Shown in pieces: positions 1 to 64,000 of a stretch of DNA of 64,000 nt. Position numbers and translations under genes: made by a program. The notes under the pieces are model-generated. The model worked only from the letters and a program-made list of their open reading frames with translations. It was not told the DNA's origin and did no database searches. The stretch covers positions 3,943-67,942 of the forward strand of contig CAWAJE010000001.1 in the NCBI GenBank assembly GCA_963782215.1, in the 5' to 3' direction. The stretch comes from an uncultured Actinomycetota bacterium. GTDB lineage: Bacteria > Actinomycetota > Actinomycetes > Propionibacteriales > Nocardioidaceae. Position 1 is the stretch's first letter. Each line of letters begins with the position of its first letter.

Positions 1-482
1 AACGGGTGCGTCCGGCCGCCGACCTCGAGACCGACCCCGCCGGGGCTCATCATCGCCACGACGTTGTCGACGTACGCCGGGAACCGGCTGACCGCGTCCT
101 CCTCCACGCCACCGGCACCGTGGCGCAGCGCGAAGCTGGTCACCTGGTCGGTCCCGGGCGCACGCCCGATCCCGAGGTCGATCCTGCCGGGGTGGGCGGC
201 CTCGAGGAGCGCGAACTGCTCGGCCACCACCAGCGGGGCGTGGTTGGGGAGCATCACGCCGCCGGAGCCGACCCGGATCCGCTTCGTGACGGCGGCGACC
301 ATCGCGATCAGCAACGGCGGGTTCGTCGCCGCCACGGCAGGCATGTTGTGGTGCTCGGCCAGCCAGTAGCGGCGGTAGCCGGCGTCGTCGGCCACCCGGG
401 CGAGCCGCCGGGTGGCGCCGAGGGCGTCGCCGGTGGTCTGGTCGCTGCGGACGGGCACGAGGTCGAGGACGGAGAGGTGCAT
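1..482 (-). CDS. LLM-class flavin-dependent oxidoreductase (luciferase-like), runs off the window edge
   Basis: Own translation of the minus strand from ATG at 482: MHLSVLDLVPVRSDQTTGDAL...GYRRYWLAEHHNMPAVAATNPP, a typical LLM N-terminus. Not in the ORF track because it is truncated. Confidence 0.85.
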   Translation of the reverse strand, partial: MHLSVLDLVPVRSDQTTGDALGATRRLARVADDAGYRRYWLAEHHNMPAVAATNPPLLIAMVAAVTKRIRVGSGGVMLPNHAPLVVAEQFALLEAAHPGRIDLGIGRAPGTDQVTSFALRHGAGGVEEDAVSRFPAYVDNVVAMMSPGGVGLEVGGRTHP

Positions 483-574
483 GTCGGGCCCAACACCGAT
501 CCGGCCCGGAGGCTTCCCGGGACGCCGCACGGGCCCTGCACCGGTGCGCTCGCCGGTGTGGCAGGCTTCCGCGC

Positions 575-1126
575 ATGGACTCTGCCGACATCGAGGGCGA
601 CCTGGTCAACATCCTCTTCACCGAGGCCGACATCCGGGCGCGGCTCGGTGAGATGGCCCGGCAGATCGAGGTGGACTACGAGGGGCAGGACCTCCTGATC
701 GTGGGCGTCCTGCGCGGCGCGGTGATGGTGATGGCCGACCTCGGACGTGAGTTCAAGCGCCACATCGAGATGGACTGGATGGCCGTCTCCTCCTACGGCT
801 CAGGCACCAAGAGCTCCGGCGTCGTGCGCATCCTCAAGGACCTCGACACCGACATCAGCGGTCGGCACGTCCTGATCGTCGACGAGATCATCGACACCGG
901 CCTGACCCTGTCGTGGCTGACCTCCAACCTGGCCTCGCGCAACCCCGCGTCGGTGGAGATCTGCACGTTGCTGCGCAAGCCCGACGCGCTCCGGATGGAT
1001 GTCGAGGTGCGCTACGTGGGCTGGGACATCCCCAACGAGTTCGTGGTCGGCTACGGCCTGGACTTCAACGAGAAGTACCGCAACCTGCGCGACATCGGGA
1101 CGCTCGCCCCCCACGTCTATTCGTGA
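575..1126 (+). CDS. hpt: hypoxanthine phosphoribosyltransferase
   Basis: GVLRGA, VSSYG, PRPP loop VLIVDEIIDTGLTL, FVVGYGLD; immediately upstream of ftsH. Confidence 0.97.
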   Translation: MDSADIEGDLVNILFTEADIRARLGEMARQIEVDYEGQDLLIVGVLRGAVMVMADLGREFKRHIEMDWMAVSSYGSGTKSSGVVRILKDLDTDISGRHVLIVDEIIDTGLTLSWLTSNLASRNPASVEICTLLRKPDALRMDVEVRYVGWDIPNEFVVGYGLDFNEKYRNLRDIGTLAPHVYS

Positions 1127-1155
1127 GCGCTGGAGTGACCTGAGAGTATTGCGCG

Positions 1156-3158
<2,003 letters not shown>

Positions 3159-3162
<4 letters not shown>

Positions 3163-3767
3163 GCATCGACCCGGTCGGTCGTGAGACCCGCCCGCTGGCG
3201 GCCTTCGACCACGCGCGGGCCGAGGCGGCCGTCCGGGAGCTGTTGATCGCGATCGGCGAGGACCCCGAGCGGGAGGGTCTGCGAGAGACACCGGCCCGGG
3301 TCGCGCGGGCGTACGCCGAGCTGACCTCCGGGCTGCACCAGACCGCCGAGGACGTGCTCACGACGGTCTTCGACATCGGCCACGACGAGATGGTGCTGGT
3401 GCGCGACATCGAGCTGTGGTCGATGTGCGAGCACCACCTGGTGCCGTTCACCGGCGTCGCGCACGTGGGCTACATCCCCAACGAGAACGGCAAGATCACC
3501 GGCCTGTCCAAGCTGGCGCGTCTCGTCGACGTCTTCGCCAAGCGCCCACAGGTGCAGGAGCGGCTGACCACCCAGATCGCGGACGCGCTGGTCCGGCTGC
3601 TGGAGGCGCGCGGCGTGATCGTGGTGATCGAGGCCGAGCACCTGTGCATGACGATGCGCGGCGTCCGCAAGGCCGGGGCCCGCACGATCACCTCCGCCGT
3701 GCGCGGCTCGATGCACAGGCCCGCCACCCGTGCGGAGGCGATGTCGCTCATCCTCGCGGCGCGATGA
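3159..3767 (+). CDS. folE: GTP cyclohydrolase I
   Basis: [31 protein letters not shown]; GTG start overlaps the ftsH stop. Confidence 0.96.
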
Positions 3768-4651
3768 GCGAGCGCGGGGCGTGGGCCACCGCGTTGCCGG
3801 AGCCGGGACGCCCGGTGGTGATGGGCATCGTCAACGTCACGCCCGACTCCTTCTCCGACGGCGGTCGTTTCGCGGCCACCGACCAGGCGATCGAGCACGC
3901 CGTGCACCTGCGCGCGCAGGGTGCCGACATCCTCGACATCGGTGGTGAGTCGACCCGCCCGGGCGCGACCCGGCCGCTGGCGGTCGACGAGCTCGACCGG
4001 GTGGTGCCGGTGATCACCGCACTCGCCGCCGAGGGCGCCGCGGTCTCCGTGGACACGATGCGTTCGGAGGTGGCTGCCGCTGCCCTGGACGCCGGCGCGG
4101 TGATGGTCAACGACGTCTCCGGGGGGCTGGCCGACCCGCGCATCCTCCAGGTGGTGGCCGAACGTGGCGCGGCGTACGTCGCGATGCACTGGCGCGCGCA
4201 CTCGACCGAGATGCAGCAGCACGCGACGTACGACGACGTGCTGGTCGAGGTCCGCGACGAGCTGGCGCGCCGGCTCGACGAGGCCACCGCCGCCGGCATC
4301 GACCGCTCCCGCATCGTCGTCGACCCGGGCCTGGGCTTCGCGAAGACCGCCGACCACAACTGGCAGCTGCTGCAACGCTTGCCCGAGCTCGAGCAGCTCG
4401 GCGTGCCGATCCTGGTCGGCTCCAGCCGCAAGTCGTTCCTCGGCTCCCTGCTCGCCGCTGCGGACGGGACTCCTCGGGACGTCACCGACCGGGAGGACGC
4501 CAATGTGGCGTTGACCACCATCGCAGCGATCCAGGGTGTCTGGGGTGTGCGCGTCCACGAGGTACGGGCCAGCATCGACGCGATCCGGGTGGTCACCCGG
4601 TGGCTGGAGCCCGACCCGGGTTCCGATGTGGGGTCCGGGCCGGTCGGATGA
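3764..4651 (+). CDS. folP: dihydropteroate synthase
   Basis: [41 protein letters not shown]; ATGA overlap with folE. Confidence 0.96.
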
Positions 4652-4676
4652 GGGCGCCGCGTACCCTCGAGGCACC

Positions 4677-5039
4677 ATGACCGACCTGTTAGCCGTGCGC
4701 GGCCTCGCCGTCCACGGGCACCACGGCGTCTTCGACTTCGAGCGCCGCGACGGTCAGGAGTTCGTGGTCGACCTGGTCCTGGCCGTGGACACCAAGCCCG
4801 CCGCGGCCGCCGACGACTTGCAGCAGACCGTCGACTACGGAACCCTCGTGGACGAGGTCACCGCCGTGGTGGCCGGTGAACCAGTCGACCTGATCGAGAC
4901 GCTGGCGCAACGCATCGCAGATGCGTGCCTGCGCCACCAGCGCGTCGAGCAGGTGGAAGTGACCGTGCACAAGCCGCACGCCCCGATCCAGGCAGCGTTC
5001 CAGGACGTTGCCCTGACCATCAACCGGAGTCGTCAGTGA
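4677..5039 (+). CDS. folB: dihydroneopterin aldolase
   Basis: GHHGVFDFERRDGQEFVVD, TVDYG, LIETLA, HKPHAP. Confidence 0.95.
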   Translation: MTDLLAVRGLAVHGHHGVFDFERRDGQEFVVDLVLAVDTKPAAAADDLQQTVDYGTLVDEVTAVVAGEPVDLIETLAQRIADACLRHQRVEQVEVTVHKPHAPIQAAFQDVALTINRSRQ

Positions 5040-5602
5040 CTGAGTCCCCCAACCCCAACATCGTGGATGCAGACACCATCACCGGTGAGATGCACCCGAT
5101 CCGCCGCGCCGTGATCTCCATCGGCTCCAACCTCGGTGAGCGCCGGACCAACCTCCAAGGTGCCGTCGACTCCCTTTCCGACACCCCCGAGGTGTGGGTC
5201 ACGGCCGTCTCCCCGGTCTACGAGACCACGCCGGTGGACTCGCCCGAGGAGGCCCGCGACTACCTCAACGCGGTGGTCATGCTCGACACCACGCTGTCGG
5301 CCCGGACCCTGCTCGAGCGGGCGCTGGCCATCGAGAGTGCCTACGACCGTGAGCGCACCGAGAAGAACTCGCCGCGGACCCTCGACGTCGACCTCGTGGT
5401 CGTCGGTGACCGCCGCGCCAACGACGACGACCTGATCCTGCCGCACCCGCGGGCCTCCGAGCGTGCGTTCGTGCTGGTCCCGTGGCTCGACGTCGAGCCC
5501 GACGCCGAGCTCCCGGGCCACGGTGCGGTGACGGAGCTGCTGGAGAAGACCGGTCGCGAGGGCGTCACGCTGCGCGACGACATCGAGCTGGAGCTCGGCT
5601 GA
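5036..5602 (+). CDS. folK: 2-amino-4-hydroxy-6-hydroxymethyldihydropteridine diphosphokinase
   Basis: SIGSNLG, YLNAV, PRTLDVD, LPHPRA-ERAFVLVP; GTG start overlaps the folB stop. Confidence 0.95.
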   Translation: MTESPNPNIVDADTITGEMHPIRRAVISIGSNLGERRTNLQGAVDSLSDTPEVWVTAVSPVYETTPVDSPEEARDYLNAVVMLDTTLSARTLLERALAIESAYDRERTEKNSPRTLDVDLVVVGDRRANDDDLILPHPRASERAFVLVPWLDVEPDAELPGHGAVTELLEKTGREGVTLRDDIELELG

Positions 5603-5607
5603 GCCAG

Positions 5608-6099
5608 ATGGGTCGGCTCGACCCGGACGGGCAGGAGCCGGAGGAGCCCCCGGGCACGATCCGGCCGACGGGCCCCGGCCCGCTGGTCGGCTTCGGGGTC
5701 ACCGGCCTGGTGCTGGGCTGGTCCGTGCGGGCGTTCGCCCTGCGCTTCGGGTACGCCGAGCCGCGGGTCTCCCTGATCTCGGTGGCGCTGCTGCTCTTCG
5801 CGGCGGCCGGGATCGGCGCCACGGCGTACCTCACCCGCAGGGCGGTGCGCAGCCACCGCCACGACCTGCCGCACCACCACGCGGTGAACCGCCTGGTGCT
5901 CGGCAAGGCCGCTGCGCTGGTCGGGATCCTGATCACTGGCGGCTACGCGGGCTATGCCCTCGCCCAGCTCGGGGTGAGCGGTGCGATGGCGGACGCCCGC
6001 CTGTGGCGCTCCGCGCTGGCCGCCGTGGCGGCCGGGAGTGTGACCGCTGCCGCACTGCTGCTCGAGCTCGCGTGTCGTGTGCCTCCCCGCAAGGGCTAG
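5608..6099 (+). CDS. DUF3180-family membrane protein
   Basis: 4 TM segments, RLVLGKA and C-terminal LLELACRVPP; canonical position after folK in Actinobacteria. Confidence 0.85.
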   Translation: MGRLDPDGQEPEEPPGTIRPTGPGPLVGFGVTGLVLGWSVRAFALRFGYAEPRVSLISVALLLFAAAGIGATAYLTRRAVRSHRHDLPHHHAVNRLVLGKAAALVGILITGGYAGYALAQLGVSGAMADARLWRSALAAVAAGSVTAAALLLELACRVPPRKG

Positions 6100-6116
6100 C
6101 CACCTACGCTGCGGCT

Positions 6117-6722
6117 ATGGCAGCCTCTCGTACCCCCATGCGTCGTCGGCAACGTAGCGTCCGGGTCACCGTCTCGGTGGCGCTGCTCTCGGTGGCGTCG
6201 GCGGTCGTGCTCCTGGCTCTGTCCACCCGGTCGGTGCTGTGGCTGAGCCTGGGCTCCGTGCTGGCGATGGCGCTGTCGTGGGCCGCCCTGCGGATGATGT
6301 GGACCGAGGTGCTGCAGTCACGTCGCGAGAATGCCACCGACCGCGCCGCCGCCGCGTCCGCCTACCGCAGCCTGTTCAGCCTGCGGGCCAACGAGCACGC
6401 GGAGTTCACCACCGCGATGACCGAGCGCCTCGCCGAGGCGCACCTGTCCCAGCGCGAGCTCGAGGGCGTCGTGGTGCACACCGAGACCCGCGCGCAGCGT
6501 GCCGAGTCGCGGTTGATCACCGAGTCCAAGGCGCTAGTCCAGGCCCGTGAGCGGATCCAGCAGCTCGAGGTCGCGGTCGCCGTACGACAGGCCGAGGAGG
6601 CCGACGCCCTGGCCACCTGGGAGGCCGAGGGCGGCGACAGCGTCGCTGCGCTGGTCGCCTGGGAGGAGCAGGCCCTCAAGACCGCGACCGAGCAGGACAC
6701 CTCGGTCCTCAAGCACGCCTGA
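6117..6722 (+). CDS. hypothetical protein with 2 N-terminal TM segments and a coiled coil
   Basis: Host-like codon usage; TACGCT -10 box 6 nt before the ATG. Confidence 0.75.
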   Translation: MAASRTPMRRRQRSVRVTVSVALLSVASAVVLLALSTRSVLWLSLGSVLAMALSWAALRMMWTEVLQSRRENATDRAAAASAYRSLFSLRANEHAEFTTAMTERLAEAHLSQRELEGVVVHTETRAQRAESRLITESKALVQARERIQQLEVAVAVRQAEEADALATWEAEGGDSVAALVAWEEQALKTATEQDTSVLKHA

Positions 6723-6757
6723 CACCGGCCCTTCTGGTCTCCAGTAGGTTTGTCGGC

Positions 6758-7087
6758 ATGCCTTCCGACGTGCGTGACCCTGCCCTCTCGACTCCTGCCC
6801 GGAAGGGTTCCCTGGACTGGTGGGTTCGCGACGAGCGCGGCAACCAGACCGCCGCCCAGCCGCCCAACCCGGCGCTGGCCGTGTGGCTGCTCACGGTCGT
6901 GGCGGGCTGGATCGCCTCGGCGACCGGCGCAGCCGCGAGCACCCTGGACACGCTGCACCTCGTGGGTCGCGGAGCCCTGCTCGCCTGGGCCCTGGACGAG
7001 CTCGTGCGCGGCGCCAGCCCGTTCCGCCGCGTGCTCGGCGGGATCGTGCTGGTCGTGGTGGGCTACGGGTTGGTCAGCGGGCTGTAG
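6758..7087 (+). CDS. small hypothetical membrane protein (about 3 TM)
   Basis: Hydrophobic ORF with WALDELVRGASPFRRVLG; TAGGTT -10 box 7 nt before the ATG. Confidence 0.7.
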   Translation: MPSDVRDPALSTPARKGSLDWWVRDERGNQTAAQPPNPALAVWLLTVVAGWIASATGAAASTLDTLHLVGRGALLAWALDELVRGASPFRRVLGGIVLVVVGYGLVSGL

Positions 7088-7105
7088 GGGGTCCTGGAGT
7101 GGTCG

Positions 7106-10100
7106 ATGGCCGACTCCGAGCGTCAGGGTGGGAGAAGGATGAAGGCTGAGTCTCCCCGCGGACGAGCCAGATTTCTGGCACGCCAGGTGCCACGCCAGGC
7201 GAAGCGGCGTGCAGCACGGGTGGTGCGTCGCCTCCGCAGCGGTCGCCCGCTGGCGACGGCGGTGGTGCTGTTGTCCGGGCCAGAGGACGCTGCCCGCGCA
7301 ACGCTCGACTCGGTCCGTGACCAACCGGTGGCAGCACTCGAGATCCTCGCGGTGGTCATGGACGAGCGTCTCGACGGGCTGGCCGCCTCCGCGGTCGCGG
7401 AGGACTGGAGGGTCCGTCGCCTGACGAGCGTGGGTGACGACCGAGCCGCAGCGCGTCGCGTGGGGTCGGCCGCGGCATGCACGCCTGCCTTGATCTTTCT
7501 CTCGCCCCGCCAGGTGCTGGTGCCCGGCGCGGTCGAGCGGCTCCTGGCCGAGTCCTCCGAGGGGACGGTGCTCGTGCTGGGCGGTGTCGACGGTGCCCCA
7601 GCCCCGTGGGCGCGCACACCTCTGCTGGGTCGGCTCTTGGTGCCGCGTGAGCTCTGGACGGCCGCGCACGATGACGGGGAGCCCGACGGCCAGACCGTCG
7701 CGGTCTCGCTGATGTCGACGGGCGCGGTCGAGGTGGACGCCGCTGTGCTCGGTGATCGCCATGTGCCGCGGGCCAAGCTGTTCGAACGCGGGGTCGACCC
7801 TATGCCGGCTTTGACTGCTCGGGTCGCTGCGGACTGCGCCATGCTGGAGCGCTTGGCAGGCGTCGACGGACTCTTGCGTGCGGCGCGTGCCACGGGTGCC
7901 TTGGTGCGCGATCTGCCGACCTTCGTCTTCGAGGCCGAGCGGGCGGACGAGAGCACCTGGCAGCTCCTGGTGGGGCACGCGTCCCGGCTGATGCTGGAGG
8001 CGGGCGCCGCGGGGGTTCGAGAGCTGGGCGTCGAGGAGCGTGTCGCCACCTGGTTGACCGCCGAGGGGCGTCGGGAGGCGCTGGTCGAGTTCGTGGCCGC
8101 CCGCCGGTTCGCCGGAGGTCACTTCGCGACGCGGGTCGTGGAGGGTCAGGTGCTGGCGCTGTTCGAGGCGCTGCCCGACGACGTCCCTGCCGAGATCGTG
8201 CTCCTGAGCGACGCCGAGAGCGGCCTGCGCGCACAGCTGCGCCGGAGCCGGGTCCGCGACGGCGCCCTTGAGGTCGAGGTGTTCGCCGGGATCCGGATGG
8301 CCGACCAAGGCACCGATGTCCTCGACGTCACGGCGTCGCTCGTCAGTGGCGCCGACCGGCTCGAGCTGTCGGTCGAGGTCGGTGCGGACATGGCGGTGAC
8401 GCGGTGGATGGGTGAGCCGCACCAGTACCACGACTTCGGCGTGCTCACCTGCCGGACTTCGCTGGACCTCCTGACGCCCGGATCCTGGCACCTGGACCTG
8501 GACGTGCACTGTGGCGGCGTACGACGCACCGGGCTGGTCTCAGAGCTCGACCCGCACGGCTCGGCCGCGCAGGAGCTGCGACTGGAGGACCGCAGCCTTC
8601 GGTGGACTCGGAGGTCGGACGCCGTGCAGCTGACGGTCACCGAACCGCCCGCTCCGCCCCCTGACCCGGGGACGATCGTCGTCCAAGACACCTCTTTCGG
8701 CCCGCGACGACTGGTGCTGAGCTTCGAGGCATCCGAGTCGGCGCGCGCGAGCCTGGTTGCTCCGGGCCAGGTGATCACCGGCGCGCGCGAAGGGAGCGAG
8801 TGGACCTTCGAGCTCGAGACCGACCCCTGGTCGCTCGGCATGATGCCGGCGCCGAGCGCGAGCTATCGGCTCGTCGTCACCGAGGACGGTGTCGAGCGCC
8901 CGGTGACCGCCGCTCGACGCGTGGTCGACCTGCTTCCGCGGGTCGACCAGGACGACGGGCACCGCAAGGCGCTGTGGGGTGGCCCGCGGGGGGGTCTGAC
9001 CCTCCGGCTGGACCCCCCGTTGGCTGAGGAGGTTGCCGGGCCGTGGGCTCAACGTCGGCTCCAGCGCCGGCACGCCACGATCGAGGGACCGGTCGATCCC
9101 AGGCTGGTGTACTTCCAGTCCTTCCTCGGCCAGTCGCCCACCGACCACCCTGCGGCCATCCAGACAGAGCTGCACCGGAGCCTGGGCGAGCGCGGGATCT
9201 CCGGCGTACGGACGCTCTGGGCGGTGGCGGATGCGTCCGTGCGCGTCCCCGAGGGCGCCGAGCCCGTGCTGATGCGCAGCCAGGAGTGGTACGACGCCCT
9301 GGCCCGCTCAGCGTGGGTGGTGACCAACATCGAGCTGGAACCGTGGTTCACCCGACGCGAGGGCCAGGAGGTGCTCGAGACCTACCACGGGTACCCCTCC
9401 AAGGCGATGGGCCTGAGCCAGTGGAGATCGCGAGGTCTGACCCCCAGCCACCAGCGCCAGATGCTGCAGCGGACCTCGGGGACGTGGAACAACCTGCTCA
9501 CCCCGATCCCGGAGATGGACCACTACTACCGCGAGAACTATGAGTTCGAGGGGCGGATCCTCTCCCTGGGCTATCCCCGCGACGACGCCCTTGTGTCCCC
9601 GACCCGTGACGAGCAGCGCCGCGCGGTACGCCGTCGCCTCGGTATCGGCGAGAACCAGTCGGCCGTGCTCTACGCCCCGACCTGGCGCGACGACCTCGCC
9701 ACCAACTTCCGCCGCGCCGAGGCACTCCTGCATCTCGACGTCGACGAGGCGGCCGCGGCGCTCGGGCCCGACTACGTGATCCTGCTGCGAGGCCATCGCT
9801 TCCATGCCGCCTCGGCGGGCGGCGCCCAGGTGCTGGACGTCACCACCTATCCGGAGATCAACGACCTGATCCTGGCCGCCGACGCCGCGGTCCTGGACTA
9901 CTCATCGCTCCGGTTCGACTTCGCTCTCACTGGGCGGCCCATGGTCTTCTTGGTCCCCGATCTCGACTCCTACACGCGGCAGACGCGCGGCTTCCTCTAC
10001 GACTTCGCGGACTCGGCGCCCGGTCCGTTCCTCGACACCACCTCCGAGGTGGTCGAGGCGCTCTCGGACCTGCCGGCGCTGCGCACCCGCTGGACGGCGC

Positions 10101-10198
10101 AGATCGAGGCGCACAACTCCTCCTACAACCGGCTGGCCGACGGTGACGCGGCGCGGCGGGTGGTGGGGGAGTTCTTCGCCCCGCTCCTTGGGTGCTGA
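7106..10198 (+). CDS. CDP-glycerol/ribitol:polyol phosphotransferase (TagF/TarL family) with degenerate N-terminal GT2-like domain
   Basis: C-terminal ETYHGYPSK, GYPRDD, LYAPTWRDD, LRGH, DYSSLRFDFALTGRPMVF; alternative start at 7139. Confidence 0.9.
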   Translation: MADSERQGGRRMKAESPRGRARFLARQVPRQAKRRAARVVRRLRSGRPLATAVVLLSGPEDAARATLDSVRDQPVAALEILAVVMDERLDGLAASAVAEDWRVRRLTSVGDDRAAARRVGSAAACTPALIFLSPRQVLVPGAVERLLAESSEGTVLVLGGVDGAPAPWARTPLLGRLLVPRELWTAAHDDGEPDGQTVAVSLMSTGAVEVDAAVLGDRHVPRAKLFERGVDPMPALTARVAADCAMLERLAGVDGLLRAARATGALVRDLPTFVFEAERADESTWQLLVGHASRLMLEAGAAGVRELGVEERVATWLTAEGRREALVEFVAARRFAGGHFATRVVEGQVLALFEALPDDVPAEIVLLSDAESGLRAQLRRSRVRDGALEVEVFAGIRMADQGTDVLDVTASLVSGADRLELSVEVGADMAVTRWMGEPHQYHDFGVLTCRTSLDLLTPGSWHLDLDVHCGGVRRTGLVSELDPHGSAAQELRLEDRSLRWTRRSDAVQLTVTEPPAPPPDPGTIVVQDTSFGPRRLVLSFEASESARASLVAPGQVITGAREGSEWTFELETDPWSLGMMPAPSASYRLVVTEDGVERPVTAARRVVDLLPRVDQDDGHRKALWGGPRGGLTLRLDPPLAEEVAGPWAQRRLQRRHATIEGPVDPRLVYFQSFLGQSPTDHPAAIQTELHRSLGERGISGVRTLWAVADASVRVPEGAEPVLMRSQEWYDALARSAWVVTNIELEPWFTRREGQEVLETYHGYPSKAMGLSQWRSRGLTPSHQRQMLQRTSGTWNNLLTPIPEMDHYYRENYEFEGRILSLGYPRDDALVSPTRDEQRRAVRRRLGIGENQSAVLYAPTWRDDLATNFRRAEALLHLDVDEAAAALGPDYVILLRGHRFHAASAGGAQVLDVTTYPEINDLILAADAAVLDYSSLRFDFALTGRPMVFLVPDLDSYTRQTRGFLYDFADSAPGPFLDTTSEVVEALSDLPALRTRWTAQIEAHNSSYNRLADGDAARRVVGEFFAPLLGC

Positions 10199-10208
10199 CC
10201 CGGCAGCT

Positions 10209-11354
10209 TCAGGAGGCTTCGTGCGTTGGGGTGGGCCCGGGGACCTCTGCACCGACACCGTGACCGTCGGTGCGTCTGATCGCCGGCGAAGGTGCGAGCG
10301 CCCCTTGGACGGCGCGCCGAAGGGGCAGTGCAGTGGGACGCTCGACGAGCACATGGATCAGCCAGGCCAGGGCGAAGCTGGTCGTGGCAGCGACGACCAG
10401 CACCAGGTAGGCCGACTGGTCCGCGTGTAACTCATCGATCACGAAGAAGCCCACCTGGCCGTGCACCAGGTAGAGCGGGTAGGTCATCGCTCCCGCCCAG
10501 GTCAGCCACCGCCAGTCGATGCGCGCGAGCGGGCCGTGCGTGACGAGGAGCACGACGCCGATCATGGCGACCACCACCAGACCTGTGACCAGGGGAGAGA
10601 CCTGCGCGCCCACGAGCTCGCTCGCGCGAGGCGCATACCCCGTGGCCTGGGCGACGCAGAGCACAGTGTTGAAGCCGAGGACGAGTCGCGTCGCGATGTC
10701 GTGCCCCTCGCGGTGCAGCAGGAACAGGCAGATCCCGGCGGCGAAATAGGGCGCGTAGGTCGGGATCAGGAGCGAGGTCAGGAAGGTGGTGTCCGTCGCC
10801 GACGCGATCTGTCCGACCAGCGGCCACAACAGCGCGAAGGCAACCATCCTTCGCCGGGTGATTCCCACCATGATGAAGGCACTGATCAGCAGGTAGAACT
10901 TGAGCTCGATCCACAGCGTCCAGAAGGCGCCCTGCACGTGTGGAACGTCCAAGGCGTTCTGCACCATGGTGAGATTGACCAGAGCCTCGACGAAAGTCGG
11001 CTGGCGACCGCCTGACCAGAACTGCTGCAGTCCGAAGGTGAGCACGATGGCGGCCCAGTACGCCGGGAACAACCGTGCAACCCGGGAAGCGGCGAACGAC
11101 TCGATCGGTCGGCTGTAAGCCGTCATCAGGATCACGAAGCCGCTGATTATGAAGAAGAGCTCGACGCCGAGATAGCCGTAGCGGGTGAACTGGTTCAGGG
11201 TCGGGAAGACGTCGAAGGCAGGGGTGTCCCAGAACTTGGTGCGGATCCCGCTGTAGTGAAAGGCGAGCACCGAAACGGCGGCGAGCAACCGGAGACCGTC
11301 CAACGCTGCGAGGCGAGATCGAGGCTGACGCGGGCTGCTCACCGGTGTTGACAC
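10209..11354 (-). CDS. acyltransferase-3 (OafA-like) membrane O-acyltransferase
   Basis: LDGLRLLAA..H, GVELFFIISGFVI, RVARLFPAY, FWTLWIELKFY, TYPLYLVH; about 10 TM. Confidence 0.92.
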   Translation of the reverse strand: MSTPVSSPRQPRSRLAALDGLRLLAAVSVLAFHYSGIRTKFWDTPAFDVFPTLNQFTRYGYLGVELFFIISGFVILMTAYSRPIESFAASRVARLFPAYWAAIVLTFGLQQFWSGGRQPTFVEALVNLTMVQNALDVPHVQGAFWTLWIELKFYLLISAFIMVGITRRRMVAFALLWPLVGQIASATDTTFLTSLLIPTYAPYFAAGICLFLLHREGHDIATRLVLGFNTVLCVAQATGYAPRASELVGAQVSPLVTGLVVVAMIGVVLLVTHGPLARIDWRWLTWAGAMTYPLYLVHGQVGFFVIDELHADQSAYLVLVVAATTSFALAWLIHVLVERPTALPLRRAVQGALAPSPAIRRTDGHGVGAEVPGPTPTHEAS

Positions 11355-11555
11355 CGCGCCAAACTACCAGCGCTTGCAGGCCGCGAAGGGCACGCTCCCC
11401 GGCGCCTTTGCCGGTGGCTGCGCACGTGCGTGGATCTTGCTCACCCCACCCGGTGTGGGGGTACCGCCAGGACGCGAGCTGAATCGTTAGGCTTGCCGCC
11501 CGTGCCGCCGAGGGCCGAACTCCGGGGGGCAGCCGACTATCAGGTGAGGTAGGCG

Positions 11556-14500
11556 ATGGCGTCGACGCGAGTGCGTCACCTGCGGGACCGCGCTAGAGGT
11601 CTGGTCTCGCGTGCGCGGCATCGGACTGCCGGACGGCCGGTCACCGTGAGCGTCGTGGTGACGGCACGGATGTCCCACGCCCCGTTCCTCGACGAGTGTC
11701 TCGACTCGCTGTTCACCCAGAGCTGGCCGCACGTGGATGTGATCGTGGCGCCGTACGGTCCCTCTCCGGATCCCGTCGTCCAGCTGGTGGAGGCGCGGAA
11801 GCGCGCGACCTTGGTCGAGGCCTCCGCAACCGTCGGTGCCGCCCGCAACCGGGGCGCCCGGGCTGCCACCGGAAACTACCTGGTGTTCGTGGCGGCTGGG
11901 GACATCGTCCCCCGCTCAGCCTTGGCCAGGATGTGCGAGAGCCTGGAGTCCTCAGGGTCGGACTTCGCCAGGGGTGAGGTCGTGGTCGGTCGGCCCCGTC
12001 CCGGCCAGGACCGATCTAGAGGGAGCGCTGCCCTGCCCCCGGTGACCGGCGCCTCCCTCGGCCAGGCCCCGGAGGTGATGGCGAGCAACTTCGTAGAAGG
12101 CACGACGTTCCGGCGCAGCTTCTGGTCCGGGTCGGAGCTCGCCTTCGCCGACAGCGATGGTCCCGCCCTCGACCTGGCCGTGGCGCGCTCACATCTTGTC
12201 GCATCCAGCTTCGATGTGCTGGCGGGCCCCACGTATCGCTACATGGATCGGGGCACCGGCCAGGTCATCGGCGCGGAGAAGGATGCCCTGGCGGACCTGG
12301 ACGAGTGGCTCGACACCTGGGACCAGATCACCGCCATGCTCGCGCAGTCCGATGAAGCGGTGCGTCACGCGTGGTTGACCGGACTGATGAGGTCGAGTCT
12401 TGTCAGGCTGCTGGCTGGTACCGAGCAGGCGGACGCCGTGCAGTGGGAGCGACTTCGGGCGACAGTGGTCGGCATGATCGGGCTCGGCGGGCCCGGTCTG
12501 CTGGCCATGGTGCCGGTGGTGCCACGGCTGCATGTCTGGCTCGCGGCTATGGGCCGACGCGACGATCTGGAGGATTTCGTCGCGGACCGTCGCCTGGAGA
12601 AGGACGACTTCTGCACCCGCGTCGAGAGTGGTGTGGTGTCCGCGGAGATGCCTCTTCGTCACGATCCGGACATGCCGAGCGACTTGTTCGAGCTGAGTCC
12701 CACCGAAACCCCGTTGTCCGCATCACTGCGCCGCCTGCGTTGGCGCTCGGATGACGTCGTCGAGCTGGACGTCTTCGCGGTGATCAGGCATCTCACGATG
12801 ACGGAGGCCCCCGAGGTCTCGGTCCGTCTTGCGGACCCCGTGTCGGGGCGCCGCTTAGACCTCGCTGTTCAGCAACGACAGGACCTGGAGGTCAACCGCT
12901 TCGCCGCGTTGCGGTGGCAGGACGTCAGTGCAGGGGCCTTCACGGTCGAGGTCGATGCGGTGAAGCTCGTGGAGATCCAGGTGCAGGAATGGGTCTTGGA
13001 GATCGAGCTGACCGCGTCTGGCGTGACGCGTTCCGGGGTGGTGGGTCACCGGTTGCATACCGGATCGGCTGGGCTGGCGGGACCTCGGTCGGTAGGGACT
13101 CGTGTGGTGTCGCTCCCGCCGGGACCTGGGCCGGTGACCGTTGCCGTGAGCCCTCCGCGCAGTCGGCTCCTCGCCGCCACGATCGAAGGTCGGACGATCG
13201 TGGGCAGCGTGCTGCTGGGGCCCAACCACGAGCACCGTTCAGGAGAAGTGCAGGTCTCGATCTCCCAGGGACGAGCCCAGGTGACGGCGACCCGGGTCGA
13301 GGCCGGCGCCAAGGGGGAGCTGCACTTCGAGGTGAGCGTCCCTGAGCGGCCCGAAGCGCGCATCCCCTTTCCGGAGCGTCACTGGGCGCTGAATCTGCTC
13401 ACCGAGGTAGGGCCTGAACCGGTGGCCTGGCTCGACTCCAGTGCGGCCGACTGGCGAGGGCAGGGTCCGACGAGTGTCGTCGCCCTCCACCGCACAAGCC
13501 GGGGCGACGCGGAGGTGTTGACCACCCAAGGGCTGGCCGAGATCGAGGGTGTCGAGCTCAGCCGTGATGCCTTGACCGTGCGCGGGTCCTGGGTCGGCAC
13601 TCCCGTTCGTGCTTGGACGCTCGCGCTGTCGAGCGATCGACTCACGGTGCGGGGCGAACCAGCGACTGGTGGGGAGGACGGGCGATTCGAGGTCCGCCTG
13701 CCGCTGACGTATGACGAATGGGGCCTCGACGAGGTGGGTCTGCCCCGCAGCACCTATCGGATCGTGATGAGAGCACACGGAGACCGAGCAGACGAGGAGG
13801 GCGAGGACCTGCCTCTGATGATCCATCCGGCGCTGGTGCAGGAGCTACCTGTCGACCAGTCCAACGACCGTTTCCGGGTCCGGATCGGACGTGGTGCGGC
13901 GGGTCGCCTGCTGATCTTCGTGCAGAAGCCCTACGCCGAGGACGAGTTGGGCCCCTTTGCCCAGCAGACGCTCCGCTCGGCCTATCGCGCGAGCATGCCT
14001 GTGCTCGACCCCGACGCGGTCTATTTGCAGTCCTACACCGGGGTCAGCGCGACCGACTCCCCCCTCGCGATCCATCACGAGCTGCGACGGACCCATCCCC
14101 ACCTGACGCTCTACTGGGGGGTGGCGGACAGTTCGACTACGGTTCCCGAGGGCGGCGTCCCTGTGATGACCTACACGCGCGAGTGGTACGAAGTCCTGGC
14201 CCGGGCTACGTATCTGGTGAACAACGTCGACTTTGACCGGTGGTTCGCCCGCAAGCCAGGCCAGAGGTTGCTCCAGACTTTCCACGGCTACCCGGCCAAG
14301 TCGATGGGCATCGGGATGTGGCGGTCGAAGAACTACGGACCACGACGGATCCGTGCCGAGCTCGACCGCACCTCGCGCCACTGGGACCTGATCTTGACCC
14401 CAACTCCTGAGATGGACGTGCACTACCGCACCGAGTACGCCTACGACGGCCCGATTCTCTCGCACGGTTACCCTCGTGACGATGTCCTGGTCGGGGACCG

Positions 14501-15104
14501 CGGCGCGAGCGCGCGACGCCGCACACGCGAGCTGCTCGGCATTGTCCGTCACCAGACGGTCGTTCTCTACGCACCCACATGGCGTGACGACCTCGCAACC
14601 TCCTACCGTTCCTCGCCTTTGGTGCGGCACCTCGACCTTTCGGCGTTGGGAGAGGCGCTCGGTGAAGACTTCGTGCTGCTGATGCGAGGGCATCGCTTCC
14701 ACGACGGACAACCACGTTCGGCGGGTGAAGCGCGGCTGATCGACGTGACGCACTACCCGGAGATCAACGACTTGATCCTGGCGGCCGACGTCGCAGTGCT
14801 CGACTACTCCTCGATCCGGTTCGACTTCGCGTTGACGGGGCGGCCGATGCTTTTCCTGGTCCCGGACATCGAGCGTTACGCGGGCGACGCACGGGGGTTC
14901 CTGTTCCCGTTCGAGGAGTCAGCTCCGGGTCCACTCGTCGCGACAGCAGACGAGCTGTTGGTCCACCTTCAAGACCTCGACCGGGTGCGCGAGAACCACC
15001 GGGCGGCGTACGAAGCGTTCAACGAGCGCTTCAACTACCTGCAGGACGGTCGGTCCGCGGAGCGGGTGGTCGCGACGTTCTTCGATCCTCCAACTGAACA
15101 GTGA
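11556..15104 (+). CDS. GT2-like/TagF-family CDP-polyol phosphotransferase (paralog of 7106..10198)
   Basis: N-terminal GT2 features (VSVVV, GAARNRG..ATGNYLVFV); C-terminal QTFHGYPAK, GYPRDD, YAPTWRDD, DYSSIRFDF. Confidence 0.92.
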   Translation: MASTRVRHLRDRARGLVSRARHRTAGRPVTVSVVVTARMSHAPFLDECLDSLFTQSWPHVDVIVAPYGPSPDPVVQLVEARKRATLVEASATVGAARNRGARAATGNYLVFVAAGDIVPRSALARMCESLESSGSDFARGEVVVGRPRPGQDRSRGSAALPPVTGASLGQAPEVMASNFVEGTTFRRSFWSGSELAFADSDGPALDLAVARSHLVASSFDVLAGPTYRYMDRGTGQVIGAEKDALADLDEWLDTWDQITAMLAQSDEAVRHAWLTGLMRSSLVRLLAGTEQADAVQWERLRATVVGMIGLGGPGLLAMVPVVPRLHVWLAAMGRRDDLEDFVADRRLEKDDFCTRVESGVVSAEMPLRHDPDMPSDLFELSPTETPLSASLRRLRWRSDDVVELDVFAVIRHLTMTEAPEVSVRLADPVSGRRLDLAVQQRQDLEVNRFAALRWQDVSAGAFTVEVDAVKLVEIQVQEWVLEIELTASGVTRSGVVGHRLHTGSAGLAGPRSVGTRVVSLPPGPGPVTVAVSPPRSRLLAATIEGRTIVGSVLLGPNHEHRSGEVQVSISQGRAQVTATRVEAGAKGELHFEVSVPERPEARIPFPERHWALNLLTEVGPEPVAWLDSSAADWRGQGPTSVVALHRTSRGDAEVLTTQGLAEIEGVELSRDALTVRGSWVGTPVRAWTLALSSDRLTVRGEPATGGEDGRFEVRLPLTYDEWGLDEVGLPRSTYRIVMRAHGDRADEEGEDLPLMIHPALVQELPVDQSNDRFRVRIGRGAAGRLLIFVQKPYAEDELGPFAQQTLRSAYRASMPVLDPDAVYLQSYTGVSATDSPLAIHHELRRTHPHLTLYWGVADSSTTVPEGGVPVMTYTREWYEVLARATYLVNNVDFDRWFARKPGQRLLQTFHGYPAKSMGIGMWRSKNYGPRRIRAELDRTSRHWDLILTPTPEMDVHYRTEYAYDGPILSHGYPRDDVLVGDRGASARRRTRELLGIVRHQTVVLYAPTWRDDLATSYRSSPLVRHLDLSALGEALGEDFVLLMRGHRFHDGQPRSAGEARLIDVTHYPEINDLILAADVAVLDYSSIRFDFALTGRPMLFLVPDIERYAGDARGFLFPFEESAPGPLVATADELLVHLQDLDRVRENHRAAYEAFNERFNYLQDGRSAERVVATFFDPPTEQ

Positions 15105-15105
15105 G

Positions 15106-15837
15106 TCACTCGGAGAACGGTTTGCGCGCCACCAGTACATAGTTCTTCGGCATCCCCGTGTTCGTGTGCTTGCGACGCACGTCCGCCCGTGCGAAGGGCG
15201 CCCGCAACCAGCCCGCCAACCACCGGGTCAGCAGGATCATGGGTGCGACGTAGACGACGCGCCAACCGAATCCCATTGCGCGCACCGAGGCCACATCTGG
15301 CGGTAGCCATCGGTACATCTGGTGGAACTGGTGCGACACCGTGCCGAGGTAACCCTCCAACCACGAGATCCGCAAGACCTCGAAGCCGGCCTCCTCGAAT
15401 ATCCGGCGGAGGGCGAACTGTGTGTACCGGTAGAAGTCGTACGGCTGCTGATGCTCCTCGTAGAACAGGGGTACCGAGCAGAACAGCCGCCCTCCCGCCT
15501 TCAGGACGCGATGCAACTCAGTGAGTGCAGTAGCGGGCTCTGGGAGGTGCTCCAGCACCTGGTTGAACAAGATCCGGTCGAAGCGCCCATCCTCGACAGG
15601 AATGTCGCTGAGGTCGCAGACGTAGTCAAGAGGTGCGTAGGCCGTACCTAGAGCGGCGAAATCGGCTGCCTCATAGTGGGCGTGATCGAAGAACGAACGG
15701 TAGGGGGATGTTCCTGCGCCAGCATCGAGGACGTAGGAGCCCGCTGAGGTGTTGCGTGCGAACCTTCTGACCGCCCGCTTGAGGTGCACGCGCGACGCGT
15801 TCAGGTACGGGGGCGCGTGCTGAAGACTCAAGGGCAT
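15106..15837 (-). CDS. class I SAM-dependent methyltransferase
   Basis: VLDAGAG, FDRILFNQVLEH, RVLKAGG, HQQPYDFYRYT; type common in surface-polysaccharide loci. Confidence 0.88.
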   Translation of the reverse strand: MPLSLQHAPPYLNASRVHLKRAVRRFARNTSAGSYVLDAGAGTSPYRSFFDHAHYEAADFAALGTAYAPLDYVCDLSDIPVEDGRFDRILFNQVLEHLPEPATALTELHRVLKAGGRLFCSVPLFYEEHQQPYDFYRYTQFALRRIFEEAGFEVLRISWLEGYLGTVSHQFHQMYRWLPPDVASVRAMGFGWRVVYVAPMILLTRWLAGWLRAPFARADVRRKHTNTGMPKNYVLVARKPFSE

Positions 15838-15858
15838 GCGGATTCCTTCGCGATCTGA

Positions 15859-17754
15859 CTATTTCCTGCTGACGACCAGGGCGTTGGTTGCCTCGTAGTT
15901 GAGCTCGTAGGTGGCTCGTTGCTCCGAGGGGCGGGTCAGGATCGTCTGCCAGGCGGTGTTGCTCCACACCACCCGGAGGCGCAGGTGGAACTCCGTTGAG
16001 CCGGCCCCCAAGCGGGCGAAGACATCAGCGGCGTCGACGCGGCCACGGACGTCGAAGCGGCGTCCGGTTCGACGGAACAGGACGGGGACCGAGGCGACCG
16101 CCCCGGTGGACTGGCACCACGCGTCGACGGTGACGGCGACCCCGTCCAGAGTGCGCTCCGGCCCACGCCCACGCAGATGCACGCCGGCCTCGATCTCGAC
16201 GAGGGGGGCCCCGCCGGCCTTCGACCTGCGGGCCAGTGGCTGCGCCTGTGGAGGGACCAGGCGTCGCGGCAGCCGTCCGGCACGGGCTCGACCGAGGCGC
16301 TTGACCTCGAGGTCCACGCCGTCGAGGTGTACCCGAGAGTTCTTGTTGGCGACGGCGGCCTGCAGTGCACGCCGCCAATCGGCGAGGAAGGCGCGGTAGT
16401 CGTGAGCCTGAGCCTTCTTTCGAGCCTTGATGCTCATGGAGGCCACGAGCTCCGGGTCGCGAATCAAGGTCACGACCCTGTCGGCGAAGGTCTGGAGATC
16501 CTGGGCCGGGGTCAGGAACCCGTCGACTCCGTCGGTGATCTGCTCTCTTGGCCCGTACTTGATGTCGTAGCTCACCACAGGACAGCCGCGGCTCATGCTC
16601 TCCAGGGAGGCGAGCGGGTAGCCCTCGAACAAGCTGGTCATCAAGAACCCGGTGGCGCTGAGCAGGTTGTCTCGAGCCTCCGGGCTGTGTCCGCACAGAG
16701 TCACAGCATGACCGACGCCCAGCTCGTCGATCAGGGCCTGCAGCGGAATTCTGAGGTTGCCGTCGCCGTAGATCTCCAGCACTGCCTCTGGTTCCTGCTC
16801 CAGGACCAACGCGAAGGCACGCACGGCGTGGTCGAGCTGCTTTTGGCGCTCGAGCCGGGAGACCACGGCGAAGCGAGCACGCGCACGGGGCGGCATCACG
16901 GTGGGCAGATCGGGGAGGTCGACTGGATTGGGTACGACGAACAAGTTGTTGGTCTCGCCGTAACGCTCGATCACGTCCTCGCGCTGACGGTGCGAGAGGG
17001 TCACCAGTCCGTCGATCTTGTCAATCCCCTCCAGGAGGGGCCGGTAGTCCTTCGACAATGGCGAGTCCCACCGGCGCTCGCCGACGGTGTGCGTGTTGTG
17101 CATCAGGTGCAAGATGTGGAAGCGCCTGTCTCGCATGGGCGCGATGTGGGCCAGCGCGAAGCGGCTGTCGCTGATCATGAAGACGCGTTCCGCGTCGCCT
17201 GCCAGGATTCGCAGCCACATCCGGTACCAGTGACCCTTGCGCTTCCACGACTGGACGGGACGCCCCTGGGGGTCGACGAGGACGTACGGCGTCGCTGGGG
17301 TCGAGTCTGCGCTGACCCCGGAGGGGGTTCGCATGAACACCGACCCATCGGGTCGGCGGTAGTCCGAGGCGGCCTCGACTCCCGAACGCCCGTGCAGGTA
17401 CGCCGTGCGATAGACGGTGCCGTCAGGGTGCAGCTCGTCGTGTGAGACGAACCCCTCCAGGGCGGGTAGTGGCGTTCCAAGTGGTGCAGCGTCAGGGACG
17501 TCGTTGTGGCGGAACCAGTCGAAGATGTTGAGCAGATCCATGCCCGGGACGAGTTGCCCCTGTCTCTGCAGTTCGGCTCTGACCTCGTCGTAGACGGGAT
17601 CCGGGTCGAGCGTCAGAAGAGTGGTCCTCACTCCTGCCCGCTCGGTGAGGATGCGGTTGCGCATCAGCAGCGCCCGAGTCTGCCCCCCGGTGCCGGCGCG
17701 CATCATGCCGCTGAGGGATAGGTAGAGGCCCGGCGGCATCTCGATCTCCGGCAT
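15859..17754 (-). CDS. GT4 retaining glycosyltransferase (TagE/TarM-like teichoic acid alpha-glycosyltransferase)
   Basis: GGQTRALLMR N-terminus, VSRLERQKQ, EGYPLASLE (EX7E), YDIKYGPREQI; ATG at 17754 preceded by TACAGT -10. Confidence 0.88.
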   Translation of the reverse strand: MPEIEMPPGLYLSLSGMMRAGTGGQTRALLMRNRILTERAGVRTTLLTLDPDPVYDEVRAELQRQGQLVPGMDLLNIFDWFRHNDVPDAAPLGTPLPALEGFVSHDELHPDGTVYRTAYLHGRSGVEAASDYRRPDGSVFMRTPSGVSADSTPATPYVLVDPQGRPVQSWKRKGHWYRMWLRILAGDAERVFMISDSRFALAHIAPMRDRRFHILHLMHNTHTVGERRWDSPLSKDYRPLLEGIDKIDGLVTLSHRQREDVIERYGETNNLFVVPNPVDLPDLPTVMPPRARARFAVVSRLERQKQLDHAVRAFALVLEQEPEAVLEIYGDGNLRIPLQALIDELGVGHAVTLCGHSPEARDNLLSATGFLMTSLFEGYPLASLESMSRGCPVVSYDIKYGPREQITDGVDGFLTPAQDLQTFADRVVTLIRDPELVASMSIKARKKAQAHDYRAFLADWRRALQAAVANKNSRVHLDGVDLEVKRLGRARAGRLPRRLVPPQAQPLARRSKAGGAPLVEIEAGVHLRGRGPERTLDGVAVTVDAWCQSTGAVASVPVLFRRTGRRFDVRGRVDAADVFARLGAGSTEFHLRLRVVWSNTAWQTILTRPSEQRATYELNYEATNALVVSRK

Positions 17755-17815
17755 GGCCGCTACTGTAGTGGTCGGCCTCGGGCATCGGGTGCCTCCCCGA
17801 ACCCCAGGAGTGTTG

Positions 17816-20404
17816 ATGTCGAGCCGTGGTCCCGGGTTCCAGCGTCGTCGTGTGACCCACGTGCTCAAGCAGGCAGCGCGTCGGGTGGCAGGCGCGTCGG
17901 CTGACCCCGATGACACCCGGACGGAGCGCAGGCTGCCAGCCCCCTCCGAGGGGGCGGTCCCGCCCGGTCCCGCCCCGATCCCGTTGCTCGAGACGCTGCG
18001 TCGTGGTGGATCGCTCCACGCCGCCATGACGAAACAGATCCGCGCCGATGTTGCGGGTGGTCGGAGCGAGGTGGCTCTTGCAGTGGCTGCGTCGTTGCGT
18101 GGTCGGTCCGAGACCGCCGACCTGGGCGCCCTGGTGTCCGGTGTGGTGGCTTTCCGGCGCGGTTATCCCGACCTCGCTTGGCACCACCTCGCCGAGCTTC
18201 CGATGGTGATCTGGTCGCAGCACGCGGCCGAGGAGTACGTCAGATCCGGTCTCCACGTCGACCCCGACGCCACTGTCACCGCAGTCCGTGACCTGCTGAC
18301 GGCGGCTCCCGACGAGCTCTCAGCCAGTTCCTGGTTCTCGATGATCGGCCCGTTCTTCGGGCACGGCGACCTGGAGCTGGCGGCCCATCTTTTCGCCAAG
18401 CTGGATCAGCTCGTAGGGGACGGTCGGGGCCTCGATCCGGCGCTAGCCGTGAATCGCGACTGGCTGCGTCCTTGGATCTCGCGCTCCCCGGAGCCGGTGT
18501 CCGCTCCGGCGGTGGCCCCCGACAAGGTCTCCTTCGCGATCATGGACTACGGGCATCCGGGGCGGGCGCGTGCCTCGGCCAACATCGGTGACCACGTCCA
18601 GAGCTTGGCCTCCCTGGGGCATTTGGTGCGGCACCAGGGGCTGGAGTTCTCCGGGCCTCAGGACCTCCTCGACCTCATCCACCAGCTCCGTGGCCGGGTA
18701 CGCGAGGACCGTCAGCTCACTGAGGTCACCGCCTCGGTCGAACTGTTGGCCGTGGACCGCGACGCCTCGGAGTTCTCGGCGATTCCTCCCGACACCTGGA
18801 CGCTGGCCTTCGGCTGGTTCATGCACGCGATCTTCGACATGCGCTACGGATTCCCGTTCCACCCCAACCTGCGCCCGATTTTCGTTTCCTTCCACTGCAG
18901 CAAGCGGGACCTGTTGACAGAGCAGGCGATCGACTACCTGCGCAAGCACGCGCCCATCGGCTGCCGTGACTGGACCACGGTCGACGTGCTGCTCTCGGTC
19001 GACGTTCCCGCCTTCTTCTCCGGGTGCATGACCACCACCGTCAGCACCGTGTTCCCGGACACCCCACACAAGCCCGGAGCGGCCGCGCAGGTCGCGTACG
19101 TCGACGTGCCCGACGACGAAGTGCCTGCCGGGGCGCCGACCTATCGTCACAGTGACGACGCCATCCGGTTCCGCAGCTTCGCTGCGAACATGTACGACGC
19201 GATAGAGCTGCTCGAGACCTACCGGCGCGAGCACTCCGGCTTGGTGACCAGCCGTCTGCACTGCTACCTGCCGGGCCGCTCCATCGGTGTGCCGGTCGAC
19301 TTCCAGCCCGGGAACCGGTCCGATCCGCGTTTCGCAGGTCTGATCGACATCACTGACAACGAGTTTGACCGGATGCGTGAGTCGATCACCAGCAAGCTGC
19401 GGACAGTCCTCTCAGTTGCCCTCGCGGGTCGACCACCCGAGGAGGTCTACGAGCTCTGGCGCGACCTCAACGCCGACGACGTCGCGGCGGCCCGGCGCCG
19501 CCATGACGCCCCTGCGCAGATGCCGGTGTCCAAGGTGGACCTCGCTGCCGAGGCGGCAGGTCAGCTCGCTAGTCGCGAGCTTGTGCAAGTAGGTCCTGAC
19601 GTCGTGCACGTGGTCGTGCACGCCCGAGGCCTCGACCAGAGGAACCTTGTGGTGATGCTGGCTTCGGTGGTTGCGCGCAGCTCGCGTCCTGTGGCGGCCT
19701 GGGTGCTGACTCGCAAGCCTGGGCGGATCGACCTGGAGGCCTTGCGTACGGCCGTACCAGGAATGGAGGCCGTGACCGTCCTCAGCACGCGCGGTCTGGG
19801 GTCCGACGTACGTCGCGCCGACGGCCGTCGACCTGCTCCGCGTGACCTCGACATGTTGGCGTTGAGTCACCTGCTGCCCGAGCTCGACCGCGTCGTGGTG
19901 CTTCCCGCAGCAGCCCTGGTGCTCGGAGACGTCGCCGCACTCGCCGACGTCGACCTCGCAGGCGGCCTGCTGGCCGCTACAACGTCGGTCGGGCAGAAGG
20001 GCTCCAGCGGCTTCGAGGTCCTGCACGCCGCGGGCAACCGTTTGGGGCCCCGCACCGCTGCCTCGACCGAGCTCCGACGGCAAGGGCACCAACGTCACCG
20101 GTTCGACTTCGATGCTCTCGACGACGCTGTGCTCGTGCTCGACCTGGCAGAGGCCCGGCGCCGTAGGTTGCTCGAGACCTACACGTCCTACATCGAGGAG
20201 TTCGGACTCAGTTTCCGGGAGATCCTGCTACTCGAGGTGGGGCCGAACCGCGTTGCCCTGCCCGAAGCGTGGCACGTGGTTCCTGACCGCTCGGCGGTCG
20301 AGGAGCCGAAGCTGATCCACTGGGCCGACTCGGGGAAGCCGTGGGCAGCCGATGTCGTGGGGTTCCAAGAGCTGTGGCAGCGGGCTGCCGCCGACGTCAG
20401 GTAG
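17816..20404 (+). CDS. multidomain polysaccharide pyruvyltransferase-like + GT8-like protein
   Basis: NIGDHVQS, IGCRD, SGC, TSRLHCYLP (pyruvyltransferase-type motifs); C-terminal LLPELDRVVVL..LGDVAAL and PKLIHWADSGKPW (GT8-like); AGGAG RBS before ATG 17816. Confidence 0.75.
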   Translation: MSSRGPGFQRRRVTHVLKQAARRVAGASADPDDTRTERRLPAPSEGAVPPGPAPIPLLETLRRGGSLHAAMTKQIRADVAGGRSEVALAVAASLRGRSETADLGALVSGVVAFRRGYPDLAWHHLAELPMVIWSQHAAEEYVRSGLHVDPDATVTAVRDLLTAAPDELSASSWFSMIGPFFGHGDLELAAHLFAKLDQLVGDGRGLDPALAVNRDWLRPWISRSPEPVSAPAVAPDKVSFAIMDYGHPGRARASANIGDHVQSLASLGHLVRHQGLEFSGPQDLLDLIHQLRGRVREDRQLTEVTASVELLAVDRDASEFSAIPPDTWTLAFGWFMHAIFDMRYGFPFHPNLRPIFVSFHCSKRDLLTEQAIDYLRKHAPIGCRDWTTVDVLLSVDVPAFFSGCMTTTVSTVFPDTPHKPGAAAQVAYVDVPDDEVPAGAPTYRHSDDAIRFRSFAANMYDAIELLETYRREHSGLVTSRLHCYLPGRSIGVPVDFQPGNRSDPRFAGLIDITDNEFDRMRESITSKLRTVLSVALAGRPPEEVYELWRDLNADDVAAARRRHDAPAQMPVSKVDLAAEAAGQLASRELVQVGPDVVHVVVHARGLDQRNLVVMLASVVARSSRPVAAWVLTRKPGRIDLEALRTAVPGMEAVTVLSTRGLGSDVRRADGRRPAPRDLDMLALSHLLPELDRVVVLPAAALVLGDVAALADVDLAGGLLAATTSVGQKGSSGFEVLHAAGNRLGPRTAASTELRRQGHQRHRFDFDALDDAVLVLDLAEARRRRLLETYTSYIEEFGLSFREILLLEVGPNRVALPEAWHVVPDRSAVEEPKLIHWADSGKPWAADVVGFQELWQRAAADVR

Positions 20405-20425
20405 GCCGCCCAGCTCGCCGACGTC

Positions 20426-21811
20426 TCACCCCAGCGGGTCCTCTCGGCGGATGTCCACGATGTGCCCGGTCTCGCCGGAAACCAGTGTGGCCAAGGAGGC
20501 GCGGGCGACCTCTTGCGACGACAGCAGCGTGCCCGGCGGCTCCTCCCCGAAGGCCTTCGTGCGCATCGGGGTCGCGGTGCGCTCGGGATTGATGCAGTTG
20601 ACTCGCACGTTGCTGCCGCCCCACTCATCAGCCAGCGCCTGGGTCAGGTTGACGACGGCCGCCTTGGCAGAGGAGTACAGGCTGTACCCGCTTCGTCCTC
20701 GGGTGTACGAGCTCGAGGTGAAGAACAGCAGGCTGCCGCTGGTGGCCTCGAGATGTGGCAGGAACTCCTGCGCGATGAAGACGGGCGCCAGGTAGTTGAC
20801 CTCGGTCGAGGCGTAGATCGTCTCCTCCGAGGCGTCGCGCAGCGCTCCTCGTGGAAGCACGCCTGCGGCGTTCACCACCAGGTCGATGTGGTCCACTTCG
20901 GCCAGAACGGATGCCGCTGCCGCGGCGATGTCCTCTCGTCGCTCGACGTGCGTGCCCGTCCCCGAGCGACTGAACGCGAAGACCTGAGCGCCGTAGGCCC
21001 TGGCCATCGTCGCGATGTCGGCGCCGATTCCGTAGCTGCCACCGAACACGACGAGGGTCTTGCCCTCGAGTGACTCGCGGTACTGCTGGTCGGTCCACGT
21101 GGGAGCGACGTTCTGGCTCGTGAGCTGGAAGAGCTTGTCGGCCAGGTAGACGTCGATCGGGTCGGTGATCTTCATGTTGCGCTCATCGCCCACCACTACG
21201 GTGATCGGCACGTCCGGCAGGTAGCGCAGCACGACCGTGCAGTCATCAGTGGCGACGAAGTCCGCGTCCTCGGCCGCTACGGCGTAGGCACGCTTGATCA
21301 CTTCGCACCGGAACGCCTGTGGGGTCTGGCCCCGTCGAAGCCTCGATCGGGGCGGGATCTGCGTAATGGTGTGGTTCTCGTCGACCTCGATGATGGTGTC
21401 GGCCGAGGGGATCGCGACGTCGACCGCGTCGAACGTGTCCAGCGCCTCGAAGCACTCCCTGATGATTCGACCACTCACCAGTGGGCGGACGGCGTCGTGG
21501 AAGAGCACCTTGCTGGTCGGATCGGTCACTGTGGCGAGGGCACGCATCGTCGTCCCGTTGCGGGTCTCGGCACCCTCGAGGATCTGCGTGACCTTGGTGT
21601 AGCCGCCGACGTCCACGATGTAGCGGACCGCGTCGAGGTGCCCCGGAGCCATCATGATCACGACCTCATCGACGTCTGGGTGCGCGTTCACCGTGGCCAG
21701 TGTGTGTTCGAGGATCGTGCGTCCGGCGATCTTGATCAGCTGCTTCGGGATATCGAGGCCCACCCGGGTACCGACCCCGCCAGCGAGGATCACTGCGACG
21801 TTGCTGCTCAT
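20426..21811 (-). CDS. bifunctional cytidylyltransferase (IspD/TarI)/SDR reductase, Bcs1-like CDP-ribitol synthase
   Basis: LAGGVGTRVG..PKQ, HDAVRP, QTPQAF, TDD, NMKIT; then SDR GGSYGIG, NAAG, YSSAK. Confidence 0.9.
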   Translation of the reverse strand: MSSNVAVILAGGVGTRVGLDIPKQLIKIAGRTILEHTLATVNAHPDVDEVVIMMAPGHLDAVRYIVDVGGYTKVTQILEGAETRNGTTMRALATVTDPTSKVLFHDAVRPLVSGRIIRECFEALDTFDAVDVAIPSADTIIEVDENHTITQIPPRSRLRRGQTPQAFRCEVIKRAYAVAAEDADFVATDDCTVVLRYLPDVPITVVVGDERNMKITDPIDVYLADKLFQLTSQNVAPTWTDQQYRESLEGKTLVVFGGSYGIGADIATMARAYGAQVFAFSRSGTGTHVERREDIAAAAASVLAEVDHIDLVVNAAGVLPRGALRDASEETIYASTEVNYLAPVFIAQEFLPHLEATSGSLLFFTSSSYTRGRSGYSLYSSAKAAVVNLTQALADEWGGSNVRVNCINPERTATPMRTKAFGEEPPGTLLSSQEVARASLATLVSGETGHIVDIRREDPLG

Positions 21812-22077
21812 GAGGCGGTTCCTCCTGGATCGTCCGGACAGGCTACGAACGGATGCGGTGGTCCTCTGCCGGTCAGCCGCCCGAGTGGCGCGACCCTATC
21901 GCGCACCAACGGTCGGCTGCGGTGCGGACCGCCGCCCGCGACGCACTCCTCCCGTGTGACGAAGCACACCGATTGACCCATTCCCACGCTTTCGTTCCTC
22001 GGCGTACGCTCGAACTGCACGAATCAACGAGTAGTCCGGTACCCGAGAGGGACTGGAACGAAAGGCGATGAGTTTCG

Positions 22078-23031
22078 ATGGCCCGAATCGGGGTTGTCGG
22101 CGCCGGCCGTGTCGGTGCCGTCCTGTCCGCCGCTCTCCGCGCGGCTGGTCACGAGATCGTGGCCGCAGCGGGGGACTCGGCTGCCTCCTTGCACCGCATC
22201 GACACGCTGCTCCCCGGGATCCGGTCCGCCAAGCCGACCGACGTGGCGCGCTCGTGCGACCTGCTGCTGCTGACCGTGCCCGACGACATGCTCGAGAACG
22301 TCGTCAGCACGCTCGTGGGCGCCCGCGCGATCCGCTCCGGCCAAGTCGTGTGCCACACCTCGGGTCGTCACGGGCTGGCCGTGCTCGAGTCGGCGACCGC
22401 CATCGGCGCCCGGCCGATCGCGATGCATCCGGCGATGACCTTCACCGGCACCGAGGTGGACCTCGCCCGGCTCGAGGGCTGCGTCTTCGGCGTCACCGCC
22501 GGCGCGCCGGAGCGGGAGTACGCCGAGGGTCTCGTCGACGATCTCGGTGGGATCGCGATGTGGGTGCCGGAGGACAAGCGCACGCTCTACCACGCAGGTC
22601 TGGCCCACGGGGCGAACCACCTGGTCACCCTGGTCAGCCAAGCGATGGAGCTGCTCGCCGCCTCGGGGGCGGAGGACCCGGCCGCCACCCTGCGTCCGCT
22701 GCTGACCGCCGCGCTCGACAACGCCCTCGCCGAGGGAGACGCGGCGCTGACCGGCCCGATCGTGCGCGGTGACGTGCGCACCGTGCAGGCCCACCTCGCC
22801 GACATCGCCGAGACCGCCCCCGCGACCATCCCGTCCTACGTCGCGATGGCGAAGGCCACCGCCGACCGGGCCGTGCTCAACGGCCGGCTGCTGCCGATCC
22901 GGGCGGGCGCGATCGTCGCCGTCCTGGACCGGGCACTGGCCGCCGTCGGCGAGCCCCCGCTCGGCCCGCCACGACCCACCACCCGCGCGTCCCGACACAC
23001 CACCCGGGCCACCCGGAGCGACTACCGGTGA
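22078..23031 (+). CDS. Rossmann-like/DUF2520 protein (PanG-type ketopantoate reductase)
   Basis: [36 protein letters not shown]; directly upstream of panC. Confidence 0.88.
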
Positions 23032-23894
23032 CGCCGGCCCCCGTCCTCGCGAGCACTCGCGGGGAGCTCGGCCATGCCCTGCGCCGGACCGCCACCGGCC
23101 GGCAGGCCCCGCGCGTGGCGCTGGTGCCGACGATGGGCGCGCTGCACGTGGGGCACGCCTCCTTGATGACCCGCGCCCGCGAGGAGGTGGGGCCGACCGG
23201 GCCGGTGGTCGTCTCGATCTTCGTGAACCCGATGCAGTTCGCCCCCGGTGAGGACCTGGACCGCTACCCCCGGACCCTGGAGGCCGACCTCGAGCTCTGC
23301 GCCGAGCAGGGCGTCGATGTGGTCTTCTGCCCGGGGACCGATGAGGTCTACCCCGGGGGCCCGACGCTGGTCAGCGTCGACCCGGGGCCGCTGGCCGGCG
23401 TACTCGAGGGTGCGTCGCGGCCCACCCACTTCCGAGGCGTGCTCACCGTGGTCGCCAAGCTGTTCGGGCTGGTCCGGCCCGACGTCGCGGTCTTCGGTGA
23501 GAAGGACTACCAGCAGCTGGCGCTGATCCGGCGGATGGCTGCCGACCTGTGTCTCGGGGTCGAGGTGCTGGGAGCCGCCACCGTCCGCGAGCCCGACGGC
23601 CTGGCGCTGTCGAGCCGCAACCGCTTCCTCGACCCCACGCAGAGGGAGGCAGCGACCGCGCTCTCGCGGGCACTGTTCGCCGGACGCGCCGCCGGCACCC
23701 AGGGCGTCGAGGCGGTGCTGGGGGCAGCCCAGCAGCAGCTGGCGGCCGAGCCGGGGGTGGAGCTGGACTACCTCGAGCTCACCGACCCCGACCTCGGCCC
23801 CGCCCCGCAGACCGGTGCCGCGCGGCTGCTGGTCGCGGCCCGCGTGGGCACCACTCGACTGATCGACAACGTCGCTCTCGACCTGAAGGGATGA
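23028..23894 (+). CDS. panC: pantoate-beta-alanine ligase
   Basis: [48 protein letters not shown]. Confidence 0.97.
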
Positions 23895-23898
23895 GCAG

Positions 23899-24360
23899 AT
23901 GCTGCGCACCATGATGAAGAGCAAGATCCACCGGGCGACGGTCACCCAGGCCGACCTGCACTACGTGGGGTCGGTGACCGTCGACGAGGACCTCCTCGAC
24001 GCGGCCGACCTGCTTCCGGGTGAGCTCGTGCACATCGTCGACGTCACCAACGGGGCTCGGCTGGAGACCTACACGATCGCGGGCGAGCGTGGCTCCGGGG
24101 TCCTCGGCATCAACGGCGCCGCCGCACACCTGGTGCACCCCGGCGACGTGGTGATCCTGATCGCCTACGCCCAGATGGAGACCGCCGAGGCGCGCGACTT
24201 CCGGCCCAGCGTGGTCTTCGTCGACCAGCACAACGCCGTGCTCGCCACCGGCTCGGACCCCGCCGAGGCACTCCCCGGCTCGGAGCTGGTCCGGGGCGAC
24301 CTGCACAGCTTCGCTCCCTCCGACCTGGTCGCTGCTCGCCCGCAGAACCACCTCGTATGA
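23899..24360 (+). CDS. panD: aspartate 1-decarboxylase
   Basis: [16 protein letters not shown] pyruvoyl cleavage site, [13 protein letters not shown]. Confidence 0.97.
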
Positions 24361-24394
24361 CGCACCGGTGAGCCGCGCTCGATAGCCTGCGCGG

Positions 24395-26065
24395 ATGACC
24401 AACTCGTCGAGCGTGCATCGCGGTGGGCTTCCCGGCCGGCTGGCTTCGGGCGAACCAGGCTGGAGCACCGATGCCGACGTCGTGGTGGTCGGCTCGGGCA
24501 TCGCCGGCCTGACCGCCGCGCTGCGACTGCGGCACCACGTCAGCAAGATCCTCGTCGTCACCAAGGACGTGCTCTCGGCCGGCTCGACGCAGTGGGCGCA
24601 GGGTGGCATCGCCGCGGCGCTCGGACCCGAGGACACCCCCGAGCAGCACGAGCACGACACCCTGGTGGCCGGCGCGGGCGCCTGCGACCCCGAGGCGGTC
24701 CGCATCTTGGTCAACGAGGGCCCCGAGGCCGTACGCGAGCTGATCGCTCTGGGCGCCATCTTCGACCACTCCGCCGAGGGTGAGCTGTCGCTGACCCGCG
24801 AGGGGGGCCACCACCGGGACCGGATCGCGCACGCGGGCGGGGACGCCACCGGAGCCGAGATCCAGCGTGCCCTGATCGCGGCCATCCAGGCAGCTCCTGA
24901 CATCGAGGTGGTCGAGCACGCCCTGGCCGTCGACCTGCTGCTCGCCGAGGACGGAGGCGTCGCCGGAATCACCCTGCACGTGATGGGAGAGGGGCAGCGC
25001 GACGGCATCGGCGCGGTCCGGTGCCGGGCAGTGGTGCTGGCCTCCGGGGGGCTGGGGCAGGTCTTCTCCCAGACCACCAACCCCGCCGTGACCACCGGCG
25101 ACGGCATGGCACTGGCACTGCGTGCCGGTGCCGTGCTGCGCGACCTGGAGTTCGTGCAGTTCCACCCGACCGTGATGTACCTCGGCCCCGACTCCCGCGG
25201 CCAGCAGCCGCTGATCAGCGAGGCGGTGCGTGGCGAGGGTGCATTCCTCGTCGACTTCGAGGGCGCCCGCTTCATGCAGGGGCAGCACGAGCTGGCCGAC
25301 CTCGCGCCCCGCGACGTGGTCGCGAAGGCGATCACCCGGCGGATGCACGAGACCGGCCAGCCGCACATGTGGCTCGACGCCCGCCACCTCGGGCGTGAGT
25401 TCTGGGAGGCGCGCTTCCCCACGATCCTGGTGACCTGTCGCAGCCACGGGGTCGACCCGGTCACCGACCTGATCCCGGTCGCGCCCGCCTGCCACTACGC
25501 CTCCGGGGGCGTGGCGACCGACCTGTGGGGACGTGCCAGCGTGCCCGGCCTCTACGCCACCGGGGAGGTGGCCTGCTCCGGCGTGCACGGCGCCAACCGG
25601 TTGGCCTCCAACTCGCTCCTCGAGGGACTGGTCTTCTCCCGCAGGATCGCCGAGGTGCTCCCGGGCGAGCTGCGCGACCTGGTCGACCTGCGCCACGACG
25701 AGCGGGCCAGCGGGCTGGTCTCGGCCGACGTGCGCACCGACCTGCAGTCCGTGATGACCGACAAGGTCGGGGTGCTGCGCTCCGCCGAGGGGCTCGCGGC
25801 AGCGCTCGACGAGCTCGTTGCGCTGGGAGAGAAGCCCGGCGACGTCGGCACCCCGGCCTGGGAGGCGACCAACCTGCTGATGATCAGCATCGCGCTGGCC
25901 GAGGCGGCCGCCCGGCGCGAGGAGACCCGCGGCTCCCACTGGCGCGAGGACCACCCCGAGCGCGACGACGCGAGGATGTCCGGCCACTTCGACGTCACCC
26001 TCGGCGCCGACGGTCTCACGATGTCCTTCACCCCTGCCGCCCCCTCCGACGGGGGCGTCGGATGA
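24395..26065 (+). CDS. nadB: L-aspartate oxidase
   Basis: GSGIAGL, WAQGGIAA, TREGGH, QFHPT, SEAVRGEG, HGANRLASNSLLEG. Confidence 0.96.
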   Translation: MTNSSSVHRGGLPGRLASGEPGWSTDADVVVVGSGIAGLTAALRLRHHVSKILVVTKDVLSAGSTQWAQGGIAAALGPEDTPEQHEHDTLVAGAGACDPEAVRILVNEGPEAVRELIALGAIFDHSAEGELSLTREGGHHRDRIAHAGGDATGAEIQRALIAAIQAAPDIEVVEHALAVDLLLAEDGGVAGITLHVMGEGQRDGIGAVRCRAVVLASGGLGQVFSQTTNPAVTTGDGMALALRAGAVLRDLEFVQFHPTVMYLGPDSRGQQPLISEAVRGEGAFLVDFEGARFMQGQHELADLAPRDVVAKAITRRMHETGQPHMWLDARHLGREFWEARFPTILVTCRSHGVDPVTDLIPVAPACHYASGGVATDLWGRASVPGLYATGEVACSGVHGANRLASNSLLEGLVFSRRIAEVLPGELRDLVDLRHDERASGLVSADVRTDLQSVMTDKVGVLRSAEGLAAALDELVALGEKPGDVGTPAWEATNLLMISIALAEAAARREETRGSHWREDHPERDDARMSGHFDVTLGADGLTMSFTPAAPSDGGVG

Positions 26066-26964
26066 GCGCGCGGACGGCGTACGACGACCTGCCCGCCGAC
26101 CTCCTCGAGGAGCTGCAGGCCGCAGGACTGGACCCACGTGCGGTGTACGCCGCGATCGGGACCGCGCTCGACGAGGACCTGCCCGAGGGGCACGAGGACG
26201 TCACCAGCGCGGCGACGATCCCGGAGGACCAGCGCGGGGTGGCCGACTTCGCGGCCCGGGAGCCCGGCGTGGTGGCCGGGCTCGGGATCGCAGCGATGGT
26301 CTTCCACGCCGTGATGGGAAACGACGTCGAGGTCACCGGCCGGCTCGCCGACGGCACCAGCGTGGCCGCCGGGGACGCCGTGATGAAGGTGTCCGGGTCG
26401 ACGCGCGGCCTGCTCACCGCCGAGCGCACCGCCCTCAACTTCGCCTCGCACCTCTCCGGCGTGGCGACCGCGACCTCCCGCTGGGTGGCCGCGCTCGAGG
26501 GCACCAAGGCCCGGGTGCTCGACACCCGCAAGACGCTGCCGAACTACCGCGCCCTGCAGAAGTACGCCGTGCGCTGCGGCGGCGGCGTCAACCACCGGTT
26601 CAGCCTCTCCGACCTCGCGATGGTCAAGGACAACCACGTGGTCGCCGCCGGGGGAGTGGTCCCCGCCTTCGAGGCCGTACGCCGGGCCTACCCCGAGGTC
26701 CCGGTCGAGGTGGAGGTGACCGATCTCGACCAGCTCCGGGAGCTGCTCGACGCCGGCTGCGAGCGGATCCTGCTCGACAACATGAGCGACGACCAGATGG
26801 CCGAGGCGGTCCGGATCACCGACGGGCACGCCACCCTCGAGGCGTCCGGCGGCCTCACCCTCGACCGCGCCCGCGACGTCGCGGAGACCGGCGTCGACTT
26901 CATCTCCGTCGGGGCGCTGACCCACTCGGTGGTCGTCTTCGACCTCGGCATGGACCTGCGATGA
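26062..26964 (+). CDS. nadC: nicotinate-nucleotide diphosphorylase (carboxylating)
   Basis: ERTALN, DTRKT, NHR, KDNH, EVEV, LLDN, EASGG, SVGALTHS. Confidence 0.96.
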   Translation: MSARTAYDDLPADLLEELQAAGLDPRAVYAAIGTALDEDLPEGHEDVTSAATIPEDQRGVADFAAREPGVVAGLGIAAMVFHAVMGNDVEVTGRLADGTSVAAGDAVMKVSGSTRGLLTAERTALNFASHLSGVATATSRWVAALEGTKARVLDTRKTLPNYRALQKYAVRCGGGVNHRFSLSDLAMVKDNHVVAAGGVVPAFEAVRRAYPEVPVEVEVTDLDQLRELLDAGCERILLDNMSDDQMAEAVRITDGHATLEASGGLTLDRARDVAETGVDFISVGALTHSVVVFDLGMDLR

Positions 26965-27737
26965 CCCTGCTCTGCGCCGACATCGGCAACTCCCACACCG
27001 TGATGGGGCTGCTCGACGACGGCGAGGTGCTCGACCACTGGCGGGTCGCCACCGACGAGCGCCGGACTGCCGACGAGTGGGCGGTCCTGCTCAGCGGGCT
27101 GCTCCGGGAGAGCGACGTCGCCCACGGGCTGGCCGGGGTGGCGGTCTGCTCGACGGTGCCCACCGTGCTGCACGAGTGGCGCGACATGCTGGTGCGGCAC
27201 TTCGGCAGGCTGCCGAGCGTGGTGGTCGAGCCGGGCGTGCGCACCGGGGTGCCGGTGCTGATGGACAACCCCCGCGAGGTGGGTGCCGACCGGGTGATGA
27301 ACGCTCTCGCCGCCGCCACCCTCTACGCCGGCCCGGCGATCGTCGTCGACTTCGGCACCGCGACCACCTTCGACGTGGTCAGCCAGCGAGGTGAGTACAT
27401 CGGCGGAGCGATCTCACCCGGCATCGACATCTCGCTGGAGGCGCTCGGCCGGCGTGGCGCCCAGCTGCGGCAGGTCGAGCTGCTGCGGCCCCGCAGCGTG
27501 ATCGCGAAGAACACCGTGGAGGCGCTGCAGTCGGGGATGGTCTACGGGTTCGCCAGCCAGGTGGACGGCATCGTGGCCAGGATGATCGCCGAGCTCGGCG
27601 TACCCACCGCGGACGTGCACGTGATCGCCACCGGAGGCCTGGCCCCGATCGTGGTCGAGGAGTGCGCGGTGTTCACCGTGCACCAGCCGTGGCTGACGCT
27701 GCTCGGGCTCGAGATGGTCTTCGCCCGCAACACCTGA
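26961..27737 (+). CDS. coaX: type III pantothenate kinase
   Basis: DIGNS, GADR, DFGTATT, GGAISPG, TGG. Confidence 0.95.
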   Translation: MTLLCADIGNSHTVMGLLDDGEVLDHWRVATDERRTADEWAVLLSGLLRESDVAHGLAGVAVCSTVPTVLHEWRDMLVRHFGRLPSVVVEPGVRTGVPVLMDNPREVGADRVMNALAAATLYAGPAIVVDFGTATTFDVVSQRGEYIGGAISPGIDISLEALGRRGAQLRQVELLRPRSVIAKNTVEALQSGMVYGFASQVDGIVARMIAELGVPTADVHVIATGGLAPIVVEECAVFTVHQPWLTLLGLEMVFARNT

Positions 27738-27753
27738 TCTGCCGTCGTGCCGC

Positions 27754-28914
27754 TCAGAGGCTGCTGACCGTGCTGGTCGGGTCGATCAGGATCTTCGCGT
27801 GCCGCTCCGGGTCACCGAGGACCTCGAAGGCCTCGGCGACCCCGTCGAGACCGACCGTGCCGGTGATGAGCGGGGTGGGGTCCACCTTGCCGTCGGCCAT
27901 CATCTGCAGCGTCTCGTGGAACTCGTGCGGCTGGTAGGCGAAGACGAAGCGCAGGTCGATCTCCTTGTTGATCGCCATCGCGGGCTGGAAGGTGTCGGCC
28001 TCCATGCAGACGCCGACCACGACCACGCGTGCGGCCAACGGCGCCTGGTTGACGATCTGGTCGATGATCCCGGGCACCCCGACGCACTCGAAGACCACCG
28101 GTCCACGGGGGGTGGCGCCGGCAGCCTCGGCAGCCCGGAGCACCTGCGCCCACGGCAGCATCGGCACCTTGCGCAGCTTGCCCATCGTGTTCAACGCCAG
28201 GTCGAAGAGGTCGTTGGCGTCGGTGAGGTAGCGGCTCTGCTCGAAGGCCGTCCACGGCGACTCCGCGCCCGGGTCGATCACGACGTCGGCGCCGCAGCGC
28301 TCGGCGAGCGCCCGGCGGCCCGGCGAGAAGTCGCTGGCGACCACCCGCGTGACGCCCCGCGCCTTGAGCATCAAGATCACGGCGAGGCCGATCGGTCCGC
28401 AGCCGATGACGACCGCGGTCTCCTTCTTGCGCACCCCGCTGCGGCGTACGGCGTGCCAGGCGACCGCCATCGGCTCGGTGAGGGCGGCCGTCTCGGGGCT
28501 GAACCCGTTGGGGACCCCCATGGTCAGCGACTCCTGCACGAGCACCCGCTCGGCGTACGCCCCAGGCGCCTTGGCCGACAGGCCGGTCATCTGCACCTGC
28601 TCGCCCATCTGGATCATCGGCAGGGAGACCACCGGGGTCCCCGTCGCCCAGGGTCTGCGGGTCGAGGGGCCGTAGTCGAGGACCCGGCCGCTGAACTCGT
28701 GGCCCATCACCACGGACTCGTGGGGGCGCATCACGTCGTGGTAGCCGATGCCCGCGGCGAGGTCGGCCAGCTGGTCGGCGTGCCTGCGGGCGTGCAGGTC
28801 CGAGCCGCAGATGCCGCCGCGGACGACCTCGAGCAGCACCTGGCCGGGACCGGGAACGGGGTCCGGCTGCTCGCGGACCTCGAGCTCGGCGTCCTGGCAG
28901 ACCACAGCCTTCAT
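27754..28914 (-). CDS. zinc-binding (MDR) dehydrogenase
   Basis: MKAVV start, GICGSDLH, GHEFSG, GCGPIGL; lacks the structural-zinc Cys lobe. Confidence 0.9.
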   Translation of the reverse strand: MKAVVCQDAELEVREQPDPVPGPGQVLLEVVRGGICGSDLHARRHADQLADLAAGIGYHDVMRPHESVVMGHEFSGRVLDYGPSTRRPWATGTPVVSLPMIQMGEQVQMTGLSAKAPGAYAERVLVQESLTMGVPNGFSPETAALTEPMAVAWHAVRRSGVRKKETAVVIGCGPIGLAVILMLKARGVTRVVASDFSPGRRALAERCGADVVIDPGAESPWTAFEQSRYLTDANDLFDLALNTMGKLRKVPMLPWAQVLRAAEAAGATPRGPVVFECVGVPGIIDQIVNQAPLAARVVVVGVCMEADTFQPAMAINKEIDLRFVFAYQPHEFHETLQMMADGKVDPTPLITGTVGLDGVAEAFEVLGDPERHAKILIDPTSTVSSL

Positions 28915-28965
28915 TGCCCGCTCCTCGTGCTCAGTCGTCCGGGTCAGCAAAGTAGCCTGTCCGCC

Positions 28966-30480
28966 ATGGATGACCAGCCCCAGGCCCGACCGGAGACCCA
29001 GGGCGACGAGCTCCCCGAACAGATGCAGGTGCGGCTGGAGAAGCGGCAGCGACTTCTGGACCAGGGGGTCCAGCCCTACCCGACGACCGTCGAGCGGACC
29101 CACACGATCGCCGAGATCCGTGGCACCTACGACGCCCAGGAGCTCGAGCCCGACACCAGCACCGGTGAGCAGGTGGCCCTGACCGGGCGGGTGATCTTCC
29201 AGCGCAACACCGGCAAGCTCTGCTTCGCCCGGCTGCGCGAGGGTGCGGGCGCAGAGATCCAGGTGATGCTGAGCCTCGCCGAGGTCGGCGAGGAGTCGCT
29301 GGCCGAGTTCAAGGCGCTGGTCGACATCGGTGACCTGCTGGCGGTGCGCGGCGAGGTGATCACCAGCCGGCGTGGCGAGCTGAGCATCCAGGTGCGGGAG
29401 TGGGAGCTCGCCGCGAAGACGCTGCGGCCGCTGCCCAACGAGCACAAGCCGCTCTCCGACGAGGCGCGCATCCGGCTGCGGTACGTCGACATGATGATCC
29501 GCCCCGAGGCCCGCGAGATGGTGCGCACCAAGGCGGCCGTGCTGCGCAGCTTGCGCAACACCCTCGACGAGCGCGGCTACACCGAGGTCGAGACCCCGAT
29601 CCTGCAGCTGACCAACGGAGGTGCGGCCGCGCGTCCCTTCCGGACCCATCTCAACGCACTCGACCAGCCGATGCTCCTGCGGATCGCCCTCGAGCTCGAC
29701 CTGAAGCGGGCGATGATCGGAGGGGTGGAGAAGGTCTACGAGATCGGTCGGACCTTCCGCAACGAGGGTCTGGACTCCACCCACGCGGCGGAGTTCTCGA
29801 TGCTCGAGGCCTATCAGGCCTACGGCGACCAGTTCACGATGATGGAGCTCACCCGGGCGCTGGTCCTCGACGCCGCGCGAGCGGTCGGCCGGACCGTCGT
29901 ACCCGGGCGGGACGGGTCCGAGATCGACCTCGAGGCGCCATGGCGTCAGGCCGCGATCCACGACCTGGTCTCCGAGGCTCTCGGCGAGAAGATCGACGTG
30001 GAGACCTCGACAGATTCGCTTCGCGGATATGCCGATGCGCACAATGTCGAGCTGCAACCGAAATGGGAGGCGCCGGAGATTGTCGTGGAGCTCTACGAGC
30101 AGCTGGTGGAGGATCACCTGATCACTCCGACATTCGTGATGGATTACCCCGCCGCGGTCAAGCCGCTGGCCAAGGCGCACCGCTCCAAGCCCGGCCTGAA
30201 CGAGGCCTGGGACCTGATCATCAATGGCGTCGAGCTCGCGCCCGCATATTCGGAACTCAATGACCCCGTCGTGCAACGCGAACGCCTTGTCGCCCAGTCG
30301 ATGCTGGCAGCGCAGGGTGACCCGGAGGCCATGGAGCTCGACGAGGTGTTCCTCAAGGCGATGGAGTACGGCATGCCGCCTGCAGGCGGGATGGGCCTGG
30401 GCGTCGACCGGTTGATCATGTTGCTCACCGGTGCCGGAATTAGGGAGACGATTCTTTTCCCCTTGTTGCGCCCGGAGTGA
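28966..30480 (+). CDS. lysS: lysine--tRNA ligase (class II)
   Basis: OB-fold N-terminus, GGAAARPF, LRIALEL, FRNEG, YGMPPAGGMGLGVDRL; TAGCCT -10 before the ATG. Confidence 0.97.
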   Translation: MDDQPQARPETQGDELPEQMQVRLEKRQRLLDQGVQPYPTTVERTHTIAEIRGTYDAQELEPDTSTGEQVALTGRVIFQRNTGKLCFARLREGAGAEIQVMLSLAEVGEESLAEFKALVDIGDLLAVRGEVITSRRGELSIQVREWELAAKTLRPLPNEHKPLSDEARIRLRYVDMMIRPEAREMVRTKAAVLRSLRNTLDERGYTEVETPILQLTNGGAAARPFRTHLNALDQPMLLRIALELDLKRAMIGGVEKVYEIGRTFRNEGLDSTHAAEFSMLEAYQAYGDQFTMMELTRALVLDAARAVGRTVVPGRDGSEIDLEAPWRQAAIHDLVSEALGEKIDVETSTDSLRGYADAHNVELQPKWEAPEIVVELYEQLVEDHLITPTFVMDYPAAVKPLAKAHRSKPGLNEAWDLIINGVELAPAYSELNDPVVQRERLVAQSMLAAQGDPEAMELDEVFLKAMEYGMPPAGGMGLGVDRLIMLLTGAGIRETILFPLLRPE

Positions 30481-30565
30481 GACCTTAACGCCTAGGAATT
30501 CCCATGCTATTGTCGCTGCGACCGGGGGGACCGATTAATCTTCATTCCCAAGGACGGCAAGTTAC

Positions 30566-30892
30566 ATGGCCCAAAAGGTAAACATCGTGCTCGTCGACGA
30601 CATCGACCAGAGCGATGCAGAGGAAACGGTCACGTTCGGGCTCGACGGCAAGGAATACGCCATCGACCTCAACGAGAAGAATGCGCGTGCCCTGCGCGAC
30701 GCGCTCGCCCTCTACATCGGTCACGCCCGCGCGGTCAGCGGCCGCACCAGCCGGCGCACCAGCAGCAAGTCGGCAACCAGCGGCCCGGCTCCCTCCGAGA
30801 TCCGCGCATGGGCGCGGGAAAACGGATTCGACGTTCCCGAGCGTGGGCGCGTCTCCGCGGAGGTCCGCGAGGCGTACGCCGCCGCTCACTGA
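30566..30892 (+). CDS. lsr2: nucleoid-associated xenogeneic silencer Lsr2
   Basis: MAQKV..LVDDID, FGLDG..YAIDL, IRAWARENG, RGR AT-hook. Confidence 0.96.
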   Translation: MAQKVNIVLVDDIDQSDAEETVTFGLDGKEYAIDLNEKNARALRDALALYIGHARAVSGRTSRRTSSKSATSGPAPSEIRAWARENGFDVPERGRVSAEVREAYAAAH

Positions 30893-30910
30893 TCTCCTCA
30901 CCGGTCCAGT

Positions 30911-30951
30911 ACCACCCTCGCGCGGAGCGATCGGCTCCGAGCGGGGGTGGT
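30911..30951. terminator. GC-rich hairpin, probable bidirectional terminator between lsr2 and a convergent small ORF
   Basis: accaccctcgc-g-cggagc pairs with gctccg-a-gcgggggtggt. Confidence 0.6.
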
Positions 30952-30971
30952 GGTGTTCTCGGACCCGTCAC

Positions 30972-31130
30972 TCATCCGCCTGCGCCGAGCCAGTGCGTCG
31001 TGCCGGTGTCATGACTCTCGTGACCGCAGCGTCCGCAGCGGACGAAGTAGCCGCTGTCGTCGTGATCTCCGTAGGAGACCTTCTTCCACTTGTGCCCGGC
31101 GACCGGGCAGATGGTCCAGCGCTTCCACAT
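30972..31130 (-). CDS. 52-aa Cys/His microprotein (putative zinc ribbon)
   Basis: MWKRWTICPVAGHKWKKVSYGDHDDSGYFVRCGRCGHESHDTGTTHWLGAGG; RBS GGAGGTGA; TTGACA at 31204-31199; below the ORF-track size cutoff. Confidence 0.7.
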   Translation of the reverse strand: MWKRWTICPVAGHKWKKVSYGDHDDSGYFVRCGRCGHESHDTGTTHWLGAGG

Positions 31131-31263
31131 GACCCTCACCTCCCTTCGCGAAGCAGTCGGACCGGTCTCACGACCAGATTCCGTCCCGTCCGGACAGGTG
31201 TCAACGGCCTCTCCGTGGCGGGCTGCTCGGGTCGCAGCAGGCGGCGGACCCTAGCCTGAGTCC

Positions 31264-31878
31264 ATGCCCTCCCCCCAGGACCGAACCGTCTTCGACCCGT
31301 CCTCAACTGACGTCAACGCCTACCAGCTGCTGACCGCCCTGGTCGTCCCCCGGCCGATCGCCTGGGTCTCGACGCTCGACGCCGAGGGCCGGGGCAACCT
31401 GGCCCCGCACTCCTTCTTCACCGTCGCGAGCGGTCGGCCGCCGGTGGTGCTGTTCAGCTCACTGGGGCGCAAGGACACCGTGCGCAACATCGAGGCGACC
31501 GGGGAGTTCGTGATCAGCTTCTCCTCCGAGACCCTGCTGGAGCAGATCAACGCGAGCAGCGCGCCGTTCGAGCACGGCGACGACGAGGCGCACCGCCTCG
31601 GCATCGAGATGGAGCCCTCGCACACCGTGGCCCCCGAACGGGTCGCGCTCTCACCCGCCTCGATCGAGTGCCGCCTGGAGCGGATCGTCGAGGTCGGGTC
31701 GGCGCACGTGGTCTTCGGTGCGGTCACCGCGATCACGGTGCGGAACGACGTACTCCTCGACGGGCACCCGTCCATGGAGCACCTGCGCCCGGTCTCGCGA
31801 CTCGGACGCGACGAGTGGGGCCGCCCGCCCGAGGTCTTCCGGCTCACGCGTCCCGATCGTCCCGAGGACGTCCTCTGA
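31264..31878 (+). CDS. flavin reductase family protein (DIM6/NTAB)
   Basis: VVPRPIAWVST, NLAPHSFF, KDTVRNIEATGEFV, IECRL. Confidence 0.9.
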   Translation: MPSPQDRTVFDPSSTDVNAYQLLTALVVPRPIAWVSTLDAEGRGNLAPHSFFTVASGRPPVVLFSSLGRKDTVRNIEATGEFVISFSSETLLEQINASSAPFEHGDDEAHRLGIEMEPSHTVAPERVALSPASIECRLERIVEVGSAHVVFGAVTAITVRNDVLLDGHPSMEHLRPVSRLGRDEWGRPPEVFRLTRPDRPEDVL

Positions 31879-31963
31879 GCGGGTCAGGTTCGGCTCGTTC
31901 GGGGGAGGGAGGATCCCCCGCGCGGGGGTTCACCAACGAGCCCCGATCCGGCAGGTTCGTTCC

Positions 31964-33190
31964 ATGACCCCTGATCTGTTCACCTCCAAGGTCCGCGAGC
32001 TCGCGCGGATCCCGGTTCGATTCTGGCTGGTGGCGGTCGTCTCGGGCCTGCTGCTCTATCTCGGCGGCGCGACCACCGACCTCGCGCTGGTCAACTGGGA
32101 TGAATCGGTGATCTACTTTTTCGCCGCACTCGCGACGTTGGCCGGTCTCCTCCTTGCGCTCGCACCGGTGGTCGCACTGGTCTGGCCGCGTGCCGGGGTG
32201 CTGCTGCTCCTGCCTACCGCAGCACTGGCCGCTTTCGCCGGAGGCGGTTGGCCCTGGGTCCTGTTTCCGGCGCTGGTCGCCGTGGCGGTGAGCTTGGTGT
32301 GGTCGCACCCTCGCCTCGCCTGGCTGCCTGCCGGCCTCGCGTTGGTTCTCGTGGTGGGGGTGATCTTGGGCGCCGGCCGCTTCATGTTGCCCTACCGAGG
32401 ACGTGTTGAGTTCGTCTACAACCGGGACCCGGCCTACCTGACGCTGAGCTCGCTGATGTACGCCGGGGCGGTGGTGCTGGCGATGGCAGCCGCCCACTGG
32501 ATGCGCCTCGCGGCCCGTCGTGCCGGCGACCTCGCGGCGTTGGAGGTTCAGCGCCGCGAGCTGGTCACCGACTCCGCTGCCCTGAGCGAGCGGTCGCGTC
32601 TGGCCCACGACCTGCACGACGTCGTGGCGCACCACGTCTCCCTGATCGCCGTACGGGCAGAGACCGCGCCCTACACCCAGCCGGGAATGGGCACCGAGGC
32701 TCGCGGGGTGCTCTCCGAGATCGCCCACGATGCCCGCCTGGCCCTCGATGAGCTGCGCGGAGTGCTGGGGATCTTGAACCGGGGGGAGGGCGAGACCACC
32801 GACAGGTCACCCCAGCCGGGGCTCGCCGACATGGCGGCGCTGGTGGAGCGCAGCCGCGCGGCTGGCGCTGAGGTGGACTTGCTGGGCACGGCCGACCCGG
32901 CCGTCACTCCCGGTGTCGGGTACGTCGCCTACCGGGTCGTGCAGGAGGCGCTGACGAACGCGCGACGCCATGCCCCTGGGCGTCGCGTCACCGTCACAAT
33001 GGAGTCCACGCGCGGTGGCCTGGTGGTCTCGGTGACCAATCCGACGGCCCCGGAGGCCAACCCGGGGGTGCCCGGTCGTGGCCTGGTCGGGATGCGTGAG
33101 CGCGTCGAGGGACTGGGCGGTCAGCTGGTGATCGACACCGCCGCGGACACCTTCTCGGTCCGGGCAACCATGCCGAGTGCGGGCGGATGA
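31964..33190 (+). CDS. NarX/DesK-type (HisKA_3) membrane sensor histidine kinase
   Basis: About 6 TM, ERSRLAHDLHDVVAH, QEALTNARRHA, GRGLVGMRERV. Confidence 0.9.
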   Translation: MTPDLFTSKVRELARIPVRFWLVAVVSGLLLYLGGATTDLALVNWDESVIYFFAALATLAGLLLALAPVVALVWPRAGVLLLLPTAALAAFAGGGWPWVLFPALVAVAVSLVWSHPRLAWLPAGLALVLVVGVILGAGRFMLPYRGRVEFVYNRDPAYLTLSSLMYAGAVVLAMAAAHWMRLAARRAGDLAALEVQRRELVTDSAALSERSRLAHDLHDVVAHHVSLIAVRAETAPYTQPGMGTEARGVLSEIAHDARLALDELRGVLGILNRGEGETTDRSPQPGLADMAALVERSRAAGAEVDLLGTADPAVTPGVGYVAYRVVQEALTNARRHAPGRRVTVTMESTRGGLVVSVTNPTAPEANPGVPGRGLVGMRERVEGLGGQLVIDTAADTFSVRATMPSAGG

Positions 33191-33686
33191 CCACTCGCGT
33201 GGTGGTGGCCGACGACCAACCGGTCATCTGTGCCGGATTCGCCGCTCTGCTCCAGGCCCAGAATGACCTGGAGGTCCTCGGCACGGCCTCCGACGGAGCC
33301 GAGCTGGTGGACCTGGTCCGACGTACGGCCCCGGACGTCGCGGTCGTGGACGTGCGGATGCCGGTCATGGACGGCATCGAGGCCACCAGGGTGATCACCG
33401 CCGAGTGCGAAACGCGGGTGCTGATCCTGACCACCTTCGACCTGGACCGAACCGACCGCCGGAGCTGCCGTCCCTTGATCTCGACCTGCTCAGCCCCCGC
33501 GAGCGCGACGTGCTCCTCGGTCTGGCGCGCGGCCGCTCCAACGCCGAGATCGCGGGCGAGTTGTTCGTCTCGGTCGAGACGGTGAAGTCCCACGTGGCGG
33601 AGGTGCTGCGCAAGCTGATCCTGCGCGACCGGATCCAGGCGGTCGTGTGGGCCTACGAGCACGGTCTGGTGCGCCCGCGAGGCTGA
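33187..33686 (+). pseudogene. NarL/LuxR response regulator with internal deletion and frameshift
   Basis: REC domain (VADDQ, DVRMP, LTTFDLD) breaks at about 33447; LuxR HTH ([24 protein letters not shown]) continues in another frame; the ASGFLLK segment is missing. Confidence 0.85.
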
Positions 33687-33743
33687 ACCGGGACAACGCC
33701 GCTGGCTCACTCGCGATCAGGCTCCGCCGCCTAGCATTTCGGC

Positions 33744-34484
33744 GTGAGCGCACCCGAGACCGACGACCGGCCGCCGCCGTTCCGTGGCCCGGTGATCATG
33801 GACCAGTTCTGGGACGACCTCGTCTTCCTGCACTGGCGGGTGGCGCCGGAGGCCGTCGCGCCGTTCCTGCCGCCCGGCTGCCGCCCTGACGTGTACGACG
33901 GCACCAGCTGGATCGGGCTGATCGGGTTCGTGATGCGCGATGCCGGCTTCGGCTACGACCACCCGATCCCGTTCTTCGGGGACTTCGCCGAGATCAACGT
34001 GCGGCTCTACTCCACCGACGACGACGGCCGGCGAGGAGTGGTGTTCTCCTCTCTCGAGGCCGAGCGGCTAGCTCTCCTGGCGCTGGCCGGGCTGGTCGGG
34101 GTGCGCTACCGCTGGTCGCGCATCCGGGTGGACCGGGTCCCGGACCGGACCGCCGGCGCCCTCGGCTACCGCAGTCGCCGGCTGGCGCCTCCGGGTCGGG
34201 GTGCGGCCACGTCCTTCGCCGTACGTCCCGGCACCGTCGAGGTCCACGACCCGCTCAGCGTCTTCCTGACCGCACGCTGGGGGATGCACCACCGCCTGGG
34301 CCGCCGGCCGATGTGGGTGCCCAACACCCACACCCCCTGGCCGCTGCGCGCCGCCGAGCTGTTGCACTGCGACGACGACCTGGTCGGGGCCGCAGGATTC
34401 CCGGGCGTGACGCAGCGTCCACCCCACTCGGTGCTGTGGTCGCCCGGCGTACGCACCCAGTTCGGGCGGCCCGAGCTGTTCTGA
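33744..34484 (+). CDS. YqjF/DUF2071 family protein
   Basis: MDQFWDDLVFLHW, EINVRLY, GVVFSSL, FLTARW, HTPWPL. Confidence 0.88.
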   Translation: MSAPETDDRPPPFRGPVIMDQFWDDLVFLHWRVAPEAVAPFLPPGCRPDVYDGTSWIGLIGFVMRDAGFGYDHPIPFFGDFAEINVRLYSTDDDGRRGVVFSSLEAERLALLALAGLVGVRYRWSRIRVDRVPDRTAGALGYRSRRLAPPGRGAATSFAVRPGTVEVHDPLSVFLTARWGMHHRLGRRPMWVPNTHTPWPLRAAELLHCDDDLVGAAGFPGVTQRPPHSVLWSPGVRTQFGRPELF

Positions 34485-34535
34485 GGGGTCCAGGCCGGCG
34501 GTGGGCTGTTCCAGGAGGGCGTTGCCACCGGCACT

Positions 34536-34551
34536 GTTCGCTGAGAGCGAA
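34536..34551 (+). promoter_or_regulatory. ClgR-type activator site upstream of clpC
   Basis: GTTCGC-TGAGA-GCGAA matches the actinobacterial ClgR motif GTTCGC-N5-GCG. Confidence 0.7.
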
Positions 34552-34565
34552 GTCCCGATCTGGGC

Positions 34566-34592
34566 GGAACACGTAGGCTGTCATCAGGGTTG
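34566..34592 (+). promoter_or_regulatory. SigR/SigH-type ECF promoter of clpC
   Basis: GGAAC-N18-GTTG; clpC is a classic SigR/SigH target. Confidence 0.65.
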
Positions 34593-34646
34593 TACCGGCT
34601 GTGCGGGACGCATCTGCCGACCCCGCGAGAGTTCGAGGAGTAGCCC

Positions 34647-37181
<2,535 letters not shown>

Positions 37182-37196
37182 CCTCCGCACCTCAAC

Positions 37197-37272
37197 CGCC
37201 GAGACGTCGCAAACGAACGTTCGTTTGCGACGTCTCGGCGTTGTGGCGGCGTTCGTTTGCGACGTCTCGGCG
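37197..37272. repeat. perfect 44-bp palindrome plus a direct copy of its right arm (REP-like element / terminator)
   Basis: cgccgagacgtcgcaaacgaac|gttcgtttgcgacgtctcggcg (37197-37240), then gttcgtttgcgacgtctcggcg again at 37251-37272. Confidence 0.9.
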
Positions 37273-37277
37273 GGGGG

Positions 37278-38235
37278 TCAGGTGGGCAGGGCGAACCAGT
37301 TCTGGATCGCCGAGTCCGGCCCGTCAGGTCCGTCCGGCCCGTCCGGCCCGTTCGGTCCGTTCGGTCCGTCAGATCCGGCTGCTGCGTCCGGTCCGGCGGG
37401 GACCTCGATCACGAGGCCGTCGGCGAGCAGGCTGGCCAGCGCCCGCTCGCGCTGGGGTACGTCGGACCAGGCGGCGTCGAGCCGGGCGCGGTCGACCGGG
37501 CCGTCCTGGTCGCGGAGCACAGCCATCAGCCGGCCTCTGGCCTGACGATCCGTGCCCGCCCAGGACTGGGTCCGCCTCGGCGGCCCGTCGTAGCGCCGGC
37601 CGGCCGGCTGTGTTCCACGCGCACAGGTCACTGACCGGGCAGGCGTCGCAGCGCGGTGAGCTCGCCGTGCAGACCAGGGCGCCGAGCTCCATCACGGCCA
37701 CCGCCCAGGTCGCCGCTGACTCCTCGGGCAGCAACGACTCGGCCACGTCGCGCTCCGCGCGGGTGACCGAGGCCGCCGGGAACTGGGTGCCACCGACCGT
37801 GCGCGCGAGGACCCGGCGCACGTTGGTGTCGAGCACGGTGTGGCGCGCACCGAAGGCGAAGGACGCGATCGCGCTCGCGGTGTAGTCGCCGACGCCCGGC
37901 AGCGCGATCAGGTCTGCGTAGGACCCGGGCACCTCGCCGTCGTGGTGGTCCATGATCGCCGTCGCAGCAGCGTGCAGCCGCAGGGCCCGGCGCGGGTAGC
38001 CCAGCCGACCCCACGCGCGCACCGCCTCGCCACTGGGCGCCGCGGCCAGCGCGCCGGGCGAGGGCCAGCGCTCCAGCCACACCTCGAAGACGGGCAGCAC
38101 CCGCGCCACAGGGGTCTGCTGGAGCATGAACTCCGAGACCATCACCGCCCAGGGCGTCGCCTCGGGGCCGCGCCAGGGCAGCTCGCGGGCGTGGTCGGCG
38201 TACCACTCGAGGACGGGCCGGTGCAGTGGGTGCAT
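37278..38235 (-). pseudogene. mutY: A/G-specific adenine glycosylase MutY with a +1 frameshift near 37593 (real or assembly error)
   Basis: RELPWR, VSEFMLQQT, LGYPRRA, LPGVGDYTA, LDTNVRRV, Fe-S CTASSPRCDACPVSDLC; C-terminal YDGPPRRTQSWAGTDRQARG is in another frame; span 958 nt = 3n+1. Confidence 0.88.
37321..37374. repeat. 6 x 9-bp tandem repeat encoding GPD/GPN in the MutY C-tail
   Basis: ccgtcaggt ccgtccggc ccgtccggc ccgttcggt ccgttcggt ccgtcagat. Confidence 0.85.
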
Positions 38236-38343
38236 GATCGCGGCCAAGGCTGCCTGCCCGCCGTGACGCGTGCAACTCCGCCTGTCCCCACCCCCTCGGC
38301 GTTGCACCCCGATCAGAGCGGCGATGCTGGCTACGGTGCCGTC

Positions 38344-39141
38344 ATGGGCACTGTCAGGACTCCTCGGCGGCGGCTGCCCGCACGCGTCTACTGGGTACGC
38401 CGTGGCCTGGTGGCCGTGCTCGCGCTGCTGCTCGTCGTGGGCATCACCAAGCTGATCGGCACCGGCTCCGACACCCCGGCCGCCGTCGACAAGGCTGCTC
38501 CGGCCGCGGTCACGAAGGTCACCACGAGTGCCGCCGCGCCCGCCGGCCCGGTCGCGCCGAACAAGAAGCTGCTCCGCCAGCGGGCCAAGCAGGTCCCGGC
38601 ACTGCCCGCCCCGGACGGGGTCTGCCTGGACGACGAGATCACCGTGCTGCCCTCGGTGCCCAAAGCCGCCGCAGGTGGGGAGATCGAGATCCAACTGCAG
38701 CTGTTCGGCACCCGGCCGGCCTGCACCTTCACCGTCGCCCCGGACACGCTGGTGGTGAAGGTCAGCTCGGGTCGCGACCGGATCTGGTCGAGCCAGGACT
38801 GCCAGAAGTCGATCACCAAGGGCTCGGTGACGGTCTACAGCGGGACTCCCGCGACGGTGCCGGTGACCTGGAACGGTCGGCGCTCCGAACCAGGCTGCGG
38901 GACCGGCACCTCCTGGGCGATGCCCGGCTGGTACCACGTGACCGCGGCGGCCCAGGGCTCCACGCCCACCGACGTGCAGTTCGAGGTCACCCTGCCCGAC
39001 CACCCGGTGGTCACCAAGACGATCAAGCCGAAGACCAAGAAGAACAGGTCCGCCTCGAGCGGGTCGGACACGTCTGCTCCGGCCGAGCCTCAGTCGAGCC
39101 CCTCGGCGGGGCCCAGCGCGAAGAAGTCCGCCAAGCCCTGA
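38344..39141 (+). CDS. conserved actinobacterial membrane-anchored protein (Rv3587c-like)
   Basis: LPARVYWVRR + TM, Cys-containing extracellular domain (RIWSSQDC, VTWNGRRS); beside disA. Confidence 0.75.
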   Translation: MGTVRTPRRRLPARVYWVRRGLVAVLALLLVVGITKLIGTGSDTPAAVDKAAPAAVTKVTTSAAAPAGPVAPNKKLLRQRAKQVPALPAPDGVCLDDEITVLPSVPKAAAGGEIEIQLQLFGTRPACTFTVAPDTLVVKVSSGRDRIWSSQDCQKSITKGSVTVYSGTPATVPVTWNGRRSEPGCGTGTSWAMPGWYHVTAAAQGSTPTDVQFEVTLPDHPVVTKTIKPKTKKNRSASSGSDTSAPAEPQSSPSAGPSAKKSAKP

Positions 39142-39174
39142 GTGTGAAGCCCTGAGCGTCAAGCCCCGAGCATC
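39133..39174. repeat. 3 x 14-bp tandem repeat beginning at a stop codon
   Basis: aagccctgagtgtg aagccctgagcgtc aagccccgagcatc. Confidence 0.75.
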
Positions 39175-39187
39175 GGGCCAAGGGACC

Positions 39188-40273
39188 TCAGACGTAGCGC
39201 TCGAGGATGCTGGACTCCGCCAGCCGGGAGAGACCCTCCCGCACGCTGCGGGCACGCAGCTCGCCCACGCCCTCCACGGCCTGCAGGTCCTCGACCCCGG
39301 CGGAGAGCAGCTTCTGCAGGGTCTCGAAGTGCTCCACCAGCCGGTCGACCACGAGTGAGGGCAGCCGCGGGACCTTGGCCAGCAGCCGGTAGCCGCGGGG
39401 GCTGACGGCGCCGTCGAGGTGCTCGCCCTGGCCCAGGCCCAGCGCCCGGGCGACGCAGGAGATGTCCACGAGGTCGGCGGGCGAGAGGCCCTCCAGCTCG
39501 GAGAGCACGTCCTCGGGGGCGCGTGAACGCCTGCCGCCGGGCTGGTAGTCGCGCACCACGAGCTCACGCTCGATCTCGACGCCGGTGACCAGCTCCTCGA
39601 GCTGGAGCGAGAGCAGCCGACCGTCGCTGCCGAGCTCGTTGACGTAGTCGTCGATCTCGCGGGCGATCCGGCTCACCATCTCCAGACGCTGGGAGACGAC
39701 AGCGACGTCACGCACGGTGACGAGGTCCTCGATCTCCAGGGCCGAGAGGGTGCTGGAGACCTCGTCGAGACGCACCTTGTAGCGCTCCAGGGTGGCCAGC
39801 GCCTGGTTGGCGCGCGCCAGGATGCTGCCGGAGTCCTCCAGGACGTAGCGGATGTGGCCGACGTAGATGGCGATGATCTGCATCGACTGCGACACCGAGA
39901 TCACCGGGGCGCCGGTCTGCTTGGCGACCCGGTCGGCGGTGCGGTGCCGGGTGCCGGTCTCCTCTGAGGGGATGGTGTGGTCGGGCATCAGGTGCACGTT
40001 GGCCCGGTGGATCCGGCTGATGTCGGCGTCGAGGATCAGCGCGCCGTCCATCTTGGCCAGCTCACGCAGCGCGGTAGCGGTGAACGGGACGTCGAGGGTG
40101 AAGCCACCGGTGACGATCTCATCGACCTGTGCGTCCTTGCCCAGCACGATCAGCGCACCCGTGCGGCCGCGCAGGATCCGCTCCAGACCGTCCCGCAAGG
40201 ACGTGCCGGGGGCGATGTTGGCCAGCGTCGAGCGCAAGCGCGCCGCGTCGTCCGTACCTTCGATGGCTGCCAC
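39188..40273 (-). CDS. disA: DNA integrity scanning diadenylate cyclase DisA
   Basis: APGTSLRDGL, KMDGA, GTRHRTA, C-terminal HhH VEGVGELRAR. Confidence 0.96.
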   Translation of the reverse strand: MAAIEGTDDAARLRSTLANIAPGTSLRDGLERILRGRTGALIVLGKDAQVDEIVTGGFTLDVPFTATALRELAKMDGALILDADISRIHRANVHLMPDHTIPSEETGTRHRTADRVAKQTGAPVISVSQSMQIIAIYVGHIRYVLEDSGSILARANQALATLERYKVRLDEVSSTLSALEIEDLVTVRDVAVVSQRLEMVSRIAREIDDYVNELGSDGRLLSLQLEELVTGVEIERELVVRDYQPGGRRSRAPEDVLSELEGLSPADLVDISCVARALGLGQGEHLDGAVSPRGYRLLAKVPRLPSLVVDRLVEHFETLQKLLSAGVEDLQAVEGVGELRARSVREGLSRLAESSILERYV

Positions 40274-40282
40274 CCGCGGAGT

Positions 40283-41701
40283 CTATGACAGCCCTGCGTA
40301 GGCGCCGTCCCCGATCTTGATGTCGACCAGGTCCAGGGCCCGGCGGATGTTGTCCACGTCGACCACCCGGAGGCCGTCCAGCACCCGGCTGGACCCGGCG
40401 CTGGTGCGGGTCTCGGCCGGCACCATCGCCGACCTGAAGCCCATCCGGCCGGCCTCGGCCAGCCGCACGCCGACGTCGCGCACGCGGCGCAGCTCCCCGG
40501 ACAGGCCCAGCTCGCCGATCGCGACGGCGGTCCGCCCCACCGGGATGCCCTTCCAGGCGGAGACGATCGCCAGGGCGATCGCGAGGTCGTTGCTGGGCTC
40601 GGTCAGCCGGGCACCGCCGACACTGGAGACGAAGACGTCGTGGGCGTGCAGCCGCACCCCGGCGTGCTGTTGCAGGATCGCCAGGATCATCGCCACCCGG
40701 GAGGGGTCGACCCCGGAGGTGGTGCGGCGCGGCCGCTCAGAGGGGGTGTGGGTGACCAGTGCCTGGACCTCGCTGAGCAGGGGGCGTCGGCCCTCCATCG
40801 TCACCGCGACGCAGGTGCCCGGGACCGGGCCGTGGCCGGGGTCGAGGAACAGGCCGGTCGGGTCGGTGATCGCCACGATGCCGTCGGAGGACAGGTCGAA
40901 GCAGCCGACCTCGTCGACCGGGCCGTAGCGGTTCTTCACCGCGCGCAGCAGGCGCAGGCGGCTGGTGCGCTCACCTTCGAAGTGCGCCACGACGTCCACC
41001 AGGTGCTCCAGGACCCGCGGACCGGCGATCGTGCCGTCCTTGGTGACGTGACCGATCAGGACGAGGGTGATGTTGCGCAGCTTGGCCATCCGGATCAGTG
41101 CCGCCGAGACCTCCTTGACCTGGGTCACCCCACCCGGCACGCCGTCGACGTCGCTCGCGCTGATCGTCTGCACCGAGTCGACCACGAGCAGCGTGGGCTT
41201 GACCGCCTCGGTGTGGCCGAGCACGGCGCCGAGGTCGGTCTCGGCCGCGAGGAACAGCTCCTGCTCGATCGCTCCGGTGCGGTCGGCACGCATCCGCACC
41301 TGGGCGGCCGACTCCTCGCCGGTCACGTAGAGCACACGTCGGCCCTGCCGTGCGGTCTGGGCGGCCACCTCGAGCAGCAGCGTGGACTTGCCCACCCCGG
41401 GCTCGCCCGCGAGCAGGATCGCGGCACCGGGGACCAGCCCGCCGCCCAGCACCCGGTCGAGCTCGGGCACCCCGCTGGTGCGGGAGTGGGAGTCCTCGAT
41501 GGCGACCTCGCCGATCCGCAGCGCCGGGGTCGTCACCGGCCCGGCCTGCACCCGGCTCTTCGGTGCGGACTTCTCCACGACCGTGCCCCAGGCCTGGCAC
41601 TCACCGCAGCGCCCCACCCACTTCGGGGCCTCCCAGCCGCACTCGTTGCAGAGGTAGCCGGGGCGGGCGGGCTTCGCGGCGGACCTGGTGTTCTGTGCCA
41701 T
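40283..41701 (-). CDS. radA: DNA repair protein RadA/Sms
   Basis: CNECG..CGEC zinc finger, GEPGVGKST, KNRYG, Lon-like C-terminus; ATG 41701 with TAACGT -10. Confidence 0.96.
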   Translation of the reverse strand: MAQNTRSAAKPARPGYLCNECGWEAPKWVGRCGECQAWGTVVEKSAPKSRVQAGPVTTPALRIGEVAIEDSHSRTSGVPELDRVLGGGLVPGAAILLAGEPGVGKSTLLLEVAAQTARQGRRVLYVTGEESAAQVRMRADRTGAIEQELFLAAETDLGAVLGHTEAVKPTLLVVDSVQTISASDVDGVPGGVTQVKEVSAALIRMAKLRNITLVLIGHVTKDGTIAGPRVLEHLVDVVAHFEGERTSRLRLLRAVKNRYGPVDEVGCFDLSSDGIVAITDPTGLFLDPGHGPVPGTCVAVTMEGRRPLLSEVQALVTHTPSERPRRTTSGVDPSRVAMILAILQQHAGVRLHAHDVFVSSVGGARLTEPSNDLAIALAIVSAWKGIPVGRTAVAIGELGLSGELRRVRDVGVRLAEAGRMGFRSAMVPAETRTSAGSSRVLDGLRVVDVDNIRRALDLVDIKIGDGAYAGLS

Positions 41702-42011
41702 GGACCGCACGTTAGGCGAGCCCACCGACAGAACGGGGGAGCGCCGCTCAGCGGGCGGGATCGGGCCGCAGCGCGAGACGGTACGGCGCCGCCCAGCCAG
41801 GTCAGCCCCAGCGGGCGGGTCCGCAGGTCCGGCCGCCAGGTTGGCCAGGTCGTCGAGTGCCGGGCAAGAGGTGTCGGGCTCGTGCTCGCCTCCTCGCTCC
41901 CGGATCGCGAGGAGGGCGTTCCCAGTGCTTCCCGGGCTCCGGCTGGGGTACATCAGGTGCAAGAACGGGCGATCGACCCGGGTTCCGGCCTCGGGGCCTC
42001 CCGGCTCCGAC

Positions 42012-42029
42012 TAGGATTGGATCGATCCA
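42012..42029 (+). promoter_or_regulatory. -10 box plus LacI-type operator palindrome
   Basis: TAGGAT (42012-17) directly followed by the perfect palindrome TGGATCGATCCA with a central CG, upstream of the lacI-family gene. Confidence 0.6.
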
Positions 42030-42076
42030 CAAACACGGGTCGGCGATGACAGGCCGATCTCCCAGGGGGCAAGCGG

Positions 42077-43144
42077 ATGGACCAGCAGAACGGCAGATCC
42101 GAGGCGGGACGCGCGCGGCACCTGTCGCCGCCGACGCTGGCGACCGTGGCCGACGAGGCCGGTGTCTCGCGCCAGACCGTGTCCAACGCGCTGAACAACC
42201 CCGAGCTGCTGCGCCCCGAGACCCTCGAACGCGTCCAGCACGTCATCGACAAGCTCGGCTACTCGCCCAACCGGGCCGCGCGCCAGCTTCGGACCAAGTC
42301 CTCGCACCTGATCGGGCTGCGCTTCGAACCCGCGCAGGAGGGCACCAGCAACGCGCTGATGGACCGCTTCCTGCACAGCCTGGTCGACGCGGCCTCCCGC
42401 ACCGGGCACCACCTGCTGCTGTTCGCGGGTGATCCCGAGGACCCGCTGGACGGCTACGACGACCTGCTCCGCTCCACCGCGGTGGACGCGTTCGTGGTCA
42501 CCGACACCTACGCCGGGACCCCGCAGTCGAGCTTCCTGCGTGACCGTGACGCCCCCTTCGTGGCCTTCGGTCGCCCGTGGGACGACCCGGAGGCCGAGCA
42601 CGCCTGGATCGACGTCGACGGTGCGCACGGGTCGCGGATCGCCACCGAGCACCTGCTCGAGCAGGGTCACCGTCGGGTGGCCTGGCTGGGCTGGGAACGC
42701 ACCTCCCGGATCGGGCAGGACCGCCGCGCCGGCTGGGAGACCGCGATGAGCTCCGCCGGTCTGAGCACTGCGGGTCTCGGCGTACGCCTGACCGACAACG
42801 TCGACGCCGCCCGGATGGCCACGCACAAGCTGCTCGAGGACCGCACCGTGACCGCCGTGGCCTGCGCCAGCGACACCCTGGCGATCGGGGTGCTGCACGC
42901 CCTGGCGGAGCGCGGCCTGCGACCGGGCGTGGACATCGGCGTGGTCGGCTTCGACGACTCCCTCGCCGCGCAGGTGACCTGGCCGGGCCTCACCTCGGTG
43001 CGCCAGCCGCTCGAGGACGTCGCCTTCGCGCTGATCCGGATCCTGCAGCTGGTGCTGGCCCACAAGCCGCTGGAGGCCCCGGGCAGGATGCTCAAGCCGA
43101 GCCTGGTCGTACGCCGGTCCAGCCGGCGGGACCCCGTCCTGTAG
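42077..43144 (+). CDS. LacI-family transcriptional regulator
   Basis: TLATVADEAGVSRQTVSNALN, LGYSPNRAARQL, VVGFDD, LTSVRQP. Confidence 0.95.
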   Translation: MDQQNGRSEAGRARHLSPPTLATVADEAGVSRQTVSNALNNPELLRPETLERVQHVIDKLGYSPNRAARQLRTKSSHLIGLRFEPAQEGTSNALMDRFLHSLVDAASRTGHHLLLFAGDPEDPLDGYDDLLRSTAVDAFVVTDTYAGTPQSSFLRDRDAPFVAFGRPWDDPEAEHAWIDVDGAHGSRIATEHLLEQGHRRVAWLGWERTSRIGQDRRAGWETAMSSAGLSTAGLGVRLTDNVDAARMATHKLLEDRTVTAVACASDTLAIGVLHALAERGLRPGVDIGVVGFDDSLAAQVTWPGLTSVRQPLEDVAFALIRILQLVLAHKPLEAPGRMLKPSLVVRRSSRRDPVL

Positions 43145-43192
43145 CCCGTCCTGCAGCCCGTCCTGCAGCCCGTCCTCCAGCCGCTCCCGCAG
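43133..43192. repeat. 5 x 12-bp tandem repeat spanning the lacI stop
   Basis: cccgtcctgtag cccgtcctgcag cccgtcctgcag cccgtcctccag ccgctcccgcag. Confidence 0.85.
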
Positions 43193-43212
43193 CCCGTGGC
43201 CGGCGTGCCCAG

Positions 43213-43920
43213 CTACCAGCAGCGGCTCCACACGTTCACGGCGTAGTCGACCTCGGTGCCCTGGTGGCCGGCCACGATCTCCTCGGCCACCTCAGCGGGG
43301 AACTCGATCCGCACCACCGCCTCCAGGTCCTCGCGGGTCTCGAAGGTCCACGCGATCTCGAGCGGGTGCCGCTCCCAGCCCTGGTCTCGCCAGAACGACT
43401 CGACGGCGAGGTGGTCGTGCTTCTCGCCCCACCCCCGCCGGAACCACTCCCCGAACGTGGAGCGGCTCGGGTCGTTGTCGATCACGAACGCACGGCCACC
43501 GGGGCGCACCACCCGGTCGAGCTCGGCGAGCCCGGGCTCGCAGCCGGGCCCGAAGAAGTAGGCCCAGCGAGCGTGCACGAGGTCCACGGAGCGGTCGGGG
43601 AGCGCGAGCGGCGCCGCCGACCCGTGCACGACCTCGACGTTCGCCAGCCGGCGTACCCGGCGCCGGGCCAGCGCGACGAGGTCACCGTGCGGCTCCACCC
43701 CGGTGACGCGGCGGGCACCGTCGGCGAAAAGCGGCAGGTGGAAGCCGGTGCCGCAGCCGACGTCGAGCACGTCGCGGCCCTCCCACGGCAGCAGCGTCCG
43801 GATCAGGGCAGGGATCGCACCGGCCCGGTCGACGGCGCGGTTCTCGAGCTCGTAGACCGAGGGGTGGTGCCAGATGTTCGGGCTCGGGATCGCTCCCGGA
43901 GACAGCTCGGGGCCGCTCAC
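43213..43920 (-). CDS. class I SAM-dependent methyltransferase
   Basis: VLDVGCGTG, HARWAYFFGPG, RVVRPGG; start uncertain (43920 or 43947). Confidence 0.85.
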   Translation of the reverse strand: MSGPELSPGAIPSPNIWHHPSVYELENRAVDRAGAIPALIRTLLPWEGRDVLDVGCGTGFHLPLFADGARRVTGVEPHGDLVALARRRVRRLANVEVVHGSAAPLALPDRSVDLVHARWAYFFGPGCEPGLAELDRVVRPGGRAFVIDNDPSRSTFGEWFRRGWGEKHDHLAVESFWRDQGWERHPLEIAWTFETREDLEAVVRIEFPAEVAEEIVAGHQGTEVDYAVNVWSRCW

Positions 43921-43927
43921 TCCCGGG

Positions 43928-44566
43928 TCAGATCCGGATGAGTCCACGCGGGGTCTGGAACTGCGCGGCGGTGATGCCAGGGGTGCCGTTGGGGGCGACC
44001 CACTCCACCTTCACGTCCTCGAGAGCCTGGTCGACCGACTGGCCGAGCCACTCCGAGACGCGCGCGGGGTCACCGGCGATCTCGAGGGCCTCCAGCGAGA
44101 CCTGACCGGTGGCTCCCGCACTGGGGTGCATGTCCGCCGGGGTGTCCCACTGGATGAAGAACGGCAGCTGCGGGTCCGACTGCAGGCCCCTGACCCCGAG
44201 CTGGCGCCACAGCAGCTCAGCACCGTCGGGACGGTGCCGGTTGCCCTTGACGGCCTCACGACCGAGGCGCTGCTCGTGCGGCGCGAGGTCGTCGACCGCC
44301 ACGACCCATCCGAGCCAGCCACCGCCGAGCGCGGAGCGGGCACGCACGGCCTGGCCGAACGGCGCCTTGTCCGAGGCGGGGTGGTCGAGCACCTCGACGA
44401 CCTCGAGGTAGGTCCCCTCGGTGAGGGGCAGGATCGCGTTGCGGGTGCCGAACCGCGGGTGCACGCCGCCAGTCACGAACTCCTCGTCGAGCAGTTCCGA
44501 GAGCCGGCTCGTCGTGCCCGCGAGACCACCAGGGCCAGCGGCGAAGACGATGTGATCGAGACGCAT
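43928..44566 (-). CDS. VOC/glyoxalase-like family protein
   Basis: LDHIV, GGVHPRFGTRN, YLEVV, LPFFIQW. Confidence 0.88.
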   Translation of the reverse strand: MRLDHIVFAAGPGGLAGTTSRLSELLDEEFVTGGVHPRFGTRNAILPLTEGTYLEVVEVLDHPASDKAPFGQAVRARSALGGGWLGWVVAVDDLAPHEQRLGREAVKGNRHRPDGAELLWRQLGVRGLQSDPQLPFFIQWDTPADMHPSAGATGQVSLEALEIAGDPARVSEWLGQSVDQALEDVKVEWVAPNGTPGITAAQFQTPRGLIRI

Positions 44567-44614
44567 ACTCGATTCTCACCCGAGTCGGATCGCGATCCGA
44601 CACCGGGGGTCGGC

Positions 44615-45394
44615 TCAGTGGCCGGTGCGGTCGGTCGGAGAGGCCGGGTGCAGCGCGAGCGCGGAGCGCGACCGGAGGTGCGCCTCGCAGTGCGCGACGA
44701 GTGCGTCGTAGGCACCTTCGCCCATCAGGGCAGTGAGTTCGGCCGCGTTGGAGAGGTACACCGGCTCGGCCCCCACGTGCGCCTCGGTGTTGCCCGAGCA
44801 GTACCAGTCGAGGTCGTGGCCACCCGCGCCCCAGCCGCGGCGGTCGTACTCACCGATGCTGACCTCGAGGTAGGTGGTGCCGTCGTGGCGCTCCACGTCG
44901 CGGAACGTACGGCGCATCGGCAGCTGCCAGCAGACGTCGGGCTTGGTCTCGACGAAGTGCACGCCCTCCTTCAACGCCAACGTGTGCAGCGCGCAGCCGT
45001 AGCCACCCTCGAAGTCGCGTGAGTTGTGGAAGATGCAGGCGCCGTCGACCACGCGGGTCTTGCGGTCACCCTCGTCGTCGACCTCCACCCAGCCCTTGCG
45101 GCGGACCTGGCCCTTCTTGCCCAGGGCTTGGTCACGGTGCTGCCACACCGAGTCGTCGAGCCGCTCGACCCACTCCGCGACCCGGGTCTCGTCGGCCTTG
45201 TCGGAGAAGTGCGCGCCGAGGGTGCAGCAGCCGGTGTCCGGGGAGTCGGCGTAGATGCCCTGGCAGCCGTTGCCGAAGATGCAGGTCCAGTTCGAGGTGA
45301 GCCAGGTCAGGTCGCAGCGGAACACCTGCGCGTCATCGGCCGGATCGGCGAACTCGATCCAGGCACGCGGAAAGACGAGATCGACCTCGGGCAC
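44615..45394 (-). CDS. conserved Cys-cluster protein (Rv0495c-like)
   Basis: [37 protein letters not shown]; divergent from ppx as in mycobacteria. Confidence 0.8.
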
Positions 45395-45424
45395 GGAGGA
45401 ACCCTAGCCCGGTAGCCTCGGGGC

Positions 45425-46360
45425 ATGCGTCTGGGCGTGCTCGACATCGGCTCCAACACCGGTCACCTGCTGGTGGTGGACGCCTATCGCGGCGCCGCGC
45501 CGATGCCGGCGTCCTCCTACAAGGAGCCGCTGCGCCTGGCCGAGCACCTCGACGAGGACGGGCTCGTCACCGAGCGGGGCGTGGAGGTGCTCGGCGAGTT
45601 CGTCGGTCACGCCCTCGAGGTCGCCGAGGACAAGGGCTGCGAGGAGATCTACTCCTTCGCCACCTCGGCAGTGCGCGAGGCCGGCAACGGCGACGAGGTC
45701 CTGCGCCGGGTGCAGGAACGCACCGGCGTGGAGATCAAGGTGCTGCCCGGCGAGGACGAGGCCCGGCTGACCTTCCTCGCCGTACGCCGCTGGTTCGGGT
45801 GGTCCTCGGGCCGGCTCGCGGTCTTCGACATCGGTGGCGGGTCCCTGGAGATCGCGGGGGGCGCCGACGAGGTCCCGGACACCGCCTGGTCGCTGCCGCT
45901 GGGCGCCGGGCGCCTGGCCCGCGAACGGCTCGCCGGGGGGCGTCCCGACGCCGCCGCCCTGCGGGCGCTGCGCAAGGAGATCCGGGCGGAGGTCGCGCGC
46001 GACGCCGGCACCCTGCTGCGTGGCGGTGCGCCCGACCATGCCGTGGCGACCTCGAAGACGTTCCGTTCGTTGGCACGGATCTGTGGAGCCGCCCCGTCCA
46101 GCGAGGGCCTGTTCGTACGCCGGATCCTTCCCGCCGTCGACCTCGAACGCTGGGTGCCCAAGCTCCTCGAGATGGACAACGACCAGATCGCCGCGCTTCC
46201 CGGCGTCTCCAGCAACCGCTCCCACCAGATGCTCGGCGGGGCCCTGGTGGCCTCCGCGGTGATGGACATCTTCGACCTCGAGAAGCTCGAGATCTGCCCC
46301 TGGGCGCTGCGCGAGGGAGTCATCCTCGACCGGCTCGACCAGCTCAGCAGCCCGGGCTGA
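45425..46360 (+). CDS. Ppx/GppA family exopolyphosphatase
   Basis: [31 protein letters not shown]. Confidence 0.93.
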
Positions 46361-46368
46361 GGGCGCGC

Positions 46369-47163
46369 GTGCCTCCGAAGTTCGCCCTGTCCACCGCGTC
46401 GGTCTACCCCGAGACGACGGCGCACGCCTTCGAGTACGCCTCGCGGCTGGGCTACGACGCCGTCGAGGTGATGGTCAGCATCGAGGCGGCCAGCCAGAGC
46501 GTCGCCCAGGTCCGGGCGCTGCGCGACTACCACGAGGTGCCGGTGTGTGCGGTGCACGCGCCCTGCCTGCTGATCACCCAACGGGTCTGGGGCACCGAGC
46601 CGTGGGCCAAGCTCGAGCGCAGCGCCGAGATGGCGGCTGCGCTGGGCGCGGACGTGGTCGTGGTGCACCCGCCCTTCCGGTGGCAGAAGGAGTACGCCGC
46701 TGGCTTCGTCGAGGGGATCGCCGACCTCGAGGCGCGCACCGGCATCGCGTTCGCGGTGGAGAACATGTATCCCTGGCGGGCGACGTCGCGTCGCGAGATG
46801 AAGGTCTACCAACCCGGGTGGGACCCCTCGGAGGAGGACTACGCGAACACCACGATCGACCTCTCGCACTCCGCCACGGCCCAGTCGGACCCGATCGCCA
46901 TGGCCAGCCGGCTCGGCCGGCGCCTGCGGCACATCCACATGACCGACGGCAGCGGATCGGCCAAGGACGAGCACCTCGTGCCGGGCCGCGGCAACCAGCC
47001 CTGCGGCCCCTTCCTCGAGCACCTGTCCTCCACCGGTTTCGACGGGCACATCGTGGTGGAGATCAACACCCGAAAGGCCGGGACCCGCAAGGCGCGGGAG
47101 GCCGACCTCCTGGAGGCGCTCGCGTTCAGCAGGCTGCACTTCGGTGCGGCCGTCGACTCCTGA
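46369..47163 (+). CDS. sugar phosphate isomerase/epimerase (AP endonuclease 2 TIM barrel, Rv0498-like)
   Basis: [38 protein letters not shown]. Confidence 0.88.
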
Positions 47164-47195
47164 GCCGCGCGGGTCCAGGTGCCAGACTTGGTGCC

Positions 47196-47795
47196 GTGAC
47201 GAGTCCAGCGAGCTCCAGGGGCCGCCGTCCGGGTGCCCCGGACACCAGGGCGGAGATCCTCGCCGCGGCCCGGGCGTTGTTCGCGAGCAAGGGCTTCGCC
47301 AGCACCACGATCCGGGCGATCGCGGCGCAGGCCGGCGTCGACCCGGCGCTCGTGCACCACTACTACGGCTCCAAGGACGACCTGTTCATGGCGGCCCTCC
47401 AGCTTCCGGTGGACCCACGCAAGCGGCTGGCCCCGATGCTGGCCCTGGGGCCCGACGGTGCCGGTGAGCGACTGCTGCGCACGTTCCTCGAGGTGTGGGA
47501 CGACCCGGAGACCCAGCTGGCGTTCCTGGGCATGTTCCGCAGCCTCCTCGAGCCCCCGGGGGAGCGGTTGCTCAGCGAGGGCTTCGTCCCGGTGGTGCTG
47601 GGTCCGGTCGGGCGCGAGCTGGGGGTGGACCGGCCCGAGCTGCGGATGCCGCTCGTGGCCAGCCAGCTGGTCGGGCTGATCCTGACCCGCTACGTCTTCA
47701 GGATGGAGCCGCTCGCCTCGATGGAGCCTGAGCGGCTGGTCGCGACGTACGCCCCCACCATCCAGCGCTACCTGACCGGCGATCTGCCCTCTTGA
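47196..47795 (+). CDS. TetR-family transcriptional regulator
   Basis: RGRRPG..TRAEILAAARALF..GF..TTIRAIA..AGVDPALVHHYYGSKDDLF. Confidence 0.92.
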   Translation: MTSPASSRGRRPGAPDTRAEILAAARALFASKGFASTTIRAIAAQAGVDPALVHHYYGSKDDLFMAALQLPVDPRKRLAPMLALGPDGAGERLLRTFLEVWDDPETQLAFLGMFRSLLEPPGERLLSEGFVPVVLGPVGRELGVDRPELRMPLVASQLVGLILTRYVFRMEPLASMEPERLVATYAPTIQRYLTGDLPS

Positions 47796-47835
47796 CGGGA
47801 CGCGCCGCCGGAGGATAATTCAACGCATGGTGAAT
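47792..47835 (+). promoter_or_regulatory. sigma-70 promoter with TetR-like inverted repeat over the ABC start codon
   Basis: TTGACG ... GATAAT; ATTCA-N8-TGAAT at 47818-47835. Confidence 0.55.
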
Positions 47836-48546
47836 AACCTCGTCGACGTACAGGAGCTCTCGATCACCCGGGGTGGCACCGAGGTGCTCCACGACCTCAC
47901 CTTCGGCGTCACTCCCGGAGAGGTGACCGGCCTGCTCGGACCCTCCGGCGGGGGCAAGACCACGCTGATGCGCGCGCTGGTGGGGGTGCAGCGGATCACC
48001 TCGGGCTCGGTGCGGGTCCTCGACGAACCCGCCGGCGCCGCGTCGCTGCGGAGCCGGATCGGCTACGTCACGCAGCAGGCCAGCGTGTACGACGACCTGT
48101 CCGTCGCTGAGAACCTGCGCTTCTTCGCCCGCGTGCTGAAGGTTGGTGACTCCCGGGTGGAGGCGACGATCGCGCTGGTGTCCCTGGCGGAGCACCGTGA
48201 CCGGATCGTCCGACAGCTCTCCGGCGGACAGAGGTCGCGGGTCTCGCTCGCGGTGGCGCTGCTGGGGGAGCCGAGCCTGCTCGTCCTCGACGAGCCCACC
48301 GTCGGCCTCGACCCGGTTCTGCGCGAGGAGCTGTGGCAGACCTTCCACAGCCTCGCCGACGCGGGAGCGGCGGTGCTGGTGTCGAGCCACGTGATGGACG
48401 AGGCCGCTCGCTGCGACCGGCTGCTGCTGATGCGGGCCGGGCGGATCATCGCCGACGACACTCCGCAGGGCCTGCTGGAGCGCACCGGGACGGCTGACAT
48501 CGAGCACGCGTTCCTCTCCCTGGTGCACGGCGAGGAGGCGGCATGA
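47827..48546 (+). CDS. ABC-2 type transporter ATP-binding protein
   Basis: GPSGGGKTT, LSGGQ, LDEPTVGLD, SSH. Confidence 0.94.
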   Translation: MVNNLVDVQELSITRGGTEVLHDLTFGVTPGEVTGLLGPSGGGKTTLMRALVGVQRITSGSVRVLDEPAGAASLRSRIGYVTQQASVYDDLSVAENLRFFARVLKVGDSRVEATIALVSLAEHRDRIVRQLSGGQRSRVSLAVALLGEPSLLVLDEPTVGLDPVLREELWQTFHSLADAGAAVLVSSHVMDEAARCDRLLLMRAGRIIADDTPQGLLERTGTADIEHAFLSLVHGEEAA

Positions 48547-49292
48547 GCGCCCTGATCACCCCGCGCGCCACGGCGGCCGTGACGACCCGCGTGCTCACGC
48601 AGCTGCGCCGCGACCACCGCACGCTGGCGATGTTGCTGGTGCTGCCGGTCGCCCTGCTCTCGCTGCTGTGGTGGATGTTCGACGCCGTCCCGGGCGACGG
48701 GTTCTCCAAGCTCGGTCCGGCGTTGCTGGCGCTGATCCCGTTCACGGTGATGTTCCTGGTGACCTCGGTGACGACGCTGCGAGAGCGCACCTCGGGCACG
48801 CTGGAGCGGCTGCTGGCGATGCCGATGGGCAAGCTGGACTTCCTGCTCGGCTACGCGATCGCCTTCGGGCTGGTGGCGGCGCTGCAGTCCGCGCTGGCGG
48901 TGGCGGTCTGCCTCTGGCTGCTCGACCTGACGATCGTGGGCAACGCCTGGTTGCTGATGGTCGTGGCGGTCCTCGACGCGATCCTCGGCACGGCGCTGGG
49001 GTTGTTCGTCTCGGCGTTCGCGCGCACGGAGTTCCAGGCGGTGCAGTTCATGCCCGCCCTGGTGATCCCGCAGCTGCTGCTCTGTGGGCTCTTTCTCGCC
49101 CGCGACGCCATGCCCGACGTCCTGGGTGCGATCTCCGACGTGCTGCCGCTCTCCTACGGTGTCGACGCGATGCAGGCGGTCGCCTCCACGACCTCGGCCG
49201 GCGAGGTGTGGCACGACGTCGCCGTGGTGGCGGCGTACGCCGTCGGGGTGCTCGCCCTCGGCGCGCTCACCCTGCGCCGCCAGTCGGACTGA
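48543..49292 (+). CDS. ABC-2 type transporter permease
   Basis: 6 TM, RERTSGTLERLLAMP, TEFQAVQFMP. Confidence 0.92.
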   Translation: MSALITPRATAAVTTRVLTQLRRDHRTLAMLLVLPVALLSLLWWMFDAVPGDGFSKLGPALLALIPFTVMFLVTSVTTLRERTSGTLERLLAMPMGKLDFLLGYAIAFGLVAALQSALAVAVCLWLLDLTIVGNAWLLMVVAVLDAILGTALGLFVSAFARTEFQAVQFMPALVIPQLLLCGLFLARDAMPDVLGAISDVLPLSYGVDAMQAVASTTSAGEVWHDVAVVAAYAVGVLALGALTLRRQSD

Positions 49293-49335
49293 CCTGCGAG
49301 GTAGCGTGACCGCAATCGCCGTCGGAGGGAATCAC

Positions 49336-50265
49336 GTGTTGCGTCACATCCTGTTGCTGCTCGCCCGCAGCCACAAGGTCAAGGACCTCGTCACCCGGAT
49401 GCCCGTGAGCAGCGGGGTCGTCAACCGCTACGTGCCCGGCGAGGTCACCCAGGCGGCGGTCGAGGCCACCCGGGAGCTGGTCGACGACGGCCTGAGCGTC
49501 ACCTTGGACTTCCTCGGCGAGGACACCCTCGACGAGGGCCAGGCCGAGGCGACCGTGCTGGCCTACCTCGACCTGCTCGAGGCGCTGGCGGCGGCCGGGC
49601 TGGCCCGCAACGCCGAGGTCAGCGTCAAGCTCTCCGCGCTCGGCCAAGCGCTGCCCGGGGCCGGGGTGAAGCTCTCCACCGAGAACGCCCGCCGGATCTG
49701 CCGCGCGGCCCGAAACGCCGGCACCACGGTCACTCTCGACATGGAGGACCACACCACCACCGACCAGACCCTGGCGACGCTGCACGAGCTGCGCAAGGAC
49801 TTCCCCGAGACCGGCGCCGTGCTGCAGGCCTACCTGCACCGCACCGAGCAGGACTGCCGGGCGCTGGCGCACGAGGGGAGCCGGGTGCGGTTGTGCAAGG
49901 GCGCCTACAAGCAGCCCGAGGAGGTCGCCTTCCAGGACAAGCACGACGTGGACAAGTCCTACGTCCGCTGCTTGAAGATCCTGATGGCCGGCGACGGCTA
50001 CCCGATGATCGCGACCCACGACCCGCGCCTGGTCAAGATCGGCTCCGCGCTGGCCACCCGCAACGGCCGGATGCCCGGCAGCTATGAGTTCCAGATGCTC
50101 TACGGCATCCGCAGCGAGGAGCAGAAGCGTCTGGCCGACAGCGGGGAGAAGGTGCGCGTCTACATCCCCTACGGCCAGGAGTGGTACGGCTACCTGATGA
50201 GAAGGCTCGCCGAGCGCCCGGCCAACCTGACATTCTTCCTGAGGTCGCTGGTCTCGCAGAAGTAG
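49336..50265 (+). CDS. monofunctional proline dehydrogenase (PutB/ProDH)
   Basis: SVKLS, DMED, QAYL, RLCKGAY, ATHD, EFQMLYG, YLMRRLAERP; GGAGGG RBS before GTG. Confidence 0.93.
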   Translation: MLRHILLLLARSHKVKDLVTRMPVSSGVVNRYVPGEVTQAAVEATRELVDDGLSVTLDFLGEDTLDEGQAEATVLAYLDLLEALAAAGLARNAEVSVKLSALGQALPGAGVKLSTENARRICRAARNAGTTVTLDMEDHTTTDQTLATLHELRKDFPETGAVLQAYLHRTEQDCRALAHEGSRVRLCKGAYKQPEEVAFQDKHDVDKSYVRCLKILMAGDGYPMIATHDPRLVKIGSALATRNGRMPGSYEFQMLYGIRSEEQKRLADSGEKVRVYIPYGQEWYGYLMRRLAERPANLTFFLRSLVSQK

Positions 50266-50319
50266 CCCAGAAGTTCAGCGCTGACACAGCTGGGCGCCAC
50301 TACCTCGAAGGGAATCCCC

Positions 50320-51120
50320 ATGGCTGTCGCCATCATCGGTGCCGGAGTGATGGGCGAGGCCCTGCTCTCCGGGCTCCTCCGCGGTGGGCACGACCCCGCC
50401 GACCTGATGGTCGGGGAGAAGCGCCCCGAGCGCGCGGTCGAGCTGCGCGCGAAGTACGCCGTCTCGGTGGTCAGCAACGTCGAGGCGGCCACGGCCGACA
50501 CCGTCGCCCTCGTGGTCAAGCCGCAGGACATGGGCGAGGTGCTCACCGAGATCGCCCCGCACCTGCGCGCCGGGCAGGTGCTGATCAGCCTGGCGGCCGG
50601 CATCACCACCGACTACATCGAACGGCACATCCCCGACGGCATCGCCGTGGTCCGGGTGATGCCGAACACCCCGGCCCTGGTCGACGAGGGGATGGCCGCC
50701 ATCTCCGCGGGAACGCACTGCGACGAGGAGCACCTCGCCCTGGCCGAGCGGATGCTCGCGGTCACCGGCCGGGTGATCCGGGTCCCGGAGAAGCAGCAGG
50801 ACGCCGTCACCGCGATCTCCGGCTCCGGGCCGGCCTACCTGTTCTTCGTCGTCGAGGCGATGATCGAGGCCGGCGTACACCTCGGGCTGCCGCGCACCAC
50901 CTGCACCGAGCTGGTCGTGCAGACGGTGGTCGGCTCCGCCAAGCTCCTCCGGGAGACCGGCGAGCACCCCACCGTGCTGCGTGAGCGGGTCACCTCACCG
51001 GGCGGCACGACTGCGGCTGCGATCCGCCAGCTGGAGGACCACAAGGTGCGTGCTGCCTTCATCACGGCGATGGAAGCTGCCCGGGACCGCTCGGTCGCGC
51101 TAGCGGCGAGTGATGACTGA
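50320..51120 (+). CDS. proC: pyrroline-5-carboxylate reductase
   Basis: GAGVMG, VKPQ, RVMPNTP, SGSGPAY, VTSPGGTT. Confidence 0.96.
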   Translation: MAVAIIGAGVMGEALLSGLLRGGHDPADLMVGEKRPERAVELRAKYAVSVVSNVEAATADTVALVVKPQDMGEVLTEIAPHLRAGQVLISLAAGITTDYIERHIPDGIAVVRVMPNTPALVDEGMAAISAGTHCDEEHLALAERMLAVTGRVIRVPEKQQDAVTAISGSGPAYLFFVVEAMIEAGVHLGLPRTTCTELVVQTVVGSAKLLRETGEHPTVLRERVTSPGGTTAAAIRQLEDHKVRAAFITAMEAARDRSVALAASDD

Positions 51121-52363
51121 CCCAGCCGCAGTCCCCGACCGGGCAGTGAGCGACCGGTCAGCGAGCGATAGGGCAGTGGGCGAGGGGGCCGGCTGCCGCT
51201 CGTGCGTGGTGTACGACGAGACGCTGACCGCCTACTCCTTCGGGCACGACCACCCGATGAACCCGATCCGGGTCGACCTGACGATGTCGCTGGCAGGACA
51301 GATCGGCGTGCTCGACCGGATCGCCGTGGTCCCCGCACCCGACGCCACCGAGGACGACCTGGTCACCGTGCACGACCCGGCCCTGATCGAGGCCGTGATG
51401 GCGGCCGGCGCCGACCCTCGCCGGGTCAACCCCGCGCTCGGGCTGGGCACGGACGACAACCCGACCTTCCCCAGGATGCACGAGGCCTCGCGGCACGTGG
51501 TGGGCGCCAGCATCGAGGCGGCCCGGCAGGTCTGGACCGGGGAGGTGACGCACGCGGCCAACATCGCCGGCGGGCTGCACCACGCGATGCCCGACCGGGC
51601 CAGCGGCTTCTGCGTCTACAACGACGTGGCGGTGGCGATCAAGTGGCTGCTGGCCAACGGGGCCCGCAAGGTCGCCTACGTCGACGTCGACGTCCACCAC
51701 GGTGACGGGGTCGAGCGGATCTTCTGGGACGACCCGCGCGTGCTGACGGTCTCCCTGCACGAGACCGGTCAGATGCTCTTCCCGGGCACCGGCTTCGCCA
51801 ACGACATCGGTGGTGAGGAGGCTCAGGGCTCCGCGGCCAACGTGGCGCTGCCTCCGGGCACCGGCGATGCCGGGTGGCTGCGCGCCTTCCACGCCGTGGT
51901 GCCGCCGCTGCTGCGCGAGTTCGAGCCGGACATCCTGGTCACCCAGCAGGGCTGCGACGGCCACCGGGACGACCCCCTGGCCCACCTGGCGATGACCGTG
52001 GACGGCCAGCGCGCCAGCTACCAGGCGCTGCACGCTCTCGCGCACGAGCTCTGCGAGGGCCGCTGGGTCGCCTACGGCGGCGGAGGGTACGCCGTGATCG
52101 ACGTGGTGCCACGCGCATGGACCCACCTGCTGGCCGTGCTGTCGGGCGCACCGCTCGATCCCGCCCTCGCGACGCCGGCGGAGTGGTGCGCCAAGGTCGG
52201 TGAGCGGTTCGGCGTCCGGGCGCCGTCGCGGATGACCGACGGCCGGGACCCGGCCTACCGCGACTGGTCGCAGGGCTACGACCCCGACACCTGGCTCGAC
52301 CGGGCGATCCAGTCGACCCGGGAGACGGTGTTCCCGTTCAACGGCCTCGATCCGCACCTCTAG
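51110..52363 (+). CDS. acuC: acetoin utilization protein AcuC (histone deacetylase family)
   Basis: HPM, GGLHHA, SGFCVYND, DVDVHHGDG, FPGTG, DPL, GGGY. Confidence 0.9.
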   Translation: MMTDPAAVPDRAVSDRSASDRAVGEGAGCRSCVVYDETLTAYSFGHDHPMNPIRVDLTMSLAGQIGVLDRIAVVPAPDATEDDLVTVHDPALIEAVMAAGADPRRVNPALGLGTDDNPTFPRMHEASRHVVGASIEAARQVWTGEVTHAANIAGGLHHAMPDRASGFCVYNDVAVAIKWLLANGARKVAYVDVDVHHGDGVERIFWDDPRVLTVSLHETGQMLFPGTGFANDIGGEEAQGSAANVALPPGTGDAGWLRAFHAVVPPLLREFEPDILVTQQGCDGHRDDPLAHLAMTVDGQRASYQALHALAHELCEGRWVAYGGGGYAVIDVVPRAWTHLLAVLSGAPLDPALATPAEWCAKVGERFGVRAPSRMTDGRDPAYRDWSQGYDPDTWLDRAIQSTRETVFPFNGLDPHL

Positions 52364-52617
52364 GGGCAGATCGTGCGCGGGGCGTCGGGCCGTTGACTCG
52401 ACCTCCGCAGGTCGGCCAGAGTGGCTCCAGGCCCAGCTCCTTTGACTCGCGGCTCTAGGCTGGGTTCTAGACCAGTCAAGTCAACACGCCGAGACCCCAC
52501 TGACCACTTTGGCGAATCTATGGCACATTGGTCACTTCTGGCCCTATATTTCTCCCAGCCTGCACGCGGGGTCTGTGACGGGGTCACAGGGCGTGCAAGA
52601 GAAAGAACGGTGCGCCC

Positions 52618-52824
52618 ATGGCCACGAACATCCCGGGAGACATCTCCGAGGTGAAGTTCCTGACGGTTGCCGAGGTCGCCTCGGTAATGCGTGTCTCCAA
52701 GATGACCGTCTACCGCCTCGTGCACTCCGGAGAGCTGCCCGCCGTGCGCGTCGGCCGTTCGTTCCGGGTGCGTGAGCCAGACGTCAACGAGTACCTCAAG
52801 GCGAGCTTCTACGACGCGGGGTAG
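52618..52824 (+). CDS. excisionase-like HTH DNA-binding protein (Rv0500A / BdtA-like)
   Basis: [38 protein letters not shown]; conserved position before bS22. Confidence 0.92.
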
Positions 52825-52943
52825 TCACCTCGCGTGAGAGCGGTCACTCCCGATTCGTCTGTGCTGGGGGACCCCGATACGCTGTGCCCTTCAGGAGGGG
52901 ACCCGCCACTGGCGACCCCCATGCTCTCAACGATGGGTACGAC

Positions 52944-53045
52944 GTGGGTTCTGTCATCAAGAAGCGCCGCAAGCGCATGGCGAAGAAGAAGCACCGCAAG
53001 CTGCTGAAGAAGACGCGCGTCCAGCGTCGTCGTCTGGGCAAGTAA
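52944..53045 (+). CDS. 30S ribosomal protein bS22 (Rv0500B-like)
   Basis: Own translation: [33 protein letters not shown] (33 aa, below the ORF cutoff). Confidence 0.95.
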
Positions 53046-53062
53046 CCACGTCGGTCGCACCC

Positions 53063-54094
53063 ATGGGTCAGGTCGTACTCGTCACCGGTGTCGCCGGTGA
53101 CCTCGGGCGTCGCTTCGCGGCGCAGCTCGCGAGGTCCCCGCACGTCCAGCGCGTGATCGGTGTCGACGTACTACCTCCCCGTGGCGACCTCGGACACGCC
53201 GACTTCGTGCGTGCCGACATCCGCAACCCGGTGATCGCCAAGGTGATCGTCCGCGAGCGGGTGGACACCGTGGTGCACACCAGCGTCACCGCGACCGCGG
53301 CTGCCGCCGGCACGAGGAGCTCCATGAAAGAGCTCAACGTGATCGGCACGATGCAGCTGCTCGCGGCGTGCCAGCAGGCCCCCGACCTGCGCAAGCTGGT
53401 GGTCAGGTCGAGCGCTGCGGTCTACGGCGCCACCCACCGCGACCCGGCGATGTTCACCGAGGACATGGGTCCCAAGCGGCAGCTCGGCACCGGGTTCGCC
53501 AAGGACGTCACCGAGGTGGAGGCCTACACGCGCGGCTTCGCCCGTCGTCGCCCCGACGTCGAGGTGACCACACTGCGCTTCGCGCACGTGATCGGTCCCC
53601 AGGTGACGACGGCGATGACCGGGTACTTCCGGATGCCGGTGATCCCCACCGTGATCGGGTTCAACCCGCGGATGCAGTTCCTCCACGAGCGCGACGCCCT
53701 CGACGTGCTCGAGCACGCCGCCCTCGGCGAGGTCTCCGGGACCTACAACGTGGCCGGCGACGGGGTGGTCACCCTCGACCAGGCCGTACGCCGTCTCGGC
53801 CGGCCCAGCGTGCCGCTGCCCGCCTTCGCGATCTCCGCTTTCGGGTCGGCCACCGGGCAGGCCCGCAACGTCGACTTCTCCCGCGAGCAGATCGCGTTCC
53901 TCACCTACGGGCGCGGGCTCGAGACCGTCCGGATGCGCGAGATGCTGGGCTTCAGGCCGCGCTTCACCACCGCCGAGGCGTTCGCCGACTTCGCCGCCTC
54001 GATGGCGCCGGGCATGCTGCGTCCCGAACGGGTCCGGGCCGCCGAGACCGCCGTACTCGCGGCGCTGACCACAGGGGGGCGCTCCGATGGGTGA
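53063..54094 (+). CDS. NAD-dependent epimerase/dehydratase family protein (Rv0501-like)
   Basis: VLVTGVAGDLG, VRADIRNP, NVIGTMQL, SSAAVYG. Confidence 0.9.
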   Translation: MGQVVLVTGVAGDLGRRFAAQLARSPHVQRVIGVDVLPPRGDLGHADFVRADIRNPVIAKVIVRERVDTVVHTSVTATAAAAGTRSSMKELNVIGTMQLLAACQQAPDLRKLVVRSSAAVYGATHRDPAMFTEDMGPKRQLGTGFAKDVTEVEAYTRGFARRRPDVEVTTLRFAHVIGPQVTTAMTGYFRMPVIPTVIGFNPRMQFLHERDALDVLEHAALGEVSGTYNVAGDGVVTLDQAVRRLGRPSVPLPAFAISAFGSATGQARNVDFSREQIAFLTYGRGLETVRMREMLGFRPRFTTAEAFADFAASMAPGMLRPERVRAAETAVLAALTTGGRSDG

Positions 54095-55263
54095 CGCCGA
54101 GGTGATCCCGATCGGCACCCGTGGGACGCCGGGCCGCGGGACCGGTGAGGGCAAGCCCTCCTCGAAGAGCCGCAGCCTCGCCGGTTCCACCCGACCCGCG
54201 GCGTCCGCCGCCCGGGAGCCCGACGTGTGCGTTCCTGCCCAGAAGCAGTCGGCCACGAAGGCCGTGCGGCCGAAACCGGGACCCAAGCAGGCTGCAGGCA
54301 CCGGTCCCGGCTCCCGATCGGGCGCCCGACCGTGCACCGGTCACCGCCGAGCACCGCCACCCCGGGCCGGGCATCCCCCCGCTGGAGTGGCTGGGTGCGT
54401 TCACCTCCGCGTCGAAGGAGCTCTTCGGGGACAACTGGGAGCCCAGGCTCGCCGAGATCCTCGCCTTCCTGCGCCGCCGGCTCACCGGTGAGTACGCCGT
54501 GGACGACTACGGCTTCGACCGCGAGGTCACCGAGAAGTTCCTCTACACCGCGCTGCGACCGCTCGCGCAGAAGTGGTTCCGCGTCGAGGTCAGCGGGGTG
54601 GAGAACATCCCCGTGGTCGGCGGAGCGCTCGTGGTCTCCAACCACTCCGGCACCGTGCCCATGGACGGTCTGATGACCGGGGTCACGATCCACGACCACA
54701 CCGGTCGCTTCCTGCGCCCGCTCGGCGCCGACCTGGTCTTCAGCCTGCCGGTGGTCAGCGGCCTGGCCCGCCGCGGCGGTGCCACCCTGGCCTGCAACGA
54801 GGACGCCGAGCGGATGCTGCGCGACGGCGAGCTCGTCGGGGTCTGGCCCGAGGGCTTCAAGGGGATCGGCAAGCCGTTCGGCGAGCGGTACAAGCTCCAG
54901 CGGTTCGGTCGCGGTGGCTTCGTCTCGGCGGCCATCCGCACCGGCGTACCCATCATCCCGACCTCGGTGGTCGGCGCCGAGGAGATCTACCCGCTCGTGG
55001 GCAACATCCCCTCGCTCGCGCGCCTGCTGGGCATCCCCTACATCCCGATCACCCCGCTGTTCCCGCTGCTGGGCCCGCTCGGCCTGGTGCCGCTGCCCTC
55101 GAAGTGGCTGATCGAGTTCGGTGAGCCGATCCGCACCGACGACTACGAGCCCGGCGCGGCCGAGGACCCGATGCTGGTCTTCAACGTGACCGATCAGGTC
55201 CGCGAGTCGATCCAGCAGACCCTCTACACGCTGCTGATGCGCCGCAAGTCCGTCTTCGGCTGA
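54087..55263 (+). CDS. lysophospholipid acyltransferase (Rv0502-like), apparent +1 frameshift in the low-complexity N-terminus
   Basis: MGDAEVIPIG start is in one frame; the catalytic part (DDYGFD, NHSG..D, WPEG, FGRGGFV) is in the 54121 frame; span 1177 nt = 3n+1. Confidence 0.82.
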
Positions 55264-55322
55264 ACGGCCCGCCCCCTGGTCGCCCGCGCCCAGTCGCGGG
55301 GCAGGTCAGATCGGGAGCTCGA

Positions 55323-56531
55323 TCAGGGGAGCAGCTTGTCGGTGAGGCCGCCGACGGTGTCCTCCAGGTCGTCGACGGTCCCGCCGACGACGTCCTCGGG
55401 CGCGCTCTTCGCGGGGTCCTCGGACTTGGAGGATCCGGGCAGGCCCTTGACGCTGCTGGTCACCCCGGTGAGGAGGTCCTTGATGGCCACGTCGGCGCCA
55501 CGGCTGGGCAGCAGCTTGCCCTCTTCGTCGATGGTGCCGCGCACGGGCCGGGCGGTGTCCTGCTCCGGACCGGAGCCGGCCCTGTCCGGTGCCGGGGCGC
55601 TCGGAGTGCGACCGGCTGCCTCCTCCGCAGCAGCCTGCAGCGCCGCGACCTCGTCGGTGTCCAGGACCTCCTGCACACGGGCGAGCGGGCTGGTGAGCAG
55701 GCTCTCGAAGTCGGCGGCGGCAGCGCCGGCGGTGAGCCCGCTCGGCGGAGCGACCGGTGCGGCCGGACCGCAGGTGCGGCACAGCACGCGGGCTGCCTGG
55801 TCGATGTCGGCGAGCGTGTCGGCGGCCTCGACCAGGGCGGGACCGGTTGCGGCGTCGGAGCCGACACTCATCCGGCCGAGCTCGGTCATCTGCTGGGCGG
55901 CGAACTCGCGCACCGCGGTGATGTCGGTGGGGTCGCCCTCACGCTGGTAGCTGACGAAGAGCTTGTCCGAGCCGGAGTCGGCGGCGCTGTTGAAGGCGTC
56001 CACGGTGCGCGTCACCAGAGCGGGGTCGGCGCCGGAGGCGACCAGCTCGCCGACCTCGGCCAGCCGCGTCTCGGCCTGGCTGAGGAGCAGGCGACCCTTG
56101 CTGGCCTCGTTGAGGCGCAGCGCGGCGTTGAGCTTCTCGCCACCGCGCTTGATCGGGTAGAGCGAGTCGCCGGGAAGCGCGCCGGACGCCGCCGCGGCCA
56201 TGCCGGCACTGCCGCCGAGGATGACCAGCGAGGCCGCCACCGAACCGAGGCGGCGCTGACGGGTGTGCGAGAGGTGAGTGGTGCGCGTGCGCACCGCGGC
56301 CAGGTGCGGCCCGGACGGTACGGCGACCAGCTCGGTCCGCGCGGCGAGCATCAGCCGTTCCCGGAGGTCGTCGACGAACTCGACCCGAGGCGTGACCTCG
56401 GGGCGGGTGCGCAGGACCTCGACGGTCGACAGCAGCCCGGCATGACGCTCGGCCACGGCCGGCGCGGCGGTGCCAGCGAGGACGCTGTCGAACTCCTCGG
56501 CTGCCCGCATCGCGGGGAAGAGCGAAGTCAT
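55323..56531 (-). CDS. DUF5667 membrane protein, RsbN-like anti-sigma factor
   Basis: N-terminal cytoplasmic domain, TM, ALPGDSLYPIKR motif; directly downstream of the BldN-like sigma. Confidence 0.8.
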   Translation of the reverse strand: MTSLFPAMRAAEEFDSVLAGTAAPAVAERHAGLLSTVEVLRTRPEVTPRVEFVDDLRERLMLAARTELVAVPSGPHLAAVRTRTTHLSHTRQRRLGSVAASLVILGGSAGMAAAASGALPGDSLYPIKRGGEKLNAALRLNEASKGRLLLSQAETRLAEVGELVASGADPALVTRTVDAFNSAADSGSDKLFVSYQREGDPTDITAVREFAAQQMTELGRMSVGSDAATGPALVEAADTLADIDQAARVLCRTCGPAAPVAPPSGLTAGAAAADFESLLTSPLARVQEVLDTDEVAALQAAAEEAAGRTPSAPAPDRAGSGPEQDTARPVRGTIDEEGKLLPSRGADVAIKDLLTGVTSSVKGLPGSSKSEDPAKSAPEDVVGGTVDDLEDTVGGLTDKLLP

Positions 56532-56613
56532 CGGCGTTTTCCTGAAGTGTGGTGGGACGTGCGCACCGAGATCACGAGAGGTGGACGATCAGCGGAGCAC
56601 CTTGACACCCACT

Positions 56614-56642
56614 CCAACGACGGGGTGGTCGGGAAGGTTATG
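56614..56642 (-). promoter_or_regulatory. sigma-BldN-type promoter for the anti-sigma gene
   Basis: CATAAC-N17-CGTTGG versus Streptomyces BldN-type CGTAAC...CGTTGA. Confidence 0.55.
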
Positions 56643-56682
56643 GCTGTTTGCGAGAGGTCCGTCACGTATTGCCGGGAGGCGG

Positions 56683-57462
56683 TCATGAGCCCATCCCCTC
56701 GGGCAGGAGCTTGGCCAGATTGCGCACCCCGCGCAGCTGCAGCTGCTTGACGGCACCGGCGCTGCGACCGAGCAGGTCCGCGGTCTCGGCGATGGAGAGA
56801 CCCTGCAGGAAGCGCATCACCAGGCACTCGCGCTGCTCGGCCGGGAGGCTGTCGAGCGCCTCGAGGAGGGCCTCGTTGGTCAGCGACGCCAGGACCGCGC
56901 CCTCGGGACCCTCGGTGGTGGTGTCGAGCGTGGTCATGTCCTCGGTGGTCTGCTCCAGGCGGGTGCGCCCGGCCTTGAAGTGGTCGGTCGTGAGGTTGCG
57001 CGCGATGGTCATCAGCCAGGCGCCGAAGTCCTTGCCCTGCCACCGGAACGAGCTCATGCTGCGCAGCGCGCGGAAGAAGGTCTCGGCAGTCAGGTCCTCG
57101 GCCAACGGCACCGAGCCGACCCGGTAGTAGAGGAACCGGTAGACGCTCGCGTTGTAGTGGTCGTAGAGCTGGCCGAACGCCTCGGCGTCCCCGACCCGGG
57201 CGAGCTCGACCAGGGCGATCAGCCGGCTGCCCTCCGCCTCGTCCTCGAGCGAGGAGGTCGCGAAGGCCGAGTCGTCGGGTCGGCCGCCGGAGAGATCCGA
57301 CTCGAGCCGGGTGGGGCGCTCGCTGGTCTGGGTCAGCAACCACGACGTACGGGGGGCGTCTGAGCCGGTGGGTGCGGTGGCGAGGGCGAGCTCGGGTCCG
57401 ATCAGCTGCACCAAGGCATGACGCAGTGCGTCCAGACCCCTGTGCCATCCCTGTTCGCCCAT
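56683..57462 (-). CDS. ECF sigma factor, BldN/AdsA-like, with N-terminal extension
   Basis: GDAEAFGQLYDHY, AEDLTAETFFRALR, FRWQGKDFGAWLMTIARN, GLSIAETA; Streptomyces bldN synteny. Confidence 0.9.
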   Translation of the reverse strand: MGEQGWHRGLDALRHALVQLIGPELALATAPTGSDAPRTSWLLTQTSERPTRLESDLSGGRPDDSAFATSSLEDEAEGSRLIALVELARVGDAEAFGQLYDHYNASVYRFLYYRVGSVPLAEDLTAETFFRALRSMSSFRWQGKDFGAWLMTIARNLTTDHFKAGRTRLEQTTEDMTTLDTTTEGPEGAVLASLTNEALLEALDSLPAEQRECLVMRFLQGLSIAETADLLGRSAGAVKQLQLRGVRNLAKLLPEGMGS

Positions 57463-57583
57463 ACGCCTGCGCCGACGACCGTCGGCTCCTCCCCCTAGAT
57501 CGTTTCCATGGTAGGGGTGAGATGCGCCCTTGTGAACCAAATCGTGAGGTTGACCACGTTTGGCGGAGGGGGCTCGGGGAACC

Positions 57584-58492
57584 TCAGACGACCCGTTTTC
57601 GGATCGCCACTCCGGCGGCCACGGTGCCCACCGCAGCGCCCGCCACGGCGGCGGTGAACATGCCCGCCCGGGCGGCCTTGCGGCCGCTGCGGTAGTCGCG
57701 GACGCGCCAGCCCTGCTGCCGGGCGTACTCCCGCAACCGGGAGTCGGGGTTGATCGCGCACGGGTCCCCGACCTCGTTGAGCATCGGCAGGTCGTTGTAG
57801 GAGTCGGAGTACGCCGAGCAGCGGGACAGGTCGAGGTCGAAGCGCTCGGCGAGCTCACGCACCGCCACCGCCTTCGCCGAGCCGTGCAGCATCTCGCCGA
57901 CCAGTGCTCCGGTGTAGACGCCGTCGACGTGCTCGGAGACCGTGCCCAGGGCGCCGGTCAGCCCGAGCCGGCGAGCAATGATCGTGGCGATCTCGATCGG
58001 CGCCGCCGTCACCAGCCACACCCGCTGTCCCTGGTCGAGGTGGAGCTGGGCCAGCGCCCGGGTTCCCGGCCAGATCCGGTGAGCCATCCGCTCGTCGAAG
58101 ATCTCCTCGCCGAGCGACTCCAGCTCCTCGACGGTGTGTCCGGCGATGAAGGAGAGTGCGGAGGCCCGGGCCTCGGCCACGTGCTCGGGGTCCTCGACCC
58201 CGACGACCCGGAAGTAGGCCTGCTTCCAGGCGGCGCCGAGGATGTCCTTGGTGGTGAAGAACTCGCGCTTGTGCAGCCCCCGGGCGAGATGGAAGATCGA
58301 CGCCCCCTGCATCACGGTGTTGTCGACGTCGAAGAACGCGGCCACGTGCGGATCGGCTGCGATGTCGAGTGCGCTCTCCACCTCGGCGATGGCAGCCGCG
58401 GCCTCGCCGGCCAGCTGCGAGCGCCGCCGCAGGTCGGGCGCCCGCGGCGGAGTCCTGCGTCCCGGCTTCCTGGCAGTCGGGGGTGGGGTCAC
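57584..58492 (-). CDS. HAD-IB family hydrolase (SerB1/Rv0505c-like)
   Basis: AAFFDVDNT, LVTA, K, AYSDSYND. Confidence 0.92.
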   Translation of the reverse strand: MTPPPTARKPGRRTPPRAPDLRRRSQLAGEAAAAIAEVESALDIAADPHVAAFFDVDNTVMQGASIFHLARGLHKREFFTTKDILGAAWKQAYFRVVGVEDPEHVAEARASALSFIAGHTVEELESLGEEIFDERMAHRIWPGTRALAQLHLDQGQRVWLVTAAPIEIATIIARRLGLTGALGTVSEHVDGVYTGALVGEMLHGSAKAVAVRELAERFDLDLSRCSAYSDSYNDLPMLNEVGDPCAINPDSRLREYARQQGWRVRDYRSGRKAARAGMFTAAVAGAAVGTVAAGVAIRKRVV

Positions 58493-58543
58493 GCGGACAG
58501 CCTATGCCGCAGCGGGACGCCTCGGATGTGGGAGACTCGCCCG

Positions 58544-60124
58544 ATGGACTCCAACGTCGCCGGGCTGCTGACCCGCGCCGCGGCGCAGGAGGCCGACCGG
58601 ATCGCCCTCACCGAGGCAGCGTCCGGCAGGACCGCCACCTGGAGCGAGCTCGACGAGCTGGCCGACCGGGTGGTGCAGGGACTCTCGGACGCCGGCATGG
58701 TCGCCGGCTACCGGGTGATGGTCGCGACCGGCAACTCGATCGAGTTCGTGGCCGCCTACTTCGGTGCCCTGCGGGCCGGGATGGTGGTGGTGCCGGTCAA
58801 CCCGCGCAGCGCCACCGGCGAGCTGATCCGGATGCTTGCCGACTCCGGCACCCGGATGGTGATCGCCGACCAGATCACGATCTCCTCGGTCCGCGCCGCC
58901 GTGGGTGGCCTGGGCGAGGCGATGGCCGCCTCCGGGCACGAGCCCGCCGCCCGGCCCCGCATCGTCTCCGTCGGGACCACGCTCGAGCCCGGTGAGCGCT
59001 CCTGGGACCAGCTCGTGGCCAACCGCGCCCGGCTGACCCCCTCCCGCCGGGACCCCGAGAGCATCGCGGTGCTGCTCTACACGAGCGGTACGTCGGGGCG
59101 CCCGCGCGCCGCGATGCTCTCGCACCGGGCGCTGCTGGCCAACGTCGAGCAGGTCGCCCAGGTCGATCCCCCGATGATCACCGGTCGCGACGTCGTGCTC
59201 GGGGTGCTCCCGATGTTCCACGTCTACGGCCTGAACGCCGTGCTGGGCCAGGTCGTGCGCCAGCAGGCCCGGATGGTGCTGGTCAACGGCTTCGACGCCG
59301 AGGGCTCGCTCGACCTGATCGAGGACGAGGCGATCTCGGTGGTCCCGGTGGCCCCGCCGGTGTTCGCCTACTGGATGCAGGTCGCAGGTCTCGAGGACCG
59401 TCTCGGACCGGTCCGGCTGGTCCTCAGCGGCTCAGCTCCGCTGGATCCCGACCTCACGGCCGCCTTCTCCCGGCGTACGAACGTCGCGATCCACCAGGGC
59501 TACGGCCTCACCGAGGCCGCGCCGGTCGTGACCTCGACGCTGTGCAGCAAGGTGCCCAACCCCCGATCGGTCGGGGCCGCGATCCCCGGCATCGAGGTGC
59601 GACTGGTCGACGACCACGGCCGCACCCCCCTTGACGAGGACGCGGGCGAGATCCACGTCCGCGGCGAGAACATGTTCTCCGGCTACTGGCCCGACGGCGC
59701 CGACGGACCGGACCCGGACGGGTGGTGGCCGACCGGCGACGTGGGCTACCTCGACCCCACCGGTGACCTCTACCTCGTCGACCGGCTCAAGGAGCTGGTG
59801 ATCGTCTCCGGCTTCAACGTCTACCCCAGCGAGGTCGAGGAGGTGATCGGCGAGCTCCCCGAGGTCGCCGGGGCCGCCGTGATCGGCGTCGACGACGCGC
59901 GCACGGGTGAGGCGGTCGTCGCCTTCGTCGTACCCACGGCCGCCGGGGCCAGCGACGCCCTGGTCGACGTGGTCCGCGCCCACTGCGAGCTGCGGCTGGC
60001 GCGGTTCAAGCAGCCCTCGGTCGTGCACGTGGTGGAGCAGCTTCCCCTGACCGGCACGGGCAAGGTGCAGAAGGGCCGGCTGCGCGCGACCGAGCGCCGC
60101 CGCGCCCTGGGCCTGCTGGAGTGA
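58544..60124 (+). CDS. AMP-binding long-chain acyl-CoA synthetase
   Basis: YTSGTSGRPR, PMFHVYG, GYGLTE, TGDVG, GKVQK. Confidence 0.92.
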   Translation: MDSNVAGLLTRAAAQEADRIALTEAASGRTATWSELDELADRVVQGLSDAGMVAGYRVMVATGNSIEFVAAYFGALRAGMVVVPVNPRSATGELIRMLADSGTRMVIADQITISSVRAAVGGLGEAMAASGHEPAARPRIVSVGTTLEPGERSWDQLVANRARLTPSRRDPESIAVLLYTSGTSGRPRAAMLSHRALLANVEQVAQVDPPMITGRDVVLGVLPMFHVYGLNAVLGQVVRQQARMVLVNGFDAEGSLDLIEDEAISVVPVAPPVFAYWMQVAGLEDRLGPVRLVLSGSAPLDPDLTAAFSRRTNVAIHQGYGLTEAAPVVTSTLCSKVPNPRSVGAAIPGIEVRLVDDHGRTPLDEDAGEIHVRGENMFSGYWPDGADGPDPDGWWPTGDVGYLDPTGDLYLVDRLKELVIVSGFNVYPSEVEEVIGELPEVAGAAVIGVDDARTGEAVVAFVVPTAAGASDALVDVVRAHCELRLARFKQPSVVHVVEQLPLTGTGKVQKGRLRATERRRALGLLE

Positions 60125-60134
60125 GTGCCCGGCG

Positions 60135-60371
60135 ATGAGCCCACGTGTCCGTCTCTACGCCAAGCCCGGCTGCCACCTGTGTGACGACGCTCGCGCCGTG
60201 ATCACCCGGGTCTGCGCCGAGGTCGGCACCGAGTTCGAGGAGGTCGACATCACCGGCTCGCCCGAGCTGATGGAGGCCTACGGCGAACAGATCCCGGTGA
60301 CCTTCGTGGACGGTCGGCAGCACGACTTCTGGCGCGTGGACGAGGCCCGGCTGCGCTCCTGCCTGGGCTGA
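60135..60371 (+). CDS. glutaredoxin-like protein (DUF836)
   Basis: KPGCHLC, IPVTFVDG; conserved before rex. Confidence 0.9.
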   Translation: MSPRVRLYAKPGCHLCDDARAVITRVCAEVGTEFEEVDITGSPELMEAYGEQIPVTFVDGRQHDFWRVDEARLRSCLG

Positions 60372-60409
60372 GCAGCACCCCCGAGCCCCGTAGGTCGGGG
60401 CCCCGGTGG

Positions 60410-60427
60410 AGGTGACACATGTCACCT
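60410..60427. promoter_or_regulatory. perfect 18-bp palindrome, CRP/GlxR-like site
   Basis: AGGTGACACATGTCACCT (GTGA-N6-TCAC). Confidence 0.55.
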
Positions 60428-60452
60428 GTGCTAGCCGAGAGCCCCGCTCGGT

Positions 60453-60470
60453 TTGTTCGCACGTTCACAA
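60453..60470 (+). promoter_or_regulatory. Rex operator (ROP)
   Basis: TTGTTCG-CACG-TTCACAA versus consensus TTGTGAA-N4-TTCACAA, upstream of rex. Confidence 0.7.
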
Positions 60471-60516
60471 ACTCCTACAGTGACGAGGATCCCCACGTCT
60501 GGAGAGTGTCAGCGCA

Positions 60517-61197
60517 GTGAGCAACTCCCGCATTCCCGAGGCGACGGTGGCCCGCCTTCCGGTGTATCTGCGGGCCCTCAACGCCATGGTCGAGGCCGGC
60601 ACGTCCACGTGCTCGAGCCTGGAGCTGGCGACGGCTACCGGCGTGAACAGCGCCAAGCTGCGCAAGGACCTCTCCCACCTCGGCTCCTACGGCACCCGCG
60701 GGGTCGGCTACGACGTGGAGTACCTCCGCTACCAGATCTCGCGTGAGATCGGGCTGACCCAGGACTGGCCGGTCGTGGTCGTCGGGATCGGCAACCTCGG
60801 GCACGCCCTGGCCAACTACTCAGGCTTCTCCTCCCGCGGCTTCCGAACCGTGGCGCTGCTCGACGCCGACCCCAGCAGGCAGGGCGAGGTCGTCGCCGGC
60901 CTGGAGATCCGCGGGTTCGCCGAGCTCGAGGCCGTCGTGGCCGAGCACGGCGTGGGGATCGGCGTGATCGCCACCCCTGCCGTGGCCGCCCAGGACGTCT
61001 GCGACCAGATGGTCGCCGTCGGCATCCGCAGCATCCTGAACTTCGCGCCCACGATCATCTCGGTGCCCGAGGGCGTCGACGTGCGCCGGGTCGACCTCTC
61101 CAGCGAGCTGCAGATCCTGGCCTACCACGAGCAGCGCCGTGCCAGCGACGAGGTCGCGGACCGGCTGCTCGCGACCGATGTCGAGGTGGCCGGATGA
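60517..61197 (+). CDS. rex: redox-sensing transcriptional repressor Rex
   Basis: IPEATVARLPVYLR, LRKDLS..GTRGVGY, GIGNLG, ILNFAP. Confidence 0.97.
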   Translation: MSNSRIPEATVARLPVYLRALNAMVEAGTSTCSSLELATATGVNSAKLRKDLSHLGSYGTRGVGYDVEYLRYQISREIGLTQDWPVVVVGIGNLGHALANYSGFSSRGFRTVALLDADPSRQGEVVAGLEIRGFAELEAVVAEHGVGIGVIATPAVAAQDVCDQMVAVGIRSILNFAPTIISVPEGVDVRRVDLSSELQILAYHEQRRASDEVADRLLATDVEVAG

Positions 61198-62483
61198 GCG
61201 TCCTGGTGGTCGGGATCTCGCACCGCAGCGCCCCGGTCGGGGTGCTGGAGCAGGTCGCGCTCGACGCGAGCGCGGTGCCCAAGCTGGCCCGTGAGGCTGC
61301 GGACACCGAGCACGTCACCGAGGCCACGGTCCTCTCGACCTGCAACCGCACCGAGGTCTACGCCGACGTCGACCGCTTCCACGGCAGCGTCGAGGCGATC
61401 TCGGGACTGCTGGTGGAGCGAGCCGGCTCCGCCGCGGAGGACCTGCTGGGCCACCTCTACGTGCACTACGACGACGCTGCGGTGTCGCACCTGTTCCACG
61501 TCGCCGCCGGGCTGGACTCGATGGTGCTGGGAGAGAGCCAGATCCTCGGCCAGGCGCGTGAGGCGCTGCGCGTGGGGCAGGAGATCGGCACGGTCGGTCC
61601 TGCGCTGAACGTCCTGTTCCAGCAGGCGCTGCGCGTGGGCAAGCGTTCCCACGCCGAGACCGACATCGACCGGGTCGCACCCAGCCTGGTCAGTGCCGCG
61701 CTGGACCGCGCCTCCGCCCACGTGGGTGACCTCGCCGGCAAGAACGTCGTCGTCGTGGGTGCCGGGTCGATGGCCGGCCTCGCCGTGGCCACGGCCTCCC
61801 GTGCCGGCGCCGCCTCGATCCTGGTCGCCAACCGCACCGCCGAGCGCGCCACCCGCCTGGCCACCGAGTACGCCGCCACGGCGATCCCGCTCTCGGCCCT
61901 GGCCGATCACGACCAGCCCGTGGACGTGCTGATCTCCTGCACCGGAGCCGCGGGCGTGGTGATCACCGCCGAGATGCTCACCCGGCGGCGCCGCGACGAC
62001 CGCCCGCTGGCCGTGCTCGACCTCGCCCTGCCGCGCGACGTGGACCCTGCCGTCTCCGCCATGCCGGGGGTGCTGCTCGTCGACCTGAGCACCCTGGCCA
62101 CCGAGCTCGAGGACACCGAGGGTGCCGGCGACGTCGCGGGAGTGCGCACGATCGTCGCCCAGGAGCTCGCGGCCTTCCTGACCGCTCGCCGCAGCCAGAG
62201 CGTCACCCCGACCGTGGTCGCCCTGCGCACGATGGCCACCGGTGTCGTGGAGTCCGAGCTCGAGCGCCTCGTGCAGCGTCTCCCGGACCTGGACCCCGCC
62301 AGCCGCGCCGAGGTGGAGCGGACGATCCGCCGGGTGGCCGAGAAGCTCCTGCACCAGCCCACGGTCCGGGTCAAGCAGCTGGCCAACGACAGCGGCGCGG
62401 TCTCCTACGCCGCCGCGCTCGCCGAGCTGTTCGCGCTGGACCCCGAGGCCGTCGAGGCCGTGACCCGGGTGGAGGGCGTATGA
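61194..62483 (+). CDS. hemA: glutamyl-tRNA reductase
   Basis: GISHRSAP, STCNRTE, GLDSMVLGESQILGQ, GAGSM, DLALPRDV, KLLHQP. Confidence 0.97.
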   Translation: MSVLVVGISHRSAPVGVLEQVALDASAVPKLAREAADTEHVTEATVLSTCNRTEVYADVDRFHGSVEAISGLLVERAGSAAEDLLGHLYVHYDDAAVSHLFHVAAGLDSMVLGESQILGQAREALRVGQEIGTVGPALNVLFQQALRVGKRSHAETDIDRVAPSLVSAALDRASAHVGDLAGKNVVVVGAGSMAGLAVATASRAGAASILVANRTAERATRLATEYAATAIPLSALADHDQPVDVLISCTGAAGVVITAEMLTRRRRDDRPLAVLDLALPRDVDPAVSAMPGVLLVDLSTLATELEDTEGAGDVAGVRTIVAQELAAFLTARRSQSVTPTVVALRTMATGVVESELERLVQRLPDLDPASRAEVERTIRRVAEKLLHQPTVRVKQLANDSGAVSYAAALAELFALDPEAVEAVTRVEGV

Positions 62484-63409
62484 CCGCGCCGATCCGTGTG
62501 GGCACCCGTGCCTCGGTCCTCGCCCGCACCCAGAGCAGCCTGGTCGCCGACGCGCTCACGGCCGCCACCGGACGCGCCACCGAGCTCGTGCTGATCCGCA
62601 CCCAGGGCGACGTGAGCTCGGCTCCGCTGGCCCAGATCGGTGGCACCGGCGTCTTCGTCAGCGCGCTGCGAGAGGCGCTGCTGGCCGACGAGATCGACCT
62701 GGCCGTGCACTCCCTCAAGGACCTGCCCACCACTCCCGACCCGGACATCGAGCTGGCCGCCGTACCTCTGCGCGAGGACCCGCGCGACGTGGTGATCGCG
62801 CGCGACGGACTCACCCTGGGTGAGCTGCCGCCGGGGTCCCGGGTGGGCACCGGCGCACCACGCCGCGTCGCCCAGCTGCAGGCCCTCGGCCTGGGCATCG
62901 AGCTGGTCGGGGTGCGCGGCAACGTCGACACCCGGATCGCGAAGGTGGCCGGCGGGGAGCTGGACGCCGTCGTGCTGGCGCGTGCCGGGCTGGCGCGGTT
63001 GGGCCGGCTGGACGAGGTGACCGAGGTGATCGACCCGATCCAGGTGCTGCCCGCACCGGGTCAGGGCGCCCTGGCCGTGGAATGTCGAGCAGGCAGCGGC
63101 CTGCTCGAGGAGGTACGGGCGGCGCTGGACCACGCGCCGACCCGCGCCTGCGTCGAGGCGGAGCGAGCACTGCTCGCCGATCTCGAAGCAGGATGCTCGG
63201 CGCCCGTGGGCGCGCTAGCAGAAGTTGCGGAAGGTGACCATGGTGACGAACTCTGGATCCGTGCGGTGGCCCTTTCCCCCGACGGCGCGCTCTTCGTGCG
63301 CCGTTCCGCCTCGGGGCCGCTCGACGACGCGATCGGCGTGGGCCAGAAGCTCGCCGCCGAGATGCTCGCCGAGGGTGCAGCAGAACTGATCAACGAACCA
63401 GCGAAGTGA
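62480..63409 (+). CDS. hemC: hydroxymethylbilane synthase (porphobilinogen deaminase)
   Basis: GTRASVLA, TQGD, AVHSLKDLP, RGNVDTR, PAPGQGAL, GCSAP. Confidence 0.97.
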   Translation: MTAPIRVGTRASVLARTQSSLVADALTAATGRATELVLIRTQGDVSSAPLAQIGGTGVFVSALREALLADEIDLAVHSLKDLPTTPDPDIELAAVPLREDPRDVVIARDGLTLGELPPGSRVGTGAPRRVAQLQALGLGIELVGVRGNVDTRIAKVAGGELDAVVLARAGLARLGRLDEVTEVIDPIQVLPAPGQGALAVECRAGSGLLEEVRAALDHAPTRACVEAERALLADLEAGCSAPVGALAEVAEGDHGDELWIRAVALSPDGALFVRRSASGPLDDAIGVGQKLAAEMLAEGAAELINEPAK

Positions 63410-63422
63410 CAAGAAGGCGACT

Positions 63423-64000
63423 GTGACCAAGACGAAGACGACCAGCACCTCCACGCCTACGAGCACGCCCACCGGCGCTCGCCCGGTGAGGTGGGTGTCC
63501 TTCGTGGGCAGTGGGCCCGGGGACCCGGGCCTGCTCACGCTGCGCGCCGTCGAGCTCCTCCGCGAGGCCGACGTCGTGATCACCGAGGTGCCCGGGCACG
63601 AGGAGCTCGTCCGCTCGGTCCTCGGCCTGCCGCCGGTGCAGCACCTCGACCCCTCCGAGGAGGGCGCCGAGCCCGTGGCGGTGGCGCAGGTCGGCCCGCT
63701 CTTCGTCGACGGCGGCTTCGGCGAGGACGGCCAGCCCCTGACCCACGCGGCCCGCGCGAAGGTCGTGGTCAGGCAGGCCAAGACCGGCAAGCGCGTGGTC
63801 CGGCTGATGTCGGGCGACCCCTTCGTCTACGCCTCCGGGCCCGAGGAGGCCCAGGCGTGCACCAAGGCCGACATCGGCTTCGAGATCGTCCCCGGCGTGT
63901 CCTCGGTGACTGCCGTCCCGGCGTACGCCGGCATCCCGCTGACCACCAAGAACCACCGTGAGGTGGCCGTGGTGACCTGCAACGACGTGCGCATCGACTG
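63423..64000 (+). CDS. hemD: uroporphyrinogen-III C-methyltransferase/synthase fusion (CobA/HemD), runs off the window edge
   Basis: Own translation from GTG 63423: ...VSFVGSGPGDPGLLTLRA...VVRLMSGDPF...FEIVPGVSS..AVPAYAGIPLT. Confidence 0.85.
   Translation, partial: MTKTKTTSTSTPTSTPTGARPVRWVSFVGSGPGDPGLLTLRAVELLREADVVITEVPGHEELVRSVLGLPPVQHLDPSEEGAEPVAVAQVGPLFVDGGFGEDGQPLTHAARAKVVVRQAKTGKRVVRLMSGDPFVYASGPEEAQACTKADIGFEIVPGVSSVTAVPAYAGIPLTTKNHREVAVVTCNDVRID

Follow-up and report, generated by a model that had tools for sequence, protein, structure and literature searches.

Related systems

Ribitol wall teichoic acid (WTA) of Staphylococcus aureus and Bacillus subtilis W23 is made by a pathway that includes TarI, TarJ, TarB/F/L, TarM and TarS, in which the reductase TarJ is a separate protein of the MDR type. 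In Streptomyces, a fused tarIJ gene beside tagF accompanies a 1,5-ribitol-phosphate WTA identified by NMR, a polymer that is decorated by enzymes resembling TarM and TarS (bioRxiv 10.1101/2025.04.24.650519; PMC13274773). The S. griseus TarIJ (SGR_4956), which adjoins TagF (SGR_4957), combines a cytidylyltransferase with an SDR, as does Haemophilus influenzae Bcs1/Acs1. Pairs of an IspD-type enzyme and a reductase yield other CDP-polyols too, such as CDP-6-glucitol (PMC10918830). In one review a pyruvylated ribitol teichoic acid is assigned to Nocardiopsis, whereas an earlier note on the DNA analysed here placed such a polymer in Nocardioides; Brevibacterium has a mannitol teichoic acid with pyruvate (PMC6801904), and the family Nocardioidaceae has been described with wall teichoic acids (PMC6113628).

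The stretch of DNA analysed here, a 64-kb window from a Nocardioides genome that is 82% complete, includes seven genes that share with the S. aureus and W23 pathway a predicted supply of CDP-ribitol, TagF-family phosphotransferases with the catalytic His and a TarM-clade GT4, as well as GT2 domains that are distantly TarS-like. On the other hand, reductase and cytidylyltransferase form a single protein in which the reductase is of the SDR type, the TagF enzymes are giant proteins (1030-1182 amino acids) with fused GT2 domains lacking the DxD motif, the set further comprises predicted pyruvyl, O-acyl (AT3) and methyl functions, and the locus has no D-alanylation, TagO/TagA or TagGH genes. Our preferred reading, to which we assign a probability of roughly 0.55, is that of a conserved cassette for a decorated, teichoic-type ribitol-phosphate wall polymer that is one allele of a variable locus.

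Organization and conservation of the cassette

All seven ORFs, located between nucleotides 7106 and 21811, are intact and lie at or near the positions given in an earlier note on this DNA; profile and PDB matches recovered the complete set with the domains listed there. The locus has a G+C content of 67.7% compared to 70.5% for the genome (2.3rd percentile of same-size windows), and the GC3 values of the seven genes (0.80-0.87; genome median, 0.91) fall between the 3rd and 24th percentiles. Both figures agree with the earlier observation of more A/T-ending codons than in the flanks. That the seven genes form a coherent set is borne out by two independent metagenome contigs, ERZ25039476 contig_27945 and a 24.6-kb contig of ERZ1823574 that also has panG at its end, on which the genes recur in this order and on these strands with protein identities of about 50-85%. 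The genes for the GT4, a three-domain protein and the cytidylyltransferase-SDR are adjacent in a genome of another genus (G029), and G033 and G035 each have two of the three side by side. In other genera, no TagF gene was found within roughly 10 kb of these three genes.

Predicted synthesis of the CDP-polyol

Nucleotides 20426 to 21811 (complementary strand) encode a bifunctional cytidylyltransferase-SDR of 461 amino acids (IspD, 152 bits; adh_short, 112 bits), a candidate CDP-ribitol synthase likened to Bcs1/Acs1 and TarIJ by domain architecture. Unlike in S. griseus, its gene neighbours that of a pyruvyltransferase-like fusion and not teichuronic-acid genes. The motifs GxxxGxG and YxxxK of the SDR and GGxGxR...PKQ of the cytidylyltransferase are kept. 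The best PDB matches of the latter domain (best E 3e-30) are the ribitol-5-P cytidylyltransferases TarI 6xhp, 2vsh and 4jis, before IspD, so that it is placed closer to TarI; a housekeeping IspD is encoded separately, elsewhere in the genome (C62). The architecture is of the Bcs1 kind claimed previously. The score against NF001183, the ribitol-5-P cytidylyltransferase model, is 150.6 bits, under the cut-off of 166, and that against TIGR00453 is also under its cut-off; homologs with 75% identity carry the JGI name ribitol-5-P dehydrogenase/cytidylyltransferase. TagD was not found in the host genome, at its 82% completeness, and therefore the product of this enzyme is the only CDP-polyol donor detected.

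TagF-family polymerases

TagF1, a putative polyol-phosphate transferase of 1030 amino acids (nucleotides 7106 to 10198, forward strand; PF04464, 260 bits), consists of a GT2-like N-terminus that is degenerate, a beta-rich middle and, at residues 660-1021, the TagF catalytic domain. It matches the PDB TagF 3l7i with an E value of 1e-48 and retains the equivalent of the catalytic His444 in the motif ETYHG. The 1182-amino acid GT2-TagF2 fusion (nucleotides 11556 to 15104, forward strand; PF00535, 44 bits; PF04464, 293 bits) combines a TarS-like GT2 domain with middle domains rich in beta structure and, at residues 814-1176, a TagF domain; it matches the PDB TagF with an E value of 5e-50 and shares 46% identity with TagF1 in its C-terminal part. 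The two TagF-type polymerases of the earlier note thus stand, both with PF04464, while the GT2-like N-terminus of TagF1 had been missed. Both GT2 domains have lost DxD: the position is occupied by SPR in TagF1, as in its homologs from relatives' loci, and FVAAGD replaces F-D-x-D-D in GT2-TagF2, a loss shared by the closest homologs (P0245-P0248); distant homologs of this domain retain DxD. Judging from these substitutions, the two domains are probably scaffolds or binding modules, not sugar transferases.

Close TagF1 counterparts, about 52-58% identical along most of the protein, are found in G010, G012 (in pieces), G015 and G024. Each of these genomes has the cytidylyltransferase-SDR, and within the genus such counterparts occur only in genomes with that enzyme. 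The alignment of G022 is limited to the C-terminal TagF domain. The two TagF domains scored 181-193 bits against NCBIfam TarF and 50-81 bits against TarL, neither reaching an equivalog cut-off, and matched the ribitol polymerase TarL with E values of 4e-12 and 1e-20. By these much higher scores, both appear closer to the glycerol-phosphate enzymes (TagF, TarF) than to TarL. Of the ribitol-phosphate polymer proposed earlier, the CDP-polyol-dependent teichoic type is well supported; ribitol, the likely polyol, is suggested by the architecture of the cytidylyltransferase-SDR, while the TagF domains favour glycerol-phosphate enzymes.

GT4, three-domain protein and proposed decoration genes

A retaining GT4 of the TarM/SdgB clade, 631 amino acids long, is encoded by nucleotides 15859 to 17754 of the complementary strand (PF00534, 105 bits). 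Its ORF spans 15859-18027 and the likely start is M92, at 17754, which corrects the earlier start; gene calls in relatives (624-632 amino acids) are consistent with this length. Among PDB sequences it matches TarM best (E 2.6e-27, in the C-terminal Rossmann half), the E value against NCBIfam SdgA is 2.6e-35, and the E-x7-E motif can be read as FEGYPLASLE. The clade placement agrees with the teichoic-acid glycosylating type assigned before. Unlike TarM, the protein has no DUF1975 match, and it carries a C-terminal extension of about 170 amino acids without assigned function. With the corrected starts, a divergent intergenic region of 61 bp (17755 to 17815) separates this gene from that of the three-domain protein; the head-to-head arrangement is also found in L053, G029 and G035.

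The three-domain protein (862 amino acids, nucleotides 17816 to 20404, forward strand; weak PS_pyruv_trans and GT8 matches) is encoded within an ORF spanning 17753-20404, whose start was moved from the earlier position to M22, at 17816; gene calls in relatives are 863-872 amino acids long. At least 2,956 cluster representatives belong to its family, of which, to our knowledge, no member has been studied so far. The AlphaFold2 model (pLDDT 89) includes a helical domain (residues ~56-221), a divergent ketal-pyruvyltransferase-like domain (~236-570) and a GT8-like domain (~597-862). The latter has the GT-A fold of LgtC, the WbbM C-terminal domain and glycogenin (Z 22-24; WbbM 24.1, LgtC 22.9) and keeps the C-terminal H-W-x-x-x-K-P-W. 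Unlike these GT8 proteins it lacks DxD: LPAAAL occupies the position, the first Asp being Pro in all 30 aligned family members and the second Ala in this protein, and therefore metal-dependent transfer of the GT8 type is doubtful. Since both GT2-like domains also lack DxD, the GT4 appears to be the only functional glycosyltransferase of the cassette. This absence in three of the four glycosyltransferase-like domains counts against our preferred reading.

The middle domain, modelled alone, matched KP1_0663 (Z 12.6) and the pyruvyltransferase Pvg1p (Z 11.8), followed by the next fold at Z 8.4. PF04230 was matched by 27 of the 30 family members (best E 5e-6), which matched essentially nothing else; the protein of the window scored 18.2 bits, under the cut-off of 25.3. 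R384-D385 and R480-L481-H482 are invariant in the family, and the latter precedes the end of the structural alignment by 34 residues, compared to 35 for R337-L338-H339 of Pvg1p, which are PEP contacts by modelling. The two-Rossmann fold is that of the ketal-pyruvyltransferases of PF04230 (CsaB, WcaK and Pvg1p), and the invariant R-L-H with an upstream R-D corresponds to the PEP contacts modelled for Pvg1p; on the other hand, the sequence is very divergent and the domain sits between the helical and GT8-like domains. The pyruvyltransferase-like domain noted earlier is thus present, and it is plausible that it pyruvylates the polymer. In two genomes of the same genus that are 99-100% complete, G017 and G014, TagF-type genes occur together with the GT4, AT3 and the three-domain gene, but there is no cytidylyltransferase-SDR or TagD and only the housekeeping IspD. 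The three-domain protein is therefore not strictly ribitol-dependent, which counts against our preferred reading.

The AT3 membrane O-acyltransferase (381 amino acids, nucleotides 10209 to 11354, complementary strand; PF01757, 92 bits) has counterparts with 60-65% identity in G006 and G017. The methyltransferase, a class I SAM-dependent enzyme (243 amino acids, nucleotides 15106 to 15837, complementary strand; Methyltransf_23 and Methyltransf_11), has one with 63% identity in G006. Both genes keep their positions in the two metagenome cassettes.

Proposed pathway and alternatives

All steps of the pathway are proposed from protein families and gene context. Ribulose-5-phosphate would be reduced and then activated to CDP-ribitol by the cytidylyltransferase-SDR, and with this donor the two TagF-family enzymes would start a ribitol-phosphate chain and elongate it, with the GT2 domains serving as suggested above. 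The chain would be built on a lipid-linked linkage unit whose enzymes would be encoded elsewhere. The search agrees with the earlier note that the window has no TagO, TagA or LCP gene; neither TagO nor TagA was detected in the host genome (82% complete), three LCP genes are present elsewhere in it, and a DrrAB-type ABC-2 pair is located at 47827-49292. The GT4 would attach an alpha-linked sugar, the middle domain would transfer pyruvate from PEP as a ketal to this sugar or directly to ribitol, the GT8-like domain probably grips the polymer or a nucleotide, and AT3 and the methyltransferase would O-acylate and O-methylate the polymer.

That the middle domain is instead a divergent GT-B-like domain (a glycosyl- or phosphotransferase, for example) or non-catalytic, leaving a polymer without pyruvate, is unlikely but deserves attention. 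It would fit the PF04230 score under the gathering threshold, a Foldseek search with no match at E ≤ 0.001, a family profile search of PDB sequences that found no pyruvyltransferase, and the uncharacterised status of KP1_0663. Pvg1p and KP1_0663, however, stand about 3.4-4 Z units over all generic GT-B folds, and both the PF04230 matches of the family and the invariant residues equivalent to the modelled PEP contacts argue for a pyruvyltransferase. The same machinery could also make another product, namely a poly(glycosyl-polyol phosphate), a polysaccharide or hybrid with ribitol-phosphate units, or a capsule not linked to peptidoglycan, with TagF-like capsule polymerases and the Streptomyces WTA-teichuronic hybrid as models; we regard this as rather improbable. 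Multi-enzyme capsule polymerases are built as fusions of a GT to TagF, Cps3D (8qoy) ranks second among the PDB matches, the Streptomyces ribitol WTA has teichuronic caps, and the occurrence of the three genes in other genera with no nearby TagF gene found, like the window lacking LCP, TagO and TagA genes, points in the same direction. Against this, alternating polymerization of sugar and polyol phosphate by one polypeptide is unlikely because the fused GT2 domains lack DxD, LCP genes do exist in the genome, and WTAs are described for the family.

A different CDP-alditol (arabinitol, glucitol, mannitol or erythritol), giving a non-ribitol teichoic acid, seems to us improbable. The architecture does not reveal specificity, the NF001183 and TIGR00453 scores are under their cut-offs, and the CDP-6-glucitol pair and the pyruvate-bearing polymer of Brevibacterium provide precedents, but among solved structures the cytidylyltransferase domain comes closest to three ribitol-5-P enzymes, fused actinomycete tarIJ correlates with NMR-shown ribitol WTA in Streptomyces, and JGI/KEGG-style annotation of the 75%-identical homologs says ribitol. 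Loss of DxD from the GT8-like and both GT2-like domains could also mean that these are pseudo-enzymes of a decaying cassette whose polymer is no longer made. This is very improbable given the seven intact ORFs, the conservation of the degenerate domains among homologs (49-66% identity, many invariant residues), the maintenance of the gene order in two other organisms and the size of the three-domain family.

A variable locus between the fol and pan operons

The decorated ribitol-phosphate cassette of our preferred reading lies between ftsH-folP-folB-folK-DUF3180-orf6003 and panG(DUF2520)-panC-panD-nadB-nadC-coaX, flanks that are as the earlier note described them. The left anchor, the DUF3180 gene (PF11377) and the unassigned orf6003-6722 (nucleotides 5482 to 6722, forward strand), adjoins the variable region in most same-genus loci fetched; the right anchor is a panG-type ketopantoate reductase with a Rossmann-like domain and DUF2520 (nucleotides 22078 to 23031, forward strand; PF10727, PF10728), 71-91% identical in same-genus genomes. 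The gap between DUF3180 and panG is 7.8-26 kb and holds differing glycopolymer genes in all 20 same-genus genomes that have both flanks on one contig, and just 1.5 kb in a distant family. The comparison across relatives that had been suggested thus found the site occupied by varying glycopolymer genes, and the fol-pan position of the proposed insertion holds, while its nature is that of a genus-wide variable site and therefore not of a one-off insertion. As it is the case for the galF-gnd O-antigen and capsule loci of Enterobacteriaceae, the position is fixed, the content is species-variable, the G+C content is below that of the genome, and no integrase, tRNA or flanking repeat was found at the site; it differs from them in its flanks, folK-DUF3180 and panG, its actinomycete host and its teichoic-acid-type content. 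At this surface-polymer locus, which varies across the genus and lies between folK-DUF3180 and panG, the cassette represents one allele, and alleles have probably been swapped through recombination in the conserved flanks.

Organization and nucleotide composition of the locus

The DNA belongs to contig C1 of a metagenome-assembled genome (G000; 3.46 Mb, 69 contigs, 81.8% complete), which the names of its top protein matches assign to Nocardioides. Inspection ORF by ORF confirmed that the region between nucleotides 7106 and 21811 carries seven genes of the families listed in the earlier note. They encode a 1030-amino acid TagF-family protein (TagF1; 7106-10198, + strand), an AT3 acyltransferase (10209-11354, − strand), an 1182-amino acid GT2-TagF fusion (GT2-TagF2; 11556-15104, + strand), a class I SAM methyltransferase (15106-15837, − strand), a GT4 glycosyltransferase (15859-17754, − strand), a protein with three domains (17816-20404, + strand) and a 461-amino acid protein in which an IspD-like cytidylyltransferase is fused to an SDR (20426-21811, − strand). 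Two of the starts were corrected. The long ORF of the GT4 and the 883-amino acid ORF of the three-domain gene overlap each other, and their initial stretches (91 and 21 residues, respectively) look non-coding. Starts at 17754 and 17816 define proteins of 631 and 862 amino acids, in agreement with the gene calls in relatives (624-632 and 863-872 amino acids, respectively), and leave a 61-bp divergent spacer between the two genes. Only 1 bp and 21 bp, respectively, separate the ends of the convergent pairs at 15104-15106 and 20404-20426, and neither gap has a terminator-like hairpin; transcripts from opposite strands would overlap.

The cassette is flanked, as had been described, by ftsH-folP-folB-folK-DUF3180-orf6003 on the left and by panG (DUF2520)-panC-panD-nadB-nadC-coaX on the right. 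The ORF at 6003-6722 (+ strand), which matches neither Pfam nor NCBIfam families, is part of the conserved left flank: most of the same-genus loci fetched have it after the DUF3180 gene (33-67% identity). The G+C content of the locus is 67.7% compared to 70.5% for the genome, which corresponds to the 2.3rd percentile of windows of the same size, and the GC3 of the seven genes ranges from 0.80 to 0.87, with a genome median of 0.91 (3rd to 24th percentile). The excess of A/T-ending codons is then real but moderate. Further downstream, the lysyl-tRNA synthetase gene (27799-30480, + strand) has a longest ORF of 893 amino acids, in which the class II core occupies only residues 459-889; either its start is over-called or the protein has a long N-terminal extension.

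A variable site between the fol and pan genes

The content of the equivalent locus in related genomes was mapped by tblastn. The distance between the DUF3180 gene and panG is 7.8 to 26 kb in the 20 same-genus genomes that have both anchors on one contig, 5.5-9.7 kb in another family of this order, and 1.5 kb in the genome G031. Genes for a cytidylyltransferase-SDR together with TagF-type genes occupy the site in G010, G012, G015, G022 and G024, while G006, G014 and G017 have there the GT4, the three-domain gene and a GT2-TagF, accompanied in G006 and G017 by the AT3 gene. No TagF was found at the site in G007, G009, G013, G018 and G023. The search of the closest relative, G002 (PanG 91% identity; 94% complete, 270 contigs), detected no cytidylyltransferase-SDR and no three-domain gene. 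A search for marks of mobile elements at the locus detected no tRNA, integrase signature or flanking direct repeat, the paralogous TagF domains being the only repeats. A classic integrative island was rejected because the site is occupied in every same-genus genome examined. The proposal that the cassette had been inserted at the fol-pan junction stands with respect to its position, which is defined by anchors on both sides, but not as a one-off event, since the site is variable across the genus. Its fixed position and its mosaic, exchangeable content indicate that the site behaves like an O-antigen or capsule locus.

Two of these genomes, G014 and G017, are 99-100% complete and have the GT4 and three-domain genes along with genes of the TagF type (loci L027 in G014 and L026, G017:C1:2448890-2468889, in G017; the locus of G006 is L023). 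Neither a cytidylyltransferase-SDR nor TagD was found in G014 or G017, and their only IspD is the housekeeping copy. Therefore the three-domain protein does not depend strictly on ribitol. A gene for an EEP-family phosphatase adjoins the AT3 gene in G017 and G006, and an OpuA-type betaine/choline ABC transporter is encoded within the variable region of G017.

Conservation of the cassette

The cassette recurs, with gene order and strands unchanged, in two independent contigs from metagenomes. ERZ25039476 contig_27945 (locus L053) includes TagF, AT3, GT2-TagF, methyltransferase, GT4, three-domain and cytidylyltransferase-SDR genes, and a 24.6-kb contig of ERZ1823574 has this set plus a 667-amino acid TarS-like GT2 and ends with panG beside the cytidylyltransferase-SDR gene. 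Parts of the arrangement were also found in other genera of the same order: GT4, three-domain gene and cytidylyltransferase-SDR together in G029, the cytidylyltransferase-SDR gene followed by the three-domain gene in G033, and the GT4 gene head-to-head with the three-domain gene in G035. The recurrence of this neighbourhood links the pyruvyltransferase-like protein and the GT4 to the supply of ribitol. That the seven genes form a conserved cassette for a CDP-polyol-dependent polymer of the teichoic acid type is well supported, with a probability that we place at about 0.85.

The cytidylyltransferase-SDR, the TagF enzymes and the choice of polyol

The cytidylyltransferase-SDR matches PF01128 over residues 5-226 (152 bits) and PF00106 over residues 288-421 (112 bits), and the motifs GGxGxR...PKQ, GxxxGxG and YxxxK are intact in the translated sequence. 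The Bcs1-like order, with the cytidylyltransferase at the N-terminus followed by the SDR, is thus present as the earlier note stated. The top PDB matches were TarI 6xhp (109 bits), 2vsh, 3f1c and 4jis, ahead of IspD 2xwl (90 bits) by a modest margin, so that the nearest solved relatives are the ribitol-5-phosphate cytidylyltransferases TarI of S. aureus, S. pneumoniae and B. subtilis. A separate housekeeping IspD is encoded in the source genome at C62:11647. The protein reached neither the cut-off of the ribitol-5-phosphate cytidylyltransferase model NF001183 (150.6 bits; cut-off, 166) nor that of TIGR00453 (ispD; 173.8 and 181.3, respectively).

Both polymerases have strong PF04464 matches in their C-terminal domains (260 bits in TagF1 and 293 bits in GT2-TagF2), which share 46% identity over a stretch of about 490 residues. 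The catalytic histidine is kept: H444 of TagF (3l7i) aligns to the His of ETYHG, the paralog having QTFHG. Comparison to glycerol-phosphate enzymes gave E values of 1e-48 and 5e-50 with the PDB TagF and 181-193 bits with the NCBIfam TarF model, compared to E values of 4e-12 and 1e-20 and 50-81 bits with TarL, all of these bit scores being below the equivalog cut-offs. By overall similarity both TagF domains resemble the glycerol-phosphate enzymes more than TarL. However, a glycerol polymer has against it the missing TagD: no TIGR01518 match above threshold was found in the source genome, of which 81.8% is represented, leaving the product of the cytidylyltransferase-SDR as the only CDP-polyol supply detected. 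Within the genus, close counterparts of TagF1 (about 52-58% identity along most of the protein) were confined to genomes with the cytidylyltransferase-SDR: G010, G015 and G024, and also G012, where the counterpart is in pieces. G022 has the cytidylyltransferase-SDR too, but there the alignment is limited to the C-terminal TagF domain. In Streptomyces strains with a wall teichoic acid identified by NMR as 1,5-ribitol phosphate, a fused tarIJ (SGR_4956) adjoins tagF (SGR_4957), and glycerol polymers are predicted in species without the fused gene (bioRxiv 10.1101/2025.04.24.650519, PMC13274773). This pairing lends independent support to ribitol. Yet cytidylyltransferase-reductase pairs can also produce CDP-alditols other than CDP-ribitol (PMC10918830). 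Considering this alternative and the score below the NF001183 cut-off, ribitol is only the best guess for the polyol of the cassette polymer, albeit a likely one.

A third TagF-like gene, of 381 amino acids with a partial PF04464 match of 39 bits, is located at G000:C20:50543-51688 (L003:1210-2355, − strand). It adjoins a gene for a calcineurin-like phosphoesterase and lies 23 kb from an LCP gene on the same contig; its product may act on the linkage unit as an enzyme of the primase type.

Glycosyltransferase domains

The GT2 domain of GT2-TagF2 has FVAAGD at the position of FVDSDD in GalT1 (5hea) and VAPYGPS at that of INDGST, i.e., the upstream acidic pair is gone as well. The same loss of the DxD motif was seen in the four closest database homologs (P0245-P0248; 49-56% identity), whereas F-D-x-D-D is retained in distant GT2-TagF fusions, among them the Streptomyces proteins with a bifunctional annotation and all homologs found in the loci of relatives. 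TagF1 has FLSPRQ or similar at the DxD position, in the window and in all homologs aligned. The GT8-like domain of the three-domain protein matched PF01501 with 26.6 bits when isolated (cut-off, 24.3), and its fold is that of WbbM (Z 24.1) and LgtC (Z 22.9). In the profile alignment the motifs I-D-S-D of WbbM and L-D-I-D of LgtC fall on L-P-x-(D/A) of the GT8-like family, in which the proline is invariant in 30 homologs; the protein in the window has LPAAAL. The C-terminal H-W-x-x-x-K-P-W is kept. Many residues of these DxD-less GT-A domains are invariant across homologs. The domains look like retained pseudo-enzymes or non-canonical enzymes rather than products of decay. In the ERZ1823574 variant the extra TarS-like GT2, which has a TarS_linker domain, is encoded between TagF1 and AT3, and may supply the beta-glycosylation lost from the degenerate fused GT2 domains.

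The GT4 is the predicted sole orthodox glycosyltransferase of the cassette. It belongs to the TarM/SdgB/GtfA clade (PF00534, 105 bits) and includes E-x7-E as FEGYPLASLE. Its PDB matches are confined to the C-terminal half, TarM 4x7m matching residues 301-551 (E 2.6e-27). TarM has an oligomerization domain (DUF1975) inserted in its N-terminal half; residues 92-300 of the GT4, in contrast, matched no family of Pfam even at E 10, and the protein has an unassigned C-terminal extension.

The three-domain protein and pyruvylation

In an AlphaFold2 model (pLDDT 89) that drew on 30 homologs, the protein consists of a helical domain (residues ∼56-221), an alpha/beta middle domain (∼236-570) and the GT8 domain (597-862). 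When the middle domain was modelled alone (pLDDT 88.5), a wide structure search with VIA-align returned just two chains above Z 9: the uncharacterized KP1_0663 (Z 12.6; rmsd 4.0 over 223 aligned residues) and Pvg1p, a ketal-pyruvyltransferase of yeast (Z 11.8; rmsd 4.3 over 234 aligned residues), with generic GT-B folds starting at Z 8.4. Other searches were negative: Foldseek against PDB gave GT8 matches only for the whole model and none at E ≤ 0.001 for the middle domain, the middle-domain profile gave chance matches only among PDB sequences, and the protein scored 18.2 bits with PF04230, below the gathering score of 25.3 (E 0.0025). Nor was there any PF04230 match above threshold elsewhere in the source genome. 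Within the family, 27 of the 30 members matched PF04230 at E ≤ 0.1 (best, 5e-6) and almost no other family was matched. Residues R384-D385 and R480-L481-H482 are invariant in the 30 homologs. In Pvg1p, R217 and R337-L338-H339 are modelled contacts of PEP, according to a review on pyruvylation (PMC6801904), and the distance from R-L-H to the end of the structural alignment is 34 residues in the three-domain protein and 35 in Pvg1p, a match by offset rather than by residue-level superposition. Taken together, the model and the conserved residues suggest that the middle domain is probably a divergent, active pyruvyltransferase; that it does something other than pyruvyl transfer, as the subthreshold scores might be read, seems unlikely. 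Pyruvylation of the polymer by the cassette is plausible, somewhat less so than the assignment of ribitol.

The family is large. The middle-domain profile recovered at least 2,956 cluster representatives (50% identity) at E ≤ 0.001 and at least 423 at E ≤ 1e-30. Close full-length relatives of the three-domain protein are found in Nocardioides, Marmoricola, Friedmanniella and Microlunatus, and the best annotation among family members is "glycosyl transferase family 8".

Other genes for wall teichoic acid synthesis

In the source genome MraY is the sole PF00953 match, i.e., no TagO/WecA was detected, and there is no PF03808 match for TagA; at 82% completeness neither result implies absence. A second PF00953 gene is present in complete relatives, and TagA is encoded elsewhere in the genome in G010, G014 and G017. 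The source genome has three LCP genes, on contigs C20 and C60, and several ABC-2 permeases, including some at contig ends on C60 and C40. A DrrA/DrrB-type pair of ABC-2 ATPase and permease is found in the window at 47827-49292 (+ strand), roughly 26 kb downstream from the cassette; this pair looks DrrAB-like and is not assignable as the TagGH exporter.

Biological significance of the locus

Polymers with pyruvylated galactose have reportedly been described in Nocardioides luteus and N. albus by Shashkov and colleagues. Wall teichoic acids are ascribed to Nocardioidaceae (PMC6113628). In other actinomycetes the available part of the pyruvylation review places pyruvate ketals on ribitol itself (Nocardiopsis metallicus), on GalNAc (N. 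halotolerans) and on mannitol (Brevibacterium iodinum), and names no gene for these pyruvate-bearing teichoic acids (PMC6801904). With respect to the earlier note, its observation was confirmed and its interpretation only in part: a cassette for a CDP-polyol polymer is well supported, ribitol is likely and pyruvylation plausible, and the chances that the full chain holds, with a ribitol-phosphate polymer both made and decorated by this locus, are about even. Three elements are new: the family of three-domain proteins with a pyruvyltransferase-like part, the GT-A domains without DxD in the TagF fusions, and the variable folK-panG site across the genus. A tentative reading that joins them, which we consider possible but rather doubtful as a whole, is that the three-domain protein founds a large unstudied family that installs the pyruvate ketals of actinomycete teichoic acids, with the pseudo-GT8 domain now serving to hold the polyol-phosphate chain, and that the folK-panG site is a serotype-like locus across the genus, shaped by pressure from phages or toxins.

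The cassette provides a concrete candidate pyruvylation enzyme from a very large unannotated family, in a defined unit of seven genes that could be transferred to a model strain. Wall-polymer synthesis may have recruited pseudo-enzymes as scaffolds, and the conserved GT-A domains that lack DxD in the TagF fusions are possible examples. In Streptomyces such wall polymers are receptors for umbrella toxins (bioRxiv 10.1101/2025.04.24.650519, PMC13274773). The location of the variable surface-polymer genes of Nocardioides at one fixed site provides wall-polymer typing, and studies of phage or toxin receptor diversity, with a simple marker.

What the first reader, a model, noticed from the sequence alone, without database searches (positions are those of the whole stretch)
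21987..22077. Candidate switch-like RNA leader upstream of the panG-panC-panD operon
Seen: hairpin UCCGGU-A(bulge)-CCC-GAGA-GGG-ACUGGA (22035-22057) with a GNRA tetraloop, abutting the Shine-Dalgarno-like GAAAGG (22060-65). The upstream segment CUUUCGUUCC (21989-21998) is the exact complement of GGAACGAAAG (22055-22064). That pairing would compete with the hairpin base and occlude the RBS. Established: a bulged-A stem-loop 'pan' RNA motif is known upstream of pantothenate genes in other phyla, with no validated ligand to my knowledge. Inference: an actinobacterial CoA/pantothenate-responsive cis element. Caveat: TACGCT at 22005-22010 may be the -10 box, which would leave only the hairpin in the transcript.
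Basis: partly seen in the sequence, partly recalled or inferred. Interest (0 to 1): 0.6.

Follow-up and report, generated by a model that had tools for sequence, protein, structure and literature searches.

The report
Pan-like hairpin leading pantothenate operon

Summary
The hairpin at 22034-22059 is real and strongly conserved. A covariance model built from it finds one strong copy in this genome. It finds one copy in 97 of 151 sampled genomes of the class and in 101 of 121 Mycobacterium genomes. A variant occurs in other classes of the phylum. In 59 of 60 class loci examined it lies directly before panG or panC.

A TANNNT -10 hexamer lies 6-25 nt upstream in most loci, so the hairpin is at or near the mRNA 5' end. 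The start codon usually follows within 0-12 nt.

Its architecture is 3 bp, bulged A, 5 bp, bulged A, 2-3 bp. This is the same as the published pan motif (Rfam RF01749). The sister-class variant shares the GU-A-UCC/GGA-ACUG core of pan hairpin 1. Neither Rfam's pan model nor my own pan hairpin-2 model detects it significantly.

It is lost even in the closest relative, and a repeat of that length is not unusual by chance.

Best reading: a single-hairpin, pan-like translational operator for an unknown effector. It is a new variant of a known, still orphan motif.

The parts
22005..22010 (+). -10-like promoter hexamer TACGCT (TANNNT)
   Evidence: This column block is conserved across the genus. A TANNNT hexamer lies within 45 nt upstream of the hairpin in 125 of 130 loci, never closer than 6 nt. 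The background rate is 0.0002 per nt. Its function as a promoter is inferred, not measured.
22016..22020 (+). Predicted transcription start zone (inferred)
   Evidence: This zone is 6-10 nt downstream of the -10 hexamer and holds the conserved GCACG in the genus alignment. There are no TSS data for this organism.
22034..22044 (+). 5' arm of the hairpin, G-UCCGGU-A-CCC, with bulged A at 22041
   Evidence: The arm is nearly invariant in 120 distinct hairpins. Compensatory C:G to G:C changes occur at 22036:22056 in three species.
22045..22048 (+). Terminal loop GAGA, variable in sequence and length among relatives
   Evidence: The stretch between the invariant CC of the 5' arm and the GG of the 3' arm, which includes the loop, is 5-46 nt long. 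In a sister genus the loop is replaced by a covarying stem extension.
22049..22059 (+). 3' arm, GGG-ACUGGA-A-C, with a bulged A at 22057 or 22058 and closing pair G22034:C22059
   Evidence: The conserved G22038:U22054 wobble makes the structure specific to this strand.
22060..22065 (+). Shine-Dalgarno-like GAAAGG directly after the hairpin
   Evidence: Purine-rich sequence follows the hairpin in most lineages.
22078..23031 (+). panG-like gene (Rossmann-like domain plus DUF2520), first gene of the operon
   Evidence: Pfam PF10727 and PF10728.
23028..23894 (+). panC, pantoate-beta-alanine ligase
   Evidence: Pfam PF02569, E = 1.3e-94.
23899..24360 (+). panD, aspartate 1-decarboxylase
   Evidence: Pfam PF02261, E = 6.2e-51.
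21989..21998 (+).
   Evidence: It lies 7-16 nt upstream of the -10 hexamer. It is not conserved, and a repeat of this length is expected by chance in about 9% of shuffles.

Best explanation
Window positions 22034-22059 encode a small structured RNA at or near the 5' end of the panG-panC-panD mRNA. It is a single hairpin: a short closing helix, a bulged A on the 3' strand, a five-pair helix with a conserved G-U wobble, a bulged A on the 5' strand, then a 2-3 pair helix under a variable loop. It is the actinobacterial single-hairpin counterpart of the orphan pan motif.

The hairpin directly abuts the ribosome-binding site. In many lineages its 3' arm contains the only GGA at Shine-Dalgarno distance. 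I therefore propose that it acts as a translational operator. An effector recognises the nearly two-fold-symmetric helix with its two bulged adenines. I favour a dimeric protein and consider a pathway metabolite less likely. Binding would hold the hairpin closed and keep the 30S subunit off the start site, giving feedback control of pantothenate synthesis. The terminal hairpin may also protect the 5' end from decay.

Shown: the structure, its conservation, its single copy per genome, its position and its gene association. Inferred: the transcription start, the existence of an effector, and the direction of control.
For: - **Copy number and spread.** One strong hit in this genome, 59.7 bits, with all others at E > 0.2. 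One hit per genome in 41/44 and 43/44 genomes of two families of the order, in 97/151 genomes of the class and in 101/121 Mycobacterium genomes. Named hits include Streptomyces, Nocardia, Frankia and Amycolatopsis.
- **Gene association.** 59 of 60 class hits lie directly before panG or panC. The same holds for the 9 loci and for 14 of the 16 sister-class loci.
- **An RNA structure, not a DNA site.** The loop varies widely in length (the stretch between the arms is 5-46 nt). A sister genus has an inserted stem with four covarying pairs. There are C:G to G:C and C:G to U:A changes. The U:A pair of the upper helix is lost on both sides together between classes. The G-U wobble is conserved, and the opposite strand folds 5 kcal/mol worse.
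- **Sequence constraint beyond pairing.** 21 positions are nearly invariant in 120 distinct hairpins.
- **Position.** A TANNNT hexamer lies 6-25 nt upstream in most loci. The first in-frame start lies 0-12 nt after the hairpin in most loci. No U-tract terminator is found.
- **Likeness to pan.** The bracket pattern is the same as the published consensus. The GU-A-UCC/GGA-ACUG core is shared with pan hairpin 1. The 3' arm plus Shine-Dalgarno region is 14/16 identical to some pan hairpin 2 copies.
- **A competing structure elsewhere.** In a sister-class family the motif's tail has a conserved downstream complement, CCUCCUUCC, that competes with the lower helix.
Against: - No effector is known or identifiable here.
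- Covariation within the core is scarce because the core hardly varies. On the class alignment the shuffle control is not exceeded.
- Rfam's pan model gives no hit at E <= 10. My pan hairpin-2 model gives only 10-14.5 bits. Kinship with pan therefore rests on architecture and on comparing motifs by eye.
- In this window the minimum-free-energy fold leaves the GAAAGG Shine-Dalgarno sequence unpaired. Repression would need steric blocking rather than sequestration.
- The transcription start is inferred from a consensus hexamer, not measured.
Confidence: 0.5

Rival explanations
1. A minimal riboswitch. The hairpin, alone or as an RNA dimer, directly binds a pathway metabolite such as pantothenate, CoA, pantoate or beta-alanine, and this closes off the ribosome-binding site.
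For: The primary sequence is extremely conserved in a pathway-specific leader. A sister-class family has a competing downstream helix that resembles an expression platform.
Against: Two single-nucleotide bulges in a 26-nt hairpin offer little room for a binding pocket. The loop is variable and replaceable. [quoted passage not shown] No ligand for pan turned up in the literature I searched.
Confidence: 0.2
2. A constitutive 5'-terminal stem-loop that only protects the pan mRNA from 5'-end-dependent decay. It senses nothing.
For: The -10 hexamer lies as close as 6-7 nt to the first hairpin base in many lineages, so the stem would sit at the very 5' end. Stability is moderate, -9 to -13.6 kcal/mol.
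Against: A stabiliser needs only a stem. Here 21 positions, both bulged As and a G-U wobble are fixed across a class. The element occurs once per genome, always at the pan operon. The same architecture occurs in other phyla at pan genes.
Confidence: 0.13
3. The segment 21989-98 pairs with 22055-64, which opens the base of the hairpin and occludes the Shine-Dalgarno sequence, in competition with the hairpin.
For: The 10-nt exact complement exists and is used in the minimum-free-energy fold of 21987-22090. A specific 10-mer of this kind is rare by chance (5e-5).
Against: The segment lies upstream of the conserved -10 hexamer. Relatives keep only 4-6 nt of it. The fold has z = -0.86. Some inverted repeat of 10 nt or more occurs in 8.8% of shuffles.
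Confidence: 0.03
4. A DNA operator. The inverted repeat is the binding site of a transcription factor that overlaps the transcription start.
For: The invariant GGTACC is palindromic, and the element lies just downstream of the -10 hexamer.
Against: The spacing between the arms varies from 5 to 46 nt, and a covarying stem is inserted in one genus. The arms are asymmetric with G-T 'mismatches', and changes are compensatory. The orientation relative to the gene is fixed, and only one strand folds well.
Confidence: 0.03

Closest known systems
pan RNA motif (Rfam RF01749; Weinberg et al. 2010, Genome Biol 11:R31, PMC2864571)
   Same: Both are hairpins with two conserved bulged adenines, one on each strand, five pairs apart. 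The bracket pattern is the same as the published consensus. The sister-class variant shares the GU-A-UCC/GGA-ACUG core of pan hairpin 1. The 3' arm runs into a purine-rich Shine-Dalgarno sequence, as in pan hairpin 2. Both lie upstream of pantothenate synthesis genes, and the partner is unknown in both.
   Different: This element is a single hairpin, whereas pan is mostly tandem. It occurs in Actinomycetota, a phylum not among the three in which pan was described. The class version has lost one U:A pair of the upper helix. It lies at the mRNA 5' end directly on the ribosome-binding site, with no terminator. Rfam's model and a pan hairpin-2 model do not detect it significantly.
Autoregulatory translational operators bound by proteins, such as the E. 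coli thrS operator and ribosomal-protein leaders (from general knowledge)
   Same: In both, a small structured element next to the ribosome-binding site of a single operon is proposed to block 30S binding when bound. The two-fold symmetry would suit a dimeric binder.
   Different: No binding protein is known here. There is no evident mimicry of a tRNA or rRNA site. This is an analogy of mechanism only.
5'-terminal stabilising stem-loops, such as the ompA 5' UTR hairpin (from general knowledge)
   Same: Both are stem-loops at or within a few nucleotides of the 5' end of the mRNA.
   Different: Stabilisers are not conserved in sequence across a class and are not tied to one pathway.

Membership tests
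pan motif (RF01749) | [quoted passage not shown] | tested here: met
   A22041 and A22057/58 are invariant in 120 distinct hairpins. The ViennaRNA fold of a Streptomyces copy gives exactly this bracket pattern, as does the register chosen by the pan hairpin-2 model.
pan motif (RF01749) | [quoted passage not shown] | tested here: met
   The window has panG-panC-panD downstream. 59 of 60 class hits lie before panG or panC, and so do the loci.
pan motif (RF01749) | Tandem pair of hairpins (most members; delta-proteobacterial copies are single) | tested here: not met
   There is one hairpin per leader and one hit per genome. The paper's supplement says that single copies occur.
pan motif (RF01749) | Reaches the Rfam gathering score (36.2 bits) of the curated covariance model | tested here: not met
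   No hit at gathering threshold on the window. No hit at E <= 10 on 21780-22200, on the whole genome or on 12 sister-class loci.
pan motif (RF01749) | Recognised by a model built only from published pan hairpin-2 sequences | tested here: inconclusive
   Model R2 places 6 of its 9 matches at E <= 10 on the true hairpins, but they score only 9.8-14.5 bits (E 0.28-6.3). An unrelated site in the window scores higher.
pan motif (RF01749) | Conserved nucleotides around the upper bulge (GU-A-UC / GA-ACUG in hairpin 1) | tested here: met
   The sister-class variant reads GGU-A-UCC...GGA-ACUGG. The class version reads GGU-A-CC...GG-ACUGG. The published hairpin 1 reads CAGU-A-UCC...GGA-ACUGC. The comparison was made by eye, not scored.
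Riboswitch (metabolite-sensing leader) | Direct and selective binding of a small molecule by the RNA | not testable with these tools
   This needs in-line probing or ITC.
Riboswitch (metabolite-sensing leader) | A conserved alternative structure (expression platform) coupled to the sensor | tested here: not met
   In this window and genus the consensus fold predicts only the hairpin. The upstream competitor is not conserved, and an outer helix is no better than shuffles. A competing downstream helix does exist in one sister-class family.

The most novel reading that the evidence does not exclude
The hairpin is a two-fold-symmetric operator read by a dimeric enzyme of the pathway itself. The homodimeric, adenylate-forming PanC is one candidate, with the two flipped-out adenines docking in its nucleotide sites. 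Pantothenate synthesis across Actinomycetota, and by extension the orphan pan motif in other phyla, would then be controlled by enzyme-mRNA autoregulation. Alternatively, it is one of the smallest natural metabolite sensors known.
Probability: 0.15. Interest if true: 0.85.

Novelty: new variant of a known kind. Interest (0 to 1): 0.62.

Why it matters
The pan motif was described in 2010, and I found no report of its partner in the literature I searched. This finding extends pan-like hairpins to a fourth phylum, where the element is single and tiny. It lies on the ribosome-binding site and is almost invariant from Nocardioides to Streptomyces, Nocardia, Frankia and most Mycobacterium species sampled. 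That offers genetically tractable hosts, such as M. smegmatis and S. coelicolor, and a minimal RNA of about 27 nt for pull-downs and ligand screens. The question of what pan RNAs sense becomes directly testable. Pantothenate and CoA synthesis is a studied drug-target pathway in mycobacteria, so an unrecognised control element on panG/panC/panD expression would interest that field. The finding also shows that Rfam's tandem-hairpin model misses single-hairpin relatives.

Tried and rejected
Rejected: it is not conserved, lies upstream of the -10 hexamer, and the fold is not significant.
2. **An outer helix between the leader UCAUYG and the CGAUGA after the Shine-Dalgarno sequence.** I suspected this from reading the sequences. 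The consensus fold does not predict it, and complementarity is no better than shuffles, mean 5.6 against 5.0.
3. **A regulon.** The second matches in six genomes are not further copies. Five lie inside coding sequence (four of them the same W-Y-P...D-W-N stretch), and the sixth, before an unrelated ORF, lacks the GGUACC core. One class hit without a pan gene (L264) is a partial match.
4. **Rfam.** No family matches at gathering threshold or at E <= 10 apart from a chance C0299 match. RF01749 is not found in the genome.
5. **The pan hairpin-2 model R2.** Scores are too weak to decide.
6. **Weak DUF2520 homologues in family f4 (L028-L030).** They have no hairpin upstream and are probably not orthologous leaders.
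7. **An experimental TSS.** The S. coelicolor dRNA-seq list has a primary TSS for SCO3384 (TSS-1537, position 3748929, minus strand; PMC4895711 Supplementary Data 1). I could not obtain that genome's sequence to place the TSS relative to the hairpin. That SCO3384 is the panG homologue rests on my memory of the synteny.
8. **Literature.** Searches for an actinobacterial pan leader or for a pan ligand found nothing.

Full report
**Observation.**
- The hairpin UCCGGU-A-CCC GAGA GGG ACUGGA lies at 22035-22057, and GAAAGG at 22060-65.
- The upstream CUUUCGUUCC (21989-98) is the perfect complement of 22055-64. TACGCT lies at 22005-10.
- The downstream genes are a Rossmann/DUF2520 protein (panG-like, 22078-23031), panC, panD and an L-aspartate-oxidase-like gene. 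The upstream neighbour is divergent, so the 266-nt gap must hold the operon's promoter.
Named Nocardioides and Marmoricola hits fit that.

**Is it more than chance?**
- The hairpin alone folds at -13.6 kcal/mol (z = -2.7). The opposite strand reaches only -8.6 kcal/mol (z = -1.1), because the G-U pairs become C-A.
- The larger fold that uses the upstream complement is unremarkable (z = -0.86).
- Some exact inverted repeat of 10 nt or more turns up in 8.8% of dinucleotide shuffles of the region.

**Conservation in the genus and order.**
- I fetched the orthologous loci and read their upstream regions.
- Three blocks are conserved: a TGTGA-N6-YMACC box, a CGTANNNT block (the -10 hexamer), and the hairpin with its AACGAAAGG tail.
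- The loop differs in sequence and length. Relatives keep 4-6 complementary bases, and the closest relative keeps 5.
- A covariance model (R1) finds one strong copy in this genome, with no other match at E <= 0.2. It finds one copy per genome in 41/44 and 43/44 genomes of two families of the order.
- Pair counts on the genus set show C:G to G:C at 22036:22056 in three species, C:G to U:A at the top pair, and a conserved G-U wobble.
- In a sister genus the terminal loop is replaced by a longer stem. Its base is conserved and its top covaries: four pairs have changes on both sides.
- These features, together with the strand asymmetry, point to an RNA structure rather than a DNA operator.

**Distribution in the class and phylum.**
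- R1 hits 97 of 151 sampled genomes of the class, almost always once. That sample includes five unpublished genomes (G187, G196, G208, G204, G215). Locus L086 comes from G187. No claim here rests on them alone.
Hits included Streptomyces, Nocardia, Mycobacterium, Mycobacteroides, Actinomadura, Amycolatopsis, Pseudonocardia, Frankia, Blastococcus and Klenkia.
- In the Mycobacterium genus sample, 101 of 121 genomes have one hit.
- Of 60 class hits that I fetched, 59 lie directly upstream of panG (50) or panC (9). So do the nine loci.
- Across 120 distinct hairpins, 21 positions are essentially invariant: G-U-C-Y-G-G-U-A-C-C ... G-G-A-C-U-G-G-A-A-C. The core therefore offers almost no covariation, and the shuffle control on the class alignment is not exceeded.
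- Second hits in a few genomes are not further copies. Five of six lie inside coding sequence and the sixth lacks the core, so there is no regulon.

**Position in the transcript.**
- A TANNNT hexamer lies within 45 nt upstream of the first hairpin base in 125 of 130 loci, mostly 6-25 nt and never closer than 6 nt. The background in neighbouring coding sequence is 0.0002 per nt.
- The transcript should therefore start at or a few bases before the hairpin. In this window that would be near 22017.
- The first in-frame start codon follows the hairpin by 0-12 nt in most class loci. In many of them the only GGA at Shine-Dalgarno distance lies inside the 3' arm.
- In this window a separate GAAAGG follows the stem and is unpaired in the predicted fold.
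- No intrinsic terminator is present. Any control must therefore act on translation initiation or on mRNA stability.

**Relation to the pan motif.**
[quoted passage not shown] Copies are mostly tandem and lie upstream of panB, panC or panD, and the arrangement suggested a dimeric protein site. Single copies occur in delta-proteobacteria.
- The published alignment and consensus structure give 3 bp, A bulge on the 3' strand, 5 bp, A bulge on the 5' strand, then the upper helix.
- The actinobacterial hairpin has exactly this pattern once U22035 is paired with A22058 and A22057 is bulged.
- Its 3' arm and tail are 14/16 identical to some pan hairpin-2 copies.
- In other classes of the phylum, the variant upstream of panG-like or panC genes reads GGU-A-UCC ... 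GGA-ACUGG. This is the core of pan hairpin 1. The Actinomycetes class has lost that U:A pair on both strands together.
- Even so, Rfam's RF01749 model does not report the element at E <= 10. A model I built from 13 published hairpin-2 sequences scores it only 10-14.5 bits.
- I therefore file it as pan-like in architecture and context, with membership by model not shown. It is a new variant rather than a plain member.

**Mechanism.**
- The helix between the bulges is nearly two-fold symmetric: CYGG on both strands, with tandem G-U in the many species that have U at 22037.
- The sequence constraint far exceeds what pairing requires, and the element lies on the ribosome-binding site.
- The best-supported reading is an operator that an effector holds closed to block initiation. 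A dimeric protein is the more likely effector, and a metabolite less so.
- One sister-class family adds a conserved CCUCCUUCC downstream. It can pair with the motif's GGAA(C)GGAGG tail in competition with the lower helix. This is the kind of alternative structure expected of a regulated leader, but it is not present in this window.
- A purely protective 5' stem-loop remains possible. It does not explain the fixed bulges, the wobble or the pathway specificity.

**Things that led nowhere.**
- The outer helix I suspected in the genus is not supported.
- Weak DUF2520 homologues in another family lack the element.
- I could not place the published S. coelicolor TSS on sequence.
- Literature searches found no description of an actinobacterial pan leader or of a pan ligand.
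- Earlier notes of this scan report ordinary pan motifs in other phyla and one uncatalogued tandem variant in Nevskiales, but none in actinobacteria.

**Verdict.** The proposed switch is not supported. The element is a widespread, uncatalogued, single-hairpin, pan-like leader of the pantothenate operon in Actinomycetota.

Noticed in passing
window 21955-21970: A conserved TGTGA-N6-YMACC box, resembling a CRP/FNR-type half-palindrome, lies about 35-50 nt upstream of the -10 hexamer in the genus alignment. A sister genus has GTGAC-N4-GTCAC at a similar place. It may be a transcription-factor site for the pan promoter or for the divergent promoter.
   Followed up: no
L063, L066-L082, L084 (sister genus g11 of the same family): The terminal loop of the hairpin is replaced by a 30-50 nt extension, CCC-ACA-CCGGC[variable stem]G-UGG-UCGG-A-GGG. 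Its base and a UGG bulge are conserved, and its top covaries.
   Followed up: partly
L291-L293, L298, L302, L303 (another class of the phylum, family f66): These leaders carry the GU-A-UCC variant of the hairpin. After it comes a conserved CCUCCUUCC that can pair with the motif's GGAA(C)GGAGG tail. A further conserved CCCGCGCG...CGCGUGG hairpin encloses the likely Shine-Dalgarno sequence and start codon. Together they look like a multi-hairpin expression platform.
   Followed up: partly
window 22066-22071 and 22068: A GAUGA with an out-of-frame AUG 10 nt before the real start is conserved in the genus. It may simply extend pairing with the 16S 3' end (GAAAGGNGAUGA against AGAAAGGAGGUGAUC). The outer helix I suspected was not supported.
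   Followed up: partly
window 22076-22099: A predicted 9-bp hairpin, CGAUGGCCC/GGGUUGUCG, covers the panG start codon. It overlaps conserved codons (M-A-R-I-G-V-V), so its conservation cannot be interpreted.
   Followed up: no
window 24395-26065: An L-aspartate-oxidase-like (nadB-type) gene follows panD in the same direction, so two aspartate-consuming enzymes may be co-transcribed.
   Followed up: no
window 8474-8509: This is the best match of my pan hairpin-2 model in the window (18.6 bits, E = 0.02). It lies in the wall-polymer gene cluster and is probably a chance match in coding sequence.
   Followed up: no
window 21994-21998 and relatives, about 19-20 nt upstream of the -10 hexamer: GTTCC or ATTCC recurs in the -35 region of the genus. 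It reads GGAAC on the minus strand, like an ECF-type -35 element for the divergent gene.
   Followed up: no
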